Origin: a virus
Length of the DNA stretch: 64,000 nucleotides
Direction: 5' to 3' (one strand)
Virus record (IMG/VR): IMGVR_UViG_3300046453_000063
Span: 32,001 to 96,000 of that record
Shown here piece after piece: positions 1 through 64,000 of this stretch. Position numbers and translations under genes: made by a program. Below the pieces are notes generated by a model. It did no database searches. It had not been told where the DNA came from and saw nothing but the letters and a program-made list of their open reading frames with translations. Each line of letters begins with the position of its first letter. Positions within the stretch are counted from its first letter, which is position 1.

Positions 1-972
1 ATTGAACCAATTGACTATGAGAATGTACCCACGTCGGGATTTGTACTAAATAAGAAAGTAGGAGACTATACATCTGATTGGAACCATCGACAAGCTTACG
101 TCCGAGTATACGATGAACGCGGATTTGAATTTGAAATTACTATTGAGAACCTACTTTATATCCTAGAGAATGCAAATTCAATCAAAGGGAAGGGCCTTGA
201 AGGGCTATTCGTTTATGCCTGGGATGGAAAGGAATTAGTTTTACTACCTGTTGAATCTCCAGATTATCAAGAAATAAGTTCATTCAATAAAATCCTTCAT
301 GAAAAGAATTTTGTAAAGGCTAAAGATCTGATTGTTGGAGCCACATACAAATCTAAAGATAATCAAGAATGGATTTATATGGGCAGGTTTGATCTAAAGG
401 ATACTAAGTCTGAACAAATTCTAACTGGCAAATCGAGTGGTTATTGGAGTTCTCCGCAGTATAAATATGTCTACCACAACATCTCAAAAGGGAAACATCA
501 TTTCTTTGTAAAAGAGTCAGAATATACTTATGGAGAAAAATATAAAACACTCTCAACGATTAAGTCACTTGGAGATAGATTTATCGAAGTAGTTTCAAGC
601 GAATGCACTGAGGATTTCGCTGAATGGTTTGACTGGGTAGAAAGACAGACGGAATATTCTCATAGAGATAAATCAAAAGATGAATGGATTCATTATTCAT
701 TAAGTGATTTTGAAGAACATATTCAAAGCGAAGAATTTAAAGATACCCACTGGGGAAGTGTTGTTGATCTATATGTTGAACCAGATAAGACTGAGCGAGT
801 TCACTATGATATAAATACAAGCCAATTCTACAAAGATGGTAACTATAATGCAGCTAATCGTGAATATGAAAGAATTTACATTGGAGACATCCAAACTGCT
901 TATGATATTTATTCCCCAATGTATAAGAATGAGTATTTAGAAAATGGAAAACTATATCGGAGGATTGGTTAA
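1..972 (+). CDS. phage hypothetical protein, 5'-partial
   Basis: Frame 1 is open from base 1 (IEPIDYENVPTSGFVLNKKVGDY...) into the listed 379..972 ORF. Confidence 0.75.
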   Translation: MEPIDYENVPTSGFVLNKKVGDYTSDWNHRQAYVRVYDERGFEFEITIENLLYILENANSIKGKGLEGLFVYAWDGKELVLLPVESPDYQEISSFNKILHEKNFVKAKDLIVGATYKSKDNQEWIYMGRFDLKDTKSEQILTGKSSGYWSSPQYKYVYHNISKGKHHFFVKESEYTYGEKYKTLSTIKSLGDRFIEVVSSECTEDFAEWFDWVERQTEYSHRDKSKDEWIHYSLSDFEEHIQSEEFKDTHWGSVVDLYVEPDKTERVHYDINTSQFYKDGNYNAANREYERIYIGDIQTAYDIYSPMYKNEYLENGKLYRRIG

Positions 973-973
973 A

Positions 974-1384
974 ATGGCAAATAACAATGACCAAAAAATT
1001 CTTGAACTGAAGAAGCAAATTGAAGATAAGAAAAAACAGGTTGGTAAATTGCAGAAATTCACTCCAGTTACCAATTGCTCTATTGAAATTGATGGCATCA
1101 GACACAATATCAATGTTCTCAGTAAGGAACAGATTCTATTGTTAATGGTTAAACTAAACTCTTATGCCATTTCTGCAAATGAACTTGGTGTACTAGAAGA
1201 ATACAATCTTAGTGGGTACAATGTTGTCGATTGGGTTACTGACCTTAAATCAAAACTTGGCATTCTAGGTAAAAAGGAAGAAGAAGCTAAATTGAAGGCA
1301 ATGGAATCTAAGTTGGATCAACTATTATCTGATGATAAGAAAGTTGAACTTGAACTTGATGAAATTGCTAACTTTTTAAAATGA
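974..1384 (+). CDS. coiled-coil hypothetical protein
   Basis: ATG 974 just after the upstream stop (MANNNDQK...). Confidence 0.75.
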   Translation: MANNNDQKILELKKQIEDKKKQVGKLQKFTPVTNCSIEIDGIRHNINVLSKEQILLLMVKLNSYAISANELGVLEEYNLSGYNVVDWVTDLKSKLGILGKKEEEAKLKAMESKLDQLLSDDKKVELELDEIANFLK

Positions 1385-1590
1385 GTAAAACAATGAGAAC
1401 AATCCAAAAGCTAGTTAATGGTGAGTGGCAACCAATCAAATTTTATCAGATTAAATATGGAGATTACTTCAGAATGTTTGACAATATCGCTCCCGTATCG
1501 GATAATAGTAAATACATATTCTACGCAACGAGTTATCTGTATTGCAATAACGATCAGGGAACTCAGACGATTGATTACGAAACATGTTGA
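1381..1590 (+). CDS. hypothetical protein
   Basis: Overlaps upstream stop; co-oriented. Confidence 0.6.
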   Translation: MSKTMRTIQKLVNGEWQPIKFYQIKYGDYFRMFDNIAPVSDNSKYIFYATSYLYCNNDQGTQTIDYETC

Positions 1591-1615
1591 CAAATATTTA
1601 ATAAATAAATATAAT
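1587..1615 (+). promoter_or_regulatory. consensus sigma-A promoter overlapped by the AT-rich repeat
   Basis: TTGACA(1587)-N17-TATAAT(1610); ATTTAATAAATAAATATA at 1596-1613. Confidence 0.8.
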
Positions 1616-1640
1616 AATAATAATATGGAGGTTGATGATT

Positions 1641-1853
1641 ATGAAGGCCATCCTAAGACATAAAGAAGACGGAACTATTGGTACTCTGGAATATTCAATG
1701 TTTGGTGGTTCAGTACACTTCATTACTGAAAACGGAGCGCTTGGAAAAACAATGGGTGATCGAATAGACGTTATTTTATCTCAATGGGACATTATTGAAC
1801 TTCCAGATGGATATGAGGTCGGAGAATATGGAGGTGTTAAAAAGAAGAGTTGA
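1641..1853 (+). CDS. hypothetical protein
   Basis: GGAGG RBS, ATG 1641. Confidence 0.7.
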   Translation: MKAILRHKEDGTIGTLEYSMFGGSVHFITENGALGKTMGDRIDVILSQWDIIELPDGYEVGEYGGVKKKS

Positions 1854-2080
1854 ATAAAACATACATAAGTTTGGGAGATGCATTATATGATTGTTTCAAA
1901 GAAGACGTTGGAACGGATAATGAATCTCAATTACATGAAGATGTTTATGTGAAGAAGAAGCTTAGAGATCATATAGGAGCAAAAGAATTTAAAAAGATGG
2001 ATGCTTTAGATGAAAAAGTTTGGCATGAATCCTGGAGAGAGTTTGATATGAGAACCTATTATGATCGAATGGGAAAATAG
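1850..2080 (+). CDS. hypothetical protein
   Basis: GGAGG upstream; overlaps previous stop. Confidence 0.65.
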   Translation: MNKTYISLGDALYDCFKEDVGTDNESQLHEDVYVKKKLRDHIGAKEFKKMDALDEKVWHESWREFDMRTYYDRMGK

Positions 2081-2090
2081 GAGGTGTAAT

Positions 2091-2339
2091 GTGGAAACCG
2101 GAATACTGTTCACAGTAGAGCTTGCTACATATAAAGATAGTGGAGTACTGGATAGTAAATATGATTTCAATGTGTTTGTCGATGCAAGTGACTGTCTGGA
2201 GATTTCCTCGGATGATGAGGAAATTGATATTAGACAGATGGAAGAGATGGCTGTTAAATATGCGATAGATAAATTCTTTGATCAGGGAAATGTGTTGAGA
2301 GTGGGAGAGATTATTGAGGTTGTGAGTGTTAGTTATTAG
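2091..2339 (+). CDS. acidic hypothetical protein
   Basis: AGGAGGT RBS, GTG 2091. Confidence 0.7.
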   Translation: METGILFTVELATYKDSGVLDSKYDFNVFVDASDCLEISSDDEEIDIRQMEEMAVKYAIDKFFDQGNVLRVGEIIEVVSVSY

Positions 2340-2382
2340 CGATAAAGAATAAAAATATAAATAAAAGGAGATTAAAAACAAA

Positions 2383-2607
2383 ATGATCAATATGGAATTA
2401 GTGAGTGGTAGAGCATATATAAACAATGCATACCAAGCATTTGAATGGGTTGCTTATGGAATTTATAAAAACATTAAAAATAGAGGCGGAAATACCGGAA
2501 GGTATTTTACAAATGAGCAAGTAGTCAATGAATTAAATAGTTCAAAATACACTGTAATTGTTGATAATAAAATGAATCTTATTGAAGCTAATTTTGAACT
2601 CAAATAA
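2383..2607 (+). CDS. hypothetical protein
   Basis: AAGGAG RBS. Confidence 0.65.
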   Translation: MINMELVSGRAYINNAYQAFEWVAYGIYKNIKNRGGNTGRYFTNEQVVNELNSSKYTVIVDNKMNLIEANFELK

Positions 2608-2608
2608 T

Positions 2609-2630
2609 TAATAAAAATAATATTTTATCA
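2609..2630. repeat. 8-6-8 palindromic site
   Basis: TAATAAAA-ATAATA-TTTTATCA immediately after a stop codon. Confidence 0.6.
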
Positions 2631-2647
2631 AGAAAGGATGTGTATGC

Positions 2648-2854
2648 TTGAATAAATTTATTGTTAAAGGAACCATAATTGAACAAAATGAACGATGGTA
2701 TATTAAAGATGAGAACAACAACCTAGAGAACTCTTCAGATTTATTGGAAGGAATTGATAATGCAATGTATCACCGAAACGATAAATATCAATTACAAGAT
2801 GGAGACTATATTGAAATCGTTGTTAATTATAAAAAGAAAGCAGAATTACAATGA
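2648..2854 (+). CDS. hypothetical protein
   Basis: AAAGGA RBS, TTG start. Confidence 0.65.
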   Translation: MNKFIVKGTIIEQNERWYIKDENNNLENSSDLLEGIDNAMYHRNDKYQLQDGDYIEIVVNYKKKAELQ

Positions 2855-2879
2855 AACAGATAGATTAAAATACTAGGAG

Positions 2880-5069
2880 ATGACGCATACGCAAGTTACA
2901 AAGAGAGATGGAACAGTAGTTGAATTTGATAAGCAGAAGATTGTAAATGCCATTTTGAAGGCTATGGGAAGAACTGAAAAGGGTATTGATGAAGAAGTTG
3001 CTGAGAATGTAGCAGAAAAGACCATACATAAATTATTGGGGAAAAAGAATCTCGATATTGAATGCATTCAAGACAATGTAATTGATTCTTTATTACTCAG
3101 TAAACGAAAAGACGTAGCTAAGGAATATATTGCTTACAGAGAAGTCAGAAGTCTAAAACGAAGAGAAAGAAGTAGCCTCGACAAGAAAGTTCAGGGGCTT
3201 CTTGATTTAACTAATACAGAAGTAATGAGCGAGAATTCCAACAAGGACAGTCAAACAATCCCTACTCAAAGAGATTTATTGGCTGGAATTATGGCTAAAG
3301 ACTTTGCACAAGCGTATATGATTCCTAAGCAAGTAGTAGAAGCTCATAATAATGGTGACATCCATCAACACGATCAAGATTATACACCTTATTTCCCCTC
3401 ATTTAATTGTATGTTGATTGATTTAAGAGAAATGCTTGAGAATGGTTTTAAATTGGGTAATGCTCAAATTGAAACACCAAAATCAATTACAACTGCTGCG
3501 GCTGTAACGGCACAGATTATTGCTCAAGTATCAAGTCATATCTATGGTGGTAATACAATCAACGAGATTGACAAAATTCTTGCACCTTATGTGACATGTT
3601 CGTTCATCAAGCATTTTAAAACTGGCATGGAGTGGCTGTGTAAAGCAGATAATTCCCATATTAACACTTTAGATATTTATATCGGGAACAAGGAGTTATC
3701 AAACCAGTTTCCAAGATGTTATGACTATGCAATCAAACTAACGCAAAAAGAGACTTTGGACGCTTTTCAATCATTAGAATATGAGATAAATACGTTGGTT
3801 TCAGCAAATGGACAAACGCCTTTTTCTACCTTTGGCTTCGGCAGAGGAACAACGTGGGAAGAACGTCAAATTCAAATAGCAATTCTAAATAATCGCATCA
3901 GAGGATTAGGGAAAGAAGGGAAAAGTCCTGTATTCCCAAAACTTATTTTCGCCCTTGAAGAAGGAGTAAATGTCAACCCAGAAGATCCGAACTATGATAT
4001 TAAAAAATTAGCAATAAAATGCAGTACGTTACGTATGTATCCCGATATAATCTCTGTACCAAAAGTTAAAGAGGTTACTGGTTCTTTTAAATTCCCAATG
4101 AGTTGCAGAAGTTTTGTGAGTAAATATATTGAAGATGAAAAAGAATTACACGATGGAAGGTTTAATATGGGAGTAACAACAATCAATCTTCCTCGATTAG
4201 CCATTAAAGCAAAGGGATCAGAAGAGAAATTCTATGTGTTATTGGATGAAATGCTAGAAGTATGCAAAGAAGCACTTATGTATAGAATTGAGCGCTTAAA
4301 AGGAGTAAAAGCTAAAGTTGCTCCTATCTTGTATATGGAAGGTGCAACAGGTCACAGACTCCAAGCAGAAGATACAGTTGATCATTTATTGACTAATGGA
4401 AGATCAAGTATTTCTTTGGGATACATAGGAATTCATGAAACAATACTATCATTATTTGGGAGTCACATTTTTGATGATACTGTTTTAAGACAAAAGGGAT
4501 TGAATATTGTTAAATATCTAAATCAAAAAACAGAGGAGTGGAAAACTGAAACTGGATATGGATTTAGTACATATTCCAGCCCCGCCGAGAGCCTTTGCTA
4601 TCGCTTTTGTAAATTAGACGAAGGACAATTTGGCTTAATACAAGGAATTACAGATAAAGGCTATTACACAAATTCATTTCACTTAGATGTTAATAAAAAA
4701 GCTACACCATTTGAAAAAATAGAATTTGAAAAGGACTACCCGCAATATGCTAACGGGGGATTTATTACATATTGTGAATTTGATTCTTTGGTAAAAAACC
4801 CCGATGCACTAGAAGCAGTATGGGATTTTGCATATAAAAATGTCCCTTACTTCGGAACAAACACCCCGATTGACAAGTGTTTATCTTGCGGGTTCGAAGG
4901 AGAATTCGAAGCAACTGTTTCTGGATTTAAGTGTCCTAATTGTGGGAATGGAGATCCAAAAACAACATCAGTAATCAGACGGTGCTGCGGATATTTGTCT
5001 GAGCCTTCACAGAGACCATTTAACAAAGGTAAACAGCATGAGGTCATCTCAAGAATTAAACATAGTTAG
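2880..5069 (+). CDS. nrdD: anaerobic (class III) ribonucleoside-triphosphate reductase
   Basis: N-terminal ATP cone (VTKRDG), ENSNKD, PMSCRS, Zn CxxC pairs, glycyl-radical motif RRCCGYL. Confidence 0.97.
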   Translation: MTHTQVTKRDGTVVEFDKQKIVNAILKAMGRTEKGIDEEVAENVAEKTIHKLLGKKNLDIECIQDNVIDSLLLSKRKDVAKEYIAYREVRSLKRRERSSLDKKVQGLLDLTNTEVMSENSNKDSQTIPTQRDLLAGIMAKDFAQAYMIPKQVVEAHNNGDIHQHDQDYTPYFPSFNCMLIDLREMLENGFKLGNAQIETPKSITTAAAVTAQIIAQVSSHIYGGNTINEIDKILAPYVTCSFIKHFKTGMEWLCKADNSHINTLDIYIGNKELSNQFPRCYDYAIKLTQKETLDAFQSLEYEINTLVSANGQTPFSTFGFGRGTTWEERQIQIAILNNRIRGLGKEGKSPVFPKLIFALEEGVNVNPEDPNYDIKKLAIKCSTLRMYPDIISVPKVKEVTGSFKFPMSCRSFVSKYIEDEKELHDGRFNMGVTTINLPRLAIKAKGSEEKFYVLLDEMLEVCKEALMYRIERLKGVKAKVAPILYMEGATGHRLQAEDTVDHLLTNGRSSISLGYIGIHETILSLFGSHIFDDTVLRQKGLNIVKYLNQKTEEWKTETGYGFSTYSSPAESLCYRFCKLDEGQFGLIQGITDKGYYTNSFHLDVNKKATPFEKIEFEKDYPQYANGGFITYCEFDSLVKNPDALEAVWDFAYKNVPYFGTNTPIDKCLSCGFEGEFEATVSGFKCPNCGNGDPKTTSVIRRCCGYLSEPSQRPFNKGKQHEVISRIKHS

Positions 5070-5081
5070 GACTACACAATA

Positions 5082-5591
5082 ATGAATATTGCAGATTATA
5101 AACGTTTTGATGTAATCAATGGCCCTGGGATGAGACATTCCATCTTCGTTTCGGGGTGTTCACATCATTCCTGTGAAGGATGCTTTAACGCTGTTTCGTG
5201 GAATTTCAACTATGGGGAAATATATGATCAAGATTTTGAAGACTCCGTAATCAAAGATTTAAATATAGATTATGTAAAACTTTCCGGTGTCTCGATTCTT
5301 GGAGGTGAGCCTTTTGATAATGCAGAAGGATTGCTACCTTTGGTTCATCGCATAAAAAACGAATGCATTCATAATAATATATGGATTTGGTCTGGGTATA
5401 TATTTGAAGAGATATGTGAAGATGACATGATGAAAAAATTGTTAACATACTGTGATGTGCTAGTTGATGGAAGATTCATCATAGAGCAACGGGATTTGAA
5501 GCTCAAGTGGAAAGGATCACGAAACCAGAGGATTTTAAATGTGCAAGAAAGCTTAAGATGTGGGAAGGCAATTCTTCTGCCTTTAACATAA
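5082..5591 (+). CDS. nrdG: class III RNR activase (radical SAM)
   Basis: [30 protein letters not shown]; follows nrdD. Confidence 0.95.
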
Positions 5592-5620
5592 ATAAATATA
5601 CATACAAAGGAGATGTTGGC

Positions 5621-8083
5621 TTGACACAAGTATTTATAACAGAGGATTTTGCAAAGGAAATTGAACAGAAATATCCGCAACCACTAACAGAGCTTGGGGA
5701 GTTTGTGTATTATCGCACATATTCTCGTTGGTTATCTGATAATGACAGACGAGAGAAATGGATTGAGACATGTCGAAGAACAGTAAATTACAATATGGGA
5801 TTGGCTGTAGATCACTATAAAAACATTGGACTCAAACCAAATCTTAAAGAAATGAAAAAAGAAGCTAAGAAATTCTTTGAAAATATGTACCTTACTAAGC
5901 AATTTCCTTCCGGGAGAACAATGTGGGTTGGTGGAGCAAATCAGGCATTAAATGAAAAATTTGTTCTTGGGAACTTTAATTGTTCATTCTTGAATATTAG
6001 TAAATGGGATGATCTTGGTGACTTATTCTACCTGCTTATGGTTGGTACTGGAGTTGGATTTAAATGCACTAAGAAAATGGCGAAAAGTTTGGCTCCGATT
6101 CGGATTAACACAACTCTTTTGCATTCCGAATATAAGCCAGTTCCCGTTTTACAACGACTAGAAAAAACAAAAGTTACATTCTTTGATAATGGGTTTGCTA
6201 AGATTTATGTTGGTGACTCCAAAGAAGGATGGGTAGATGCTCTTAGACAATATTTTAACATTCTTACGAGTACAGAATACGAAGAAATTCACACAGTAAA
6301 AGTTAGTTATAACTCAGTTAGACCAAAAGGAGAACGACTTAAAACTTTTGGCGGTACAGCATCCGGTTATGAACCTCTCAAGGAAATGTTTGATGGAATT
6401 AATAACACGCTGAAAAACACCATTGATAAAAATCTTGCTCCAATTGAGATTATCAAAGAAGGATACTATAGTAAAAATAATAATAACAAAAAACATGCAC
6501 CGATTTATGGTCAAGTTCGTCCGATTCATATTCTCGACATTGGTAACCTTATTGGCGCAAATGTGGTAATCGGAGGAGTTAGAAGAACCGCTGAAATATT
6601 CCTGTTTGATCATGATGATTATGAATCCATGTTTGCAAAATTTGGAATGAATGGTATTTGGGGAGACGAGGGATTTGCTAAACTTGAAAAAGTCAAAAAC
6701 AAGCTGATCGAAAACAATATCCCCATTCCATCATTTTTCGAAGAGCTTTCTATTAAACATTATTATGTGTATGATTCTGAAAACAAAGTGAAGATTGGAG
6801 ACTTCACTTCTGCGGATGAAGCAAGTGGTTTTGCTAAAGAAATTGGTCACGAGAACTACTTCCCTTTCCCTTGCAATGAAACTAGGGCATTACACCATAG
6901 ACGAATGAGCAACAATTCAATTGGATTTACGTCTAAACCAACACGCCCATTCCTTAACTTTGTATATGAGATGATGCAAATGGAAGGCGAACCTGGATTT
7001 GTAAATCTTGAAGAAGCAGCTCGTCGCGTACTAAAACAATTGCGCGTATTAAATCCAACCAGAGAACACTTAGAGTATATTATGGCTTTAATTGGACTAA
7101 ATCCTTGTGTCGAAATCATACTTTTTACTTACAATGTCTGCAATCTCACTACGGTCAATGTAAGAGCTTTTGTATCGGAAGTCGGTGGTAAGTATGTACT
7201 TGATACTGAAGGGCTGTTGGAAGCGCAACGACTGTCTGCTCGCGTTGGTCTTCGTATGACTCTTGCAAAACTAGAGCTTGAGCATTGGGACGCAACGCAA
7301 AAGCGTGACAGATTGCTTGGCACATCCTTGACGGCCTGGAAGGACGCAACTGCGCTACTTGATTACACGTCAGAACAGGAAGAAGAGCTTATGGAGTTGT
7401 TGGGCAACGCTTCAAGAGACGAAGCAGACTTATATGCCAAAGAAATGCGTGTAAATGCACCGCTACTTGTTACTGCTGTTAAGCCAGAAGGAACATTGTC
7501 TCAAGTGGCAGGAGGAGTTTCTAGTGGTTTACATTGGTCTCATTCTCCTTATTATATTAGACGAATTCGCATTAACTCGGCAGATCCATTGGCTCAAGTA
7601 GCCTTGAAATTGGGATGGAATATCAATCCTGAAGTTGGTACTGCTGGAGATACATATGAAGAGAAAATGAAGAATGCACGAACATGGGTTATTGATTTCC
7701 CGATTGAGTCTGGAGCAAAAGAAACAAAAGAGGACGTATCTGCCAAGAGACAACTTGAGACATATTTTAGCTTTCAGAATAAATATACTGAACATAACTC
7801 AAGCAATACAATTACGGTCAGACCAGAAGAATGGGCGGAAGTAGAAGAAATTATCTTTAACAATTGGGATAATTTCGTAGGGGTATCCTTCCTTCAATTA
7901 AACGGAGGAACATACCAGCTCGCCCCTTATGAAGCAATCACAAAGGAACAATTTGTAGAAATGAAATCAAAAATGAAGCCATTTGATGTAAATGTTCTTT
8001 ACGATGTTGAAAAGACAGAAACCGAAGCAGATGAGGAAAATCTAGGCAACTGTGAAGTTGGTGGCGCATGTCCAATTAGATAA
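5621..8083 (+). CDS. nrdJ: adenosylcobalamin-dependent (class II) ribonucleotide reductase
   Basis: [32 protein letters not shown]-terminal [10 protein letters not shown]; AAGGAG then TTG 5621. Confidence 0.93.
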
Positions 8084-8103
8084 ATATAATAAGAAATTGC
8101 GGT

Positions 8104-8787
8104 ATGAATAACATGAAGTCACACCGCAATTGTGCTACAAAACAGAGAGGAGAAAACGAAATAGAACTAGATATTAATGAGACAGAGAGGCTTTGTACAC
8201 ATTGTAATAAAATACGTACCGTAGATAACTTCCTTAAGTGTAATAGAAGTAGAGGAGGAAGAAAAAGTTATTGCAAATTTTGTGCAAAAGAAATGAAACG
8301 AAAGTATAAAGAGTCTCATCCGGTGGAACACAAGATAAGACAAATGGCTGAGAACATACATAAAAGGCTTGTGTCAAATATAGATAAGCCAGCGAATAAA
8401 TCATACAAAGAAAAAGGAATCGAGTCAAAGATAGGAAACAACAGTGCGGAAATATATAAATATCTATTCAATAATTTTTATGAAGATGTAAAATCTATAC
8501 TCAAAGATGGGAAAGTTCCTTCTATTGACAGAATAGACAGCAACAAACACTATGAGGACGGAAATCTCAGGATGATAACATTTGAAGAGAACTCCAGGAT
8601 GGGCAGAGAAAAGTCAAAAGAAGTATGTTCAAAGCCTATTGAAATTGTATGGGATAGTGGAAAAATTGTTAAGTACGGAAGTGTTGTTGAAGCAAGCAAT
8701 ATAACAGGAATTTCAAGACAAATAATAAGCAACATGCTCACAAGACCACCTAAGAAGACAAGAGAATTTAAGGTGAAATACATATGA
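8104..8787 (+). CDS. free-standing HNH-type homing endonuclease with NUMOD1-like C-terminus
   Basis: CxxC pairs, PSIDRIDSNKHYEDGN, C-terminal HTH (SVVEASNITGISRQ); true start may be ATA 8161. Confidence 0.75.
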   Translation: MNNMKSHRNCATKQRGENEIELDINETERLCTHCNKIRTVDNFLKCNRSRGGRKSYCKFCAKEMKRKYKESHPVEHKIRQMAENIHKRLVSNIDKPANKSYKEKGIESKIGNNSAEIYKYLFNNFYEDVKSILKDGKVPSIDRIDSNKHYEDGNLRMITFEENSRMGREKSKEVCSKPIEIVWDSGKIVKYGSVVEASNITGISRQIISNMLTRPPKKTREFKVKYI

Positions 8788-8972
8788 GACAAGACATGAA
8801 ATACTTTTTAGAGTCAATACCTAGCAAGAATGTAGTAGAATTTATAATCTCAAACATGAAAAAAGATGGATTAGATGAATTGTTTACGCTTTTAGACTTT
8901 TGCAATGAAGGCACTCAAGACTATTGGCATGATATATATTTTAATCTGATGCAAAAATCATTTAATAACTAA
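8784..8972 (+). CDS. hypothetical protein
   Basis: ATGA overlap, AAGGTG upstream. Confidence 0.55.
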   Translation: MRQDMKYFLESIPSKNVVEFIISNMKKDGLDELFTLLDFCNEGTQDYWHDIYFNLMQKSFNN

Positions 8973-9005
8973 AAATAACCATAATAAGGGAGAAATTGAC
9001 CAAAA

Positions 9006-9473
9006 ATGACAGACATGATAAAACAAGCATTTCATGAAGAAATTAAGGTAAAAAAACTCAATGAACTAGCGGTTATTCCAGCATATCAAAGCGATGAGGC
9101 GGCAGGATTTGACTTCCATGTTGTAATTGAGGGCGAATCCATTGTTCTTGAACCAGGGAAGCGAGTGTTGCTTGGAACTGGATTGGCATTTCAAATTCCA
9201 AAAGGAAAAGAAATGCAATTACGTCCTCGTAGTGGCCTAGCATACAAGCATGGGATCACCGTTTTGAATAGTCCCGCAACAATTGATAGTGATTTTCGAG
9301 GGGAAGTTAAAGTGCTTCTCATCAACCACGGGCAAGAATCATTTACTATTAAACATGGTGAACGTATTGCTCAAGGGGTCATTGCTAATGTTCCACCAGT
9401 TAAACTTGTTGAAGTTGACGAGCTAGATGAAACAGAACGGGGATCTGGCGGGTTTGGTCATACGGGCAAGTAG
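9006..9473 (+). CDS. dut: trimeric dUTPase
   Basis: AAGFDF, PRSGLA, TIDSDFRGE, ERIAQ, RGSGGFGHTG. Confidence 0.97.
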   Translation: MTDMIKQAFHEEIKVKKLNELAVIPAYQSDEAAGFDFHVVIEGESIVLEPGKRVLLGTGLAFQIPKGKEMQLRPRSGLAYKHGITVLNSPATIDSDFRGEVKVLLINHGQESFTIKHGERIAQGVIANVPPVKLVEVDELDETERGSGGFGHTGK

Positions 9474-9488
9474 CCTATAGATATATCT

Positions 9489-9514
9489 GGCGGTGGTTAA
9501 TCCATCGCCTTTTA
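9489..9514 (+). terminator. intrinsic terminator between dut and thyA
   Basis: GGCGGTGG-TTAAT-CCATCGCC followed by TTTT. Confidence 0.6.
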
Positions 9515-9540
9515 ACTTACAAATTAAGGGAGGAAATAAA

Positions 9541-10404
9541 TTGAATAAACTAGATGAACAATACATTCAGCTTTGCAAAGACATTCTTGAAAATGGAGTA
9601 AGAAAAGAGGATAGAACTGGGACGGGAACACTTTCAGTGTTTGGACGAGAAATCAGAATTAATCTTCAGGAAGGATTCCCTTTGCTTACAACCAAGAAAA
9701 TTCATCTGAAATCAGTGATTCATGAACTGCTATGGTTTTTAAAGGGAGAAACCAATATAAAATACCTTAAAGATAATGGGGTTACAATATGGGATGCTTG
9801 GGCGGATAGACATGGAAACCTGGGTCCAGTGTATGGATCTCAGTGGGTTAATTGGGAATCAAAATATGAAGATACTGATTGGGGATATGATGGAGAGGAT
9901 GAATATTCGTACTCCATAGTATCATCAGAATATACAAATCAGATTCAGGATGTTGTCAATTCAATCAAAAACAATCCAGATTCCCGTAGACACCTTGTTT
10001 CGGCTTGGAATGTTGGAGAAATTAAAAATATGAAATTACCGCCGTGTCACTATGCCTTTCAATTTTATGTAGCAAATAATAAACTATCTTGCAAATTTAA
10101 TATGCGCAGCACAGATGTATTCTTGGGATTACCATTCAATATTGCAAGTTACGCGCTATTAACTATGATGATTGCTCAAGTATGTGATTTAGAGCTTGGG
10201 GATTTAATTTATTCAGGTGGAGATGTACACATTTACACTAATCACCTCGATCAAGTCAACCTTCAATTAACAAGAGAACCAAAAGAACTGCCTAAGATGT
10301 TTATTAATTCAAATATTAAAGATATATTTTCATTTAGGTATGAAGATTTTATCATTGATGGCTATGATCCACATCCACCAATCAAGGGAACCGTTGCTGT
10401 ATGA
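9541..10404 (+). CDS. thyA: thymidylate synthase
   Basis: [36 protein letters not shown]; GGGAGG then TTG 9541. Confidence 0.97.
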
Positions 10405-10907
10405 CCTACCCATTAACAATCATTGTAGCTATGGATCGTAATGGACTTATCGGTTCAAATAGTCAACTCCCTTGGTATATTCCAGCAGACTTAAATTTCT
10501 TTAAGTCAACTACCATGTACAATAATGTAGTAATGGGTCGATCAACTTTTGAATCAATTGACAAACCACTTCCCAAACGAACAAATATCATCCTAACTTC
10601 GCAAAAAGATTACCCTGTTCCACCTGATGGATATGTTTATGACCACTTAGATGATGTATTGGTTCATTCATTTGTTGATGAACTCAGATCGACCTACATT
10701 ATTGGCGGATCGTCAATTTACTCACAATTCCTTCCTCATGCTGAGAATATGATCATAACTCACATTGATGCAGAGTTTGAAGGAGACGTTTATTTCCCCA
10801 ACTACGATAAGTCAGAATGGGAATGCATCCATGAAAGAGCCATTCCTGAAGGTTTAGACACTGATTACAACTTAACAATAAAACGTTACAAAAGATTTAA
10901 TAAATAA
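10401..10907 (+). CDS. dfrA: dihydrofolate reductase
   Basis: [35 protein letters not shown]. Confidence 0.95.
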
Positions 10908-10939
10908 ATATATACAAATTAATTAAACTATGTTATGAT
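10895..10939 (+). promoter_or_regulatory. AT-rich repeat fused to an extended -10 promoter
   Basis: ATTTAATAAATAAATATATACA, with TATACA-N17-TATGAT and TG at the extended position. Confidence 0.65.
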
Positions 10940-10940
10940 G

Positions 10941-10979
10941 AGTACAGGTTAAGAAACACGCCTGTACTTTATTTTATTT
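10941..10979 (+). terminator. terminator after dfr
   Basis: AGTACAGG...CCTGTACT followed by a T-rich tract. Confidence 0.55.
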
Positions 10980-10996
10980 CTAGGGAGACGATACAT

Positions 10997-11269
10997 ATTA
11001 AAAAAGAATCTAAAGAAAAACAGAAAATCAACTCAGATGTTCAAGCAATCCTCTCACTTTGTTGGGGAGAAAATGATGAACGCAGATGCACAAGTTTTAT
11101 TGTTGATGGTAAGCATGAGTACACAACAAGAGATGGTTTAACGTACAAACCAACAAACAATACATATGAAGAACTCGTTAAGTATCAAGAAGATGAAAAC
11201 AGCAGACCAATCAAGCTTTATCGTAACGGAGATTATGTAAATATCACTGGAGGAGTGATTATTAAATGA
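10997..11269 (+). CDS. hypothetical protein (ATT start; not in ORF track)
   Basis: GGGAG RBS, ATT, 90 open codons ending in an ATGA overlap with the next gene. Confidence 0.6.
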   Translation: MKKESKEKQKINSDVQAILSLCWGENDERRCTSFIVDGKHEYTTRDGLTYKPTNNTYEELVKYQEDENSRPIKLYRNGDYVNITGGVIIK

Positions 11270-11442
11270 TTAAATATTTTCGGAGACTGAAGACCAAAGT
11301 TATTATTCGTATCTTTTGGATGAACATTTTTGATTCTGTAAGAAATAATCATCGTGATATGGTTTATGAAATTGCATACGAAATGGGCAGAGCTAAACAG
11401 CGTAATGATGTTGAACCTTTGGAGGGAACTTATGAAGATTAG
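11266..11442 (+). CDS. small hypothetical protein
   Basis: GGAGGAG RBS; MIKYFRRLK..., 58 aa. Confidence 0.55.
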   Translation: MIKYFRRLKTKVIIRIFWMNIFDSVRNNHRDMVYEIAYEMGRAKQRNDVEPLEGTYED

Positions 11443-11797
11443 TCAAAATGTAAGGTATAAATATATGGAGATTTGTCCTAATAGTACAATGAAATGCGAT
11501 ACATATGAAGAAATTGATTACAAAATTAAACGAGCTGTTGATTTGGGCAGAGTTGTTTATACATATCCTTGCAGAGTTATTCAGTATTATAATTTGAGGT
11601 TAACAGTTGAAATCGGTGATAAAGAAAACACCGTTATTGATATGGAAAAGAATGACGACTTTTATCGAGTAGATGAAGATCGGAAATTTGCACACGAATG
11701 CAAGCATTATAATATGGCTATTTGTGATTTTGATTATCAAGATAATAAAGCGTCAAAAGAAGAGATTATGAATATTCTAGGGAAAAAATTCTTTTAA
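11432..11797 (+). CDS. hypothetical protein
   Basis: GGAGG RBS, ATG 11432. Confidence 0.7.
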   Translation: MKISQNVRYKYMEICPNSTMKCDTYEEIDYKIKRAVDLGRVVYTYPCRVIQYYNLRLTVEIGDKENTVIDMEKNDDFYRVDEDRKFAHECKHYNMAICDFDYQDNKASKEEIMNILGKKFF

Positions 11798-11813
11798 TAA
11801 AAAGGAGATAAAA

Positions 11814-12398
11814 ATGACACCAGAACGGGTTAAACATTTCAAAAGACTTCATATCCAAAAGCATCAAGATTGTGATGCATACCTTACCGTTGGGGATTTC
11901 AATTCTTTATTAGCTGATCTAGAAGAGGCGCAACAACAAATTAAAGATCAGGACGAACTACAGGAAACCACGCTAGGACTCCTTATGGAAGCACAGGAAG
12001 ATTATGAAGAGACGAGAAAACAATTGGCAGAGGCACAACAACGGGCAGAGATTGCTTATCTGGCATACGAAGGATTACAGAATGATTGTGTAAGTCGTGG
12101 GGAGTACGAGTCAATGCTTAACAAAAATACGGTGCTGGCTAAGGCGATTCGAGAGGCAAAACAGACAATATCAAACCAACAAAGCAAGATTGACGCAGCA
12201 TTGTCCTGGACGTGGAACTGTGGTGAGGCAAATATGCTTGAGGTTATCGCAGCGTTGAATGGCAAAGAACAAACCGTACTCACATTCCCAAACTGTCCTG
12301 TATGCAATAGTAATAACACGCTGTCTCACCCAACTAAAACAGGAACGTGGTTGTGCGTTCCATGCAACAAAGTCTTTGAGGAAGGAGAGACCACGTGA
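11814..12398 (+). CDS. coiled-coil protein with C-terminal zinc ribbon
   Basis: AAGGAG RBS; CPVC...CVPC. Confidence 0.75.
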   Translation: MTPERVKHFKRLHIQKHQDCDAYLTVGDFNSLLADLEEAQQQIKDQDELQETTLGLLMEAQEDYEETRKQLAEAQQRAEIAYLAYEGLQNDCVSRGEYESMLNKNTVLAKAIREAKQTISNQQSKIDAALSWTWNCGEANMLEVIAALNGKEQTVLTFPNCPVCNSNNTLSHPTKTGTWLCVPCNKVFEEGETT

Positions 12399-12646
12399 CA
12401 TTTGAAAACGTAAAGCACAACATCCCAGAGATAATGCGCAGACACCCATTCCAAAAACAACAAAGCGAACATTTTGATTTAGAGGATATTCTGGATGATT
12501 ATGAACTATGTAAGAAAATTTGCTATTTGTACGACATTGGAATAACAATTAAAATGATAAAATCTGTCTACTCTGATATTGAAAACGAGAGAAGCGAAGA
12601 TAATCGAACAGATAATGACTCGATTGAAAACCGAGATTACTATTAA
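12395..12646 (+). CDS. hypothetical protein
   Basis: AAGGAG RBS, GTGA overlap. Confidence 0.65.
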   Translation: MTFENVKHNIPEIMRRHPFQKQQSEHFDLEDILDDYELCKKICYLYDIGITIKMIKSVYSDIENERSEDNRTDNDSIENRDYY

Positions 12647-12659
12647 TTTAATTCTGGGG

Positions 12660-12726
12660 TTTAAAAAAATGGCTAAAAATCAACGTTATTTTAAGCTAAA
12701 AACTTCATGAAAGGCGAGTTTTATCA
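12660..12726. repeat. composite site (diverged accessory palindrome + 8-6-8 site)
   Basis: TCATGAAA-GGCGAG-TTTTATCA at 12705-12726, preceded by TTAAAAAAA...GCTAAAA...TTATTTTAAGC. Confidence 0.6.
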
Positions 12727-12750
12727 AAACATGGAAATGGGAGTGAAAAT

Positions 12751-12912
12751 ATGGCTATTGTTGCAGTATTATTGATTCAAATCTCTTTGTTGATTATTAG
12801 TATTATTGGTTACTTGGGTAAACTCAAAAAATATAAATATGAAAGAATTATTCCATTTATGATAATTTTATTAAGTCTTGTTTTGACATTTATAATGTTC
12901 AAATGGCTTTAA
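12751..12912 (+). CDS. small two-TM membrane protein
   Basis: GGGAG RBS; MAIVAVLLIQISLLIISIIGY...IIPFMIILLSLVLTFIMFKWL. Confidence 0.65.
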   Translation: MAIVAVLLIQISLLIISIIGYLGKLKKYKYERIIPFMIILLSLVLTFIMFKWL

Positions 12913-12948
12913 TTAATTGACAATTAAATATGAAAGGAGACTTACTAA

Positions 12949-13158
12949 ATGCTACTCAGCATAATTTTCGGATGGTTAGCTCCATGTTATCTATACATAG
13001 GAATGTTCACGCTGCTAATTGGAATGATCATCGATGGTATTTCAGAATTTGGGTGGAAGCAAACAGCACAATTTATTCTTGCTTGGCCTGTGATTTGGTT
13101 CGTGGTTGTATTGCTTAAACATGATATGTATAAAAATAAGATGGGAAGCAAGAAATGA
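12949..13158 (+). CDS. small membrane protein
   Basis: AAAGGAG RBS; two hydrophobic segments. Confidence 0.65.
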   Translation: MLLSIIFGWLAPCYLYIGMFTLLIGMIIDGISEFGWKQTAQFILAWPVIWFVVVLLKHDMYKNKMGSKK

Positions 13159-13334
13159 CAACTAAAGTATGCAAAAGACACCAACTTGAACCAGCATTTA
13201 TTTATGGTCAATGCATTGGATGTGAAATTGAGTATTACCAGAAAAAATTAAATGAGAAGGATGAAGAGCTTGAGATGTTAAATAAAGAAATGAAGGAGAT
13301 AAGAGAGAAATATGAAACCGTTGAAAGAAAATGA
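13155..13334 (+). CDS. small Cys/His protein
   Basis: ATGA overlap; MTTKVCKRH...CIGC. Confidence 0.55.
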   Translation: MTTKVCKRHQLEPAFIYGQCIGCEIEYYQKKLNEKDEELEMLNKEMKEIREKYETVERK

Positions 13335-13509
13335 TCTTCCGATTGAGGATATCGACCTTCATGAGATCAGAATGAATGAGGTTATTTTGAAAAGAAGTAA
13401 CGATGATTTGATAAGTATGCTGTCATATATGAGTGGATATGCCGGGAATAGTGAATTTTTTGATGAGGCTTTTCAGTCGGCATTAGTTTATATAGGAGAT
13501 GAGAATTAA
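13312..13509 (+). CDS. hypothetical protein
   Basis: Co-oriented, tightly packed ORF. Confidence 0.55.
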   Translation: MKPLKENDLPIEDIDLHEIRMNEVILKRSNDDLISMLSYMSGYAGNSEFFDEAFQSALVYIGDEN

Positions 13510-13884
13510 ATGACAAAAGAAAAAATCCTAAAGATGAACGACTCTGAACTCGATTATTCAATTGCAACAGAATTCTTGAAATGGTATATAACAAAAGGTG
13601 AGTTTAGCGGTAATGAATACTGGAACGATGAGGATGATTATTCTCCATACTCTGTAAATAATTTCTCTCCTTCTAAAAATATTGAGACTGCGTGGACGAC
13701 TGTTGTAGATAAACTAAGTAAGCAAGGAATGAGAATTGTTCTAGAGGACTATATGAATGGAGAGTGGCTGTGCTCTTTGAAGAATATATACGGAGGATAT
13801 ATCATTGGTGTACATAAATTTGATTCGGCAACAAGAGCAATATGCAAAATTGCTTTAATGACATTAATTGATGAATTCTCATGA
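13510..13884 (+). CDS. phage ABA-sandwich-like protein
   Basis: ELDYSIA, FSPSKNIETAW, ATRAICKIAL. Confidence 0.65.
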   Translation: MTKEKILKMNDSELDYSIATEFLKWYITKGEFSGNEYWNDEDDYSPYSVNNFSPSKNIETAWTTVVDKLSKQGMRIVLEDYMNGEWLCSLKNIYGGYIIGVHKFDSATRAICKIALMTLIDEFS

Positions 13885-13900
13885 AAACTATGTTTTACTT
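13879..13900. repeat. 8-6-8 palindromic site
   Basis: TCATGAAA-ACTATG-TTTTACTT overlapping a TGA stop. Confidence 0.55.
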
Positions 13901-13920
13901 AGAAAAATTATTCAAAATTG

Positions 13921-13965
13921 ATTTAATAAATAAATATATACATAATTAATGAAACGTGATAAAAT
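13921..13965 (+). promoter_or_regulatory. AT-rich repeat fused to an extended -10 promoter of the sigma factor
   Basis: 22 bp identical to 10895-10916; TATACA-N17-TAAAAT with TG. Confidence 0.7.
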
Positions 13966-13990
13966 ATCCTCAAAGGAGAAATCACTACAA

Positions 13991-14623
13991 ATGAACATTG
14001 AAAACATCAGATATGATTCTTCCCTAAATAATGAGCAACTAATTAAACTTGGGAAGGAGACGAATTCTAAGGAAATCCGTGACAAAGTTTGCGAGAATAA
14101 TATTCCGTTAGTCATTAAGCTGGCAAATAAATGGTGTGCTCATAAGAATAAGAAAGATCTAGACGATCTCAGATCGATTGGTCTCTATGGTTTAGTCAAA
14201 GCTTACGATACATATGATGTTAACAATGGAGCTAAGTTCTCAACATATGCAGCAAGAGTAGTTTGGGGTGAATTTTGTAGTCAATATAAATACGAGAGAA
14301 TGAAATGTAGAAGTGGATATGATGTAATTAGCATTGATGAGGGAACTTATCGACTAAACGAGTCAACAAAAGAGCTAACTATTGCAGATATCATTCCAGA
14401 TGAATACTCACTAAATGATTTCGAAGAAGTTGAAAGTAAGATGTATATTGAAAACTTCCTTGACTCATCATTCACAGAAAATGAAAAATACATTGCACGC
14501 AGACACTTTATTGATGGATTCACCATTGCTGAAATCGGCAGAGAAGGAAAGGTTTCTCGTCAAGCAGTTCATCAAACTCATAAACGTAATCTTAAAAAGT
14601 TATCCTTGGCAATTGGCTGTTAG
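13991..14623 (+). CDS. phage sigma-70 family sigma factor (sporulation-sigma-like)
   Basis: Region 2 DLRSIGLYGLVKAYDTYD...KFSTYA; region 4 HTH TIAEIG...SRQAVHQ; AAGGAG then ATG 13991. Confidence 0.9.
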   Translation: MNIENIRYDSSLNNEQLIKLGKETNSKEIRDKVCENNIPLVIKLANKWCAHKNKKDLDDLRSIGLYGLVKAYDTYDVNNGAKFSTYAARVVWGEFCSQYKYERMKCRSGYDVISIDEGTYRLNESTKELTIADIIPDEYSLNDFEEVESKMYIENFLDSSFTENEKYIARRHFIDGFTIAEIGREGKVSRQAVHQTHKRNLKKLSLAIGC

Positions 14624-14634
14624 GGGGAATATTC

Positions 14635-14796
14635 ATAAACAAATTCACAATCACAGCAGCAATAACGCTTTGGTTAATCATCATATACATATGCTCAATT
14701 TTAAATGATTCGCCCAAAAGTAAAGGATTGCTATGCATAACATTGGCGTTCATATTTATGACTATAGACTCATACATAAAGTTACACAAGAAATGA
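14635..14796 (+). CDS. small two-TM protein (ATA start)
   Basis: AGGGGG RBS, ATA, INKFTITAAITLWLIIIYICSIL...LLCITLAFIFMTI. Confidence 0.5.
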   Translation: MNKFTITAAITLWLIIIYICSILNDSPKSKGLLCITLAFIFMTIDSYIKLHKK

Positions 14797-14834
14797 CAGC
14801 ATGAGAAGTAATTAACTCTTAGGAGGAATTACGC

Positions 14835-15071
14835 TTGATAATAAAAATAATAAATGCAAAAGATGGTCATTGGTACAAAGATGCAGTAGGATTTAATTTT
14901 GATGCTGAACTAAAAGTTAATCCTAAATTCCAAACAAGATACTATCAACTGCTAAACACAGAAAGGAATCAATCTTACTTTGTAGATGATGAGTTTGAAT
15001 TATTGTTTTTATTGTCTGGATGTAAGGGTGTCGAATATTGGGATGCTATGAGAACATGGGAGGAGGAATAA
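14835..15071 (+). CDS. hypothetical protein
   Basis: AGGAGG RBS, TTG. Confidence 0.7.
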   Translation: MIIKIINAKDGHWYKDAVGFNFDAELKVNPKFQTRYYQLLNTERNQSYFVDDEFELLFLLSGCKGVEYWDAMRTWEEE

Positions 15072-15073
15072 AG

Positions 15074-15220
15074 ATGGAGCAAGAATGTACTAATGGATGT
15101 GGAAAATTGGAAAGTGTGCGTGGTCATATTGAGACAAATGACGGACGTACATATTTTAAAGTGGATATTTTATATTGTCCAGATTGCCTATGTATAGAAT
15201 ATGTTGATGCAAATTTATAG
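15074..15220 (+). CDS. small zinc-ribbon protein
   Basis: GGAGG RBS; CTNGC...CPDC. Confidence 0.6.
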   Translation: MEQECTNGCGKLESVRGHIETNDGRTYFKVDILYCPDCLCIEYVDANL

Positions 15221-15222
15221 GA

Positions 15223-15244
15223 CGATCAAAGGCTGCTTTTATCA
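15223..15244. repeat. 8-6-8 palindromic site
   Basis: CGATCAAA-GGCTGC-TTTTATCA between a stop codon and the next RBS. Confidence 0.6.
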
Positions 15245-15265
15245 AAAATTATGAGGAGAGATAAA

Positions 15266-15550
15266 ATGATTGGATATCTAAATAGTAAATCGGAGAAGCA
15301 AATTGAGACGATGCTGAACAATTTTGAGAAACTAAATAAACACTATCTTCAAGAAGTTACCATTGTTAACGAATTTGCAGGTCATTGCTTTGACATTGGA
15401 CAAAAGGTACTACTCGTAGACATTATTGATGCTGAAATTCCACTATATAAGGCAGTTGATTTAGAACATAAGCAAAAATGTGTAATCCAAGAAGATGAGT
15501 TTGAAGTTGGATTTAACACAACTTTTAAGGAGGTTGAACCATGGAACTAA
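15266..15550 (+). CDS. hypothetical protein
   Basis: GAGGAG RBS, ATG 15266. Confidence 0.7.
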   Translation: MIGYLNSKSEKQIETMLNNFEKLNKHYLQEVTIVNEFAGHCFDIGQKVLLVDIIDAEIPLYKAVDLEHKQKCVIQEDEFEVGFNTTFKEVEPWN

Positions 15551-15747
15551 CCAATAGTCAAAAAACAACGGTGTTTCAAACTATCGAAGACAAACTTTTT
15601 ACACTGCAATATAAAATTTGGGACTATGAAAAACTTGAACAAACTAAAGAAATGGTTTTTCATATCAATAATCTTAAGAAAGACCAAACAGAGCTTCGTG
15701 AAGTAAGAGATATGCTACAAAGAGAGATTGAACTTAGCACAAAATAA
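15541..15747 (+). CDS. hypothetical protein
   Basis: AAGGAGG RBS. Confidence 0.7.
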   Translation: MELTNSQKTTVFQTIEDKLFTLQYKIWDYEKLEQTKEMVFHINNLKKDQTELREVRDMLQREIELSTK

Positions 15748-15771
15748 ATATTAGGAGGGAATTATAAATAT

Positions 15772-16068
15772 ATGACAATGATCTATAAAGTTGAACAAAT
15801 TGATTATATGGGTTATCCAGCCTACGAAAAATATTTTAGTGGCAAGAATAATGCCGAACAGGACTTTGAAGATCGACTACTACATATTAAGAAAACAGAA
15901 AACATTGTTGACCCAGAAGAACATTATAAAGAGAACGAAATTTTACTAGGAGAAAACAATAAAATTAAGACTGAAACTGTTTGGTATTGGGAAAGAACGA
16001 GTTATGAATATGAAGAATATGATAGGTATCCCATTGAACTAAACATTAGAGAGATTGAATTGAATTAA
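15772..16068 (+). CDS. hypothetical protein
   Basis: AGGAGG RBS. Confidence 0.7.
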   Translation: MTMIYKVEQIDYMGYPAYEKYFSGKNNAEQDFEDRLLHIKKTENIVDPEEHYKENEILLGENNKIKTETVWYWERTSYEYEEYDRYPIELNIREIELN

Positions 16069-16221
16069 ATAAAGGGAGTTGAGTAAATGACAATATATAA
16101 AGGCGATTACTATTGTGAAAAGTGCCGACCAGAGCATTATGTTACTTTGTCCTATGAAACACCTACGTGTCCCTGCTGTGGATCGAAAATGACTGAATTT
16201 TTCACGGACGATTAAAAATGA

Positions 16222-16290
16222 TCATCTAAAAAACCGCTAAAACATTGGGTTTTTTAGATGACAAAACTTTATAAAATGAGACTTTCATTA
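16222..16290. repeat. composite site (accessory palindrome + 8-6-8 site)
   Basis: TCATCTAAAAAA[CCGCTAAAACATTGG]GTTTTTTAGATGA then TTATAAAA-TGAGAC-TTTCATTA (16269-16290). Confidence 0.7.
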
Positions 16291-16309
16291 AAATAAAAGG
16301 AGATAAGAT

Positions 16310-16630
16310 ATGGATAATGATAAATTAACAACAGAACATGAATTGTTTATTTCGATTGGATTAAAAGTTCCTATTAAACCTTCTGTATTTAGTAAAGAGA
16401 TTGACTCAATGATATTTGAAAATATTGGATACGTACAAAGCTGGGGAGTACACACTAAACACGAATACATAGAGTTGTGTAGTTCATTACAAGATAGACT
16501 GAATAAAGTAACAGACGCTCTAACTTGGATTAGAAAGAATTATGAAGAAGATTGGACATATGAAGAGGGCATAGGTGAGGCCGTATCTGGTATCATTCTA
16601 TCACTGGAAAATGCCTTAGATATTACCTAA
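16310..16630 (+). CDS. hypothetical protein
   Basis: AAGGAG RBS. Confidence 0.7.
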   Translation: MDNDKLTTEHELFISIGLKVPIKPSVFSKEIDSMIFENIGYVQSWGVHTKHEYIELCSSLQDRLNKVTDALTWIRKNYEEDWTYEEGIGEAVSGIILSLENALDIT

Positions 16631-16830
16631 TGAAAACTGAAATTTATCAAGAAAAAAGGGAGGTAGTCTCAATGGAAGTTGGTTATACATTAAAGGGAAA
16701 ATGGTTGGGAGAAGACTGGCGAAGCAATATCTTCACCGATGCAGAGGATTGTAGTTCTCTTTATTGGAAACTTATTAATGACCGAGATTATGAATCTCTC
16801 AAAGAACATATTGTGTATATGCATTTTTAA
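16630..16830 (+). CDS. hypothetical protein
   Basis: TAATG overlap; alternative start 16672 after GGGAGG. Confidence 0.6.
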   Translation: MKTEIYQEKREVVSMEVGYTLKGKWLGEDWRSNIFTDAEDCSSLYWKLINDRDYESLKEHIVYMHF

Positions 16831-16852
16831 GAAATTAAGTATGACTAAATTC

Positions 16853-16874
16853 AGATAAAACTTTACTTTTATGA
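16853..16874. repeat. 8-6-8 palindromic site
   Basis: AGATAAAA-CTTTAC-TTTTATGA, intergenic. Confidence 0.65.
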
Positions 16875-16898
16875 ATAAATATACGAGGGAGAATAAAT

Positions 16899-17129
16899 AT
16901 GAAAAATTATGAAGAATATGAAAAATACTTTAAAAATGGAGAGCTAGACATTCTAAGTAAATACACCTCGATTTACAAAAAGACTAAAAATAGGAGAATT
17001 AAAAAGAAAAATTTCAAGAAACTTAAAAAAGACCTCTTCTTACTTATGGATAAAATTTTAACAATAAAAATTCAGGAACAGTTTGATTATTTCGTCAAGG
17101 TTGAAGATTCAATTAAATTTAACAAATAA
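16899..17129 (+). CDS. basic hypothetical protein
   Basis: GAGGGAG RBS; KKTKNRRIKKK. Confidence 0.65.
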   Translation: MKNYEEYEKYFKNGELDILSKYTSIYKKTKNRRIKKKNFKKLKKDLFLLMDKILTIKIQEQFDYFVKVEDSIKFNK

Positions 17130-17143
17130 GGAGATGATTTAGA

Positions 17144-17371
17144 ATGAAAATATTCTTATTAATTGAACTCGATATTCTTTGCGAATCAACTAGGGTACAT
17201 AGCGCATATTTTAATATCAAAGACGCAGAAACAAAGAAGATAGGACTAGAAGAACTATGCGAAGCAAAAGAAGCTACGTACATTGATTATATGCATTCAG
17301 ACGATGAAGAAGATTCTCCAGATTCAGACTTTGATTATGTTTACTTAATTCAAGAAATTGAAGTTCATTAG
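17144..17371 (+). CDS. acidic hypothetical protein
   Basis: AAGGAG RBS. Confidence 0.65.
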   Translation: MKIFLLIELDILCESTRVHSAYFNIKDAETKKIGLEELCEAKEATYIDYMHSDDEEDSPDSDFDYVYLIQEIEVH

Positions 17372-17615
17372 TGGTGGTTTAAAATAAACTCAATTTTATG
17401 AAGAAGAGGTGAATTGTATTGGAACGATTCTTTTTAAAAACAAATGAAATTACAAAAGAAACATATTTATTAGAAGTAGATGGAGATTTTTATGGTCATG
17501 ACATGCAGAACATGGTAATTGCTAAATTTTATAATCAAGATTATGCAAAAAGAGTATGCTTTTTATTAAATGAGGATTTGTGAGTTGTTAATAAAATATA
17601 GTGAGAGGTGATTTT

Positions 17616-18113
17616 ATGATTGAATTGAACAAGTCTCAAATCCTAGAAATTGTCATGGATCAATTAACGATTCTACACAATCAAACACCATCAAGCATTA
17701 AGGTGAATATTGATTGGCTAAAATTTCGATATGATAAATATAATTCTGAATGGCACTTTATTGTAAAAGATATTGATGAAGGCATTCTAAAATATGCCGT
17801 GCGTGATTACTATGGTTATCCATCGGTACGATATGTCACATATCAAAAACTTGGTGACTGTATTGCTAGAACGTTTCCTGAAATGGTTAGAGTTGAGTTT
17901 GATTTTAAAGTTAAGGATGATATTACATTGAAAACCACAATGGGCAATGCAGAAGTTATGGAGTTAATTGATATTGTGGCTAGAGTGTATCATGATGACA
18001 AGGCAGAAATTAAGCAGGATGAACTACGTGATCTGATTGATTTGTCATTAGTGATGGGTGATAAAGTATGGTTCGAGGAATTGACAGATACATATAAAAA
18101 CATTAATAAATAA
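17616..18113 (+). CDS. IDEAL-domain protein
   Basis: C-terminal LIDLSLVMGDKVWFEEL; GAGGTG RBS. Confidence 0.7.
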   Translation: MIELNKSQILEIVMDQLTILHNQTPSSIKVNIDWLKFRYDKYNSEWHFIVKDIDEGILKYAVRDYYGYPSVRYVTYQKLGDCIARTFPEMVRVEFDFKVKDDITLKTTMGNAEVMELIDIVARVYHDDKAEIKQDELRDLIDLSLVMGDKVWFEELTDTYKNINK

Positions 18114-18173
18114 ATATACGTAATTAAACGATACAATGAAAATCATAAATTTTATTAAGAAAATGGTGACTAT

Positions 18174-18380
18174 ATGAAAGTATTTTATTCTGACGACCAT
18201 GATGGACATTATCCTGTGGGTGTGTGCTCAATCATTATTGCAGAGAACGAAGTAGTTGCAAGAAATAAACTTAAGAATAAACTTATTGAACACGGTTTAA
18301 GTGCAGAAATAAGCTTTAATTTACATGAAATAAACACAGAAAAATCAGAAGCATACATAATTTTAGATGGTGATTATTAA
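18174..18380 (+). CDS. hypothetical protein (single-gene cassette)
   Basis: GHYPVG motif; lies between sites at 18134 and 18394. Confidence 0.65.
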   Translation: MKVFYSDDHDGHYPVGVCSIIIAENEVVARNKLKNKLIEHGLSAEISFNLHEINTEKSEAYIILDGDY

Positions 18381-18393
18381 GTAAATTACAATC

Positions 18394-18415
18394 AATCGAA
18401 ATCCAGATTTTATTA
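18394..18415. repeat. 8-6-8 palindromic site
   Basis: AATCGAAA-TCCAGA-TTTTATTA. Confidence 0.6.
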
Positions 18416-18439
18416 ATAAAATAAAAAGGAATGATACTA

Positions 18440-18808
18440 ATGTTTCAGTTAGAAGATATTAAAATTTATCACATAATGCACAATCAGTTTCAGGATGCTG
18501 TTGATCAAATTATTCAATTCTATAATGAAATTAATGATAGAGATGATGAGATCGAGAATATTAGGTCAGCCCATGACGGATTTTCAGTTGAAGTTTATCA
18601 ATGGGTGGGCGGAGGATATCAGGATAGTAACACGATAAATATCAGTTTTGATTTGCTCACGAACGAAGAATTATTTAACCATCTTGCACAACAAGCAGAT
18701 GACGCTAGAACAAAAAGAGAAAGGCTCAAAGAGGAAAGAGAGTATGAAAAGAAAAACAAACAAATCGAAGAAGCGATGAAGTTTCTTAAGGATAACGGAA
18801 AACTATGA
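18440..18808 (+). CDS. hypothetical protein (single-gene cassette)
   Basis: AAAGGA RBS; its TGA stop starts the next site. Confidence 0.7.
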   Translation: MFQLEDIKIYHIMHNQFQDAVDQIIQFYNEINDRDDEIENIRSAHDGFSVEVYQWVGGGYQDSNTINISFDLLTNEELFNHLAQQADDARTKRERLKEEREYEKKNKQIEEAMKFLKDNGKL

Positions 18809-18827
18809 TAAATCGTTAGTTTTATCA
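18806..18827. repeat. 8-6-8 palindromic site
   Basis: TGATAAAT-CGTTAG-TTTTATCA. Confidence 0.65.
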
Positions 18828-18846
18828 TGAAAAGGAGTGTTGATAA

Positions 18847-19002
18847 ATGTGTCATTGTAAATATTGTGATGAATCAGAAGAAGAGAACGGATTTTGGGGA
18901 GATGTTTATTTCTATGTGGAAGAGAATAAATGCGATAAAGAAACAGCTATGAAAGCCATAGAAACGATATACGAGGAATTTTGTAAAAGAACCATTTCAT
19001 GA
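18847..19002 (+). CDS. small hypothetical protein (single-gene cassette)
   Basis: AAGGAG RBS; MCHCKYC..., 51 aa; stop lies in the right arm of the next site. Confidence 0.6.
   Translation: MCHCKYCDESEEENGFWGDVYFYVEENKCDKETAMKAIETIYEEFCKRTIS
18981..19002. repeat. 8-6-8 palindromic site
   Basis: TTGTAAAA-GAACCA-TTTCATGA. Confidence 0.6.
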
Positions 19003-19010
19003 GGAATAAT

Positions 19011-19055
19011 ATTTAATGAATAAATATATACATATTGCAATATACATGATATAAT
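19011..19055 (+). promoter_or_regulatory. AT-rich repeat fused to an extended -10 promoter of parMR
   Basis: ATTTAATGAATAAATATATACA; TATACA-N17-TATAAT with TG. Confidence 0.75.
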
Positions 19056-19128
19056 CAACTTATAAGGTTTGTATGACAAGTACATCAAAATGATTTACTT
19101 TGCATTAAGCATATGAGGAGGTTATATC

Positions 19129-20088
19129 ATGTCTTCAATTGTAACACCTGAACTTAGTGTAGTCGATTTGGGATTTAGCTACACCAAGGCCAAGAAAGGT
19201 AGGACGATCTATCTTCAGCCCTCAATAACTGGTGAACCACAACCCATGTTTGAACAGAATATTAAATCCAATTATTTCTCATACAACGATGAACTGTTTA
19301 TTGGAGAATTGGCACAGCAGTTTAGCGATATCAAATACTTTTCACTTAAAGATAATAAGAGTGAAGCAATGACATCAGATGTTCTACTGAAAACTGCACT
19401 AGGGTATCTCAACAAAAGCAAACCCTTCAACATGATTACTGGATTGCCAGTCTTGTTCTACTTTAAACAAATGGCCGATATGGAGAAGTTATTGGACTCA
19501 CTATCAGAACAAAGTACATATAACATTAAAAAAGGGAACAGAGAAATCAATGATATTAAACTTAATATGAATAAATATAAGATATATCCGCAAGGATATG
19601 GAATTGCAATGAGTTTTCTTTTAGATAAACAGGGTAAGCTCATCAACACGTATGTGGCAAGAAAGAAGATACTCGTTATTGATCTGGGCTTTTACACTCT
19701 AAATTTATTGGGACTTGATAAATTAGACATTATGAAGGAATCGACTAGTTTACTGCTGGGGGTTGAAAAGGCATATAAATTGCTTAGAAAATACCTGATT
19801 GAACATGTAGGTAAATCACCATCAATTTATGAACTTGATCAGCACGTAAGATCAGGCTCATATGAAGGATATAATATCAAACCTTTAATCAGAAAAGCAT
19901 TCCAGGCATTAGCCATTCAAATTCAGAATGAAGTCGAAGGATTAAACATCAACTTTGATCATTACTTTATAGGCGGTGGTGCTGCTCATCATATCTATGA
20001 TCTACTTACTCTAAACAATAAGATGCTTTTTGGTCAATTGGCTCAGGTTGAAGGCTATGAGAATGTTGGGGTGAGATTGTGGGGGTAA
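19129..20088 (+). CDS. parM: ParM/StbA-family actin-like ATPase
   Basis: DLGFSYTK, TGLP, PQG, VIDLGFYT, IGGGA. Confidence 0.88.
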   Translation: MSSIVTPELSVVDLGFSYTKAKKGRTIYLQPSITGEPQPMFEQNIKSNYFSYNDELFIGELAQQFSDIKYFSLKDNKSEAMTSDVLLKTALGYLNKSKPFNMITGLPVLFYFKQMADMEKLLDSLSEQSTYNIKKGNREINDIKLNMNKYKIYPQGYGIAMSFLLDKQGKLINTYVARKKILVIDLGFYTLNLLGLDKLDIMKESTSLLLGVEKAYKLLRKYLIEHVGKSPSIYELDQHVRSGSYEGYNIKPLIRKAFQALAIQIQNEVEGLNINFDHYFIGGGAAHHIYDLLTLNNKMLFGQLAQVEGYENVGVRLWG

Positions 20089-20375
20089 AAGTTGTAATGG
20101 CTAGGCTAAGACCAAAAAAAGATGAGGATATCAAGAAGGCTCTTAGTAATTTACCTCCATATTATGATGAGAGCGATATTCTCAGAGAAGCATTAAGACA
20201 ATTTCTGTTTGGACACAAAGGAAGGATTCCACAATTACTTGGAAGTCAGGTATTTGTTGAAGAGAAAAACAGCAATGTTGCAGTAACAATTGATCAAAAA
20301 GTCCAACTAGAGCAGATAGAGACTGACGATGAAGATGAGTTAGAAGCAGCGCTAAATAAGTTTATTACCGAGTAG
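20079..20375 (+). CDS. ParR-like ribbon-helix-helix adaptor
   Basis: Overlaps parM; VVMARL...SDILREALRQF; acidic tail. Confidence 0.7.
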   Translation: MGVKVVMARLRPKKDEDIKKALSNLPPYYDESDILREALRQFLFGHKGRIPQLLGSQVFVEEKNSNVAVTIDQKVQLEQIETDDEDELEAALNKFITE

Positions 20376-20427
20376 GCTATGCCTACTTGATACATATAAA
20401 AAAGAAAATGTAAAGGAGATGATTGTT

Positions 20428-20595
20428 ATTACAGAAGTCAAACCAATTAGACCAACCGTTATAGAATTTGACACACAAGAAGAATATAATGCTTTCGTTG
20501 AGTACGCAACAAGTACAGAACCCGACAATTCAGAAGGAATGCAGCAACTAAGAGAGATGATGAAAAATCATAAACGAGCAAAGGAAAGAAAATAA
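20428..20595 (+). CDS. small hypothetical protein (ATT start)
   Basis: AAAGGAG RBS then ATT ACA GAA GTC; 55 codons. Confidence 0.5.
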   Translation: MTEVKPIRPTVIEFDTQEEYNAFVEYATSTEPDNSEGMQQLREMMKNHKRAKERK

Positions 20596-20673
20596 ATATA
20601 TACATATGAAAGAGGTGTTTTATGATAAATATGGGTTTAAAAAATAAACATAGCGATATTTGGTGGTGGGATT

Positions 20674-21372
20674 ATTAAGGAAAAAGATACAAAAAAATGC
20701 TCGATTTGCGGTAGTGAAAACAGAGTGTTTTTCAACAAAAGAATTGAAAAACTATTGTGCGATAAGCACAGCAAGCAACTAAGCAGATATGGGGAAATAC
20801 AAGAGAGGAATAGTCGTGACCCAAACGAAATTGTTGACTGTGGAGAATATTTGGAAATCATTATGTATGATAGAAAATTTAACGAAACCAGTAGAGCGAA
20901 AATAGATAAAGAAGATGAATGTAAAATAAATAAATATAAGTGGCACCTTGATTCAGATGGATATGCACATAATGGCAATGGAAAAAGAGGTCACATTTTA
21001 ATGCAAAATTTAATAATGAGTCCCAGTGAAGGGGAAATTGTTGATCATAAAGAATGGGACAGATTAGACAACAGAAAAGAAAACCTAAGAATCACTGACT
21101 ATTCAGGAAATAGCGCAAACACAAGAATACATAGGAATAATAAAACTGGAGTCACTGGTGTAATGGTTCGCTCAGAGTATGGAACTTGGAGAGCATGTAT
21201 CACACACAAAGGAAGGGCGATAGAATTGGGATCTTATAAAACCAAAAAAGATGCCGTGAGAGCACGATTGACAGCAGAAATAAAATACTACCCAGACTTA
21301 CCTCCCCAAAGACATTTATTTGAAGAATATGGAATTAGTGTAGAAGAGGGAGGTGCTAGTGTAGATGTGTAA
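20674..21372 (+). CDS. HNH-AP2 homing endonuclease
   Basis: VDHKEWDRLDNRKENLR, NNKTGVTGV, WRACI...LGSY; frame open upstream to ATT 20674 after GGTGG. Confidence 0.85.
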   Translation: MKEKDTKKCSICGSENRVFFNKRIEKLLCDKHSKQLSRYGEIQERNSRDPNEIVDCGEYLEIIMYDRKFNETSRAKIDKEDECKINKYKWHLDSDGYAHNGNGKRGHILMQNLIMSPSEGEIVDHKEWDRLDNRKENLRITDYSGNSANTRIHRNNKTGVTGVMVRSEYGTWRACITHKGRAIELGSYKTKKDAVRARLTAEIKYYPDLPPQRHLFEEYGISVEEGGASVDV

Positions 21373-22792
21373 TCAATGTAATTCAATACTACTACACAAT
21401 CACACTGACAGAGGCTCTAATCTCAAACTTCGAGATACCACAAACACCATAGAGGGATTGATTCAAACAGCACATGATATGGGGCATAAGGGATTAGCCA
21501 TAACCGACCACGAGTCTGTAAGTTCACATGTAAAAGCAATACAAATCACCGAACAACTAAAAAGGGATGGAAAAATAGCTCAAGACTTTAAACTAATCTT
21601 GGGCAATGAAATTTATCTAGTGGAGAACACAGAAGAGATTCGTACCAACTATAAATCTGGTGTAACGAAGTTTCCACATTTCCTGTTACTTGCCAAGGAT
21701 GCAGTCGGTCATGAGCAAATTCGCTATATGAGTTCTAAAGCTTGGGCAGATTCTTTTTACACTGGACCCATGCTAAGAACTCCAACTGAAAGAGGATTGC
21801 TTGAATCAATAATTAAAAGAGATCCTGGACACTTGATTGCTTCTAGTGCATGTCTGGGGTCTCCACATTGTATCTATCTACTTGAAATGAAAGCACACCA
21901 CGAAAATAATGACTTAGAGAAAGCAAAAGAAAGTTATAAAAAAGTTTGCGATTTCACTGAATGGTGTATTGATGTGTTTGGGAAAGATGATTTTTATCTC
22001 GAACTCCAGCCAGCTTATAGTGAGGAACAAATATATTGTAATAAACAATTACTTAAACTCTCTAATAAATATGGTCTTAAATACATAATCACTACTGATA
22101 GCCACTTTCTGCGTCCAGAAGATCGAATTGTACATAAGGCATTCTTGAATGCCAAAGAAGGAGAACGTGAGGTAGATGCTTTTTATGAAGCTACTTTTGT
22201 TCAAACGATTGATGAGATGTCAGAGCGACTAAATTATCTGGAACATGAAGTAATCAAAACAGCCTTAGACAATACAATAGAAATTGGGAATAAAATTAAA
22301 GACTACACAATTCTTAAACCGACTGTCATTCCCAAGATTGATTTACCTGACTTTAATCTTCGTGGAACTTTCAGATCTGTATATGGAAAATATGAATTTA
22401 TAAATAAAATGGCACACTCAGAAAACCCACAGGACAGATATATAGTTAAATTGATCGAAGATGGTTTTTATGAATACTTGCCCTACAATACATATTCAAC
22501 TGAGAAATTGCATTCTGTGGCTGGACGGATCAATGTTGAACTAGGTGAACTCTGGAAGATTTCAGAAACTCTTAATCAGTCAATGGCGAGTTATTATATT
22601 ACTGTCAGAGAAATTGTAAACGTAATTTGGGATGATGATTGCGGAAATAGTCTTGTGGGTGTTTCTCGTGGGTCTGCTGCTGGATATCTAATTTGCTTTC
22701 TTTTGGGTATCACACAAGTTAATCCACTTGAGTATGGAATTGAAATGCCACATTGGAGACATCTTACAGCCGAAAGACCTGAATTCCCGGAT
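21365..22792 (+). CDS. dnaE: DNA polymerase III alpha, exon 1 (PHP domain)
   Basis: HNHT, AITDH, GNE, SAC, TDSH, RGSAAG; ends ERPEFPD. Confidence 0.92.
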
Positions 22793-23918
22793 GGTTTAAC
22801 GTCCCTTCATACAGTAATGTATGTCGATCACCCTGTGAACGTCTAACAAACGGTGTGACTTTAAAAGTTGCTAACGGAGAAACCCTACTTCAATGGAAGG
22901 GGCAATTCCGTGCCAAGTTTCAATCTTTTATGCCAATTTGTAATATAGTCTCATCCAAGAAATGAGGCTAAAGCATTTTAAATGATAAATATTATGGATT
23001 TGTATATATAACTACAAATCACATTAACAACAAAAAATATATAGGAATACATACAAAATTTGATGATAACTATCTTGGTAGTGGGTTGCTTATTACTAGA
23101 GCCATCCAAAAATATGGAGCTGAGAATTTTTCAAGAGAAATTCTGTGCTATGCAGACTCATACGAAGAACTGGGGCAATTAGAAAGAGCATACATAAAGA
23201 AGTATAACGCAGCCATCAGCGATAACTTCTACAATATCCACGAAGGAGGCTACGGAGGAAATACTCAACTTGGATGGGATCGCACCAAGAAGGTAAAATT
23301 CTCTGAGAAAATGAGAGAAATAACACTTGGCAGTAAAAACGGACATTTTGGGAAAACTCATTCTGAAACCACAATAAACAAACTCAGAAATATCAGAATA
23401 GAATATTGGGAAAACATCGATCCAGTAACCAAAGAACATTTTAGAGAAAAAATGAAAGAAGTGGTAAGTGGAGAGAAAAATCCAAACTACGGAAATAAAT
23501 GGTCCGATGAACAAAAACTTAAATTAAGCAATCTGAAAATAACTTCTGAAATGCATGTGGGAATAAAAAATGGAATGTATGGTAAAAAGGGAACCGAGGC
23601 TTTAAACGGAAAAGCAATCTACATGTATAATACAAATTATGAATTTGTGCAGTGTTTCACTACTAGACAACTTGCTCTTGAGTTTCTTGGACTGAAAGGG
23701 CATGTTAAATTAGTTGAAGCTATAAAAACAGGAAGACTATATCACAATCATTATTGGCATAATGAAAAGATTGAAAAAGGTGTAGAGGCCATCGAAAACA
23801 CTAGCTTAAGCTAGGAAGTGAGTAGAGTAGGATAGGAGAATGGTTACTATCCGAAGTGCAGGGCATCCCCTACAGGATGATGATATGGTGCGCCCCATTT
23901 GTAAGAATGGAACAGGCG
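22793..23918 (+). mobile_element. group I intron in dnaE
   Basis: Removal restores PD|IDIDTE; exon ends in U pairing with IGS GUCC; intron ends in G; P3 CCCTGT/GCAGGG; Q GCAATTCCGTGCCAAG; R GTAGAGGCCA; S GATATGGT. Confidence 0.9.
22975..23814 (+). CDS. intron-encoded GIY-YIG endonuclease with NUMOD3 repeats
   Basis: YGFVYITTN...KKYIG upstream of the listed start; YLGSG, FYNI, GKTHSE, NPNYG; probable ATT start. Confidence 0.88.
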   Translation: MLNDKYYGFVYITTNHINNKKYIGIHTKFDDNYLGSGLLITRAIQKYGAENFSREILCYADSYEELGQLERAYIKKYNAAISDNFYNIHEGGYGGNTQLGWDRTKKVKFSEKMREITLGSKNGHFGKTHSETTINKLRNIRIEYWENIDPVTKEHFREKMKEVVSGEKNPNYGNKWSDEQKLKLSNLKITSEMHVGIKNGMYGKKGTEALNGKAIYMYNTNYEFVQCFTTRQLALEFLGLKGHVKLVEAIKTGRLYHNHYWHNEKIEKGVEAIENTSLS

Positions 23919-26444
23919 ATTGATATTGACACAGAGGCCGCAAAAAGAGATCAGATATTCAGACAATTGAAACAATATTTTGGTGAAGAGCGAGTATTGC
24001 AAGTATGTACTTTTGGAACTGAAGCATCTAAATCTGCTGTTCAAAGCGCAGCTCGTGGTCTTGGAATTGATAATGATGTAGCAATGTATGTTTCAGGACT
24101 AGTTCCATTTGAACGAGGAAGCAACTGGACGCTTTCAGATTGTGTAAATGGAAATGAAGAGAAAGAAAGAAAGCCAGTACAAGAGTTTATCACTGAGATT
24201 AATAAACACGAACATTGGCTAAACGTTGCAATGAAAATCGAAGGACTTGTAAACAAACGCAGTATCCATGCCAGTGGTGTTATTGTCTTTAATGAAGAAT
24301 TCTATAAAACCAATGCAATGATGACTGCACCGAATGGAACACATGTAACGCAATTTAGTCTTGAGGATTGCGAAGCAGTATCAAATATGAAATTTGACCT
24401 TTTGACGATTGAAGGACTTGATAAAATTCGAGTCACATTAGATACATTACTTGCAGAAAACCTCATGGAGTGGCAAGGTACGATACGCAAAACCTACAAT
24501 AAGTATTTGCACCCTAACAAAATTGATATGGTTAGTCCCAAAGTATACGACTTAATTGGTTCGGATAGTATTACTGATTTATTTCAATTTTCTACAGAAA
24601 TAGGAATTCAAACAGTAAAAAGAACTAAGCCAGCAAACTTAATTGAACTTGCGTCTGCCAACTCACTTATGAGACTAATGGGAAGTGGACATGGAACTGA
24701 AACACCTATTGATAGTTTCATTCGTTTCAAAAACAATATTAGTGAATGGTACGGAGAACTTCAAAAACATCAACTTAATGAAGATGAAATTAAGATACTT
24801 GAAAAACATCTTTTAACATTAAACGGTGTTGCCGATACACAAGAATCTATCATGTTGTTGTCGATGGATGAAAAAGTTGCTGGATTTTCAATACAGGATG
24901 CCAATAAATTAAGAAAAATCATTGCCAAGAAAAAGGCAACTGAAATTGAAAAAATTAAGAAGACGTTTTACAAAAAAGGCTTAGAACTAGGCAATAGAAC
25001 TGAAATGCTTGATTACGTATGGAATGTGCAGATCGTAAGACAGCTAGGATATTCATTCTCAATCCTTCACACACTTGCATATTCAATTATTGCTCTACAA
25101 GAAGCAAGTCTGAACATAAACTATAATCCCATCTATTGGAGAACAGCATGTCTAACGGTCAATTCAGCATCCATAGATAATGAATCAGACGATGATGAAG
25201 AAGACACTAAATCAAAGTCGCAATCCACTAACTATGGTAAAATTGCTTCTGCAATTGGGAACATGCAGAGTCGTGGAGTAAAAGTTGGTTTGCCAAATAT
25301 CAATAAAGCTTACTTTGGATTCAAACCCGATATTATCGAAGATCAAATCATATTTGGATTAAAAGGTATTAATGGTATTGGTGATGATGTAGTGCAAAGT
25401 GTTATTCAGAATCGACCATATGCTTCATTTGATGATTTCCTGGTACGAATGTATGACACCTCAATCATCAAGAAAGCACAATTAATTCAACTAATTAAAG
25501 CAGGATGTTTCGAGACATTTGGTAATCGTATTTCTATAATGAAGACTTTCGTAAACAAACTCTACATACCAAAAGAAAAACTAAATCTTCAGAATCTAAA
25601 TGCTGTAATTGAATGTGGTCTAATCCCTCAAGAGATGCAACAGTATTCCAAACTCTTCAATTTCAGAAAGTATGTAATGAAGAAAATACATAGAAAAGTT
25701 GAGAAAGATAAGTATTATGCACTAGATAAGATTTCTACTCCATTTTATTATGAGAATTTCTCTGATCAAGGAATCAAAGAATACAGTGGCAATTTCCCTG
25801 TAATCAGCGAGAACGTATTTAAAAAAGAATACGATAAGAAGATGGATGGAATTAGAGAATGGTTGTCACTCCCTGAAACCTTAGAGCAATTTAATGCTAA
25901 ACAATATGAATTGGAATGGGAATCAGTTGCTGAAGGTACAGTTAGTAAATGGGAAATGGATTCACTCTCTTTCTATTATACTGAACATGAACTTGAACAT
26001 ATTGACTATACACGTTACGGAATCAGTAAATTTGGCGATCTGCCCGAAGAACCAATAGTAGCTTCAATGATGACGTTTAGAAATGGTAATAGTAGACCTA
26101 AGTTTAAACTTGATTTTATCATGGGAACCGTTTTAGACAAGGACAAGAACAAAAAGACCGTTGCCCTTCTAACAACTGATGGAGTGGTGACACTTAAATT
26201 TTCCGATGGAGAATTTGCACACTACAATAAACAAGTGTCTAAGCCTAAGCCTGATGGAGGAAAACAGATTGTAGAAAAGACTTGGTTTGCCAGAGGAAAT
26301 AAACTGGTGCTGTGTGGATATCGTAGGGGAGCGCAGTTTAAGCCGCATCGTTACAAAGATACCAATGTTAAACATACAACGATGCTCATAACTGCAATTG
26401 GCAAGGATGGCTCGATAAAAGTGGAAACAGAAAGAAAAAAATAA
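23919..26444 (+). CDS. dnaE: DNA polymerase III alpha, exon 2
   Basis: IDIDTE, HASGV, KFDLL, GYSFS, FGLKGINGIG. Confidence 0.92.
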   Translation: MDIDTEAAKRDQIFRQLKQYFGEERVLQVCTFGTEASKSAVQSAARGLGIDNDVAMYVSGLVPFERGSNWTLSDCVNGNEEKERKPVQEFITEINKHEHWLNVAMKIEGLVNKRSIHASGVIVFNEEFYKTNAMMTAPNGTHVTQFSLEDCEAVSNMKFDLLTIEGLDKIRVTLDTLLAENLMEWQGTIRKTYNKYLHPNKIDMVSPKVYDLIGSDSITDLFQFSTEIGIQTVKRTKPANLIELASANSLMRLMGSGHGTETPIDSFIRFKNNISEWYGELQKHQLNEDEIKILEKHLLTLNGVADTQESIMLLSMDEKVAGFSIQDANKLRKIIAKKKATEIEKIKKTFYKKGLELGNRTEMLDYVWNVQIVRQLGYSFSILHTLAYSIIALQEASLNINYNPIYWRTACLTVNSASIDNESDDDEEDTKSKSQSTNYGKIASAIGNMQSRGVKVGLPNINKAYFGFKPDIIEDQIIFGLKGINGIGDDVVQSVIQNRPYASFDDFLVRMYDTSIIKKAQLIQLIKAGCFETFGNRISIMKTFVNKLYIPKEKLNLQNLNAVIECGLIPQEMQQYSKLFNFRKYVMKKIHRKVEKDKYYALDKISTPFYYENFSDQGIKEYSGNFPVISENVFKKEYDKKMDGIREWLSLPETLEQFNAKQYELEWESVAEGTVSKWEMDSLSFYYTEHELEHIDYTRYGISKFGDLPEEPIVASMMTFRNGNSRPKFKLDFIMGTVLDKDKNKKTVALLTTDGVVTLKFSDGEFAHYNKQVSKPKPDGGKQIVEKTWFARGNKLVLCGYRRGAQFKPHRYKDTNVKHTTMLITAIGKDGSIKVETERKK

Positions 26445-26602
26445 ATATAAGAAGGAGAATTGAATTATGGAAGACAATCTCACCAAACTATCCAAATCAT
26501 CAATCGAAAAACTTCTAAATCGCCCAATCTCAAACGATTACTATGAACTACTACTCAGGGAGTCATTAATTAATCTCTTAGAAACGAAGGAAAATGAAGA
26601 AT

Positions 26603-26863
26603 ATGAATAAATATAATAACAACAATGAATTTGATTATCACATTTCATCTTATGCTAATAAATTCTTCCCTGATCCACAGGATAAGGAGGTGACTAATTA
26701 TTCTACATGTGCGGGATGTGGCGAAGAAGTAAATTTAAGTGATGTTGCTGAAGGAGAAATTCTAAATATTTATGGCATGTGTGTACATGATGATCGACAG
26801 TGTATCAAGGATGCTGTTGAGGCGAGAGTTGTTACTTTGGATGAGATTGTTAATGAAGAATAA
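26603..26863 (+). CDS. small zinc-binding hypothetical protein
   Basis: PDPQD, CAGC, CVH...C. Confidence 0.65.
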   Translation: MNKYNNNNEFDYHISSYANKFFPDPQDKEVTNYSTCAGCGEEVNLSDVAEGEILNIYGMCVHDDRQCIKDAVEARVVTLDEIVNEE

Positions 26864-27065
26864 TTAATGAATAAATATAGGAGAGTGATTATTTGAATCT
26901 AGTAGGACATAATATTGCATTGGTTGAACAACTAAAAATACATATGATTAACAAATTGAATGAATATCATAAAGATGGATTTATTGTGGAAGGTAGATTT
27001 GAAGAATTACTGGAAAAGGAAGTTAAAGCGTTAGATGAACGGATTAAAACTATGCGTGGTTTACT

Positions 27066-27638
27066 ATGAGAGTAAAACTAATATTGCCATTACCGATTTC
27101 AATTAATGATCTATATATTAATCAATATGTTTGGGATGTTAAAGCAAGGAAGATGGTTCCTAGCGGCAAACGAATCTTAAGTAAAGACGGAGAACGCGTA
27201 AAGCAAGAAATAATCAACTCCGCAACAGAACAAATGCGTAAGTTTGAGTGGGACTACGAATACACCAAAACACATTATCTGTACATGGACTCATACATAT
27301 TTTTCAATCGTAAAGGTCGAGATGACAACAATATATATAAGTTAAATAATGATGCTCTTGAAAAGATCGTCTATGACAATGACAGCAGAGTTTTAACAAG
27401 AACTCAACGAATCTTATACGATAAAAGGAACCCAAGAGTTGAGTTGGAATTCTATCCTGTTGAATTCGTTGGTATCTTCGACAACGAGAATGAGTCTGAG
27501 AAATTCATAAGCAAATGTATGTCATGTAAAAGATATAAGCGAAACTGCTCAATATTAAATGCTGCATTAGATGGATTTATTCAAGACGATATTAATGAAG
27601 ATAAAATTTGCAATACATATAGTCCAATTAAAAAGTAG
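27066..27638 (+). CDS. rusA: RusA-like Holliday junction resolvase
   Basis: PISINDLY, RDDNNIYKLNNDAL, YDND, PRVE. Confidence 0.8.
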   Translation: MRVKLILPLPISINDLYINQYVWDVKARKMVPSGKRILSKDGERVKQEIINSATEQMRKFEWDYEYTKTHYLYMDSYIFFNRKGRDDNNIYKLNNDALEKIVYDNDSRVLTRTQRILYDKRNPRVELEFYPVEFVGIFDNENESEKFISKCMSCKRYKRNCSILNAALDGFIQDDINEDKICNTYSPIKK

Positions 27639-27651
27639 AGGAATAATACAT

Positions 27652-27864
27652 ATGGAAACAGTGTTTTGCGAAAACAATGAATATGAAGTTATTGGCTATG
27701 GAGAAGACGGTAGAATCAATGCCTTACAACGAATTAATCCCAAAACAAAAATGAAAGTTAAACTTAGTTTTAGTAATGATGTCGATATTAATGAAGTAGA
27801 TAGTTATAATGCACAGTTGCTTGAAAATCAAAAACACTATTTACTAAAACAAAAAAGACCCTAA
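27652..27864 (+). CDS. small protein, candidate recombination directionality factor
   Basis: GAGGA RBS; last gene of the early operon before the recombinase; function inferred from position only. Confidence 0.5.
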   Translation: METVFCENNEYEVIGYGEDGRINALQRINPKTKMKVKLSFSNDVDINEVDSYNAQLLENQKHYLLKQKRP

Positions 27865-27876
27865 ATTGGGTCTTTT
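27851..27876. terminator. bidirectional terminator
   Basis: AAAAAAGACCC-TAAATT-GGGTCTTTT between converging units. Confidence 0.8.
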
Positions 27877-27892
27877 CTTTATTCTTCTGTGA

Positions 27893-27965
27893 TGGACTCT
27901 CAGGGGCTCGAACCCTGGACAAATAGATTAAGAGTCTACTGCTCTACCAACTGAGCTAAGAGTCC
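27893..27965 (-). tRNA. tRNA-Lys(CTT)
   Basis: GGACTCTTAGCTCAGTTGGTAGAGCAGTAGACTCTTAATCTAT...GGTTCGAGCC...GAGTCCA; CCA not encoded. Confidence 0.93.
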
Positions 27966-27987
27966 GTAGTGATGTGTGAAATTTATA

Positions 27988-28059
27988 TGGAGCGTAAGGG
28001 GGTCGAACCCTTGACCTCTTCGCTGCCAGCGAAGCGTTCTCCCACTGAACTAACGCCCC
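27988..28059 (-). tRNA. tRNA-Ala(GGC)
   Basis: GGGGCGTTAGTTCAGTGGGAGAACGCTTCGCTGGCAGCGAAG...GTTCGA...CGCTCCA; G3:U70 present. Confidence 0.93.
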
Positions 28060-28081
28060 ATGCGTTTTTCTCACAAGAAAT

Positions 28082-28144
28082 AATATATCATAAAGAAAAA
28101 AATTAGTCAACATTATTTACAAAATCAATAATTACGTTTAAAAT
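28082..28144. promoter_or_regulatory. back-to-back sigma-A promoters for the tRNAs (-) and recombinase (+)
   Basis: Minus: TTGACT-N17-TATATT with TG; plus: TTTACA(28116)-N17-TAAAAT(28139). Confidence 0.7.
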
Positions 28145-28180
28145 ATGGTAGTACATAAGAATAAGTGGAGGGGTAAAAAC

Positions 28181-29905
28181 ATGGCAGGTAAAAAACGGGT
28201 TGCAGCATTCTACAGAGTATCAACGAAAGGTCAACTTGATGGAAATGACATTCCTATGCAACGCAGAGCGTGTCAGGATTTTATCGATAGTAATGGATGG
28301 GTATTGGTGAAGGAATATACCGAGAAGGGTGTCTCTGGATATAAGAAATCAAACGATGACAGAGATGAAATACAACGAGCTAAATATGATGCAGAAAACG
28401 GACATTTTGATATATTGTTGTGCTTCATGTTTGACCGATTAGGCAGAAAAACTTATGAAACACCATTGCTGCTTAAATGGTTTAGCACAAAAGGAATTGA
28501 AGTGTGGTCTGTAAAAGAGGGGCAACAAGAGTTTACAAATGAGGGACACGACATTACAAACTTCTTAAGATTCTGGCAGTCAAATAATGAATCCAGAAAA
28601 ACATCCATGCGTGTTAATGAAAAACATACACAGATGGCTGAAGATGGAGCCTTCAGGGGAGGCACAGCACCGTTTGGATATCATCTCGTGAAGTCTGGTT
28701 TGAAAAATAAAAAAGGTAAAGAGTTGATGAAGTTAGAAATCGATGAAGATCAGTCAGTGGTAGTGAAATTAATGTTTAACATGGTTGTTGAAGAGGGATT
28801 TGGTAGTAATCGAATTGCTAAGTTCCTAAACGAAAATAAAATTAAATCCTCCACTGGGGGGAACTGGAATACTGCTGCCGTGAATTTCATTTTAAGAAAT
28901 CCGGTATACAAGGGCTATCCCGCATATGGAAAACGAAAGTCAATAGAAGGTGTTTTCGAAACGAAAGGTCGAGATGAATGGACAATGCCAGACCAACAAC
29001 AACTTCACTTGGTGATTATAGATGAAGAAGTTTTTGATAATATTCAGGCGCTAAGAAGTTTGAAATCTAAAGAAAAAATCAAAGATAACAATCGTGAACG
29101 AGTCAATACTTCTGTTGGTCCACTTCTGTTGGTAGGTTTTATTAAGTGTGGCTATTGTGGATCTCCATTAACTACAACATATAATCAGAAAAAATATGCG
29201 CTCGCTGACGGTTCAATTCAGATGTGGAAAAGAGCTGTATATAGATGTTCAGGCAAGGCGCTAAAGAAAATTGATTGCAAGGGACAGACCGTGTATGCAC
29301 AAAATAAAATAGAGGACACTGTTGCTGATGAAGTTAATAATTATCTTGCTTATATGAAAAAAATAGATTATAAAGAGTTTGCAAAAGACTATGATCAAGA
29401 AGAATATCAATACATTAAAAAATCGCTCGATGCAAAAAATAAAGAAATAGCGAACGAATATGATGAATTGAATACACTCAAAAAAGAAGTCACAAAAAGC
29501 ATATTGGGTAAAAGTGCTTTCAAGCCAGAACTGTTAAATGAAATGATCGGAGATAAAGAAAAGGAGTTGCAAAAACTTGACCAAGAAATTAGATCATTGG
29601 AAGAGAGCCTTCAAACCAAAAAATTAGAGTTAAGCGAGATAAAAGAATTGGCTGAAAATATTGGCATTTGGATTACCAAATACAAGGAGGCAAGTCATGA
29701 CAAGAAGAAGGTTATGTTGAGGGGATTAATCGAGGGAATAACTGTGTTTAAGGATCAAATAGATATTAAGTTCAGATTAGACATTACACAGTTCTTATCT
29801 AGCGCTGGTAATGGTAGTATATCTGACCTACGTGGGAGTACACGTAAGGCGATTGTACTACCATCAAAATGCATATCCAAGCGATACAAACTACGTTACG
29901 CTTAA
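28181..29905 (+). CDS. large serine recombinase (phage integrase)
   Basis: FYRVST, DRLGR, GGTAPFGY, ILRNPVYKG, CGYCG zinc ribbon, coiled coil; GGAGGG RBS. Confidence 0.95.
   Translation: MAGKKRVAAFYRVSTKGQLDGNDIPMQRRACQDFIDSNGWVLVKEYTEKGVSGYKKSNDDRDEIQRAKYDAENGHFDILLCFMFDRLGRKTYETPLLLKWFSTKGIEVWSVKEGQQEFTNEGHDITNFLRFWQSNNESRKTSMRVNEKHTQMAEDGAFRGGTAPFGYHLVKSGLKNKKGKELMKLEIDEDQSVVVKLMFNMVVEEGFGSNRIAKFLNENKIKSSTGGNWNTAAVNFILRNPVYKGYPAYGKRKSIEGVFETKGRDEWTMPDQQQLHLVIIDEEVFDNIQALRSLKSKEKIKDNNRERVNTSVGPLLLVGFIKCGYCGSPLTTTYNQKKYALADGSIQMWKRAVYRCSGKALKKIDCKGQTVYAQNKIEDTVADEVNNYLAYMKKIDYKEFAKDYDQEEYQYIKKSLDAKNKEIANEYDELNTLKKEVTKSILGKSAFKPELLNEMIGDKEKELQKLDQEIRSLEESLQTKKLELSEIKELAENIGIWITKYKEASHDKKKVMLRGLIEGITVFKDQIDIKFRLDITQFLSSAGNGSISDLRGSTRKAIVLPSKCISKRYKLRYA
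29811..29864. other. putative attP inside the integrase 3' end
   Basis: 54-bp imperfect palindrome ATGGTAGTA...TACGTG-GGAGTA-CACGTA...TACTACCAT. Confidence 0.65.
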
Positions 29906-29993
29906 TATATAAATGATTATTTATGAAATTGGTTTAATTTTTAATGTTTATGGACAACCTAATATTACATCTTCAGACCACACAGAAAAAAAT

Positions 29994-30029
29994 AACCCCC
30001 AAATGGATTAATCTCCAGATGGGGGTTTG
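29994..30029. terminator. terminator at the early/late convergence
   Basis: AACCCCC...GGGGGTT stem with A-rich and T-rich flanks. Confidence 0.6.
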
Positions 30030-30155
30030 TTGTTTTGATTTTGTTTGTTCATAGTTGTACGATATGGGGGTTAATAGATTATATATATTTATATTGTCGT
30101 GATTGAGAAGCATGTAAGAAGTACGCTTATATGTATAGTAAATCAATGTATAAGA

Positions 30156-31625
30156 TTAATCAATCATAATACTTTCATATTGTCTTCGAGGAAGAAGTTT
30201 CTTCAGCTCAGCATCTGTAAAATAAAATTTCATGCATAATCCTAGATTATTTGACTTACTGGTTACAAATGTTTCATCTGATTCAATAAATAAACTTAGA
30301 CTTAGTTTCTTAGGCTTATAATTAAGCCTGTATAGATTTGGGAGTTTTTTCATTAATCCTCCACCTTTAGGCTTACGGTTACGTTCAATTACTTCAATAA
30401 CTCCACAGTCGATCAGTTTATTTACTTGTCTAGGAACAGTATTTTCTCCTAATCCTGTTGTAGTTTCAATATCTTTAAAAGGCATATAAAAAACTCCTTT
30501 TAAATTGGCATGGCGTTTTGAATGTATGAGCATTGCGTATGTAATCAGTTTTTGATTCTTTTCAGGACAACTATTAATTATCCATTGAATCTCCTCAAAT
30601 GTCACAGTCATGTCTTTATCGTTTGAACGTAAATTATAGTTTTTCTCATAAATATCTTTGGTAATCTGAACTATATCTTTGTAACAATGGAGTAGGGGTG
30701 TTGTATACGTCTCACTTTTCTGCCATGACATCCATGCGCTTAACTCATCTTTACATTGTTCTTGATCCATGCCACAATACTTAAAATACATGCCCAACAA
30801 CAAAGTGGATTTGTGTCTGCTTCCTTGATATTTCAATCCATTATTAAATAACTCTATCGCCAAATCAATGCTGTAATCTTCTGATTGTTCATAATTTTTT
30901 AGTGGTGTGTGGGGGCTGATGGCATCTTCAGCTTTAGTAAGCAAAACTCTGTCGAAAATGTCTACATCTTCAATACCAATTATATCGAGTACTCTTTGAT
31001 GACTAATCTTCTTTATGGTAAAAAAGAATGCCTCACTGTTTGCCTTATCCATTACCGTTAAACCGTCATCAAGTACACAAAATCCACAATAGTTCCCTGT
31101 TTTCTGATGTATCCCTAATGGCAACTTTATTCCCAACTTATCCGTAACACGGAATTCTACTTTACTACCTTCTAAGAAATATTGAGTAGTGTCTGACTTT
31201 AGTATCACATAGTTGAAGAATTTTTCTGCATCTGATATTTGAATTAGATCACTGAAAAATATATCAATGTGATAACCCTTGTTCCCACTGAAACTTATGT
31301 AATGTTCGTTAATTCCTAAATCGTAAAGCGTTTTGGTAAGTTTGTAGACGATCCATTGTGCCATCTTTAGATCATGAAAATCTATATCAAAGGTCATAAA
31401 CTTAGACATCAGTTTGCCGCCAAACGTACCAATAGTTAAGTCTCCATCAAGATGACTTTGAAACTGCCAATCCATAATTGATTTTATTCTCTTACCACTC
31501 TTATTGATCTGTCCTGTTGTAAACTGACTATATCCGTCTTTGTATTGGATTAGGTAATGACCTCTTTGAATAAAGTAAAGATCATTCATTTCTTTGATTA
31601 TACTTCTATGATTATTATTCTCCAT
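30156..31625 (-). CDS. AEP-superfamily primase-polymerase/Rep with C-terminal HTH
   Basis: FDID, SGNKGYH, IKLPLGIH, PriCT-like GSRH, wHTH ending PNLYRL. Confidence 0.8.
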   Translation of the reverse strand: MENNNHRSIIKEMNDLYFIQRGHYLIQYKDGYSQFTTGQINKSGKRIKSIMDWQFQSHLDGDLTIGTFGGKLMSKFMTFDIDFHDLKMAQWIVYKLTKTLYDLGINEHYISFSGNKGYHIDIFFSDLIQISDAEKFFNYVILKSDTTQYFLEGSKVEFRVTDKLGIKLPLGIHQKTGNYCGFCVLDDGLTVMDKANSEAFFFTIKKISHQRVLDIIGIEDVDIFDRVLLTKAEDAISPHTPLKNYEQSEDYSIDLAIELFNNGLKYQGSRHKSTLLLGMYFKYCGMDQEQCKDELSAWMSWQKSETYTTPLLHCYKDIVQITKDIYEKNYNLRSNDKDMTVTFEEIQWIINSCPEKNQKLITYAMLIHSKRHANLKGVFYMPFKDIETTTGLGENTVPRQVNKLIDCGVIEVIERNRKPKGGGLMKKLPNLYRLNYKPKKLSLSLFIESDETFVTSKSNNLGLCMKFYFTDAELKKLLPRRQYESIMID

Positions 31626-31626
31626 A

Positions 31627-31830
31627 TTATTGACTAACTGCCTTAAACTCTTCTAGAGCATGCTGGAGATTGTCATTAACAACAAACAAGTAGAAAATGT
31701 TGTTGGTTTCTAAATGCCTAGCCTTGGTTAAAAATGTGGTTCCGTCTTTGCACTTTAAAAATCTAGCAAGTTTTGGATTATAGCAATAAAATAAATCGTG
31801 ATTATTCTTCATAAAGCGGTTAGCCTCCAT
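31627..31830 (-). CDS. small protein coupled to the AEP gene
   Basis: FYCYNPKLARFL...FYLF; abuts the AEP start. Confidence 0.6.
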   Translation of the reverse strand: MEANRFMKNNHDLFYCYNPKLARFLKCKDGTTFLTKARHLETNNIFYLFVVNDNLQHALEEFKAVSQ

Positions 31831-31865
31831 TGAAATATTTATTCTTTGTTAAATTTTTAAAACAC

Positions 31866-31892
31866 AAAAAAGAGGCGCATTTCTGCACCTCT
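31866..31892 (-). terminator. intrinsic terminator
   Basis: AGAGGTGCA-GAAA-TGCGCCTCT-TTTTT on the - strand. Confidence 0.75.
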
Positions 31893-31930
31893 CCATAACA
31901 TTCCATATAACTTTCTCTAGCCCAAAAAAC

Positions 31931-33046
31931 CTAAATCAAATTCTTCTCAACAATACTCGCAATGTATCTATGACCTTTATCTCCTGGATGTGCAGTATTT
32001 GAACCACTTGCACCAGAAAAATCATTAGTGGTTGGGCCATATAAGCCTCTTGTCTGAGCAAAAGCATAAGACTTTCCCCAAGCTTGATACATATCTATCA
32101 ATCCAGTATTGTATTTTTTACTCAACTCATAATTTACTTTTACATAGTTAGGCCATGCACTTGCCCATCCTGAACCCGAAGTCATATAAGGAAGTAGAAT
32201 GACACTTGAACCCACACTTATAAAGTGTTGCACCAAGGCTTCCATATTATTTTTATATGTTGATAGACTAACACCTGTTCCGCCATCATTTATTCCTAGT
32301 GCAATTATAGCAAGATGAGGTGGCTTACCAGCCCAAGACGCTTTAGTATTTGTATTGTTCCAGTCTCCAGAAACATAACCAGAGTATCCGATTCTGTGTA
32401 CTTGAATTCCTGTAGCTGATATTTCTGCAAGTATTCCTTGTACCCAAACTTGAGTACTATTTGCTGGGACAATGGTTAAAACATGAGCACCTGCCGTTAA
32501 CCCTGTAAATGTTTGATAATTGTTAAAAGTAATTGTTGCTCCTGTACAACTAAGTGAACCAACCGATGTTCCGTCAATTTTAACGTCAGCATTACCACCT
32601 GTAGGACCCTTTGTGTAGATGATCGTGAATTTATCGCCTGTAAAATTAATCGTTAGTGGAGTAGTAGCTCCTGTGGAATTGGCATAGCAACCACCAAATC
32701 CCGACTTGGAGCCAGGAGATAATGACCACCCTGTACCAAATGTAACTCGTGAGTGTGATCCCGCAGGTAGAGCACCTTCGTATACATTAATAAATCCTTC
32801 TCCGGCATTACCATATTTGGATTGCAGAGACTTTCTCAATACACAGGCCCACGCTGTATTAGGTTCATCAGAAGTAAATTCTCCCCTAGTAATCGAATCT
32901 CCAATACAATATATTTTACATGGCGTAACTGATCTTTCAGACAATCCAATACGATAATCAATCAGTGAATCCTTCATGTTATATCCGAAGGTTTGATTTT
33001 GCTGATCAGTCCACTTTTTTGCCGCTGCTAATGATACCGCATCCAT
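31931..33046 (-). CDS. SGNH/GDSL hydrolase
   Basis: GDSIT, LGINDG, HPGDKGH; start MDAVSLAAAKK. Confidence 0.85.
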   Translation of the reverse strand: MDAVSLAAAKKWTDQQNQTFGYNMKDSLIDYRIGLSERSVTPCKIYCIGDSITRGEFTSDEPNTAWACVLRKSLQSKYGNAGEGFINVYEGALPAGSHSRVTFGTGWSLSPGSKSGFGGCYANSTGATTPLTINFTGDKFTIIYTKGPTGGNADVKIDGTSVGSLSCTGATITFNNYQTFTGLTAGAHVLTIVPANSTQVWVQGILAEISATGIQVHRIGYSGYVSGDWNNTNTKASWAGKPPHLAIIALGINDGGTGVSLSTYKNNMEALVQHFISVGSSVILLPYMTSGSGWASAWPNYVKVNYELSKKYNTGLIDMYQAWGKSYAFAQTRGLYGPTTNDFSGASGSNTAHPGDKGHRYIASIVEKNLI

Positions 33047-33048
33047 AG

Positions 33049-33435
33049 TTATCCACCAGTCCTTCCTTTGATACTTACGTTTCCACCCGTAACAGAGGAC
33101 AAACTGACAATAAATGATACAAGGTTTTCCGTGTTTGTGAACGTCCAAACTTCATTCATTCCACCAGATGTACCAATTTCAAAATCTGATACTCTATAAC
33201 CAGAGATAGGAATCTGTGCTCCGCTTTCTGATACACATTTAAAATCAACTGTAGCACTAGTTGCCGCTCCGTATATTTCAATTGTGATAGATGATTTTCC
33301 ATTAATTGAATATGTTCCTGTTGTTGTAGAAGTTGCTGCATTAACAAGAGTAAAAGATACTGGAGACGAGGGGGAATTTGTTGAACCACCAATAACCGTA
33401 ACTTTTTGAACTGTTCTTAGACCATTCTCAAACAT
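33049..33435 (-). CDS. beta-rich hypothetical protein
   Basis: AGGTGAGGTG RBS; Ser/Thr-rich. Confidence 0.7.
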   Translation of the reverse strand: MFENGLRTVQKVTVIGGSTNSPSSPVSFTLVNAATSTTTGTYSINGKSSITIEIYGAATSATVDFKCVSESGAQIPISGYRVSDFEIGTSGGMNEVWTFTNTENLVSFIVSLSSVTGGNVSIKGRTGG

Positions 33436-33457
33436 ACTTTCACCTCACCTTTATATT

Positions 33458-33736
33458 TTAGTATTTTCCAAACCATTTATAATTGATTCCTGATTCAACA
33501 ATAATAAATGAATATAATTTGGTATCGTTTCTGTTTATTTGTACTCCCTGGTCGGCATCAAGTGGGATAGGGGAACTGTTGTTAATTTTCACAGTACATG
33601 CCTCGTTGTTTAGAAATGAGAATTCATAATAAATGCCTCTTGGGAATGTTAAACTTGGGTCAATAATTGTAAGGATTTCTTGATTTTCTGTGCTGACTTG
33701 ACGATCTCCATTGTATCCTGCATACTTTCCTGCCAT
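33458..33736 (-). CDS. hypothetical protein
   Basis: AAGGAG RBS. Confidence 0.7.
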   Translation of the reverse strand: MAGKYAGYNGDRQVSTENQEILTIIDPSLTFPRGIYYEFSFLNNEACTVKINNSSPIPLDADQGVQINRNDTKLYSFIIVESGINYKWFGKY

Positions 33737-33815
33737 TTTTCTTTCATCTCCTTGTATTGGGTTCAGTGGAGGAGAAATATATCTCCTCTCACCAAAATAA
33801 ACATATCATCTATAT

Positions 33816-34214
33816 TTATTTATTAACTTTCCCAGCAAACTCCAATCCCTGCTTTACCAAAATCTCAATCAATTTCTTCTCTTGATCGCTCGGTTTTACT
33901 CCGTAATGCTCACAAATGCTATCAATAATTCCTAATGAAAGTACGATTTTATCATCTTCTGACAATGTTCCATTAGCATATGCATTCACATATTCAACAG
34001 TCTCGGCAGCAACATCGAGTACAAAGTTTGCTTTCTCTTTATACTTATCTGCGATAGGAAGGATGTCTACAACTAAACGTTCAATATTAGTCAAACTCAA
34101 GACAGTCTCAATGTTCTTGATTGTAATCCATCTCTTTTTGTTCATCCAAGGAACTACGAAAAATCCAGCTACAATGAGAAGAGTGGCTCCAGCAATGATG
34201 TATAAGTCATTCAT
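33816..34214 (-). CDS. holin-like protein with N-terminal TM
   Basis: IIAGATLLIVAGFFVVPW; follows endolysin. Confidence 0.6.
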   Translation of the reverse strand: MNDLYIIAGATLLIVAGFFVVPWMNKKRWITIKNIETVLSLTNIERLVVDILPIADKYKEKANFVLDVAAETVEYVNAYANGTLSEDDKIVLSLGIIDSICEHYGVKPSDQEKKLIEILVKQGLEFAGKVNK

Positions 34215-34239
34215 TTTAATTCCTCCATATATTTATTTA

Positions 34240-34962
34240 TTAGTTGATATATAGTTTTTTATTGATATTGTCCCAAGAAGCCTTAATTAATCCCAAACGC
34301 TTCAGATCCTCAACAGACACATAATTTTTATTATCCTTCATAAATCCATCAACAAGAGAATTATCTTTTGTATATACAATTTTTACTTTATCCACTTGAT
34401 CATCATCCTTTACTGTTGGTTGTATCGGTTTTACTTCAGGAGCGATATATTTATATTTATTAATCAATATCATTGCTCCATCAACCTGTTTCTGAGTTGG
34501 AGTCTTGCCTGATCTAAACTGAGAAGTGGGGAGACCAAATGTCATTTGAAAGTGTGGATAGTCCTTAATAGAAATCCAATCACCACCCCATTCAAAACCG
34601 AGTCTCTTTGCTTCGTCTACAACCTCAATCCAGTCCTTAACATTGTTACTGTTGAAGTCTGTTTTCAAATCCCATGTTACATTTTTACCGTCAGGAAGTA
34701 TAAGAACAAAATCGATAGCCACTCCGAAGTTATGGAAGCTTGTTCCACCTTTAGCATTGGTTACAATATTCCCTGGTTTAGTTCTACCTTGAGCATATAG
34801 AGCGTCTTGTTCGGCAATAGTACGAAGCCCTTGAGTAACTTGAATATAAATACCTTTTCTATGACAATTCTCAATAAGTACTTTTGTGGCTTCTTGCAAT
34901 ACGGGATGGAGTCCGGCAATCTTAGATGTAGATTTATTCATCACTTGCTCTAGTGTTAACAT
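34240..34962 (-). CDS. endolysin, M15 L-Ala-D-Glu peptidase
   Basis: GLRTIAEQDALYAQGRT, SFHNFGVAID, WGGDW, DYPHFQ. Confidence 0.92.
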   Translation of the reverse strand: MLTLEQVMNKSTSKIAGLHPVLQEATKVLIENCHRKGIYIQVTQGLRTIAEQDALYAQGRTKPGNIVTNAKGGTSFHNFGVAIDFVLILPDGKNVTWDLKTDFNSNNVKDWIEVVDEAKRLGFEWGGDWISIKDYPHFQMTFGLPTSQFRSGKTPTQKQVDGAMILINKYKYIAPEVKPIQPTVKDDDQVDKVKIVYTKDNSLVDGFMKDNKNYVSVEDLKRLGLIKASWDNINKKLYIN

Positions 34963-34980
34963 TTATCATATACTCCTCTC

Positions 34981-35059
34981 GAAACTTGTGTTATGATTCA
35001 ACTGAGACGAAGTTATTGGGGATGCTCAAGCCGGGCGATACTTTAACATTCGTCTTTTT
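34981..35059 (+). ncRNA. putative ~80-nt structured RNA antisense to the holin-endolysin junction
   Basis: TTGCTC-N18-TATACT upstream; hairpin AGACGAAGTTA...TAACATTCGTCT followed by a T run. Confidence 0.35.
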
Positions 35060-35597
35060 ATGCTGTCGTTTCTTCATTCTCATGACTCTCTGGATCTGGA
35101 ACAATAGTTAAAGTGGGGGTAGAAGGGACGGATTCATTTTCATTAGGGAGTGGGTTAGTATTGCTTTTCGTGCTCAAAACTCCAATGATCATTTTTACTT
35201 GTGCTGGCAATTTTACATCCATACGTCCAAGGTTTTCTGCCAATGAAATTAGCTCGTTTAATATATAGAAGTAGGACGCGCCAAGCATGAATCCAATGTT
35301 CCCATCTAAACCCAACAGCATATCAAATCTATACATAAGCGCAACAACCATAAACATTAAGAATTTCTTAAACAACCCCCAGAAGCCTTTGTTTGAATTA
35401 AGTCCTTTAGTGGGGTCGCTGGGGTTCTTCATTGATTCATAAATTGAAGCCGCAATCCCGGTTATATAATCAAAAACGCAAAGAAGTGCGAGAAGCCCCA
35501 AAGCATCACTCCAACCTCCGAAAGCATAGGTGATAACAGATCCACCAAATGCCACGCCTAATTTTTTCAATACATCATACACATTAACGTCCTCCAA
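35058..35597 (-). CDS. phage holin
   Basis: FGGW, DYITG, LNSNKGFWGLFKK, NELISLAENL. Confidence 0.9.
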   Translation of the reverse strand: MEDVNVYDVLKKLGVAFGGSVITYAFGGWSDALGLLALLCVFDYITGIAASIYESMKNPSDPTKGLNSNKGFWGLFKKFLMFMVVALMYRFDMLLGLDGNIGFMLGASYFYILNELISLAENLGRMDVKLPAQVKMIIGVLSTKSNTNPLPNENESVPSTPTLTIVPDPESHENEETTA

Positions 35598-35616
35598 TGT
35601 CTTATAAAAACTATAA

Positions 35617-36801
35617 TTAGTTATTATATTTATTTATATAATTATTTTTAAATTCAATTAAATTTTCAAATGTAACATTGTCGCCTTTACCATATATGCA
35701 ATGGAATTCATCATGGATAGCTTTTAGAAGAGGAATGCCAAGTTCTTTTTTGTGTTCATTTGTAAACTCATTGACTAAAAGATCGAGTTCTTCTTCTGAA
35801 TAATCTCCGACATTCTTATTCAAATCTAAGCCTAGCTTTGAAATACATTTATCTCTAATTTTATGAAACGGAGTAATATGATGAATCTGCAAGTTTCCTT
35901 TTTTACCAGTAACAAAACATTTATAATTATACTTTTTAAAAGAATCGGTTTTCCACTCAGATATTTTACTTCTTAAATAAATGCTGATTAATGTTGTTCC
36001 TCCTTTCCAGTTTGGATTATTCTCTCCTTTAAAATTATCTGTTGCACACTGAGGGCATCCTTTTTCAGCAAGTAAGTTGCAATAAGAGATTTGATTATCT
36101 CTATCGGGATGAGTGGGACATACATATTTCATATTTGCGAGAGCATTATGATATTCAGTCTCTAATAGAATATAGCCTCTTTTCTCAAATAAAGATTTAA
36201 CCTTTGAAAATGGAACTCTGTGGCTTTTACCTCGTTTTATTAAACCGCAATATTTACATCCTTGACCCATTCTAAACTTAGAATATCCGACTTCTTGAGT
36301 AGTTTCGGAATGCATCGAACATATATATTTCAATTTACTTTTCGAGTCAATATATCTATCTTCTAACAACAAATATCCTCTTTCACAAAATTCTACTCGG
36401 ATGTCTTCGAAGTCAAACGTAAGTGGTTTAGAACATATCTTACAACCTCTCCATTTTGTGAGATTAGCAACCTTTATACTCATAATTTCATCGGGGTGAT
36501 TGGGGCAGATACATCTCATTAGCTTATCTTGACCTACATACTCCTTATCAATTAAGACAAAACCTTTTTCTAAAAATCTATTTTCAACTTCTTCAAACGT
36601 CAGTCTTTTTAGGTCGTAGGCGCAGTGTCTGCATCCATTTCCTTCAGCGAACTTACCTATTGTTATAGTTAGAACACCTCTGTCTCTGTGTGTCGGACAA
36701 ATGTATTGCAGTTTTTCTTGTCGGTTACACCTTTCGGACAGAAGTTCATATCCACGTTCCGAAAACATTTTTTTAACTTCTTTAATATTATACTTAATCA
36801 T
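35617..36801 (-). CDS. zinc-finger-repeat HNH endonuclease
   Basis: Four YICPxH...GCxxC repeats, NPNWKGG, QIHH...HDEFH. Confidence 0.8.
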   Translation of the reverse strand: MIKYNIKEVKKMFSERGYELLSERCNRQEKLQYICPTHRDRGVLTITIGKFAEGNGCRHCAYDLKRLTFEEVENRFLEKGFVLIDKEYVGQDKLMRCICPNHPDEIMSIKVANLTKWRGCKICSKPLTFDFEDIRVEFCERGYLLLEDRYIDSKSKLKYICSMHSETTQEVGYSKFRMGQGCKYCGLIKRGKSHRVPFSKVKSLFEKRGYILLETEYHNALANMKYVCPTHPDRDNQISYCNLLAEKGCPQCATDNFKGENNPNWKGGTTLISIYLRSKISEWKTDSFKKYNYKCFVTGKKGNLQIHHITPFHKIRDKCISKLGLDLNKNVGDYSEEELDLLVNEFTNEHKKELGIPLLKAIHDEFHCIYGKGDNVTFENLIEFKNNYINKYNN

Positions 36802-36830
36802 ATTTACATCCCCACCTTATTTTTCCAAAC

Positions 36831-36857
36831 AAAAAAGAGACACATTGCTGTGTCCCT
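36831..36857 (-). terminator. intrinsic terminator
   Basis: AGGGACACA-GCAA-TGTGTCTCT-TTTTT on the - strand. Confidence 0.7.
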
Positions 36858-36896
36858 CACTTTTACTCAAATATTCAATTTTTCTAATTTTGTCTC

Positions 36897-36961
36897 TCAA
36901 AAAACCCAGTGTTTATGCGGACTTTTTTGACGCATTTCCTGATGAAATTCCTATTTCATGA
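36897..36961. repeat. composite site (accessory palindrome + 8-6-8 site)
   Basis: TCAAAAAAC[CCAGTGTTTATGCGG]ACTTTTTTGA then TGATGAAA-TTCCTA-TTTCATGA. Confidence 0.75.
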
Positions 36962-37079
36962 GATAAGTAATTATTTTCATATTAATGAATAAATATATAA
37001 TAATTGCGACATTATACGACACAAACGACTCGATAACTTGGATATACTTATAATATATATTCGAGAGAGGAAGATGGGG

Positions 37080-37205
37080 ATGCCTTATTATCATTTTAGA
37101 GAAATTTGGACACCATTAATAATATTTGGGGTTAGATTCTACAAAGACAATGATGATCAGATGTGGTATAAAATAGGGAAGAGACATAAGAAAAAATTTA
37201 GATAA
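37080..37205 (+). CDS. small basic protein
   Basis: GAGGA RBS; MPYYHFREIWTPL..., 41 aa. Confidence 0.55.
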   Translation: MPYYHFREIWTPLIIFGVRFYKDNDDQMWYKIGKRHKKKFR

Positions 37206-37390
37206 ATTTAAATAATACATCAGAAGAATTAGAATCTGAAGTATTATTTTGATTATTTTTGTATCCACTAGTGAACAATTTGGTCCAATTGTACATAAAA
37301 TATAGATTCTTAAAAATCAACACTTTCTTTGTACCATTTTTGTTATACTACAAACATATTTCACAATCTAACTAAAAGGAGAACATTATT

Positions 37391-38434
37391 ATGAACAACT
37401 CAAAAAAAAGAATAGAGTGGATTGATACTGCAAGAGGGTTAGGTATACTCTTAGTTGTATTAGGGCATGTAGATCCGCCTATTAATTGGACAATCTTTAT
37501 CTACACGTTTCATATGCCTTTATTCTTCTTTTTATCAGGTTATCTATTTTCAATTAACAAACACAACACACTAGGTATTTTTTTAAGAAATAAATCTCGA
37601 ACCTTGTTAATACCGTATTTCTCGTTTTCCATCCTATCTTTAGCATTTTCTATTGGATTAAGTATATTTAGCTCAGGAGATTTTAATATACTTAAATCAT
37701 TGCTTGGCATTTTTTACTCCAATGGAATTAATGGCTGGATGAATTATAATATCGCATTATGGTTTTTAACTTGTTTGTTCGTTGTAGAAACTATGTTCTA
37801 CTTCATAGCAAAGAAAGTTAAAAATTTAAAGTTGTTATTTTTTTTCGTGGTCATGTTTTCAGTTCTTGGATACATGGATAGTTTATATATGCCAATTCGA
37901 CTTCCTTGGAGTATAGATATTTCATTTTCTGCCATTGTTTTTTTTGGTTTAGGATTTCTATCCAAAAAATATGAATTCGATAAAATTTTATTTGAAAACA
38001 AGGCGTTCTTTTTCATTATTCCATTGTTGGTAACTTCATGGTTTGTAAAAGATATGATTAACAATAACTACATAATTGATATGAACTATAATAAACTAAA
38101 TCATTATTACAATTTTTATATCCCTGCAATTTGTGGAATATTATTTTTTATTATTTTTTCTTCAATAATAAAATCAAATTTTTTAGTTTACCTTGGTAAA
38201 AATTCGCTAATTATATTAGCATCTCATTTACCTATCATAACTTTAGCCAGGTGGGTAATAAATGCATGTGGTATCACAGTTTATAATCAAACTTTAAGAA
38301 GTGTAATCTTAACATTGTTCACTGTACTCATCGTTCTCCCTACTATTTTTATTGTTAATCATTATTTTCCCCTCATTGTAGGGAGGAGGAAACAATCTAT
38401 TCCTGAACCAAAAATCTTATACGGCTTAAAATAA
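37391..38434 (+). CDS. membrane acyltransferase (Acyl_transf_3 family), moron
   Basis: RIEWIDTARGLGILLVVLGH, FHMPLFFFLSG, LWFL, LGKNSL; multi-TM. Confidence 0.92.
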   Translation: MNNSKKRIEWIDTARGLGILLVVLGHVDPPINWTIFIYTFHMPLFFFLSGYLFSINKHNTLGIFLRNKSRTLLIPYFSFSILSLAFSIGLSIFSSGDFNILKSLLGIFYSNGINGWMNYNIALWFLTCLFVVETMFYFIAKKVKNLKLLFFFVVMFSVLGYMDSLYMPIRLPWSIDISFSAIVFFGLGFLSKKYEFDKILFENKAFFFIIPLLVTSWFVKDMINNNYIIDMNYNKLNHYYNFYIPAICGILFFIIFSSIIKSNFLVYLGKNSLIILASHLPIITLARWVINACGITVYNQTLRSVILTLFTVLIVLPTIFIVNHYFPLIVGRRKQSIPEPKILYGLK

Positions 38435-38441
38435 AACAATC

Positions 38442-38490
38442 AAAAAGACTACAAAAATAATGCAAATCTATTTATTTTGTAGTCTTTTTT
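38442..38490. terminator. bidirectional terminator
   Basis: AAAAGACTACAAAA...TTTTGTAGTCTTTT. Confidence 0.7.
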
Positions 38491-38563
38491 AAATAATTTA
38501 AGTTAAAAATCCATCTATATTTGCGGTAGTGTTCAATGCAAATATATCCCGTATGTTCCACTA

Positions 38564-38764
38564 TTAGTAAATTATCTTATAGTGAATTCCTTGAGATTCG
38601 AGTAATTTTTCCAACTCATCATCGTCAATTTCGAATTTAATTTCTTCCCAGCGATCTCCTTTAAATCCAAACTCTGTTTCACAATATTTATACATCATAT
38701 CTCTTGCCACTATAGCATCATCATCCATATAAAAAGTCTCGATTCCAACTTCAATTGCAAACAT
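38564..38764 (-). CDS. acidic hypothetical protein
   Basis: AGGTG RBS. Confidence 0.65.
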   Translation of the reverse strand: MFAIEVGIETFYMDDDAIVARDMMYKYCETEFGFKGDRWEEIKFEIDDDELEKLLESQGIHYKIIY

Positions 38765-38783
38765 TATAACATCACCTACCCTT

Positions 38784-39134
38784 TCAACAGTCGATTGCCC
38801 CGGAAAACTCCGGCTTACCCTTCACATGGTCGTATGCCTGTTTGATAAAGTTATCCGTGGACTGCATATTGGGAACAAATTCGTATTTGTGCTGATCGAT
38901 TATTTTAGTAACATCTGAGTTGTAGACGGTCAAAGTCACGTCCAAGCTCGATTTTCCTCCGAATAGGATATCAATACGACAATAGCAGTCCGGTATAGTC
39001 GTTGTATAGCATCCATTACTCTGCCAATCAATCAAATCCACAACTTGCTGATCTGTCAGGAATTCGCGTACAGCCAGTTCATCGACGTACACATTAGGCA
39101 AAACCTTATATTGATAGTTCATTTTTAGAGCCAC
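38784..39134 (-). CDS. tail-fibre-associated protein
   Basis: Downstream of the fibre gene; C-terminal NFIKQAYDHVK...FSGAIDC. Confidence 0.6.
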   Translation of the reverse strand: MALKMNYQYKVLPNVYVDELAVREFLTDQQVVDLIDWQSNGCYTTTIPDCYCRIDILFGGKSSLDVTLTVYNSDVTKIIDQHKYEFVPNMQSTDNFIKQAYDHVKGKPEFSGAIDC

Positions 39135-39146
39135 TGCACTACCTCC

Positions 39147-39386
39147 TTATGGATTACTGGAACAAAAAAATACGTTTGGTGACTTTAATTTGTTTGGATC
39201 AAATATTCGTGGAAAATAATTGCCTCGTTCGACATTTGACAATACAATCTTTCCAATCCACTTTTCATTCACCTTTTTCACCATTTCTCCATACGCACGA
39301 AAGGCCTGTTCGTAGTTATCGAATTCTTCAACCTCTGTGTCGTAACCGTTAGGACCGTACATAATAACTAACCACATAGATTTCAT
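39147..39386 (-). CDS. hypothetical protein
   Basis: AAAGGAG RBS. Confidence 0.65.
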   Translation of the reverse strand: MKSMWLVIMYGPNGYDTEVEEFDNYEQAFRAYGEMVKKVNEKWIGKIVLSNVERGNYFPRIFDPNKLKSPNVFFCSSNP

Positions 39387-39398
39387 ATCTCCTTTCTG

Positions 39399-41921
39399 TT
39401 ACTCGGCAAACTCAATTAAGATTGACGCGGAGATATCTGCTGTCGTAGGAGCCCAGCCTGTTGTCGCATACCTCAATGTCAGTGTCTCCGTAGGCGACAC
39501 ATCAATCGGGGTTGTCACAGTCTTCGTGACAACGAACACGTTTGTGTTAAACGTCAATGTCTCGCCAGTAGACACTCCGTTTTTATAGATTGTTAGCGTC
39601 AGCGTCCCTGCAGTATGCTGCTCGTTTGAGTAGACACTCAGACCTACTATCTTCGCTGCATATCCGAGTATATACGCCTGTGTTCCTCCGCCAGTGTTCA
39701 TCGGGATGGCAGCAGAACTAGCCGGGACATTATCCAGCCAATAATTTAATGACATTTTGCTAACAGATTTCTTTGTGTCAGCTACACCGCTGCCCGGGTT
39801 GTTCCACAATTTATTACTGGAGTGGAGGTCGATTCTCGGGGTATTGTAATAGGTGGAGAAATAAACAGTATTATTGCTGACAACGTTGTTTTGACCTGTA
39901 CCAGTAATGCACTTACCCTTGTTAGTATGAACGACTTGTCGTGTAAATGTATTAGCGTCAATTATATTGTATCCACCAATATTTATGACAATATCGTCCT
40001 TGGAAGCATCGCGGCGGTTGCCGTTCTTGAACGTGTTTCCTAGTATTTTTACCGTTGAACAATCAGTCATAATGATACTTTCATCCATCTGTCGCCAGAA
40101 ATCATTAACCGCAACGATACTGTCTACCATTTTGACCGCTTTGATGCCGATACCGGAGTCAATCGCATCGTAACTACCGTCAAAATAGTTGTTTTGGATT
40201 TTGATTAACTCCACATTGAATCCGTCTATAGTGTCCTCGACCCACACGCCGCCATTAATCGAACTACCGATGATTTGATTTTGTTCGATAAATTGGCTTG
40301 GCTTAACAGCATGAATGCCGAAGGATCTGCTGTACGCCCATACCGTGTTATTGTTAGTCCAGGAGTCGGTACTTTCCATAACGATGCTCGCTTGATTGAG
40401 CAGACAGAACTGAACACGGTTCACGAAGGAACTTAATCCCGTAGCCCGGCTGAACCAAATACCCGCAACGTCAGTCTTGGTAAGCGTCATTCCAATGATC
40501 TCAACATTCTGTACCAAACACTTAGAACAGTTGTGAAAATGGATATGGTACTTGGACCTGGACGTTAAGGTGGTGTCAATAATCTTGAAATTCTCTACCG
40601 TTGTATTGCTCGAATTATTGATAGAGAATACTTCAATGTCGCTCGTGACGCTGATTGTGCTTCCGTTTCCTTCTACAATAATGTTTTCATAGTTAATGGA
40701 TATTGGACTGGTGATATGGTAGTTTGCCGATGCTACAAAATCCAGAACACCACCGTTCACCAGACTGTTAGCCAGTGCTTGTATTTCCGCCATGGTCATG
40801 TTGTCTCGGACATACACATGGTTCTGCACCACATCCGCCAACTGCGCAGTAAGAGTGTCATTGACGACTTTGAGAGCATTGGCTGTTGGAGCTAAAGTAG
40901 TGGAGGGAGTAGAAGCGTTGTCTATTAGTTGGACAATACCTTTTTCGGTTATGGAGGCATCTACTTTATTAATTACAGAATTCCATGTTGTAGACACCGA
41001 AAGTTGCATAATCATTTTCCAATATGTTGTGTTAGTGGGCAGAACACCAGTAGACTGTAAAATGTTTTGATACACTGCATCATTATAAACAACTATATTC
41101 AGTGGTTTATAAGTTACTCCATTGTCATATTCGCCTTTATTGCTCAATTCAGCAGCATAATCACCTTTTGCCTTTGCATAGTCTCCCTGCTCAAGAGCGT
41201 AAGCTGCTTTTAGGTCGGCATTATCGGCAGAATCGTCTGCATTACTGGCAGCAGTGTTTGCGAGGCTTGTAGCAGTGTCTGCGTTCGTCTTAGCGGTGTT
41301 TGCCGCACTGGCAGCAGTATTAGCGCTGTCTCTGGCTGTATTCGCCTGAGAAGTTGCTGTGTTTGCTAATCCGGTGGCAGTATTGGCATTCGATGTTGCT
41401 GTGTTTGCGTTTGTTGTAGCAGTTACAGCTAGAGCGGCCTTTGTATCTGCATTTGCAGCAGCAGCATTTGCATCGGTAGTTGCTTCGTGTGCATCATCGA
41501 TTGTTTGATTGAGGGTAGGGAGTTCGTCAATAACTTCCTGACCAGCAACAATAATGTCTTTTAGGGTTTGAACTACATTTCCCTCAGACTCTTCAACCCA
41601 TATTCTTCCCGAACTTACATAATGATTTCCACGGCCTTTATAGATTGCTGTTAGGGTTAGCCCTTCAGCGGCAGAATTGAAATAAACTAAGCCCTCAGCA
41701 TAATCAACTCGATATTCATTTGTCGCTAAATTAGTTGTATTAGAAACGGGCAACTCGTAGTATCCTGTAATTCTAACTTTGTTTAACGAAACTGGAATTT
41801 CATTAAGTTGTATAACACCATTGATTACTTTTTTTGATTCTGTAATGTCGATATATGGGTCTGAACTTGTGCCAGCTCGATATTTCGTGATTGTGCTGTT
41901 TTGATAGTTGAAAGACGACAT
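39399..41921 (-). CDS. tail fibre/spike with right-handed beta-helix domain
   Basis: Ala/Asn/Thr heptads, ASITEKGIVQL fibre repeat, Asn-ladder repeats; AAGGAGG then ATG 41921. Confidence 0.85.
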   Translation of the reverse strand: MSSFNYQNSTITKYRAGTSSDPYIDITESKKVINGVIQLNEIPVSLNKVRITGYYELPVSNTTNLATNEYRVDYAEGLVYFNSAAEGLTLTAIYKGRGNHYVSSGRIWVEESEGNVVQTLKDIIVAGQEVIDELPTLNQTIDDAHEATTDANAAAANADTKAALAVTATTNANTATSNANTATGLANTATSQANTARDSANTAASAANTAKTNADTATSLANTAASNADDSADNADLKAAYALEQGDYAKAKGDYAAELSNKGEYDNGVTYKPLNIVVYNDAVYQNILQSTGVLPTNTTYWKMIMQLSVSTTWNSVINKVDASITEKGIVQLIDNASTPSTTLAPTANALKVVNDTLTAQLADVVQNHVYVRDNMTMAEIQALANSLVNGGVLDFVASANYHITSPISINYENIIVEGNGSTISVTSDIEVFSINNSSNTTVENFKIIDTTLTSRSKYHIHFHNCSKCLVQNVEIIGMTLTKTDVAGIWFSRATGLSSFVNRVQFCLLNQASIVMESTDSWTNNNTVWAYSRSFGIHAVKPSQFIEQNQIIGSSINGGVWVEDTIDGFNVELIKIQNNYFDGSYDAIDSGIGIKAVKMVDSIVAVNDFWRQMDESIIMTDCSTVKILGNTFKNGNRRDASKDDIVINIGGYNIIDANTFTRQVVHTNKGKCITGTGQNNVVSNNTVYFSTYYNTPRIDLHSSNKLWNNPGSGVADTKKSVSKMSLNYWLDNVPASSAAIPMNTGGGTQAYILGYAAKIVGLSVYSNEQHTAGTLTLTIYKNGVSTGETLTFNTNVFVVTKTVTTPIDVSPTETLTLRYATTGWAPTTADISASILIEFAE

Positions 41922-42071
41922 TGTTATGAAATTCCTCCTTATGTATAACGTTTGAAGCACAACAAAAAGCCACTTACGAAGGAGTGACTAGATGATGGAA
42001 TATGTTTTTTGATAATACGTGTTTAATAAATAAAAATATGTAAATAATATAAAATACATACGATTAATCTC

Positions 42072-42100
42072 TTGTCAACTGGAATATGTTGGTGTATAAT
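42072..42100 (+). promoter_or_regulatory. sigma-A promoter of a moron
   Basis: TTGTCA-N17-TATAAT. Confidence 0.75.
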
Positions 42101-42162
42101 AAAAATATACATATTAACATAATCCATCAACAATAACAACAAATAAAAAGGAGTGAAACAAA

Positions 42163-42930
42163 ATGAAAAAAGGCAGTTATTTAGCAACTGGAGTCATTAT
42201 TGGGATGGCACTAACAATAACAACTCCAGTCTTAGCAGAAACGGTTAAAACCGTATCGGCTAAAATTAATAGCACGGTAGATGTTGTAATCAATGGCAAG
42301 GAAACAAAATTAAATGCTCAACCAATTAACTATAACAATCTAAACTATTTACCAGTAGGTGAAATTGGTCGAGCATTGGGATTAACAGTACAATACGATA
42401 AGGAGACGGATACTATTAATATTGATCAGAAAACAGAAAGTGCAACAAATGTTACATCTACGACCACGGCTAACATCACAACACAAACGCAAAACTTACC
42501 AATACCGACAACTGAAGTTGGAGAGAAGATATCAAATGATATGACTACAGCATCAATTGATAAAGTAGAATATGTCTCTACTGAAAATAACGATGGGGTG
42601 GTTTTGAAAAATGGGTTTAAAATTTATACCACAATAACAAACAAGTCTGATTCATACAACCTTAGACCAGTCGGAGGATACCAATTTAAAATGGAAAGTG
42701 ATACCGATCAATCTATAATTAACAATGCCGGAGCTTCTTATTTTATTTTTACAACTCTTGATGGTCAAAAATATGATGGAACAAAGACTCTTGAAAAGAA
42801 TGAAAGTGCAACCGGATTTGTTTTTGTTCCTTATACTGGAAATGGAAAGATGGTATCAGTAGAATATTATCCAAGCTACCCTTCTTATGTCGGCAATAAT
42901 AAACCAATGGGCGTTTGGAACGTGAAGTAG
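42163..42930 (+). CDS. secreted stalk-domain (copper amine oxidase N-terminal-like) protein, moron
   Basis: Signal peptide; YLPVGEIGRALGLTVQYD; own promoter; opposite to tail genes. Confidence 0.75.
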   Translation: MKKGSYLATGVIIGMALTITTPVLAETVKTVSAKINSTVDVVINGKETKLNAQPINYNNLNYLPVGEIGRALGLTVQYDKETDTINIDQKTESATNVTSTTTANITTQTQNLPIPTTEVGEKISNDMTTASIDKVEYVSTENNDGVVLKNGFKIYTTITNKSDSYNLRPVGGYQFKMESDTDQSIINNAGASYFIFTTLDGQKYDGTKTLEKNESATGFVFVPYTGNGKMVSVEYYPSYPSYVGNNKPMGVWNVK

Positions 42931-45591
42931 TTAAAAACCAACAAAAGTCTTTAAATATAGACTTGCGTTTATTCTACCTAACTGAGTGGATGTCAGTTCA
43001 ACCGTGTGCCAACCAACGGTAGATATCCATTCGGTTATATTTACATTATTCTCTGATCCATAGTATGTACTTCCTCTAGGAATGCCGTCGATTATAATTT
43101 GAACACCTGTGGCAAAGGTATCTTCGTATATTCCGTAATCAATTCCATGCTCATGCGCTGGCATATCTATGTCATGCAGGTGAGTAGGAACAGTAAAACT
43201 GTGATAGTGATCGCTTAATGCAAACGAATGCTGATGAGCACCAGAAGCAACCCACGTTACAGCTCCGCCACCAGATATCATTAACTCGGTTCCAGGGGCT
43301 ATACCGTGATTATGACCTCCTGTGGCAAAATAGAATCCCTCTGTTTGAGACACACCACTTGTTCCTTCTGGAGATGTTGATTGAGCAGTAAAACTTTGCG
43401 TCTCAGTAGTCGTTAATGGAATAACCTCACTCAAAGCACCCTTACTATACGCTCTAAACTTCTCCAATGTAAAATTAAGCATTACTTTTCTAACACTAAT
43501 CATTCCATCGTCAATGTAGAACTTCAGTTTTAATCCATGCGTACTATCCACATTATCTGCTAATTGGATTGTATCCGTCTGGACAATTCCATCCTCGTTT
43601 AAAACTATTTCTCCGGCCTTACTTTTAATCATTAATCCATATTTGCCATCTTCATACTCGCCAAGTTTAATACGAATGTCGCCTTCAGCATCTTTAATAG
43701 TTAACAAATTCCCCTGTATAACAAATGTTCCATCATCATCAGAGATAATCAATTTGTTACCCATAATCAAACGTCCAGCAATCCGTTCGGCAACAATTCG
43801 ATCTGGTAAAATGGCTGTGCTCCATGTATTACCGTTATCTTGAGATAATGCAATTTGACCATGTTGCATAATCAGAATCTTATTGGGATCAGTGGGGTCA
43901 CGCACAATTACACCTTTGCGTGAAATTTCAACTGACTCATTTACTCCTGCAACAATATCATGTTTTACAGCATCCCACGTTTCATTCAAAAATCTCGTTG
44001 TTTCGTCTGCTGTTGCTTTAGCGGCATCCCAACTTGGTTTACTCATATTGACTGTATTAGATGAACTAATTGTTTTGTAATAATTCTTCAGAAATCTCTG
44101 ATCGTCCGTTAGCAACTCTCTTACATTAGAAATGGTGATGTCGATTGAAGCACTCTCATAATCGAAATCAATTTCAGCAACATTTGCTTGTATATTTACT
44201 CCCAAACGTTCATGTTGAACCGTAATAACATCGCCAATATTCAATTTATCCCAATTATGACTTTCTGTTAGAATCTCATAAAAGTCCACAATAGATACTT
44301 TTGAAACAATTTTAGGTTGTCTAATCTTATCAAACTCAACCTTACCATCTGCTAAAAGTGTTTTTGCATCAGTATAATTCTCGTTACTTAACTCTTTTTC
44401 AATGATAAATGGATTTAATTCAATGAGTTGGTTACTCGTGAAGTTATTTTCCATCTTTAATATATTTGCCAATGTGTCCATCGATGCTTGAGTAGAGGAT
44501 ATCTGAGCATTCACCGTTGCAATTTCTGCTTTTTTAGTAGTAATTTGAGCTTCTTTATTTGCTTTATCAATTAATATCTGCGCTGTACTTCCACCTGTTG
44601 CATTTGCTGTAGCAAGATTATCATCAATTATGTATAACTGCGTTGTGAGTGTACTTAATTCAGTTTGTTTGGTATCAAGAGTTGCTCGATATGTAGTCAT
44701 TTGAGTGAGTAGAGTAGTATATTCTGTTTGTTTGGTTGTATATAATGAATTATAAGCAATCAATGATTCACATAGTCCATCGCTTAGATAATCACTATGA
44801 CTTACAATCACACCATCAACTTTTAAAAATGGATAGATAAAGTATGAGAAGTCCTGGATGAAATTACTGCCCAATGGATTTACAGACTGAATCGAGATTC
44901 CTTCCTTACCAAACAATTTGAGTCGAGTACAGAATTCATCAAAGTTTAATTCATGATCCAGACTCTGCATTAACATACCAAATTTAGTTTTAAATCCTTT
45001 ATTTACTCCATAATTATCAGGATTATAAAAATTTATTTCTTGGTCAACAGTGTCCCATATAATTAAGGCATTAAACAGTTCTGCCGCTTGCTGAATACCA
45101 TCCATAACATTTCCAGAGAAATCTAATGCTCTGTATTTTAAATCAAAAGTAGCGTCTACATATCCAATGCTCCATACCGTTTGAGCAAGCATATCGTCAA
45201 GTATTTGACTCAAGGTATAAGATTCTACACTGTAATCTTTAATAAGTTTAGATGCTAAACTGTAACCATAACCATAACAATTTACAGTAATGCTATCTGA
45301 ATCACCCATTGCCTTATTTACTTTATCGATAATGTAGTATTCAGTATAATCACCTTTTTCAAACCGAATAAGATAACGCTCTTTAATCATATCAATATGT
45401 TTATTTCTTACCAATTCCCCGTATTCATCAAGCATAAGAGGAATCTTAAACGTCATTTCATTAATGAGTCCAAGATATACTTTTTGATTAATTTGAAATC
45501 TTACTTCTGGAAGATGGGCAATAGTTGTTTTATTTGGTCTACACAAATATAGTTTTGGTTCAATTATTTCTGTATTGATTTGTTCAATCAA
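42931..45591 (-). CDS. Tal/baseplate hub-spike protein
   Basis: TRLKLFG, LNIGDVITV, AERIAGRLIMG; follows Dit; TTG 45591. Confidence 0.8.
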   Translation of the reverse strand: MIEQINTEIIEPKLYLCRPNKTTIAHLPEVRFQINQKVYLGLINEMTFKIPLMLDEYGELVRNKHIDMIKERYLIRFEKGDYTEYYIIDKVNKAMGDSDSITVNCYGYGYSLASKLIKDYSVESYTLSQILDDMLAQTVWSIGYVDATFDLKYRALDFSGNVMDGIQQAAELFNALIIWDTVDQEINFYNPDNYGVNKGFKTKFGMLMQSLDHELNFDEFCTRLKLFGKEGISIQSVNPLGSNFIQDFSYFIYPFLKVDGVIVSHSDYLSDGLCESLIAYNSLYTTKQTEYTTLLTQMTTYRATLDTKQTELSTLTTQLYIIDDNLATANATGGSTAQILIDKANKEAQITTKKAEIATVNAQISSTQASMDTLANILKMENNFTSNQLIELNPFIIEKELSNENYTDAKTLLADGKVEFDKIRQPKIVSKVSIVDFYEILTESHNWDKLNIGDVITVQHERLGVNIQANVAEIDFDYESASIDITISNVRELLTDDQRFLKNYYKTISSSNTVNMSKPSWDAAKATADETTRFLNETWDAVKHDIVAGVNESVEISRKGVIVRDPTDPNKILIMQHGQIALSQDNGNTWSTAILPDRIVAERIAGRLIMGNKLIISDDDGTFVIQGNLLTIKDAEGDIRIKLGEYEDGKYGLMIKSKAGEIVLNEDGIVQTDTIQLADNVDSTHGLKLKFYIDDGMISVRKVMLNFTLEKFRAYSKGALSEVIPLTTTETQSFTAQSTSPEGTSGVSQTEGFYFATGGHNHGIAPGTELMISGGGAVTWVASGAHQHSFALSDHYHSFTVPTHLHDIDMPAHEHGIDYGIYEDTFATGVQIIIDGIPRGSTYYGSENNVNITEWISTVGWHTVELTSTQLGRINASLYLKTFVGF

Positions 45592-45604
45592 AATTACACA
45601 CTCC

Positions 45605-46378
45605 CTATGTAGCAAACTGATATTTGAATTGGATCATACAGTCACCATATATTTTTAAATAGTTATATCCAGGAACGAAGGAGGTAAATTCTCCGTAAGC
45701 ATCATCAAAATGATAGGTAAGTGGTATGTCTGAAACAATATCTTCTTTTTCACAGTCGATAGCAATAAATTCATCATCGACTAAGTTGACAATTCGAAAT
45801 GTTTTTCCTCTGTCGGATTCATTCTTAATACTGATTTCTCCGTTACCAACTTTCTGTACAGTGATCTGTGGTTTACAAATCATACCGCCTTTGTTGTCAA
45901 CCACAAACTCCACACCATTCACAGTGTTCTCAGAGCAGTCCAGAACCTCTGGTTGATACACAGGTGAATATGTATATGGACTAACACTTCTCATCTCTAT
46001 GGTCACGTAGCCTTGCTTGAGAGAGTTGTGAAGCAATCTTGGTTCACCAGTATATAAAAGGTAATAAATCTTATCTAAATTATCTGAAAATATCATTGGC
46101 TTATAATAAGTTTGTTTACCCAGCCATTGAAACACTTCTTCTAACCTACCTTCGTCAAAGTTATCTACGAAAGCAAATGACAAGTTAACTTTGAAAGGTA
46201 CTTTTTTACGTTCAACAAAGTAAGGAGTATCACGACCTCTGATAACAACTTCATTGATAGACTGTTCGGGAAGAAAGTTTTCATCTAACATTCCAGTATC
46301 AAAATTGACATTAAGAATTCCCATATCTTCACTTGTAATTCCGTCATATATAAAATATAGACTATCTCTAATTGGCAC
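45605..46378 (-). CDS. distal tail protein (Dit)
   Basis: FIYDGITSEDMG, SPYTYS, PGYN; follows tape measure. Confidence 0.8.
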   Translation of the reverse strand: MPIRDSLYFIYDGITSEDMGILNVNFDTGMLDENFLPEQSINEVVIRGRDTPYFVERKKVPFKVNLSFAFVDNFDEGRLEEVFQWLGKQTYYKPMIFSDNLDKIYYLLYTGEPRLLHNSLKQGYVTIEMRSVSPYTYSPVYQPEVLDCSENTVNGVEFVVDNKGGMICKPQITVQKVGNGEISIKNESDRGKTFRIVNLVDDEFIAIDCEKEDIVSDIPLTYHFDDAYGEFTSFVPGYNYLKIYGDCMIQFKYQFAT

Positions 46379-46438
46379 TTAACCACCACCTTAAATTATA
46401 AAGAGGTGGAGCCATAAGACCCCACCTTTAGGAATTGA

Positions 46439-49400
46439 TTATTTATTGCCAGTTCTACGTTTATACTCACTTTGAATCTTGGTGAAGAATGTATTCACTC
46501 CAGATTCATCCGTGTTCAACTTATCAATTTTAACATTCAGATATACATTTCCAGTTGATGATGTGGAAGAAGCGGTAGATGTGGCAATTGACGGATTAAA
46601 GTTATTGAATCCAGATTTAAAATTATCATAGATATCTCTAGCAACATTAACAATCTGAAGAAGTTTACTTGTATCAAATTTATCCAATACAAGTTCTTTT
46701 TCATGTGCAAGCAAGAATTTACCACCTGAGAAAGCAGGAGTCATACCACCAGTTTCAGCAGAGAATGCAGTATTCTTTAGTTTCTCATATGAACCATCTG
46801 GGAATCCATACTGATTACGGTATGCAGTATTTTGTGCAGCAAGATTATTAAATTGAGATTCTAGAGAAGCATATTGTGATGATTTTTTATCTAACAAAGC
46901 CATCTGAGCGCGAATGGATTCCGCTTGTTGTTTATTGCTGAGATATTGAGTCCACGCTGCTTGCTTGGTGGATGAAGAGGAGGAAGAAGTATTTGCTGGA
47001 TTTGTGGTTGCGCCAGCACCAGAACCAGAAATGCCAGAATATGAAGTAATAGCCTCATTGTCCTTGTTGAACGTATAAAGTAAATTCTGATATTCTTTAC
47101 TGGTTTCACCTATCTGTGTTTTTATTGAATCAAAGAAGGTTTTATACTTACTCTTTAAATCATCCAATGCACTTGTAACAACAGTAGAATCTTCACTAAG
47201 AAGTTTTTGCTTCAATAAATAATATGACTGCTCATCTTCTAAGATATCAGTATAATACTGCTCTTTTTCTTTGGTAGATAACTCAAGAGCTTTCGTATTA
47301 GCCTTATTTAATTCATCCTCTATAGACTTCTCAGTATCTGTAATAGATTTTTTATCATCTAGTTGCTTTTGAAGATTTTCCTTTCTTAGTTCACGAGTGC
47401 GATCAAGTTTGTATTTATCAATCTCCTCAGTACTTTCGGCTATTTGTTCTTGTAGTTCTTTGGCCTTCGCCTTGCCCTCTATTGAATCATCCTTAGACAA
47501 GGAATCCAATCTAGTTTGAAGTTTGGCTCGCTCAGCAATCTTTTTATTTTGTTCGGTGCTGTAGTCATCTGAGGAAATCTCATCGTCTAGGGCTTTTTGT
47601 TGTGCATTTATTACCTTTTCAAAATCATCGTATTCTTTTTCAATATTTTTTGTTCTGGCATCATGACGCTCATCTTCAGCATCCTTGAGTTTATCTATTG
47701 CCTTTAAAGCAAGGTCTTTTTGCTTTTCAACCATCTTCTTATAACTATCAATAACGTCATCAACATAAGATTCCTTAATGTCTTTTATAGATGTCGAATA
47801 TTCATAATTAGCAAGAACAAGTTCTTTTATGGACTCTTTAAGTTCAACCTTCGTTGCCGCTGATAGTTTTTCGTTTTTTGTTTGAGTTTCAATAAACTTG
47901 ATGAGATCTTCGTTGGCAGTTCTTTGTTGATTTGTTAACTTTATTTGGTTTGCCAATTCGTTATTATATTCCGTTGTTCCTTTTTCAAACTGAGATAGTT
48001 TAGCCTTGGATACATCGACTTCATTCCCGATGTCAGAAATAATCTTTTTAGAGGCCGATATTTGACTATTGATATTTTCGGTTAATCCGCTTAATTTATC
48101 AGATTGAATATCCTTGACATCAGTATCTAATTGTATTAAGAAGTCATCATACTCATCAGACGAAACGCCCAATTCTTTCATCATAGCCTGAAGATTTGAT
48201 TTCTCCTGGGCTTTAAGAGATTGGATTTGGGTCTGAATATTTATCTGTTTGTTATTTTCTTTACGCCACTCAACAGAATTCGGATCAAGAGTATCTTGCA
48301 CCTTTTTAGATGCTTCAATTTGTAGTTCGGCAGAAGCAACTAAGCGATCATATTTTTCTTTGATTGAATCCAACTGGAGAATGTTATTTTGATAAATAGT
48401 GTTGGCATCTGCTGTATTCTGAGCAACAGCATTATCTGATGCATCTTGCATTTCTTTCGCTGTTGCGCCATTGGTTTTAACGGTGGTTCCGCCAACCTTA
48501 GAAGTAGAATTACCAGTAGTGGATGAGGCAGTAGATGTAGAACTTGAACCCGTGACTCGTCTAGCGCCTTGATACTTACCAGACCAATAAGAGCTATCCA
48601 AGTCGGATTCTTTTAGTCCGCTATTACCCATCTGAATAAACTTGCCATTACCTTGATAGATACCAACGTGGGAATTATCTTTACCCGTTGTATTGAAGAA
48701 TACCAAGTCTCCGGCTTGAAGTTGTTCCTTAGAGATTGCTACTCCCTGTTTGGCTTGCTCTGCGGCAGTACGAGGGAGAGTGGTGTTTAGGAACTCTTTA
48801 AACATCTCCTGAACGAACTGAGAACAGTCAGAGGTTGCACCTTCAACAAACTGATCGAATGTACCTTTGTATTCTCCAGCAACTTGTTTGTATTTAAATT
48901 GACCTTGGAGAGCAGAGGCGCTTGCGAGCAAGTTTGATACACCAGAGGAAGAGGAAGAAGAACCCGTAGAAGAGGAATCTTCGCCAGCTTTAGTTTTAAC
49001 TGTTGTGGTAACCTTAGTCGAAACTAATTGAGATGGATTAGCAATTCCTTCTTTACGGAGTTTGATTTGCTCCTGAATAAGTTTATTCTCTTTTGCGAGG
49101 GAATCACGATATTCTTGTGATCCTTTACGTAGACGAGAGCGCTTATTTTCTTCTTCATCGCGAAGTTTCTGGATGGAAATTAGGGACTTTTGGAGATCGG
49201 TGAGAATTTCTACGGTATCGGAGATGGAGTCGTAATTAGAATCTGTTGCTTTCTTGGACTCAGTAGTATCGGTTTTGAAATCAGAAAGAGTATTAGTGAG
49301 AATATTATATTTGTTAATTAAGGCTGATAACTCATCTTTTGCATCGTTATACGGACTTTTAATAGCACGTTGTTCAGCTCTTAAGTTGTCAACAGTTAAA

Positions 49401-52400
49401 TCATCTGCTTTAGCATTGATGAGTTTTACCATCATGTCATATTCTTGCTGCATAGCGGTAATACGATCTTTTATTGCGTCAATTGATTTGCTAGTCTTTT
49501 CTATTTCTGCTTCAATTACAGCATTCTTTTCTTCTTTTTTTGCTTTAATGAATGAATAGATAGCATCTTTGCTTAAACCAGTGACTTTGATAAAATCAGA
49601 ATATTTTTCACTTACTTCTTGAATAGTAGAGGCGGACAATTGGTTATTATCCTTTAATTCTGCTTGAGCTTTATTAAGAACATCAATTTCTTCTTTGGAA
49701 GATACAATAATTTTTGTAAAAGCAGTCATTTGTTCGTTAGAACCGCTAAGACCACCATCTAAGGCTCTTATTGCATCTTCTAGTGTGACAAATTGAGTTG
49801 AAGCTTGTTTTGCTTTATCTGCTGCTTCAGCGCTGCTCTTAGCGAATGCGTCAAGTGATGCAACAATATCTGGGTTTCCTTTAATTTGTTGAATTGACTT
49901 TAAATTTGCAATAACATTATCTAGATTGCCGCCATCGAAGAATGATACGTAACCAGCAATTCCTTGAAAATTCTTCATTAAATCATTCAATGGCTGCTTA
50001 TTTGTTATTCCAGTGATGGTTTCATATAGCTTCTTTTGTTCATCATTTAGATTAAACATTTCCGCGCCAGCTTGTTTTAACTGTTCTTTTCTTAACTCTT
50101 CGAGGTTAGCTATCTGTTTATACTCTGGTTCGATCTCTGTGATCTTATCTTTAACAGTGTTTAGAGCCAATTCCCATTCTTCAGCATTCTTCGGAATCAG
50201 AGATTGAGACGCAAATATCTCCGTATTCTTATTTCGAATCTTATCTTGAACATCCAATAGAGATTCGTAGTATTCCTTTAGACTTAAATCTGTTCCTTGT
50301 CCTCCACCATCTTGAACCTTATATCCAGTGCCAAAACCCATTCCAGATTTAAGGCTTGCTCCAAGAGTTGGTTTACTGTAACGAGTAGAGTTAGTAGAGT
50401 CAGCAATGATTTGATTTTCTTTAATCTGATCTTCTAATTTCTGCTTATTGAGGTCTTTAAGTTTCGCTATCTGATCATCATATTTACCATTAACCAGATC
50501 GAGTCCATTAGCTTCAGCACCATAAGTATCAACGAGTTTATTTTGAATCTCAAACAGCTTATCTTTAACATCGGCATTAGAGTTTATGGCATCGAAGTTT
50601 TGTTTATAATAAGATTCGGCTTCAGCAAGGGAATTTGTTAAATCATCATACTTTTTATTGCTGTCCTCAATAAGTTTATTATGCTTCTCAATAGTGCCTT
50701 CATTATTATGAAATACCATATAGAGAACAGATAATGCTGTTGCGGCTAATCCAATCCAACCAAATGCCCTTTGCAATCCAGTCATAGCAATGGCAGCAGT
50801 ATCTGCGGCTCCAGCAGTTGACTCTAGAGCAACCGTAGTTGTAAACAATGCCTTAACTGTAGACATAAGAGATGTAATTAATCCGGCAATAGCTTTAGAT
50901 TTAAAGGCCAGAAATAAGCCACTGATCAGTATAACTACATTACCAAGATTATCTAGACTTTTAATTAAGTAGGATATTGAATCAACGATACCCTTAATGA
51001 AAGAAGAATTTATGCTGCTGGTCCAGAATTTTTCTATGCTATTTTTGAGGAGATTGAGTCGCCCAGCGATGGAATTAAGGTAAGTTTCGTTCTCTCTAGC
51101 AGCAGATCCTGTACTGTTAAGGGCCGTATTAAGTGATTTCTGAGCTGTTTCAAAGTCGTTTATCAGCGAGGCTGCAATATTACCTTGAAGTTTTCCTGCA
51201 ACACTTTCCAAGATATCTGCTTTTTGGAAATCATTTAAATCCTTCCATACTCCACTCAAGTCAGAAAAAATGTCGTATGTGCTCTTAAATGTATTATCAT
51301 CTTTTTTTAGTGTCAGACCCAGAGCGGCAAATTTTTTCTCAAGGGTGGGAACGAGGCTACTTAAATCTTCGCCATCCTCACTTATTCCCCGTAAACGCAT
51401 TGAAATAGTTTTCAATGCCTGGCCTACTCTGGCAGGATCTTGAATTGTACTATTTGCCGCTGTAGCCAAAGCCACTGCTTGCTCAATTGTATTTCCAGAT
51501 TCATACATTGAAGCAGCTGAACGACGAAGCGCTTCACCAATTCCGCTAGAGGAAATTGCATATTTATTTCCGACTTCATTAAATACATCAACTATGTGTG
51601 TGATATTCTTCCCTTGAGTGTCCACTTCGAGGTTGAAACCTTTAATGGTTGAAATCAAAGACTTAGATGCTTCTTCTGCACTAGCCAAGTCACCAACGTT
51701 TTGATATACAAGCGTTTCTTTAGCAAGTGATTGTGCCTGTTGAATACTGTATCCCAATCTAGCCCATTCTGCTGATGCTTTAACTACGTCAATTGTTAGA
51801 CCGCCAATAGAGTTTGCAGTCTGATTGGCATACTCTAAAAACCGACTATACGATGCAGATGTTTCATCTGTGACTTTTTTTAAATTTGTCATCGCCGTAT
51901 CGAGTTCATATATTTGCTGGACACCACTGCGAATTGCATTAGTTATGCCAAAAAACACACTGCCAATACCCGAGTAGAGAAGGATGTTGGACATTGCAGA
52001 CTTAAGTGAGTTGCCAAAAGTACGAGTATGTCCGTTAACCTCGGTTAGATTTGAAATTGTTCTTCTGATGTCTGTATTGAGAGCAGAGAGAGGGGACTTA
52101 AAATCTCCCATATTCTTGATTGATTTTAATTTGGTCTCAAGTTCATTTAATTCAGTGATTATCTTATTGTTTCCACTATATTTATTCCTGGCATCATTAA
52201 TCTTATTTTGAGTTTCAGCAACAGACTGGGCATATTGCTGATCTCTTTTTTGATTCTGTTGTAGCGCAAGATAATGTTGCTTATCTGCTGCTTCAATTCT
52301 TTGTTGATTTGTTTGTAGGGCTTGATAATGGGCACGGTCAATAGCCTCAGCTTCTTTGGCATATTGTTGCAAAGCACGATTATCCATTTCTCTGTTTCTT

Positions 52401-53143
52401 TGAAGGGCGAGATAATGGACTTTCTCCATATCTTCTAATCGTTTAGCATTCGTGTTCAGAGCTGCAAAGTGAGCACGATCCATTGCCTCTGCTTCTTTTA
52501 GTCTTTGCTGTTCTTCTTTAAGTGCTTGATCAGCGATTGCCTTTAATTTTGCTTCTTGTTGTAGTTTGAGTTTTAAAAACTCTTCGAGTTGAGCAGATTT
52601 ATTTATATACCCATTTGCATCAGTATTAACAGTTAATGTTTGACCGGTATTAGCATTCTTATATGTATTAGTAATGCTATTTATTTCGCCAGCTTTATTT
52701 TTATTTGTTCTGGTCGAAACCTTTTCATAGCCCTCAAGTTGTGATTTTAAATCTGCCAGTGTCTTTCTCTGTGCATCGTATGCTTTATTTTCATCCTGGA
52801 CCGCTTTCTTATTGGCATCGTGTTTTATACGAGTTTTCTCAATCATCGCTCCACTTTCGAGTGTTTGCTGAGTAACTTTAGTAATACTGCCATCAAGATT
52901 TTTCATCTCAGTTATTGTTTCTTTGACAACTCTATTCTGAGACTCCATGATTGTATTAAATTTCTTAGATGCATCCACAAATCCGTTTATCGCAGAGATA
53001 AAACTTTTATCAATGTCAATTTTAAGTTCGAGTTTTTTTAGTGATGGATGGTTTGCTAGGGTAGAAATTGAGGAGTTAATGTCCTTCAAAGCTTGATCTG
53101 GCGACAACGCAGCAGAAATTAATATTTTCATATTATCAGCCAT
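46439..53143 (-). CDS. tape measure protein with NlpC/P60 domain
   Basis: 2234 aa; ELDTAMTNLKKVT core; DCSQFVQ...GDLVFF...HVGIY. Confidence 0.93.
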   Translation of the reverse strand: MADNMKILISAALSPDQALKDINSSISTLANHPSLKKLELKIDIDKSFISAINGFVDASKKFNTIMESQNRVVKETITEMKNLDGSITKVTQQTLESGAMIEKTRIKHDANKKAVQDENKAYDAQRKTLADLKSQLEGYEKVSTRTNKNKAGEINSITNTYKNANTGQTLTVNTDANGYINKSAQLEEFLKLKLQQEAKLKAIADQALKEEQQRLKEAEAMDRAHFAALNTNAKRLEDMEKVHYLALQRNREMDNRALQQYAKEAEAIDRAHYQALQTNQQRIEAADKQHYLALQQNQKRDQQYAQSVAETQNKINDARNKYSGNNKIITELNELETKLKSIKNMGDFKSPLSALNTDIRRTISNLTEVNGHTRTFGNSLKSAMSNILLYSGIGSVFFGITNAIRSGVQQIYELDTAMTNLKKVTDETSASYSRFLEYANQTANSIGGLTIDVVKASAEWARLGYSIQQAQSLAKETLVYQNVGDLASAEEASKSLISTIKGFNLEVDTQGKNITHIVDVFNEVGNKYAISSSGIGEALRRSAASMYESGNTIEQAVALATAANSTIQDPARVGQALKTISMRLRGISEDGEDLSSLVPTLEKKFAALGLTLKKDDNTFKSTYDIFSDLSGVWKDLNDFQKADILESVAGKLQGNIAASLINDFETAQKSLNTALNSTGSAARENETYLNSIAGRLNLLKNSIEKFWTSSINSSFIKGIVDSISYLIKSLDNLGNVVILISGLFLAFKSKAIAGLITSLMSTVKALFTTTVALESTAGAADTAAIAMTGLQRAFGWIGLAATALSVLYMVFHNNEGTIEKHNKLIEDSNKKYDDLTNSLAEAESYYKQNFDAINSNADVKDKLFEIQNKLVDTYGAEANGLDLVNGKYDDQIAKLKDLNKQKLEDQIKENQIIADSTNSTRYSKPTLGASLKSGMGFGTGYKVQDGGGQGTDLSLKEYYESLLDVQDKIRNKNTEIFASQSLIPKNAEEWELALNTVKDKITEIEPEYKQIANLEELRKEQLKQAGAEMFNLNDEQKKLYETITGITNKQPLNDLMKNFQGIAGYVSFFDGGNLDNVIANLKSIQQIKGNPDIVASLDAFAKSSAEAADKAKQASTQFVTLEDAIRALDGGLSGSNEQMTAFTKIIVSSKEEIDVLNKAQAELKDNNQLSASTIQEVSEKYSDFIKVTGLSKDAIYSFIKAKKEEKNAVIEAEIEKTSKSIDAIKDRITAMQQEYDMMVKLINAKADDLTVDNLRAEQRAIKSPYNDAKDELSALINKYNILTNTLSDFKTDTTESKKATDSNYDSISDTVEILTDLQKSLISIQKLRDEEENKRSRLRKGSQEYRDSLAKENKLIQEQIKLRKEGIANPSQLVSTKVTTTVKTKAGEDSSSTGSSSSSSGVSNLLASASALQGQFKYKQVAGEYKGTFDQFVEGATSDCSQFVQEMFKEFLNTTLPRTAAEQAKQGVAISKEQLQAGDLVFFNTTGKDNSHVGIYQGNGKFIQMGNSGLKESDLDSSYWSGKYQGARRVTGSSSTSTASSTTGNSTSKVGGTTVKTNGATAKEMQDASDNAVAQNTADANTIYQNNILQLDSIKEKYDRLVASAELQIEASKKVQDTLDPNSVEWRKENNKQINIQTQIQSLKAQEKSNLQAMMKELGVSSDEYDDFLIQLDTDVKDIQSDKLSGLTENINSQISASKKIISDIGNEVDVSKAKLSQFEKGTTEYNNELANQIKLTNQQRTANEDLIKFIETQTKNEKLSAATKVELKESIKELVLANYEYSTSIKDIKESYVDDVIDSYKKMVEKQKDLALKAIDKLKDAEDERHDARTKNIEKEYDDFEKVINAQQKALDDEISSDDYSTEQNKKIAERAKLQTRLDSLSKDDSIEGKAKAKELQEQIAESTEEIDKYKLDRTRELRKENLQKQLDDKKSITDTEKSIEDELNKANTKALELSTKEKEQYYTDILEDEQSYYLLKQKLLSEDSTVVTSALDDLKSKYKTFFDSIKTQIGETSKEYQNLLYTFNKDNEAITSYSGISGSGAGATTNPANTSSSSSSTKQAAWTQYLSNKQQAESIRAQMALLDKKSSQYASLESQFNNLAAQNTAYRNQYGFPDGSYEKLKNTAFSAETGGMTPAFSGGKFLLAHEKELVLDKFDTSKLLQIVNVARDIYDNFKSGFNNFNPSIATSTASSTSSTGNVYLNVKIDKLNTDESGVNTFFTKIQSEYKRRTGNK

Positions 53144-53301
53144 TATATTAAATCACTTCCTTTTTAAATTTGGGCAATAAAAAAGAAGCGATTCAACAAC
53201 GAATGCTTCTTGACTTAAAACATATATTTAGTTATTATTTATATAGAACAAAAAGCCACTTCTGATAAAGAAGAGGCTTGGGAGATATTTATATATAAAT
53301 T

Positions 53302-53796
53302 CTATTCAAAATATTTATCTAATTGCTCGTTAAGTTCCTTTTTGATTGCAATTAAATCATCGTCACTAATTTTTCTCTTTTTGCTTATCTGATATTTTTC
53401 ATCAGAGTCTTTATCTAAAAGTAAATCACCAGAAGTAGATACATTCAATATTTCTGAAATTGATTCGTGAACATCTTTGTACACCTCATATTTTTTATCA
53501 TCTGAATCTTTGAATTCTTCGACTGCTGCACCAATAAATTCATTGTATGTAGCAATTGATTCAGAGATATTTATATAATTGTTTTCAGGACCTTTCTCAT
53601 TCACTCCTTGTGATATGAAGGAGTAAGAGTCTGTTATCATTTCAACCAGGATATCATCATCTAAAAGTTTAACGTATTCAGATTTCATTTGAAGAGTGGG
53701 AGCACTAGAATTTTCTTGTTCACTACAACCACTCAATATAAAAACTCCACAAACAATTGTAATTACAAGAATTAATATCTTTCTCTGTTTCAACAT
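53302..53796 (-). CDS. lipoprotein moron
   Basis: Lipobox LSGC; flanked by terminators and own promoter-like sequence. Confidence 0.75.
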   Translation of the reverse strand: MLKQRKILILVITIVCGVFILSGCSEQENSSAPTLQMKSEYVKLLDDDILVEMITDSYSFISQGVNEKGPENNYINISESIATYNEFIGAAVEEFKDSDDKKYEVYKDVHESISEILNVSTSGDLLLDKDSDEKYQISKKRKISDDDLIAIKKELNEQLDKYFE

Positions 53797-54077
53797 ACAA
53801 AAGCACCCCCAAATTTATCCATACTATACTTAGAGTATAATGGATATGTATCAGGGATGCCATAATTTTCAATCATATGTGAAACAATATGTTGGAGATA
53901 TTATTTATTCAATTGTATTTTATTCGATCTTAAATATATTATAACCTAAATATTTAATTTGTAAACATATATTTATTAATTAAATATAATGCAAATGAAT
54001 AATTTGCAAAACTGCCAACACCTACGATTAGATGTTGACTATTTCGAGAATTATTCGATTTCCATAAATTTGATGAT

Positions 54078-54142
54078 TCAAAAACCCGCATAAACATTGG
54101 ACTTTTTAAGCGTGATTTCCTCATGAAATGATAGATTTATCA
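54078..54142. repeat. composite site with inverted accessory core
   Basis: TCAAAAAC[CCGCATAAACATTGG]ACTTTTTAAG then TCATGAAA-TGATAG-ATTTATCA. Confidence 0.75.
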
Positions 54143-54179
54143 AGTTACCTAATTATACATTTGAATATTCGGATCTTGT

Positions 54180-54422
54180 TTACACATAGGTGCTATCACC
54201 ACTCGTATATCCACCGCACCATACTTGAGGTCTAACTATTGGGTCAGGATTAAGTACGGAGGGAAGAGGAGTGACATAAACTGGGGGATGATACTCATAA
54301 ATAGGATGGACAGGAATTGTTGTGGCAGGTGGCAACTTCTTATTCTTATCAATCTCAAAAATTAGTTGAGCTATTTCCTCAACTGTTCCTTCAACTTCAA
54401 TTCCTCTAACTGTTGCTTTCAT
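54180..54422 (-). CDS. Pro-rich hypothetical protein
   Basis: AGGAG RBS; GIEVEGTVEEI. Confidence 0.65.
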   Translation of the reverse strand: MKATVRGIEVEGTVEEIAQLIFEIDKNKKLPPATTIPVHPIYEYHPPVYVTPLPSVLNPDPIVRPQVWCGGYTSGDSTYV

Positions 54423-54432
54423 TACTTATCTC

Positions 54433-55515
54433 CTATCTTTTCTTTTTACCGAACGATCCAGACGAACTTCCTTCTGGTTGTTCCGACTCATCTTTATCAA
54501 ATGTTGCATTAACATCAAATATCTTATTCTTTTCTTCTTCAAAGTCACGCAAATCATAGATCTGAGTTGTAGAGATATCATTATGATGAGCTACATATTT
54601 AGAAACAAGATGCATAGGAACTCCAGATTCAAGCAGATATGTAATACAAGAATTCTTAAAAATATGTACATTGATTCGGCGTTCAAGAATATCGGAAAGG
54701 GTGTTCATACAAAAATCATTTGCCCATGCAGAAGACATTGCTTTGGGTTCATGATCATATTTTGTAGTAAATACATATTCGCTTTCGTATCCTCTTTCAT
54801 CAATCCACTTTTTCCAATGTTTCAGAACTTCTAATTTGATCATATATTCTAGTTTTTTGCCGTCAGTCGAAGCTCCTTTTCCCCTAACAACATGAGACAT
54901 TACATAGTTCTGTCCTTCAACAACTGAATATTCGAGTATTTCAGTTTTAAACTGAATAATCTCTGCTCGTCTAGCACCAACCAGGAAGGCCGTAGCAAGC
55001 CATGCCATACCCAACCAGTTCTTATCACCTTCTAGTACACTCATCATCATGTCGTATTCTTCTTTGGTGACTTTAACCTTTTCATAAACACGATTACGGG
55101 GGATAGAAGGGAGGCCACGAGTAAAGTTTCTGAACATTTTATAGTTAGAATCATCTTCTGCTACAACATTCTCAATATAGTTGCACAAACTTGACACTAC
55201 AGACTTTCGAACGCCGATGGCAGAAGAAGACATCTTTCTGTTATCACGTATATAACTAAGATACCTAATAAAGTCACGCTTTGTAATTTCATAAAACTTC
55301 TTGTTGTTCATTGAGTTGAACATGTACCATCCGAATTGTCTCAATACACTTTTGTACTGTGATTTCGATTGAATACTCAAGTCCTGGACCGAGACGAATT
55401 CTTCTGCAAGGTTGCGATAGTCATCATTCACCTTGAGCCACATTTCTTCAGTTACTTCCTCTAATTTCTTAGCGGGTTCTCGCAACGTATTCTGCTTATT
55501 TACTTTCTTGCTCAT
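54433..55515 (-). CDS. tyrosine recombinase family protein
   Basis: SAM-like core-binding domain; GARRAEI, RGKG, HIFK (HxxK), HHNDISTTQIY. Confidence 0.88.
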   Translation of the reverse strand: MSKKVNKQNTLREPAKKLEEVTEEMWLKVNDDYRNLAEEFVSVQDLSIQSKSQYKSVLRQFGWYMFNSMNNKKFYEITKRDFIRYLSYIRDNRKMSSSAIGVRKSVVSSLCNYIENVVAEDDSNYKMFRNFTRGLPSIPRNRVYEKVKVTKEEYDMMMSVLEGDKNWLGMAWLATAFLVGARRAEIIQFKTEILEYSVVEGQNYVMSHVVRGKGASTDGKKLEYMIKLEVLKHWKKWIDERGYESEYVFTTKYDHEPKAMSSAWANDFCMNTLSDILERRINVHIFKNSCITYLLESGVPMHLVSKYVAHHNDISTTQIYDLRDFEEEKNKIFDVNATFDKDESEQPEGSSSGSFGKKKR

Positions 55516-55527
55516 TGCATCAAATCC

Positions 55528-55710
55528 TTATGTGTTTTTATGGTATATAGAAAAATTAACGATTTTATCTTCTATAATTTTTAACTTAGTTTCATTAAGC
55601 AATCTATCCCCAATTTTCTTTTGCATTTCATAAGACAAAATCTCTTCTTGACTTGCTAAAACAGTAAGTCCTTCTAAAGAATAATAGGGAATAGGAGAAG
55701 TCAGATTCAT
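55528..55710 (-). CDS. small hypothetical protein
   Basis: GGAGG RBS then ATG (MNLTSP). Confidence 0.5.
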   Translation of the reverse strand: MNLTSPIPYYSLEGLTVLASQEEILSYEMQKKIGDRLLNETKLKIIEDKIVNFSIYHKNT

Positions 55711-55730
55711 TAAATCGCCCTCCAAAATGT

Positions 55731-55752
55731 TTATTAAATAACCATTTCATCA
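55731..55752. repeat. 8-6-8 palindromic site
   Basis: TTATTAAA-TAACCA-TTTCATCA overlapping the HNH stop codon. Confidence 0.6.
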
Positions 55753-56889
55753 AAACTTGTTTTTAAGTCCATTACTATTTATGAAGTAATATATAAGACA
55801 AACATTTTTAAAATTTATTTTTTTCTTATGTATTCTTCTTGATATAAAATCTCCGAGATCTTTATTTGATTTTGAATTATTGCATGACTTACATGCTGGA
55901 ATTATATTGTTTTTAGTATACCCACCTTTTTTACTAATAGGGATGATGTGCTCTTGTTCAAGTGATTTGCCAGTTTTATCTAAGCATTCTTCATTGCTAA
56001 TTCCACAGTAAGCACATGAGTTGTTGAAGTATATTAAAGTTTCCGCATATTCATCAGTGGTTAAGTCATGAACTGTATTATTTTTCAATGATCTTCTCTT
56101 TTTTGCAAACTTAAGTTTTGACTTCTTAACGTCATCTCTTTGATGATATATTTTTCTCTTTTTTCTGGAACAATCTTCACATTTATTATATTTACTATAT
56201 TCTTCATCGGAAATCATTTTATTGCATTGACAACAAATCTTATATCCTTTTGGCAAAGTATCTTTATAAACCTTGTTTGGTCTGTCTACTCCGTAATCAA
56301 ACCCTCTACATTTTTTACATTTAGTTGATCCATTATCTCTATTATTTTTTTTGAAAAAGTAATAATCGTTGTCAGGTAATTCAACGTTGCATCCGTGACA
56401 TACTTTGTAATCATCTCGTATGCAGAATGACGATCTACAATCATTGAGACTATATAGATTAAATTTTGACGTTTCTCTCATACATTCCTTGCAACGACTT
56501 ACAAACCCCGTCTTCTGATTACATTTACCATTAGTTGGATTAAAATAGAATATATTTAACGGCAATACCCTATCGCATTTATTACAATAATGTTGACCAT
56601 TTTTATTAAAATTGGCATTTGCATTTCTACCCCACGAGTAGCTTGCGCCAGACTCACACTTTTTACATTGACTATGTAGTCTATGGTTTCCACTAGACTG
56701 AAAGTAGTATGTTGTTGCAGGTAATTTTTGTTTACATGTACAACACACATTTAACTCGCTATTCGCAATTAATTTTTCACTTTCTTTAACAAAATCATTG
56801 CGTATATGGAATATTAGTTTTCTAAATTGAGTCTTGTCGTCCAGTTCCCACGAAAAATACTCGTCTAGATTGGGTTGTTCTTGTTTCAA
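55750..56889 (-). CDS. HNH endonuclease with zinc-finger repeats
   Basis: CAYCG, EHIIPISKKGG...NIIPACKSCNNSK. Confidence 0.88.
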   Translation of the reverse strand: MKQEQPNLDEYFSWELDDKTQFRKLIFHIRNDFVKESEKLIANSELNVCCTCKQKLPATTYYFQSSGNHRLHSQCKKCESGASYSWGRNANANFNKNGQHYCNKCDRVLPLNIFYFNPTNGKCNQKTGFVSRCKECMRETSKFNLYSLNDCRSSFCIRDDYKVCHGCNVELPDNDYYFFKKNNRDNGSTKCKKCRGFDYGVDRPNKVYKDTLPKGYKICCQCNKMISDEEYSKYNKCEDCSRKKRKIYHQRDDVKKSKLKFAKKRRSLKNNTVHDLTTDEYAETLIYFNNSCAYCGISNEECLDKTGKSLEQEHIIPISKKGGYTKNNIIPACKSCNNSKSNKDLGDFISRRIHKKKINFKNVCLIYYFINSNGLKNKF

Positions 56890-56965
56890 TATTTGCTATC
56901 CTCCTATACATAAAACAGATATCTCAAGAACACAGATATGCATAAAATTTTTTGATTCTACCATT

Positions 56966-57409
56966 TTATTTTCGTGTATTAATCCCTAATCTTTTTAACC
57001 CTTTAACAATAGCATGTTCAACGCTGCCATCATTACGCAACTCGTCTCTGGTCGTTTCTACAAATGGACGGCCTTTGTGCGTATAGGGGAAAGACCAATC
57101 TTCGTTATAACCCACACCAGTTTCAACAATTACTGATACGTTTCGATTGTCGTCCATGCGGTGTGACTCAATGGAGACTGTATTATTGTCAATCATTTCA
57201 ACAATAATATTAGCGTCATCCATTAAGCCGCCATTTTCTCTTAGTCGCTTATATATTACAGGCTCTTCATATACATCATAGACCTCGGATTGAATATTTT
57301 CTTTCATCTTTGGCCTGACTAGCTTTTCACCAACATCTTCTTTGAGTGTTTTGGGCAATACTTGCTGGTTTATATATTTGGCTAAATCGTTGACATTTTT
57401 AAAGTTCAT
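56966..57409 (-). CDS. tail-completion (HK97 gp10-like) protein
   Basis: VYDVYEEP, YKR, RPFVETT; position in tail operon. Confidence 0.6.
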   Translation of the reverse strand: MNFKNVNDLAKYINQQVLPKTLKEDVGEKLVRPKMKENIQSEVYDVYEEPVIYKRLRENGGLMDDANIIVEMIDNNTVSIESHRMDDNRNVSVIVETGVGYNEDWSFPYTHKGRPFVETTRDELRNDGSVEHAIVKGLKRLGINTRK

Positions 57410-57896
57410 CAGAATCAACTTCTACGTTTTCGGCTGTTTTTGCTTCTTGTAATGCTGCTTGAATTGCAAGTTCTGCTGTTGCTTCACCAATACCCTTTGA
57501 TACTTGTTCAAGTTTGGCTTTTACTTTCTCAATCTGATCCTTTGGAATATGATTATATACTTCGACTAGGATTCCATTATCAAGCAGATTATGTGTAAAT
57601 TTAATCAAGTTAGGAATATCATTTTTCTTCGGAATAGGAAGATCGGTGAACTCTCTAAGAATCAATGTATCCAGAAGTACAACGGTATTTTTAATTGTCT
57701 CATTGGTCACATTTTCACTTTTCTTCAAGTCTTCAAGGAGTCCAATGTAAGTCATAACCACATTCTCAATCAATGATTCACGGAAACTGGTATGAATAGA
57801 TACTTCATATTGACCATCAAGAATATGTGCTTTTTTAAGTTCATTGAATTTTGAACTAAGTTTATTTAACTCAGCAGCAGTAAGTTTTTTAGTCAT
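57399..57896 (-). CDS. putative tail assembly chaperone
   Basis: Between tail tube and tape measure; ILREFTDL. Confidence 0.55.
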   Translation of the reverse strand: MTKKLTAAELNKLSSKFNELKKAHILDGQYEVSIHTSFRESLIENVVMTYIGLLEDLKKSENVTNETIKNTVVLLDTLILREFTDLPIPKKNDIPNLIKFTHNLLDNGILVEVYNHIPKDQIEKVKAKLEQVSKGIGEATAELAIQAALQEAKTAENVEVDSDEL

Positions 57897-57934
57897 TTAT
57901 TTAATTCACTCCCATTAATATATTTATTTAATTA

Positions 57935-58591
57935 TTACGCCTTTGGAATTACAACATCTCTGATCTGTCTACCAGTCCAAGAACCAAGGAATAAATGATA
58001 CCCGTAAGCATCCTTATGCGGAATCACTTCTAATCTTTGATGTTGGAAAGAACAGAACGTATGGACTGGATATATAGTGACATCGCCTTTAAGCCATCTA
58101 TAACCATATTCATTTTCTCTAGTAACCCATGGTCTACTTAGTTGTGTAATAATATTTGTATTAGTGTTTTCACTATATGGACGATCATTATAGAAATCGA
58201 GCAACATTTTCACCCACTCATGACCTTTAACACTGCCCATAATAGCTGTAACCATTAGATCCTGAGTTTCATGACCAGTGAATGCACGAGTTTCAAGGAA
58301 TCTGTCTAATGGTTTAACGCAGAAAAAGTCCGAATCTACGTATACGCCCCCTATGGTTAGCAAGGCCCACAATCTTGCGATGTCGGTAGCAAAAGCATAC
58401 TTTTTACGCTTCAGTGCTTCTTGAACAAATGGATATTCATCGACTAGGAAGTTTGATTCGTTAATTTCGACAATTTCCCAAGTTGGATTGTGTTCTTTCC
58501 AACTAGCAATACATTTCTGTACCATTGGAGGTTTCTCGTTATTCCCAAACCAACAATATATCAATCTACGGTCGATAAGTTTTTTAGCCAT
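57935..58591 (-). CDS. glycosyltransferase (GT32, DxD sugar-binding family)
   Basis: YCWFG, CIASWK, AFATDIARL, GGVYVDSD. Confidence 0.9.
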   Translation of the reverse strand: MAKKLIDRRLIYCWFGNNEKPPMVQKCIASWKEHNPTWEIVEINESNFLVDEYPFVQEALKRKKYAFATDIARLWALLTIGGVYVDSDFFCVKPLDRFLETRAFTGHETQDLMVTAIMGSVKGHEWVKMLLDFYNDRPYSENTNTNIITQLSRPWVTRENEYGYRWLKGDVTIYPVHTFCSFQHQRLEVIPHKDAYGYHLFLGSWTGRQIRDVVIPKA

Positions 58592-58592
58592 T

Positions 58593-59378
58593 TTACACCT
58601 CTGATCTACTAAGTCCAAAAGTTTTACGATAGTCTTTTAGTGTCCTGAACCAAAAATGGGGGTGTGGAACATTATTATTTGACCACGGCTTATCTCCTGC
58701 ATAGTGCATAATTCTAACTTTATCTCGTTCAACGTTTAGCCCCGCCGAAATTGATACGTTATATTTATTATCAATCAATAATATCTTCTTCTTACAAGTC
58801 TTGTTCAAAATGCATTGGTCGTGGGCCGGAAATTTCTTGGTGTTTGCTTCGTAAATCCATTTCTCTTGAAGATGATCTTCCCTAATTTTCTTCAGATTCA
58901 TTAGTAATACTCCAGCATTAACATATACATCTTTGTCAGTTAATCCCAACGGTTTCTTCAAATTGTAATGATCTGCATGAATATCTAACGCTCCAGCAAT
59001 ATAATAATCATCAATATTTGTATTGTATAAATCAGTTACATCGCCAACAACCAAAGCGTCTGCATCAATATGAAGCAGCTTATCATCATCGACAAGAGTT
59101 GGAAGTATCAATCTATACAGTGCATACCTTGTAAATCTAGAACTTACGTTCACTGTGCTAGGAATCAACTCTTTGAATTTATCCTCAGCATTAATAAACT
59201 CAATTTTGCATCTGTCACCAAAGTAATCTGTAATATAACTAGCATCAAAAATTCCATCTTTATCAGATATCAAATACACCTTGATATTTCCTTCATTGGT
59301 TTTGAATATAGAATATGTCTCAACCGCTGCCCACTCAGCCCAATTGGGGCTATATATAATAGCAATATTCATAGTCAT
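58593..59378 (-). CDS. glycosyltransferase family 8
   Basis: YRLILP, HIDAD, YVNAGVLLMNL, DQCILN, HYAGDKPW. Confidence 0.92.
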   Translation of the reverse strand: MTMNIAIIYSPNWAEWAAVETYSIFKTNEGNIKVYLISDKDGIFDASYITDYFGDRCKIEFINAEDKFKELIPSTVNVSSRFTRYALYRLILPTLVDDDKLLHIDADALVVGDVTDLYNTNIDDYYIAGALDIHADHYNLKKPLGLTDKDVYVNAGVLLMNLKKIREDHLQEKWIYEANTKKFPAHDQCILNKTCKKKILLIDNKYNVSISAGLNVERDKVRIMHYAGDKPWSNNNVPHPHFWFRTLKDYRKTFGLSRSEV

Positions 59379-59431
59379 GTTAACGATCTCCCTGTAAATT
59401 TTATAGATTTATTTTTATTATATATTCTAAA

Positions 59432-60199
59432 TTACATATCCTTACTCATAATATGTTTTGAAAACGTTGAAACATCGCACCACAACTCGAATCCTTGATC
59501 TTGAGCCATCTTACAAAAATAAGCATCTTCACCTTGAGGATGGTATCCAAACTTCACATTTTTATAAACATTTTTATCTAATAGAAAAACTGCACCTGTT
59601 AAGTCAACTTTATATAATTTCTGTTCTGTTAATGTGGAGGCATTCTTAACATAGTAATTAGAGATATGCTTGTATTGTCCGTTTTCTTCGAGCTTCATAA
59701 TGTTCGGATACTTATGTGGTGCTTCAGGAGATACCAAATAACCATTATATATAAGTGATGATATAATATTTTTATCTGCATTGAGCAAATTGTTAATTAT
59801 ATCATCGGGAACTAAAATATCAGAATCAATAAACAGGAGTTTATCTGTATTGACTTTAGACATGATATGATTCTTCAAAATACTCAAGTGATTGTATATA
59901 TATTCATTTCTGACTTTTGTGCTACGAATATCTTCGGGAACTTTTCGATTCATTGTTTCGATTGTAATAGAGTTGTATTCATTATTATGCAATTGTTTGA
60001 ATTGACGTAAAATTGATTCTGTTTTATCCGTACTGTCATTAATAAGAAAATAGAGTGAGATAAGATTCTTTGGATATGAGATGTTATTAATATGATCAAG
60101 ATATTTATCAATAACAAAATCTCGGTTGCGACATGCTGCCGCTATGGTGATTGATTGATTAAGTGGAGGAGACGGAGAAGACTGTTCAATTTGTGGCAT
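59432..60199 (-). CDS. glycosyltransferase, GT-A fold (GT2-like)
   Basis: ACRNR, NDSTD, FIDSD, TGAVFL, GED. Confidence 0.88.
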   Translation of the reverse strand: MPQIEQSSPSPPLNQSITIAAACRNRDFVIDKYLDHINNISYPKNLISLYFLINDSTDKTESILRQFKQLHNNEYNSITIETMNRKVPEDIRSTKVRNEYIYNHLSILKNHIMSKVNTDKLLFIDSDILVPDDIINNLLNADKNIISSLIYNGYLVSPEAPHKYPNIMKLEENGQYKHISNYYVKNASTLTEQKLYKVDLTGAVFLLDKNVYKNVKFGYHPQGEDAYFCKMAQDQGFELWCDVSTFSKHIMSKDM

Positions 60200-60203
60200 A
60201 TTA

Positions 60204-61442
60204 TTACTCCCTGTTTAAATTATATTTATTGATTATATCTTTATATTTACTACCGTCTTTTCTGACTCTTGACAATGAACCGAAATCATATACATTCTCA
60301 AATTGACTTGTTTTTACTGTCCCTTTGCCAATGTTAAATACTATCCATGAATGACCAGTAGAGATATATTCTTTTGCAAATTCTATCATTTCAATAATTT
60401 TTGTTTCTGTTGGGATGTTGTCTTTTCCTGATATGATTCTTATTTCTTTCCATCCACGACGATGCAGGGCATATCTTCTTCTTTGTTCTTTTTTATCAAA
60501 TTCTTCTTGAGAAATAATTCCGAACTTTACCTTTCCATCATGCAATCCACCATCATATTCGATATATATTCTCTCTTCGGGAAAAGCGATGTCTAGAAAA
60601 GAGGAGTTGTATAAATGGTTTAACTCTCCGCCAACGATATTATGTATATATGCTTGTTGTAATGATACTGGCATACTGTTATTTTCCATAAGACTCTTAA
60701 AGGCTTTGGCTCTGATTTCAGGATTTTTCATGACGTTATCAAACCCAAATCTGCTGATTGTTGTCTCATCTTTTTTCTTTTTTGCGCACTCATCGCATCG
60801 AACATATCCCATACGAAATGAAATAACTGAATTAGACCATTTCTTTCCACAGGCACAAATAAAATCAACACGATTTAGTTGATTCAATAATTCATATTCT
60901 TCTTTTGTAGTGAGCAATGTACAACCACTGTTTGTAAATAGTGATTTTATATCGTCATATTTATTTTTTCTCTTTTTGCCAGCAACTTCGTGTCCGCATC
61001 GGCTACATCCATGGCCTGCCCGAATAGTGTCATATGCTACATAGCACAATTCTCCACACTGACATTCATAAGACACCTTTTCTTTTGCGGAAACGAATGA
61101 AGTTGAGATTAATTTATTCCCAAGTTTTTCAATGAACTCTTTTAAATAATCGTATTCGATTTTCTGCTTGCAGTCATCACAACAAAAATTAATAATTTTA
61201 GTGATAGATCGTATTTCTTGATTTAACCTTCTTCGATATTCTTTATAGGGCAATTGCATGGTGTTTTTGTGGCAATAATCGCATTCCACCAAAACTATTG
61301 AGTGACTCTTATTAGAAAGATGATTCACATTGACATCGATAGTGTCACCTATTTTACATTCGTATCCCATAGACAGAAGATGCTCAATGTTTAATTTCTT
61401 GCAACTAACCCTACGGCTTTTTGTTAATATTATTTTAAACAC
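60204..61442 (-). CDS. zinc-finger-repeat endonuclease with Vsr/DUF559-like domain
   Basis: CxxC repeats; LDIAF...IEYDGGLH...GWKEIRI. Confidence 0.8.
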   Translation of the reverse strand: MFKIILTKSRRVSCKKLNIEHLLSMGYECKIGDTIDVNVNHLSNKSHSIVLVECDYCHKNTMQLPYKEYRRRLNQEIRSITKIINFCCDDCKQKIEYDYLKEFIEKLGNKLISTSFVSAKEKVSYECQCGELCYVAYDTIRAGHGCSRCGHEVAGKKRKNKYDDIKSLFTNSGCTLLTTKEEYELLNQLNRVDFICACGKKWSNSVISFRMGYVRCDECAKKKKDETTISRFGFDNVMKNPEIRAKAFKSLMENNSMPVSLQQAYIHNIVGGELNHLYNSSFLDIAFPEERIYIEYDGGLHDGKVKFGIISQEEFDKKEQRRRYALHRRGWKEIRIISGKDNIPTETKIIEMIEFAKEYISTGHSWIVFNIGKGTVKTSQFENVYDFGSLSRVRKDGSKYKDIINKYNLNRE

Positions 61443-61462
61443 CTCTATTGATATTTAGATAT

Positions 61463-61500
61463 AAAAAAAGCCCATCCGCATTTTTAGAGTGGATGGGCTT
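61463..61500 (-). terminator. terminator after major tail gene
   Basis: AAGCCCATCC...GGATGGGCTT followed by a T run on the - strand. Confidence 0.8.
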
Positions 61501-61517
61501 AATATATTTATCTTTTA

Positions 61518-62312
61518 TTAAGCCAAGTCGCTTTCGTCAAAGATATACATGGTATACAAATCTTTAGAACCAGGAACCGCCAACGCTTCCATTGGAATAT
61601 CCAAAACAGAAGGATCTCCATCTGGAGCCATGGTAAGATTGAATGAATCTTCAATCTTTGCAGAAGGGATAGTGATTTGTGCTGCATAATCAGATTTTGT
61701 CAGAACGTCACGAACAAGGACGTCCAAAACAAGTTTGTAACTTCCTGCAAATTTGTTAGTTTGAGCAGTCATCTTCTTTGTATCAACACCAGTAGTTGTT
61801 TCATAGTAAGCGATAATTTTAGATCCAGTCGGAATATCACCCGTAAAGAAACTAAGAGCTTTACCTGTTACTTTATATTGTCCTGTAGTTGGAGTTGATG
61901 CCGTATATGCAAAATCGTCTCCAAGTGTTCCGTCTGCCAAGAACAAGTTCACACTTTTAAGTGCGCCAGCAGCAGTAGGCGTATAATTGAGCGTTGCAGC
62001 ATTACTTGTTACTGTTAGCACATCGTTAACAATAATTGGTACGGCACCAGTTTCCACTTCTGTTCCCAGCATCATTGCGATCATTTCATTCGAAAAAAGA
62101 GCGTCTTGCAGAGTGAATCTTGCAGCTCTACTCCCAGAAAATCCCAGAATTTTAGGATTCCCAGACCCCCCCATTACATAAGTGACTTCCGATGAATTTT
62201 CGAGGCCACTGGATTTTAAACTGTCCAGCTTTACCTTAAGTTTTCCTGTTGTCAAATCAAAAAATGATGCCGTAGCGACATCACGAATAGCCCAACGGTT
62301 TGTTGTTGCCAT
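61518..62312 (-). CDS. major tail (tube) protein
   Basis: WAIRDVA, GGSGNP, DGDPS; strong RBS; followed by terminator. Confidence 0.75.
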   Translation of the reverse strand: MATTNRWAIRDVATASFFDLTTGKLKVKLDSLKSSGLENSSEVTYVMGGSGNPKILGFSGSRAARFTLQDALFSNEMIAMMLGTEVETGAVPIIVNDVLTVTSNAATLNYTPTAAGALKSVNLFLADGTLGDDFAYTASTPTTGQYKVTGKALSFFTGDIPTGSKIIAYYETTTGVDTKKMTAQTNKFAGSYKLVLDVLVRDVLTKSDYAAQITIPSAKIEDSFNLTMAPDGDPSVLDIPMEALAVPGSKDLYTMYIFDESDLA

Positions 62313-62328
62313 TAATAAATTCCTCCTA

Positions 62329-63045
62329 TTAATCTATAATTTTTGTCCAAGCACTTTCTTGCAATTTGATTTTTGAGGAATCAATATTACCAGTGTAAAT
62401 GCCTGTAAGGATGCCATTATAGTGATCTATGTTTTCCATCCTGTAATAACCGTCATATACTTGATAGATAGTTAAATTACCAATTTCTAAAATGTTTAAA
62501 TTTGATTTCCATGAGAGTCCAGATACAATACTCGGTAGATTGGTAATTGGTTTCTTTGGTGGTCTCTTGGCTCTATCACCTAAGATTTTATCCATAAATT
62601 CTTTTGCTTTAGAGTTACTAGGATTAAACTCATCCTCTGGTTTTTTATCAGGAATTCTATTCGCGATCTTTATTAGTCTTTGTATTTCTTCAAGAGAATT
62701 GTGATCAACAAGAGAGTCGCCTAAGACAAAACAAGGGGCGTTATTGATAATTTCTACCTTTATTTCTTCTTTAAAGATTAAATTTGATCCAATCTCAACA
62801 GAATTTCTAAAGCTTTCGTCTTTAACAAAAAAATGAACCATCAAATCGAAATTAGACTCTTTAATTTCCTTTAAGTCTTCAAATAGATTTTTATCAAATA
62901 GAAGAGAGGATAGTCCATAATTATATGTATCATAACCAACAGATACTATTTCATTTAATGTTGGTGAATATATATTCACACCATTAATGCTAACTGGCTG
63001 ACCCAATAAGAGCTTAAGACTAATGCTTTCATCTATATCACTCAT
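62329..63045 (-). CDS. virion morphogenesis protein
   Basis: IYSPTLNEI, LTIYQ; tail operon. Confidence 0.6.
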   Translation of the reverse strand: MSDIDESISLKLLLGQPVSINGVNIYSPTLNEIVSVGYDTYNYGLSSLLFDKNLFEDLKEIKESNFDLMVHFFVKDESFRNSVEIGSNLIFKEEIKVEIINNAPCFVLGDSLVDHNSLEEIQRLIKIANRIPDKKPEDEFNPSNSKAKEFMDKILGDRAKRPPKKPITNLPSIVSGLSWKSNLNILEIGNLTIYQVYDGYYRMENIDHYNGILTGIYTGNIDSSKIKLQESAWTKIID

Positions 63046-63518
63046 CTATTGAAGTCCACAGGTTTATAGGTGATTGCGTATCCTTGGAATTTTTCATTGA
63101 CCACATATTCATTCAATGCTTTGAATTCCAATTTACCTAAGCCTATCCCATCTTTATAATTCAGCATCTCATCAATTTTATTAGCAATGAAGTCAACTCT
63201 TGTACATTGATAATCTGTTTTGAATGTATCTCTATGAGTAAATACATTAACTGAAACTATGCCAGTCTTAAAACTGTTATTCACCAATCGATAATCACCT
63301 AATGCAAGCGCAATATATGTTCCAGTAGTTAAGTTTATATCTGGAATGAAGCGATGGGGAAATATACACTTATATATCAACTCAGTGGTATCTTCAATAT
63401 CTGGCTTATTTAAGAAATCAGGAGATTGATAAAACAATGCCTTGCACAATTCCTGATTTTCTAGAATTCTACCGATTATCGTATTTTTATATTCACTAAT
63501 TTCCAAGAAAAAAGACAT
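63042..63518 (-). CDS. putative tail terminator/completion protein
   Basis: RVDFIANKIDEMLN, GIGLGKL; position. Confidence 0.6.
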   Translation of the reverse strand: MSFFLEISEYKNTIIGRILENQELCKALFYQSPDFLNKPDIEDTTELIYKCIFPHRFIPDINLTTGTYIALALGDYRLVNNSFKTGIVSVNVFTHRDTFKTDYQCTRVDFIANKIDEMLNYKDGIGLGKLEFKALNEYVVNEKFQGYAITYKPVDFNR

Positions 63519-63539
63519 TGTAATATCACTTCCTGACTT

Positions 63540-64000
63540 TTAATACAACGGTTTAATCCTAACTCTCTTCATTACAATACTCTTACCATCAACATCTCCA
63601 GCAATCAATTGTACATATCCAACTTTGCTTCCAGCCAGCACAGTAAATGTATTTGTAACACTATCTTGAGCACTAATACTAGCCAAAGTTGTCACACTTA
63701 CTCCATCGTCAGCTTTCAATGAAATTACACTTTCATCAGTATACTCAACACCATTGTCATAAAAATTAATGACATAGGATTGACTCTTACCAACCGTAAT
63801 CTCATCTTTACCAACAATATCACAAGTATAATTATGTGTGACGACATCAGTGATGTTAACTTGAATAGACGCTGTTTGACCTTTAAATGATACATCAATT
63901 ATTACAATTCCAGACCTCAGAGGGGTAACGAGACCTGTAGTTGATACTGTAGCTACATCCTCAAAATCAATTGAATAAACTAAGACAGGAGACTCTATAA
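63540..64000 (-). CDS. Ig-like virion protein, 5'-partial
   Basis: Open frame ...DVATVSTTGLVTPLRSG...RVRIKPLY*. Confidence 0.7.
   Translation of the reverse strand, partial: IESPVLVYSIDFEDVATVSTTGLVTPLRSGIVIIDVSFKGQTASIQVNITDVVTHNYTCDIVGKDEITVGKSQSYVINFYDNGVEYTDESVISLKADDGVSVTTLASISAQDSVTNTFTVLAGSKVGYVQLIAGDVDGKSIVMKRVRIKPLY

Follow-up and report, generated by a model that had tools for sequence, protein, structure and literature searches.

Dispersed 11-6-11 dyads with a collinear series of conserved spacers in an SPbeta-like phage: candidate crossover sites between related phages

The question raised by this locus is why a short palindrome with an ever-changing centre recurs between the genes of a phage, and whether it marks junctions at which genes are gained, lost or replaced. 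The window, a stretch of 64,000 nucleotides (positions 32,001 to 96,000 of IMG/VR record IMGVR_UViG_3300046453_000063), is part of the 163,994 bp genome of a large, SPbeta-like, Bacillus-type phage with a G+C content of 34%. A sequence-only reading had listed 12 copies. All 12 were present, scoring 10.4 to 28.5 bits (ten of them at least 13.5) with a position weight matrix (PWM) trained on the exact-core sites of the same genome. The list was nevertheless incomplete, with 9016, 16628, 20604, 33933, 41784 and 63717 missed, and three supposed weaker variants at 8947, 17380 and 18134 are not sites (PWM 2.4, 0.5 and -10.4). The features of the window are collected in Table 1.

Table 1. Dyad sites and associated features of the window. 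Spacers described as shared are those also found in the closest relative, G001.
Feature	Position	Strand	Remarks
Dyad site, spacer ATAATA	2609..2630		PWM 17.7; intergenic; spacer at collinear position in G001
Dyad-like match, doubtful	9016..9037		PWM 24.1; within 5' end of ORF 9006-9473
Companion element (A-run, core, T-run; terminator-like)	12663..12692	+	About 42 bp upstream of site 12705
Dyad site, spacer GGCGAG	12705..12726		PWM 27.8; spacer common to G001 and L053; flanking genes non-homologous
Dyad site, spacer ACTATG	13879..13900		PWM 17.4; spacer shared
Dyad site, spacer GGCTGC	15223..15244		PWM 13.5; spacer shared
Companion A-run/core/T-run element	16228..16255	+	Upstream of site 16269
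Dyad site, spacer TGAGAC	16269..16290		PWM 24.2; spacer shared; flanks unrelated on both sides
Dyad site, spacer ACTGAA	16628..16649		PWM 20.5; spacer shared; absent from earlier list
Dyad site, spacer CTTTAC	16853..16874		PWM 19.9; spacer shared
Weak dyad site, spacer TCCAGA	18394..18415		PWM 10.4; spacer not found in G001
Weak dyad site, spacer CGTTAG	18806..18827		PWM 12.4; spacer not found in G001
Dyad site, spacer GAACCA	18981..19002		PWM 21.4; spacer shared; flanks homologous on both sides
Dyad site, spacer GAGGTG	20604..20625		PWM 16.2; spacer shared; absent from earlier list
Dyad-like match, doubtful	33933..33954		PWM 21.6; in ORF; spacer not shared
Companion A-run/core/T-run element	36899..36928	-	Core flipped; upstream of site 36940
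Dyad site, spacer TTCCTA	36940..36961		PWM 28.5; spacer shared; left border of distal-tail slot
Dyad-like match, doubtful	41784..41805		PWM 16.8; in 853-aa ORF; spacer not shared
Companion A-run/core/T-run element	54080..54107	+	Upstream of site 54121
Dyad site, spacer TGATAG	54121..54142		PWM 24.3; spacer shared
YomM-like tyrosine-recombinase-family gene	54433..55515	-	Pfam Phage_integrase and SAM-like N-terminal domain; candidate binder/enzyme
Dyad site, spacer TAACCA	55731..55752		PWM 18.1; spacer shared; other border of YomM slot
Dyad-like match, doubtful	63717..63738		PWM 19.7; in ORF; spacer not shared

The motif was enriched over background both in the window and genome-wide. The window contains nine exact cores, ATRAAA-N6-TTTYAT, where dinucleotide shuffles predict 0.37, and 22 matches to TNATNAAA-N6-TTTNATNA with at most one mismatch, where 3.3 are predicted. 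Genome-wide, 27 exact cores were found, compared with 0.9 in third-order Markov simulations of the genome, and 58 sites at a PWM score of at least 14 (0.63 expected). The consensus, (W)YYTNATRAAA-N6-TTTYATNARR(W), is symmetric and present in 58-64 copies against about 0.6 expected. Its conserved arms measure 11 bp each and not 8 bp as first described, giving an 11-6-11 site that agrees with the proposed geometry of a tyrosine-recombinase core site. Counts at arm positions 5/18 (A-T 14, G-T 14, A-C 13, G-C 12) reveal no covariation, which argues for a double-stranded target of two independent half-sites and not for a hairpin, a terminator or an attC-like fold. The spacers were said to differ in every copy; no duplicate was found within the genome on either strand, although this uniqueness and the absence of self-complementary spacers are statistically indistinguishable from chance.

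Approximately 50 of the 58 sites are intergenic, lying between a stop codon and the next ribosome binding site (RBS); typically a site overlaps or follows the stop codon and ends 12-24 nt before the next start codon. The statement that none falls inside long genes is not quite right, as the doubtful matches at 9016, 33933, 41784 and 63717 lie in ORFs. Their spacers are not conserved in the closest relative (that at 9016 differs by 1 nt inside a 92%-identical block), so these matches may be due to chance or be non-functional. The dyads are not sigma-70-type promoters. The same core occurs in SPbeta, phi3T, Geobacillus virus E3 and Psychrobacillus phage Perkons, and ATRAAA-N6-TTTYAT ranks first in enrichment among the N6 palindromes of SPbeta, E3 and Perkons, phages that all encode homologues of YomM, YopP and YopR. 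Some SPbeta copies are annotated as stem_loop features in NC_001884.

In a comparison with the closest relative, G001 (full length, 174.5 kb), 39 of 64 spacers were identical, without any break in collinearity or change of strand, where about 1.3 would be expected by chance; reverse-strand spacer matches to G001 numbered zero (about 1.3 expected). Homologues in G001 were detected by blastp for only 120 of 283 genes, the shared genes having a median amino acid identity of 85%, and at 27 of the 39 sites with a shared spacer the genes on both sides are non-homologous. Slots between shared sites differ in length, for example 225 bp from 16628 to the next site against 1411 bp in G001, and 245 against 2070 bp in another case. 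The slot between 36940 and 54121 measures 17.2 kb, compared with 22.5 kb in G001, and one of its 11 genes has a homologue there; site 54121 is both its right border and one border of the YomM slot. A homology breakpoint lies 12 bp from the centre of site 13879, and site 12705 and its companion element are kept together in L053 with diverged flanks. Half-site profiles are the same in the window phage and its relative, and arm identity was 0.74 in same-spacer pairs against 0.65-0.69 in random site pairs, so that arms change around a retained spacer. At site 15223, five of 11 left-arm positions are changed beside a left gene of 96% identity, and the spacer is intact. As these barcodes stand in the same order in the relative though most intervening genes differ, the sites look like fixed docking points for gene-module swaps between phages.

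That the sites are junctions of gene gain, loss and replacement, as had been proposed, is borne out in this pair and in SPbeta compared with phi3T. Alignment of the latter two placed a homology breakpoint at 12 of 24 gene junctions with a site and at 13 of 162 without (odds ratio 11.5, Fisher p = 2e-6); 13 of the 25 junction-level breakpoints are accordingly not at sites. The sequence-only reading had asked whether breakpoints fall in the spacer, and the switch of homology lies beside it, in the inner arm on either side. SPbeta and phi3T have 25 spacers collinearly in common, and five same-spacer palindromes stand alone as islands of 18-23 bp where the surrounding DNA is non-homologous. Junctions of lab-evolved SPbeta x phi3Ts strains are listed in Supplementary Table 1 of Dragos et al. 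(bioRxiv 10.1101/2020.05.06.055103), where junction 7 is given '30 bp' of homology and N1 is the sole 'non-homologous' junction. After coordinate conversion calibrated on the published yorY and yotI block ends, both mapped onto palindromes in both parents (SPBc2 69415 and 116414; phi3Ts 62446 and 107382), with identical spacers and unrelated flanks in each pair. These minimal-homology events are two of approximately 17 lab junctions, and the chance of both falling on palindromes, with 16 short exact matches available, is about 0.08. Each of the patterns seen in these comparisons, inner-arm junctions and a retained spacer included, would likewise be expected of short-homology crossovers in the 18-23 bp identical core.

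On these comparisons of sequence we rate it an even call that the dyads are register-specific crossover sites between related phages, with the spacer setting the choice of partner. Each 11-bp arm would be read, independently of the other, by its own subunit of a phage-encoded protein; the arms would provide binding and the asymmetric 6-bp spacer, different at every site of the genome, an address. The only productive partners would be same-spacer sites, that is, the same position in two collinear phages. A single exchange between a co-infecting phage and another phage or a prophage would yield two complete chimeric genomes, and a double exchange would trade what lies in one slot, be it a single small gene or as much as the 17-kb distal-tail module. 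Deletion or inversion among the approximately 60 sites of one genome would be prevented by spacers that are unique and non-palindromic. The mechanism first proposed was insertion or excision of promoterless gene units. An integron-like form of it, with single-gene circles, would leave same-spacer sites on both sides of each cassette; no spacer is duplicated within any genome and the arms lack pairing covariation, leaving that model unsupported. Tn916-type tolerance of non-matching spacers, also invoked, is likewise unsupported, the opposite being suggested by the conservation of spacer identity between phages and by both minimal-homology lab junctions, which joined same-spacer sites.

Protein binding and strand exchange in the spacer are what we infer from this pattern, and the dyad binder is most probably one of the tyrosine-recombinase-family proteins of the phage, YopP-like or YomM-like. 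The product of 54433-55515, to which the activity had been tentatively assigned, is 60-63% identical to the YomM of SPbeta and Goe12 and retains Arg I, Lys, His and Tyr; Arg II is replaced by Lys, as in every YomM ortholog examined. It is 64% identical between the window phage and its relative (36% different) despite the same half-site profile, and its gene itself sits in a swappable slot, so that the assignment is unproven. An equally good or better candidate is a YopP-like recombinase encoded outside the window, which has a full-length Phage_integrase domain and the complete catalytic set (R, K, H-x-x-R, H, Y), although SPbeta YopP also has Lys at the Arg II position. The candidate enzymes are weakly Xer-like (E ~1e-3 to 1e-4).

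A possible if rather doubtful alternative is that the dyads are boundary or regulatory elements (roadblock, 'stoperator'-like or insulator) bound by a non-catalytic protein of recombinase fold, exchange being short-homology recombination by host RecA or YorG in the 18-23 bp core with selection for recombinants at gene borders, as for T4-type PeSLs. A homologue of YorG, a Sak4-like annealing protein, is encoded by the phage (64% identity), and Arg II is missing in both YomM and SPbeta YopP. In this phage group the fold has been recruited as a pure DNA-binding repressor, MrpR (YopR), the SPbeta master repressor, whose operators are the SPBRE (PMC10516654). Early regions with many genes are densely populated with sites, and the late operon has few. 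About ten lie 41-42 bp after a terminator-like element and several just upstream of a strand-specific AATAAATATATA promoter-like motif, which embeds them in regulatory architecture, and SPBRE promoter/operator motifs lie within 40 bp of four of 15 breakpoints, so that conserved regulatory motifs generally tend toward mosaic borders. Against this, the spacer of an operator should be its least conserved part, and in the dyads no other part is conserved so well. On this reading two of the lab junctions would come from homologous exchange over 18-30 bp, a very inefficient process, and arm mismatches should hurt such exchange as much as spacer mismatches do, yet only the arms vary. ChAP-seq of MrpR gave only ten SPBRE peaks and not the approximately 35 dyads (PMC10516654).

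Two known repeats come close to such elements. The T4-type PeSL, an early promoter plus stem-loop, is a documented regulatory repeat that mediates modular shuffling, credited to homologous recombination between near-identical repeats (PMC2839356, PMC4122927). Like the dyads, of which some ten are coupled to a terminator-like element, PeSLs are short conserved intergenic motifs flanking variable small ORFs at insertion, deletion and replacement borders between related phages; the dyads, however, are neither sigma-70-type promoters nor hairpins and carry a position-specific conserved spacer. SPBRE, too, are intergenic repeats dispersed in phages of this group and bound by a protein of tyrosine-recombinase fold, but their motif, AAAWAATATGTATAT, derived from the ten ChAP-seq target promoters and present in about 10-15 copies overlapping -10 regions, is different, and dyads are absent among the MrpR peaks.

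It is improbable that the dyads are only operators of a host or phage transcription factor, their link to mosaic borders and the sharing of spacers being by-products of descent and of location at gene boundaries. Dimeric regulators typically have symmetric half-sites that do not covary, and the sites do lie just upstream of an RBS or promoter; yet breakpoints are enriched over site-free gene junctions, lab junctions fall exactly at sites, and spacers are retained at 27 positions where both neighbouring genes have been replaced. With a median amino acid identity of 85% in shared genes, six neutral bases would rarely survive intact at 61% of sites.

More improbable still are folded single strands, either RNA hairpins (terminator, processing or stabilising element, translational operator) or attC-like DNA, for which the position in mRNA between stop codon and RBS and the stem_loop annotation of SPbeta copies would speak. 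No variable arm position shows compensatory variation, A-C and G-U are equally frequent on the transcribed strand, Watson-Crick counts do not exceed the shuffled expectation, an 8-bp all-A/U stem would be weak, and orientation is symmetric in plus- and minus-strand gene blocks alike; what is conserved is sequence, not pairing. Integron attC/attI-IntI systems resemble the dyads in that sites delimit gene units downstream of stop codons, accessory content varies and a tyrosine recombinase is invoked, but attC works in the form of a folded single strand whose structure is conserved and whose sequence is poorly so, and the dyads have neither duplicated spacers round cassettes nor an attI/Pc platform. 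A chance pattern of an AT-rich genome, to which the low G+C content and the stop codons within the arms (which bias such words to intergenic DNA) might point, is refuted by motif counts that exceed dinucleotide and third-order Markov nulls roughly 25- to 90-fold and by conservation of the motif in four other phage lineages.

Among other systems, stoperators of cluster A mycobacteriophages such as L5 similarly place dozens of repressor-type sites in short intergenic gaps across a phage genome; they are 13 bp, asymmetric, oriented with transcription and without a variable centre, and to our knowledge no link to mosaic borders has been reported. Xer/dif and pdif sites, the latter bracketing accessory gene modules, share the 11-6-11 geometry, AT-rich inner arms and 6-bp centre. 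Theirs are two different arms (XerC and XerD) around essentially one central region, whereas the dyads have a single arm consensus, implying a homo-oligomer, a centre that differs at each site, and phage-encoded candidate enzymes. In heterospecific lox/FRT sites (13-8-13), engineered for recombinase-mediated cassette exchange, inverted protein-binding arms enclose a short asymmetric spacer, one recombinase specificity serves many mutually incompatible spacers, and exchange only at identical spacers swaps the DNA lying between two different sites without scrambling. Usually two to four spacer variants are used there, while here approximately 60 natural variants form a conserved collinear series and the recombinase activity is putative. 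If the proposed crossover function is correct, the dyads would be a natural analogue of heterospecific lox/FRT cassette exchange.

The source genome is a single contig of 163,994 bp with 34% GC, of which the window represents bases 32001-96000. The phage is SPbeta-like: homologues of YonO, YonN, YorG, YopP, YopQ and YopR are all encoded by its genome. No nucleotide-level relative was found in the GenBank phage collection. Two adjacent ribonucleotide reductase genes of different classes are present, by contrast with SPbeta, whose ribonucleotide reductase is class Ib NrdEF, and the window also carries a thymidylate synthase gene. A 242-aa ORF with a NUMOD3 homing-endonuclease motif lies between the DnaE pieces and is likely to represent an intron or a free-standing homing-endonuclease insertion.

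Coordinates of features discussed in the text (window numbering unless otherwise stated; sites are named by their start)
Feature	Position	Strand	Remarks
Ribonucleotide reductase, anaerobic NrdD-type glycyl-radical	2880-5069		Adjacent to the following gene
Ribonucleotide reductase, B12-dependent class II-like	5507-8083
Phage sigma-70-family factor	13949-14623		Regions 2 and 4; among small early genes
Actin-like (ALP/ParM-type) protein	19129-20088		Directly after site 18981
DnaE-type DNA polymerase III alpha	21365-22846, 23086-23814, 23856-26444		Two ORFs: PHP and N-terminal part, then remainder; ranges include the intervening 242-aa ORF
Serine integrase	28145-29905
Distal-tail slot	36940-54121		2234-aa tape measure, 894-aa and 853-aa proteins, acyltransferase (37391-38434), others
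YomM-like protein	54433-55515	minus	60-63% identical to YomM of SPbeta, phi3T and Goe phages
HNH endonuclease, 379 aa	55750-56889		In tail operon, directly past site 55731, beside the YomM slot
YopP-like protein	L079:216-1355 (genome 114515-115654, outside window)		Full-length Pfam Phage_integrase domain
YopQ-like protein	L080:11-1342 (genome 146010-147341, outside window)
Companion elements	12663-12692, 16228-16255, 36899-36928, 54080-54107
AATAAATATATA 12-mers	10903, 13929, 19019, 20591, 36988	plus

All twelve palindromic sites listed in the sequence-only reading were present in the window, together with six further matches, and the three weaker variants that it had added were not sites when scored with a position weight matrix (PWM). 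In the window, 9 copies of the core ATRAAA-N6-TTTYAT were counted where 0.37 would be expected, and 22 copies of the looser 8-6-8 pattern (one mismatch allowed) where 3.3 would be; across the whole genome, exact cores number 27 against 0.9 expected. The predicted enrichment was borne out by the PWM, which recovered 58 sites genome-wide against 0.63 expected at an equal threshold. Approximately 50 of the 58 are intergenic, in agreement with the proposed placement at gene boundaries; four matches fall within ORFs, so the remark that none was seen inside the long core genes does not hold strictly. The typical site starts at a stop codon or directly behind it and ends 12-24 nt ahead of the next start codon, and the arm word TGATAA supplies stop codons by itself.

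Alignment of the 58 sites along the direction of local transcription yielded the symmetric consensus (W)YYTNATRAAA - N6 - TTTYATNARR(W), an 11-6-11 dyad in which conservation reaches past the 8-bp arms. This is the geometry of tyrosine-recombinase core sites (lox/FRT/dif class, with arms of ~9-13 bp around a centre of 6-8 bp), as had been suggested, and the dyads of SPbeta have an identical architecture. The variable arm positions showed no covariation, with R/Y pair combinations A-T/G-T/A-C/G-C of 14/14/13/12 and Watson-Crick counts at or below the shuffled expectation at every variable arm pair. Each arm therefore fits the half-site consensus independently, a signature of a protein oligomer that would read duplex DNA at the dyad without pairing between the arms.

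Several known elements can be discounted. The absence of covariation excludes an RNA hairpin, an intrinsic terminator or an attC-like folded strand, since sequence and not structure is conserved, and no terminator enrichment was seen in the dense site region. A sigma-70-type promoter is rejected on the basis of a scan that gave 56 against 46.9 ± 6.9, which is not an enrichment, and of an arm spacing unfit for -35 and -10 elements. The PeSL cassettes of T4-type phages combine an early promoter with a terminator stem-loop at ORF borders, whereas the dyad is neither promoter nor hairpin; the likeness is that dyads, too, coincide with the borders of indels and replacements between close relatives. 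Integron attC sites differ in being folded single-stranded DNA with conserved pairing and extrahelical bases, whereas the dyad shows no covariation indicative of pairing. Integron-like insertion and excision would moreover place like sites on either side of a cassette, and no spacer occurs twice, in either orientation, in the genomes of the window phage, SPbeta or phi3T (nor is any spacer duplicated or self-complementary within any genome, in a low-powered test that is not significant alone).

The dispersed SPbeta repeat SPBRE is bound by the master repressor MrpR (YopR), a protein with a tyrosine-recombinase fold and no recombinase activity, whose ChAP-seq peaks lie at SPBRE sites only (PMC10516654). 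The SPBRE motif was rederived from ten published ChAP-seq target promoters as AAAWAATATGTATAT, a 15-bp sequence overlapping -10 regions. It is unrelated to the dyad, which rules out the dyad as an SPBRE/MrpR operator. One of the ten published peaks, at yorM, has a poor SPBRE match (11/15 by scan); a dyad is located there at ~111022-111051 of SPbeta (NC_001884), ~140 bp into the gene as counted from its annotated start.

A second element was found 41-42 bp upstream of approximately 10 of the 58 dyads, consisting of an A-run, a core of ~15 bp (CCGCATAAACATTGG-like) and a T-run, a make-up that is terminator-like. The core is sometimes flipped (e.g. at 36899), and some genome copies form perfect terminator hairpins while others pair poorly. 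In the relative, a 174.5-kb IMG/VR phage contig, the element is kept together with the dyad amid diverged flanks. Several further dyads lie just upstream of AATAAATATATA, which is strictly strand-specific (15 plus-strand copies in the genome, 0 on the minus strand) and is often preceded by TATTTA-N5; the combination TATTTA-N5-TAAATA is enriched in both the window genome and the relative. By analogy with the SPBRE/-10 region of SPbeta, which it resembles, AATAAATATATA is probably an early promoter and/or an operator for an MrpR-like repressor.

The relative was recovered by an exact 16-base pattern scan of IMG/VR viral contigs and carries several copies of the dyad. Fragments of it that are syntenic with window 8978-18143 break at the sites, as expected if these are junctions of gene gain and loss. 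Sites number 69 in the relative and 64 in the window genome. Of their spacers, 39 are identical between the two genomes, all on the same strand and perfectly collinear (allowing for circular permutation), with no reverse-strand matches and ~1.3 expected by chance per orientation. Alignment by blastn covers just 36% of the genome, and blastp homologues in the relative were found for only 120 of 283 predicted genes, at a median identity of 85%. At sites with a shared spacer, both neighbours are non-homologous in 27 of 39 cases and both homologous in only 3. The slots between such sites differ in length, for example 225 versus 1411 bp, 245 versus 2070 bp and 645 versus 2605 bp in the window phage and the relative, respectively. 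The distal-tail slot measures 17.2 kb versus 22.5 kb in the relative, where a homologue exists for only 1 of its 11 genes; lying between two conserved spacers, it has the look of a host-range module that was exchanged whole.

A strict diagonal-based test of orthology retained only 5 site pairs, and the whole-genome comparison of spacers was used instead. Arm identity was 0.74 for same-spacer pairs against 0.65-0.69 for random site pairs, individual arms often being at the random level. At site 15223, beside a left gene that is 96% identical, 5 of the 11 left-arm positions differ while the spacer is intact. The spacer, which has a GC content of 44%, above that of the genome, is thus without consensus across sites yet better conserved from phage to phage than any other part of the site, contrary to what an operator would predict. 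This is the pattern expected if spacer identity were to decide which sites exchange, and lends that idea indirect support. The code does not extend to SPbeta and phi3T, with which the window phage shares 4 spacers, approximately the number expected by chance and not collinear.

The dyad itself is more widely distributed. SPbeta has ~35 copies of RTCTRA-ATAAAA-N6-TTTTAT-TYAGAY at comparable gene junctions and phi3T has 31 dyads. In a de novo search of each phage genome for enriched hexamer-N(3-9)-hexamer palindromes, ATAAAA/ATGAAA-N6 was the top or near-top palindrome in the window genome, the relative, SPbeta, Geobacillus virus E3 and Psychrobacillus phage Perkons. Its enrichment across these phages indicates an old, conserved feature of the group. 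A looser WAAA-N6-TTTW scan of related records gave counts equal to controls and was uninformative. No description of the dyad was found in the SPbeta literature searched.

Dyad centres lie only a few bases from many ends of the BLAST blocks shared by SPbeta and phi3T; some breakpoints have an SPBRE motif nearby as well, less tightly placed than the dyads. The anticipated association held at gene junctions, 12 of 24 being broken where a site is present as against 13 of 162 where it is not (odds ratio 11.5, p=2e-6), an effect that exceeds the mere placement of breakpoints at gene borders. The two phages have 25 spacers in common, in collinear order, and five of their same-spacer dyads are islands of 18-23 bp amid non-homologous DNA. 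In base-level alignments homology begins or ends in the invariant inner arm, whether left or right of the spacer, which is compatible with, but not diagnostic of, strand exchange at the spacer borders.

Dragos et al. described 16 homologous junctions and one non-homologous junction between SPbeta and phi3Ts in evolved B. subtilis, from hybrids and extrachromosomal DNA (bioRxiv 10.1101/2020.05.06.055103). Chromosome positions were converted to SPBc2 coordinates by calibration on published block ends (yorY 2170317 = 116130), with yotI (2153648 = 132799) as a check. Junction 7, with '30 bp' of homology, maps to SPBc2 69415 and phi3Ts 62446, and the non-homologous junction N1 to SPBc2 116414 and phi3Ts 107382 (~phi3T 107920). 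All four mapped positions are dyads with unrelated flanks, and the spacer is the same within each pair (TGCATA and TATTCC). Exact matches of at least 17 bp outside long homology number 16, of which 5 are dyads, and the coincidence (~0.08) is therefore suggestive and not proof. CP052843.1 is another hybrid and not the N1 extrachromosomal DNA; its crossover lies in long homology and is uninformative for the dyads.

On balance, the results speak for in-register exchange between genomes, with same-spacer sites as the partners. Of the sequence-only interpretation, recombination junctions with the geometry of recombinase sites are retained; integron-like insertion is not, and neither is tolerance of mismatched spacers, given that spacer identity is kept between phages and that both minimal-homology laboratory junctions joined same-spacer sites. 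Whether a tyrosine recombinase catalyses exchange at the dyads is, in our estimation, evenly balanced. Recombination through short homology at protein-bound boundary elements also predicts conserved collinear spacers and same-spacer laboratory junctions, and we consider it a less likely explanation.

Three proteins of recombinase fold are encoded by the window phage. The YomM-like protein keeps Arg I, Lys, His, His and Tyr, with Lys at the Arg II position in all orthologues. The window phage and the relative, whose half-site profiles are indistinguishable, share only 64% identity in this protein, and its slot, flanked by sites 54121 and 55731, has itself been exchanged. The YopP-like protein has a complete R-K-H-R-H/W-Y catalytic set by motif alignment and is 92% identical in the relative; SPbeta YopP has Lys at Arg II. 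The YopR-like protein is a homologue of MrpR, which in SPbeta is non-catalytic (PMC10516654). Its gene adjoins that of the YopQ-like protein, which matches Pfam DndB (DNA-sulfur-modification associated, ParB-like) barely over threshold. A literature search found a published function for neither YomM nor YopP, and the YopP-like protein is slightly favoured over the YomM-like protein as the candidate enzyme.

Phage genomes are mosaic, and there has been debate ever since the theory of modular evolution about the clean joining of unrelated modules at gene borders. Two explanations are usually given: rare illegitimate recombination followed by selection, and homologous recombination at short 'linkers' that are conserved. 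We tentatively propose, at somewhat short of an even chance, that SPbeta-like phages possess a natural, genome-wide scaffold for recombinase-mediated cassette exchange with a spacer address code. One phage tyrosine recombinase would recognise ~60 dyads per genome, the unique 6-bp spacers would serve as a conserved collinear address code, and divergent phages lacking sequence homology would recombine in register only, such that one gene, or an entire module such as the distal tail/host-range module, could be swapped without deletions or inversions. The question is directly testable, since these sites are also present in SPbeta and phi3T, genetically tractable model phages of B. subtilis for which recombination in the laboratory is already on record.

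A well-defined element of recombinase-site architecture is present at mosaic borders, with a position-specific code that outlasts the surrounding genes. If the proposed scaffold is real, it would amount to an enzymatic counterpart of the 'linkers' postulated in modular theory. Were exchange enzymatic, in-register site-specific 'sex' between divergent phages would represent a new organising principle of viral genomes; it would account for how quickly accessory, anti-defence and tail modules change in SPbeta-like prophages, assign roles to yomM and yopP as orphan recombinase-like genes, and provide dozens of mutually orthogonal natural sites for one recombinase.

Follow-up and report, generated by a model that had tools for sequence, protein, structure and literature searches.

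Short dyads with conserved, position-specific centres separate three adjacent gene slots in the early region of an SPbeta-like Paenibacillus phage

The window analysed here is a stretch of 64,000 nucleotides (positions 32,001 to 96,000 of IMG/VR virus record IMGVR_UViG_3300046453_000063), and positions given without a genome name are counted from its first letter. Positions 18,114 to 19,002 comprise three adjacent slots in the hyperplastic early part of the genome of an SPbeta-like Paenibacillus phage (164 kb), where three units, each an open-reading frame (ORF) with its own ribosome-binding site (RBS), are interleaved with four copies of a short inverted repeat, here called the dyad, each copy being named after its centre (Table 1). 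The initial annotation had described three single-gene units delimited site to site, and we verified the three ORFs and the four sites with their coordinates. The variable stretch is anchored on the left by a gene for an IDEAL-domain protein, conserved in the relatives G001 (87.6% nucleotide identity) and G002/L035 (39% amino acid identity), and on the right by a gene for an actin-like partition protein (Alp), which is followed by the dnaE module and is also kept in G001, in G002 and in two Paenibacillus prophages without ORF1-3.

Table 1 Coordinates of the three units, the four local dyads, their neighbours and a distant recombinase-fold gene in the window.
Feature	Position	Strand	Details
IDEAL-domain protein gene (165-170 aa)	17616..18113	+	Pfam IDEAL, E 9e-7; upstream neighbour
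Dyad cataaa	18136..18155	.	ATGAAA-N8-TTTTAT: exact arms, 8-bp spacer
ORF1, 68 aa	18174..18380	+	RBS GGTGA
Dyad tccaga	18396..18413	.	TCGAAA tccaga TTTTAT, 2 mismatches
ORF2, 122 aa, sparse small family	18440..18808	+	RBS AAGGA
Dyad cgttag	18808..18825	.	ATAAAT cgttag TTTTAT, 1 mismatch
ORF3, 51 aa, Cys-rich	18847..19002	+	RBS AAGGAG; phrog_23406
Dyad gaacca	18983..19000	.	GTAAAA gaacca TTTCAT, 1 mismatch
Repeated early-promoter module (TTTAATGAATAAATATATACA ... TG-n-TATAAT)	19004..19058	+	8 genome copies
Actin-like partition protein (Alp) gene	19129..20088	+	Pfam ALP_N, phrog_691; downstream neighbour
YomM-like tyrosine-recombinase-fold protein, 360 aa	54433..55515	-	PF00589

The three genes have different histories. 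ORF1 is 100% identical in G001, has homologues (71% and 65% identity) in two other neighbourhoods, and is carried neither by G002 nor by two Paenibacillus prophages. Word-indexed searches gave no relative of ORF2, and an exhaustive search (E ≤ 1e-3) returned about 6-7 distant relatives, the best with 37% identity; the start of ORF2 was placed at the ATG at 18440, which has an RBS, and not at the ATG at 18431, which lacks one. ORF3 shares 98% identity with its G001 homologue and 83% with that of G002/P. sophorae, in which the C-terminus diverges after the dyad, and the last six codons and TGA stop of ORF3 are contained in the gaacca dyad. ORF2 and ORF3 each end in a TGA that overlaps an 8-bp arm (TGATAAAT and TTTCATGA), so that two ORFs do take their stop from an arm of the downstream site, as had been proposed. 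The units were also said to be without an evident promoter, which agrees with our scan: from 17400 to 19000, no + strand promoter scoring >9/12 and no terminator were found. A good promoter first appears at 19027-19055, in the repeated module at the start of the next transcription unit, that of the Alp gene, and this module gives the strongest sigma-A match of the region. ORF1, ORF2 and ORF3 would all be transcribed from one upstream early promoter of the ordinary repeated kind. This module is separate from the dyad; only two of its eight copies have a dyad just upstream, and given this and its different sequence, the dyad was rejected as part of the module or of SPBRE, an operator considered below.

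Genome-wide, the core ATRAAA-N6-TTTYAT occurs in 27 exact copies, compared with 0-3 copies at the other spacings from N2 to N12, and in 47 one-mismatch copies, compared with 8-22. The extended consensus is approximately YYTS-ATRAAA-N6-TTTYAT-SARR, spanning 18-26 bp. By heuristic gene calls, 61 of 74 sites (≤1 mismatch) fall at gene boundaries, whereas N5 and N7 control sites are mostly intragenic. Two relatives carry 30 and 38 exact copies against 0 and 1 in the controls, and in a 6.6-Mb Paenibacillus genome 40 of 47 copies are confined to one 135-kb prophage. The dyad is thus a real, phage-specific element located at gene junctions; a site for a host transcription factor was rejected as the motif is essentially missing from host chromosomes. 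Its distribution is uneven, with dyads on 55 of 228 early-region junctions vs. 5 of 70 late-region junctions. Only 13 of the 60 dyad-to-dyad intervals of the genome hold a single gene, most holding 2-6, and the run of single-gene units described here is the dense end of that distribution.

Two of the four local sites, scored against the same core, are degenerate, and were accepted because cognate sites are present in relatives (G002:9088 and G001:358). The tccaga site alone is indistinguishable from background, two-mismatch copies being at background level genome-wide; its spacer is also found at G001:615-632, and an exact version, ATAAAA tccaga TTTTAT, lies at G002:9088. The cataaa site had been put forward, at 18134, as an 8-bp spacer variant, a reading borne out by its exact arms. 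Set in the N6 frame (18138-18155) its left arm becomes GAAAAT, with three mismatches, and its cognate at G001:358 (ATCAAA cataaa TTTTAT) agrees with 18144-18160 in spacer, right arm and flank. The matches to G001 and to metagenome sequence X2 begin at 18141/18144, ATTCACAAATTTTATTA is retained in G002 after its IDEAL gene, and ATGAAAAT at the site matches the start codon of an extra gene (X) in G001. This N8 site is probably a remnant of a canonical site or, as we infer, a scar. The remaining two sites are closer to the core: 16 nt of cgttag (ATAAATcgttagTTTT) recur at G001:955-972, where two minus-strand genes surround them and neither flank is the same, and gaacca is identical at G001:1449 with both flanks conserved, its right half also being retained in G002.

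The dyad is an element of DNA and not an RNA hairpin. With sites oriented by gene direction, the R/Y arm combinations are without covariation (GT 27, AC 24, AT 23, GC 11). An intercistronic hairpin serving RNA processing, stability or termination might be expected from the position of the dyads inside operons, between stop codon and RBS, from a stem_loop annotation given by the depositors to one SPbeta copy, and from the cgttag site (the 18806 copy), which folds at -7.2 kcal/mol. That site is however the only one of the four local copies capable of a fair hairpin, the other three folding no better than shuffled sequence; A-C arm pairs are as frequent as G-U pairs, no U-tract terminators were found at dyads, and a role in RNA leaves the identity of the loop, conserved for each position, unexplained. 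We consider such a role very unlikely. Dyads stand anywhere from 1 to 12 nt away from the next RBS, and this distance therefore shows no fixed tie to expression signals.

Each six-base centre is distinct from every other centre within the same genome, and none is palindromic. Between genome pairs, 38, 22 and 21 spacers are identical, compared with 1.9-2.7 expected, the first two counts being those of this phage with two relatives, and the shared spacers are perfectly collinear, despite being flanked by mostly unrelated proteins. Moreover, a spacer stays with its left or its right flank about equally often (14 vs. 16). The dyads are positional landmarks and not parts which move with a cassette, and since the spacers are fixed in order while the genes between them differ, the sites give the impression of joints built into the genome for swapping genes. 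A transposon reading, in which the arms are terminal inverted repeats of each gene around a target-site duplication, was rejected as the left and right spacers of a unit differ.

Megablast and blastn searches of the region against a phage collection gave no DNA match, and the relatives compared here were obtained from IMG/VR and genome scans. Across G001, G002, L031 and L032, ORF1, ORF2 and ORF3 have been gained, lost or replaced independently of each other, so the three genes do not always occur together in one order, an outcome that would have spoken against the proposed units. For example, in G001 a terminator and a minus-strand gene take the place of ORF2 between the tccaga and cgttag sites, and an additional reverse gene lies to the right of cgttag. 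In G002, ORF1 and ORF2 are missing and the exact tccaga site stands directly before the ORF3 homologue. Two metagenome sequences, X2 and X3, show the same junction as the G001 type, and homology to all three (G001, X2 and X3) stops at 18420, by the tccaga site. The homologues of ORF1 and ORF2 found elsewhere are themselves flanked by dyads, where unflanked homologues would have counted against the proposal; for ORF2 these comprise four other contexts (L044, L045, L046 and a G001 paralogue).

Local homology breakpoints thus coincide with dyad sites, and a similar pattern emerged across the genome. At junctions with a dyad homology was broken in 20 cases and spanned in 2, compared with 83 and 62 at junctions without (p = 0.002; p = 4.5e-5 in the reciprocal test), and the enrichment persisted when only small co-directional genes were considered (p = 0.046 and p = 0.002). 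HSPs tend to start at positions -5 to +3 of the site and to end at +17. In the comparison of SPbeta with phi3Ts, 16% of the points where homology ends are no more than 30 nt from a dyad, compared with 2.2% at random. The relationship is far from exclusive however, as there is no dyad (≤1 mismatch) at 87% of the gene boundaries where homology is broken. Similarly, the crossovers of laboratory-evolved phi3Ts x SPbeta hybrids are located either within long blocks of identity or in short intervals free of dyads, therefore ordinary homologous recombination is enough where homology exists, and these hybrids argue mildly that dyads are not required.

Both of these observations are what would be expected if the dyad were mainly a regulatory or architectural protein site, such as an operator or a roadblock on early operons, whose overlap with mosaic boundaries is coincidental, occasionally offering a short homology for general recombination. 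With its 6-6-6 layout and symmetric extension it has the shape of an operator bound by a dimer, and its confinement to the early region also fits. A common binding function leaves unexplained, however, why each centre is unique and yet conserved and collinear amid unrelated genes, the breakpoint enrichment is kept in matched small-gene junctions, and the variable distance to the RBS counts against a role linked to expression. We regard a mainly regulatory site as somewhat unlikely.

Our favoured reading, on which we are evenly divided between acceptance and doubt, is that the dyads are position-specific recombination joints between co-infecting or resident relatives. Cognate dyads, having the same arms and the same centre and hence 18-26 bp of identity, would recombine, and the exchange would swap whatever lies on one side. 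Over time, genes between two joints would give way to others, with the joints themselves and their order being kept, and ORF1, ORF2 and ORF3 would represent three replaceable single-gene modules. Recombination would take place within the dyad, a phage protein would recognise the arms, and the centre would matter in that cognate sites must match; no recombination event inside a dyad was caught in the genomes and hybrids compared. Circles of 175-410 bp between neighbouring, non-cognate sites would not be expected, and the assembled contigs of the source sample, a kind of data in which rare forms tend to be lost, show no such joints.

As a candidate for the protein which recognises the dyad, the YomM-like tyrosine-recombinase-fold protein leads, judging from sequence comparisons. 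Its gene is held in a small block bordered by dyads at 54123 and 55733, and is one of only two PF00589 genes in the phage genome (genome coordinates 86.5 kb and 115 kb), both 35-65 kb from the three units. In a Xer-like alignment the protein retains R, H-x-x-K, H and Y, with a Lys in place of the second catalytic Arg of Xer, and this K is invariant across the family. It is 61% identical to SPbeta YomM. Among the phage genomes tested, dyads are present in 12 of the 13 that encode YomM, whereas the four without YomM have none, and phiL47 has a 31%-identical YomM homologue and no dyads; this co-occurrence comprises few independent lineages and is confounded by phylogeny. Our literature searches returned no relevant description of an SPbeta dyad or of a YomM function.

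A sharper form of the position-specific joint, which we weigh separately, is a spacer-reading, site-specific system in which a YomM-like recombinase, bound to the arms, would swap strands over the 6-bp centre, between cognate sites only. Tyrosine-recombinase core sites, such as loxP, FRT and dif, typically have a 10-6-10 layout, and the dyad is of this type. Spacers which are all distinct, non-palindromic and conserved between genomes fit such a system, their near-equal segregation with left and right flanks is as expected if exchange occurs at both spacer borders, and the protein itself is conserved from a Paenibacillus phage to SPbeta and is tracked by the dyads. Against this stand the Lys which replaces the second catalytic Arg throughout the YomM family, the phylogenetic confounding of the co-occurrence, and the phi3Ts x SPbeta hybrids, in which the dyad was unnecessary. 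Furthermore, MrpR, the other protein of this fold in SPbeta, is enzymatically dead and only binds DNA (PMC10516654). We therefore rate a spacer-reading recombinase as unlikely. Extended to large Bacillota siphophages in general (SPbeta-like, Geobacillus E3 and Tsamsa-like), the proposal would be a natural cassette-exchange system of ~50-90 heterospecific dyads per genome, with arms bound by the YomM-like protein and unique conserved centres limiting exchange to the cognate site, so that accessory genes are swapped in register and gene order stays unscrambled. This too we hold to be doubtful.

Phage genomes are mosaics, and the debate over whether guided linkers or random recombination followed by selection produce them goes back to Botstein's modular theory, with few clear linkers at hand. 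The dyad offers a simple, countable marker of gene-swap boundaries, with centres conserved and collinear amid unrelated genes, and its presence in SPbeta and phi3T, two phages amenable to genetics in Bacillus subtilis, makes direct testing possible. If a protein reads these bar codes, they would represent a naturally occurring equivalent of engineered cassette exchange and a ready toolkit of orthogonal sites; if none does, they would still be of practical use in predicting the entry and exit points of accessory genes, many likely serving defence or counter-defence.

Of the known systems, integrons provided the initial annotation with its model. Promoterless, co-oriented single genes lying between inverted-repeat sites, with content and order that vary among relatives, are indeed shared with integron cassettes, and the site that bounds them here is real and conserved. 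The mechanism was not upheld. It entails a gene being excised with its site as a small circle and reinserted at a primary site by an integrase recognising folded single-stranded DNA. attC sites are imperfect inverted repeats of 57-141 bp which are recognised as folded single strands, structure being conserved over sequence, whereas the dyads span 18-26 bp, are conserved in the sequence of their arms, and exhibit neither covariation nor a stable fold. No intI, attI or Pc adjoins the array, adjacent sites differ in their centres, and the sites are positional and collinear, showing no link to the upstream gene or to either gene side. Membership in the integron family is largely refuted, and an integron-like array we find scarcely credible.

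Also comparable are the PeSL elements of T4-type phages, which consist of an early promoter and a terminator stem-loop, have interchangeable copies, and for which mini-circles have been shown (Arbiol et al. 2010, PMC2839356; Comeau et al. 2014, PMC4122927). Like PeSLs, the dyads are a short conserved intergenic motif of hyperplastic regions rich in small ORFan genes, at which indels and replacements between related phages end, and in both cases recombination between motifs is proposed. The dyads differ however, in that neither a sigma-70-type promoter nor a terminator stem-loop was found at them, the hairpins being weak and the promoter module separate, and in that the copies of the 6-N6-6 palindrome differ in their centres, each centre being conserved and each copy tied to one genomic position. 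The pdif modules of Acinetobacter plasmids resemble the dyads in their many arm-6 bp-arm sites around small accessory modules, which are shuffled from one replicon to another. pdif sites are 28 bp long with distinct XerC and XerD arms, alternate in orientation and use host Xer proteins (PMC6449649, PMC5790767, PMC13141974), whereas the dyads have symmetric arms and positional bar-code centres, and belong to a phage replicon, host chromosomes being essentially without the motif; a query with an approximate B. subtilis dif pattern had no match in two Paenibacillus genomes.

Within the SPbeta-like phages, a repeated intergenic element already described is SPBRE, the operator of the master repressor MrpR, a 15-bp motif at ~10 promoters (Kohm et al. 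2023, PMC10516654). SPBRE is likewise bound by a protein of tyrosine-recombinase fold, one no longer recombining, whereas the dyad has a different sequence and occupies ~60 gene junctions outside promoters. In their logic, the dyads are also like the heterospecific lox and FRT sites of recombinase-mediated cassette exchange (RMCE) and Botstein's hypothetical linkers. Heterospecific lox and FRT sites for RMCE are an engineered tool, and we know of no natural phage system of this kind. What the dyads have in common with them is the use of common arms with differing centres, by which only cognate sites would pair and two genomes could trade the stretch between sites with gene order kept.

The dyad ATRAAA-N6-TTTYAT was scored against controls with the same arms at other gap lengths. 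Across the whole genome (34% GC; a complete record of 163,994 bp with direct terminal repeats, the window being bases 32001-96000) we found 27 exact copies at the 6-bp gap against 0-3 at gaps of 2-12 bp, and 47 one-mismatch copies against 8-22 at control gaps, whilst two-mismatch copies were at background. Copies with at most one mismatch were intergenic or touched the end of a gene in 61 of 74 cases, those of the gap-5 and gap-7 controls mostly deep within genes. Both neighbours are on the + strand at 56 of the 61 junction dyads, the next start codon usually lies 14-30 nt on, and the left arm often supplies the stop codon of the upstream gene. Symmetry reaches ~26 bp, roughly YYTS-ATRAAA-N6-TTTYAT-SARR. 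The gene-oriented R/Y positions of the arms show no covariation (G..T 27, A..C 24, A..T 23, G..C 11) and for three of the four local sites the fold is no better than that of shuffled sequence; the dyad is therefore a double-strand DNA element, and an RNA hairpin, a terminator and a folded attC-like site were rejected on the same grounds. The dyad is phage-specific: two related complete phage records, G001 and G002, hold 30 and 38 exact copies (controls 0 and 1), 40 of 47 copies in the 6.6 Mb Paenibacillus dendrobii genome lie within one 135-kb prophage, and a P. illinoisensis prophage holds 14 of 24.

The relatives of this phage are SPbeta-like phages and Paenibacillus prophages. Small co-directional genes occupy the + strand of the window up to ~30000, with structural genes on the - strand beyond. 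The initial annotation had described three single-gene units delimited site to site and likened them to integron cassettes, and all three ORFs and four sites lie where it placed them. We found no + strand promoter or terminator between 17400 and 19000.

Features of the three-gene stretch and its surroundings, in window order
Feature	Position	Strand	Remark
Inverted repeat	17561-17596		perfect, 9 bp; junction preceding the IDEAL gene
IDEAL-domain gene	17616-18113		left neighbour of the three-ORF stretch
Site cataaa	18136		exact arms, 8-bp gap; insufficient alone
ORF1	18174-18380	+	
Site tccaga	18396		two mismatches; insufficient alone
ORF2	18440-18808	+	
Site cgttag	18808		one-mismatch dyad copy
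ORF3	18847-19002	+	
Site gaacca	18983		one-mismatch dyad copy
Early-promoter module	19004-19058		separate module, 8 copies in genome
Next promoter	19027-19055		part of this module
Alp (actin-like) gene	19129-20088		right neighbour; opens conserved replication block with HNH endonuclease gene and dnaE
HNH endonuclease gene	20851-21372		just upstream of interrupted dnaE
Insert splitting dnaE	22794-23921		~1.1 kb
ORF in insert	23086-23814		242 aa
Dyad	54123		brackets small block of YomM-like gene
YomM-like gene	54433-55515	-	
Dyad	55733		brackets small block of YomM-like gene

The early-promoter module, which recurs at genome positions 226, 28429, 42892, 45921, 58855, 114470 and 131975, consists of TTTAATRAATAAATATATACA followed ~17 nt on by an extended -10, and may be the counterpart of the SPBRE/MrpR operator of SPbeta. 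The dnaE of G001 is one uninterrupted ORF of 1327 aa; here the interrupting segment resembles an intron-type or homing-type insertion. At the inverted repeat (TTTTATTAA N18 TTAATAAAA), a G001-type contig from another metagenome carries 231 additional letters.

Two of the local sites were accepted as dyads because cognates exist in the relatives: cataaa corresponds to ATCAAA-cataaa-TTTTAT in G001, with centre, right arm and flank as in 18144-18160, and tccaga to an exact ATAAAA-tccaga-TTTTAT in G002, a P. sophorae-type prophage. In G001 the IDEAL gene is followed by an extra gene X, cataaa, ORF1 (98% nucleotide identity), tccaga, a terminator with a 65-aa reverse gene, and cgttag, after which come an 86-aa reverse gene, ORF3 (98%), gaacca, the promoter and Alp. 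In G002 the IDEAL gene precedes a cacaaa half-site, an 83-aa reverse gene homologous to the 86-aa gene of G001, a small ORF and the exact tccaga, then an ORF3 homologue, whose C-terminus differs beyond the gaacca right arm, other genes and Alp. The order of the four centres is kept in G001, and three of the four are recognisable in G002. Two more Paenibacillus prophages keep Alp and dnaE and lack ORF1, ORF2 and ORF3. Homology to G001 begins at 18141, breaks off at 18420 and resumes at 18833, all site edges; the junction past 18420 recurs identically in two other metagenomes, and 16 nt, ATAAATcgttagTTTT, are common to this phage and G001 with both flanks different. The tccaga core is present in all three genomes with left neighbours of two kinds and right neighbours of three. 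From these shared site cores with differing neighbours it follows that, within 1 kb, five or more replacements or insertions end at two sites of 18 bp.

The left arm of the N8 site (18136-18143, ATGAAAAT) matches the start-codon context of gene X in G001 (174328-174340), and this phage may represent a precise deletion of X, between an arm-mimicking start codon and the true left arm. In place of ORF2, G001 (641-660) has a segment headed by a GC-rich bidirectional terminator, and the minus-strand genes in it encode small membrane-like proteins. A gene from this set occupies a different slot in G002 (3499-3750), so modules can also move between slots.

ORF1 has homologues of 65-71% identity in two other neighbourhoods, and in one of these a one-mismatch dyad directly follows the homologue's stop codon. 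ORF2 is a near-orphan; its distant relatives, on three other contigs, are bounded by dyads, and a G001 paralogue (28% identical) at another locus is dyad-bounded and inserted straight after a conserved dyad. The genes thus vary independently among relatives rather than travelling in one fixed order, and homologues of ORF1 and ORF2 are again flanked by dyads; neither of the outcomes that the initial annotation had named as refuting was seen. The site layout first noticed here is real and more than a local curiosity. Promoterless units of variable content are borne out; the likeness to integrons extends to none of the other structural features that define membership.

Among the junction dyads of the three genomes (61, 64 and 87) every 6-bp centre is different and none is palindromic. 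This phage has 38 identical centres in common with G001 and 22 with G002, and the two relatives have 21 in common with each other, where ~2-3 are expected by chance; the shared centres are perfectly collinear, as the 38 pairs contain no order inversion, and 12 centres recur in one order across the three genomes. In most shared-centre pairs the proteins on both sides are unrelated (noise-level local alignment scores, different lengths), and the 10 nt beyond each arm are ~40-50% identical. Against the close relative the best matches of centres are bimodal, being either identical or random, and against the distant relative there are ~nine extra one-change matches, so centres change very slowly relative to all surroundings. 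At sites where homology covers a single flank, the centre is retained with the left one in 14 cases and with the right one in 16. By sequence comparison, the dyad centres are position-specific bar codes, a new point of this analysis. A few centres also recur across host genera, beyond the ~0.2 matches expected per genome pair, hinting that some bar codes are very old. Cases are CTTATC (genome 26318) and TGTCAA (genome 134804), recurring in Geobacillus E3 (57272, 22627) and Mammaliicoccus phi36 (64016), and TAATGG in SPbeta (12495), SPR (15855) and phi36 (124750).

Gene junctions of this phage compared with G001 were broken in 20 cases and spanned by homology in 2 where a dyad was present, against 83 and 62 without (Fisher p=0.002); the reciprocal count from G001 gave 28/2 against 75/62 (p=4.5e-5). 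Restricted to small, co-directional, closely spaced early-region genes, the effect held up, at 10/1 against 43/31 (p=0.046) and 17/1 against 40/33 (p=0.002). Counted in site positions, the starts of homology blocks fall at -5 to +3, or their ends exactly at +17. At the protein level, a dyad is present at 42 of the 320 boundaries that have a non-conserved neighbour and at 14 of the 302 that are conserved (odds ratio ~3). Dyads account for no more than a part of the mosaic, since the majority of breakpoints lack one. The best explanation, to which we give an even chance, is that dyads are position-specific recombination joints.

Three phi3Ts/SPbeta hybrids from laboratory evolution were painted with parent-specific 21-mers. 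Some crossovers fall within identical blocks of 1.4-18 kb, where their position is unresolvable, and others in 29-87 bp intervals without a dyad; ordinary homologous recombination therefore makes hybrids without need of dyads. Dyads lie at the start or end of the identical blocks themselves, and 16% of SPbeta/phi3Ts homology ends lie within 30 nt of one, against 2.2% at random (maximum 9.7% in 2000 trials). A serious rival, which we consider somewhat unlikely, is that the dyad serves primarily as a binding site in regulation and that general recombination makes only incidental use of it, but this leaves the uniqueness and conservation of each centre unexplained.

The dyad is present in SPbeta too, where the exact copies number 14 and those with up to one mismatch 49, the gap controls giving 11-14; it also occurs in phi3T, Goe11, Goe12 and SPR, and in Geobacillus E3 (24), a Staphylococcus SPbeta-like phage (10), Mammaliicoccus phi36 (18) and Bacillus Tsamsa (21). 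It was not found in Lactococcus phiL47, nor in SPO1, Mater, JL or vB_BboS-125. All dyad-bearing phages encode a YomM-like protein of tyrosine-recombinase fold (61% identical between this phage and SPbeta), which is absent from the four dyad-free Bacillus phages; phiL47 has a homologue (31%). Members of this family retain the Xer-type Arg, Lys, His, His and Tyr with an invariant Lys at the second-Arg position, its motif being an invariant H-x-F-K against the H-x-x-R of Xer enzymes. The protein is also found in virulent large siphophages. MrpR, the other recombinase-fold protein of SPbeta, acts as a repressor that binds DNA and is no longer catalytic (PMC10516654). YomM is thus a reasonable candidate for reading the dyad arms, though its co-occurrence with the dyad spans few independent lineages. 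A dedicated spacer-reading enzyme, the sharper and more novel version of the joint model, we rate separately and think improbable.

Among published systems, the nearest to the dyads is the PeSL motif of T4-type phages (PMC2839356, PMC4122927), a promoter-terminator with interchangeable copies, unlike the dyads. The architecture of the dyads is like that of tyrosine-recombinase core sites and of the pdif sites delimiting modules in Acinetobacter plasmids (PMC6449649, PMC5790767), and their logic is like that of heterospecific lox/FRT sites.
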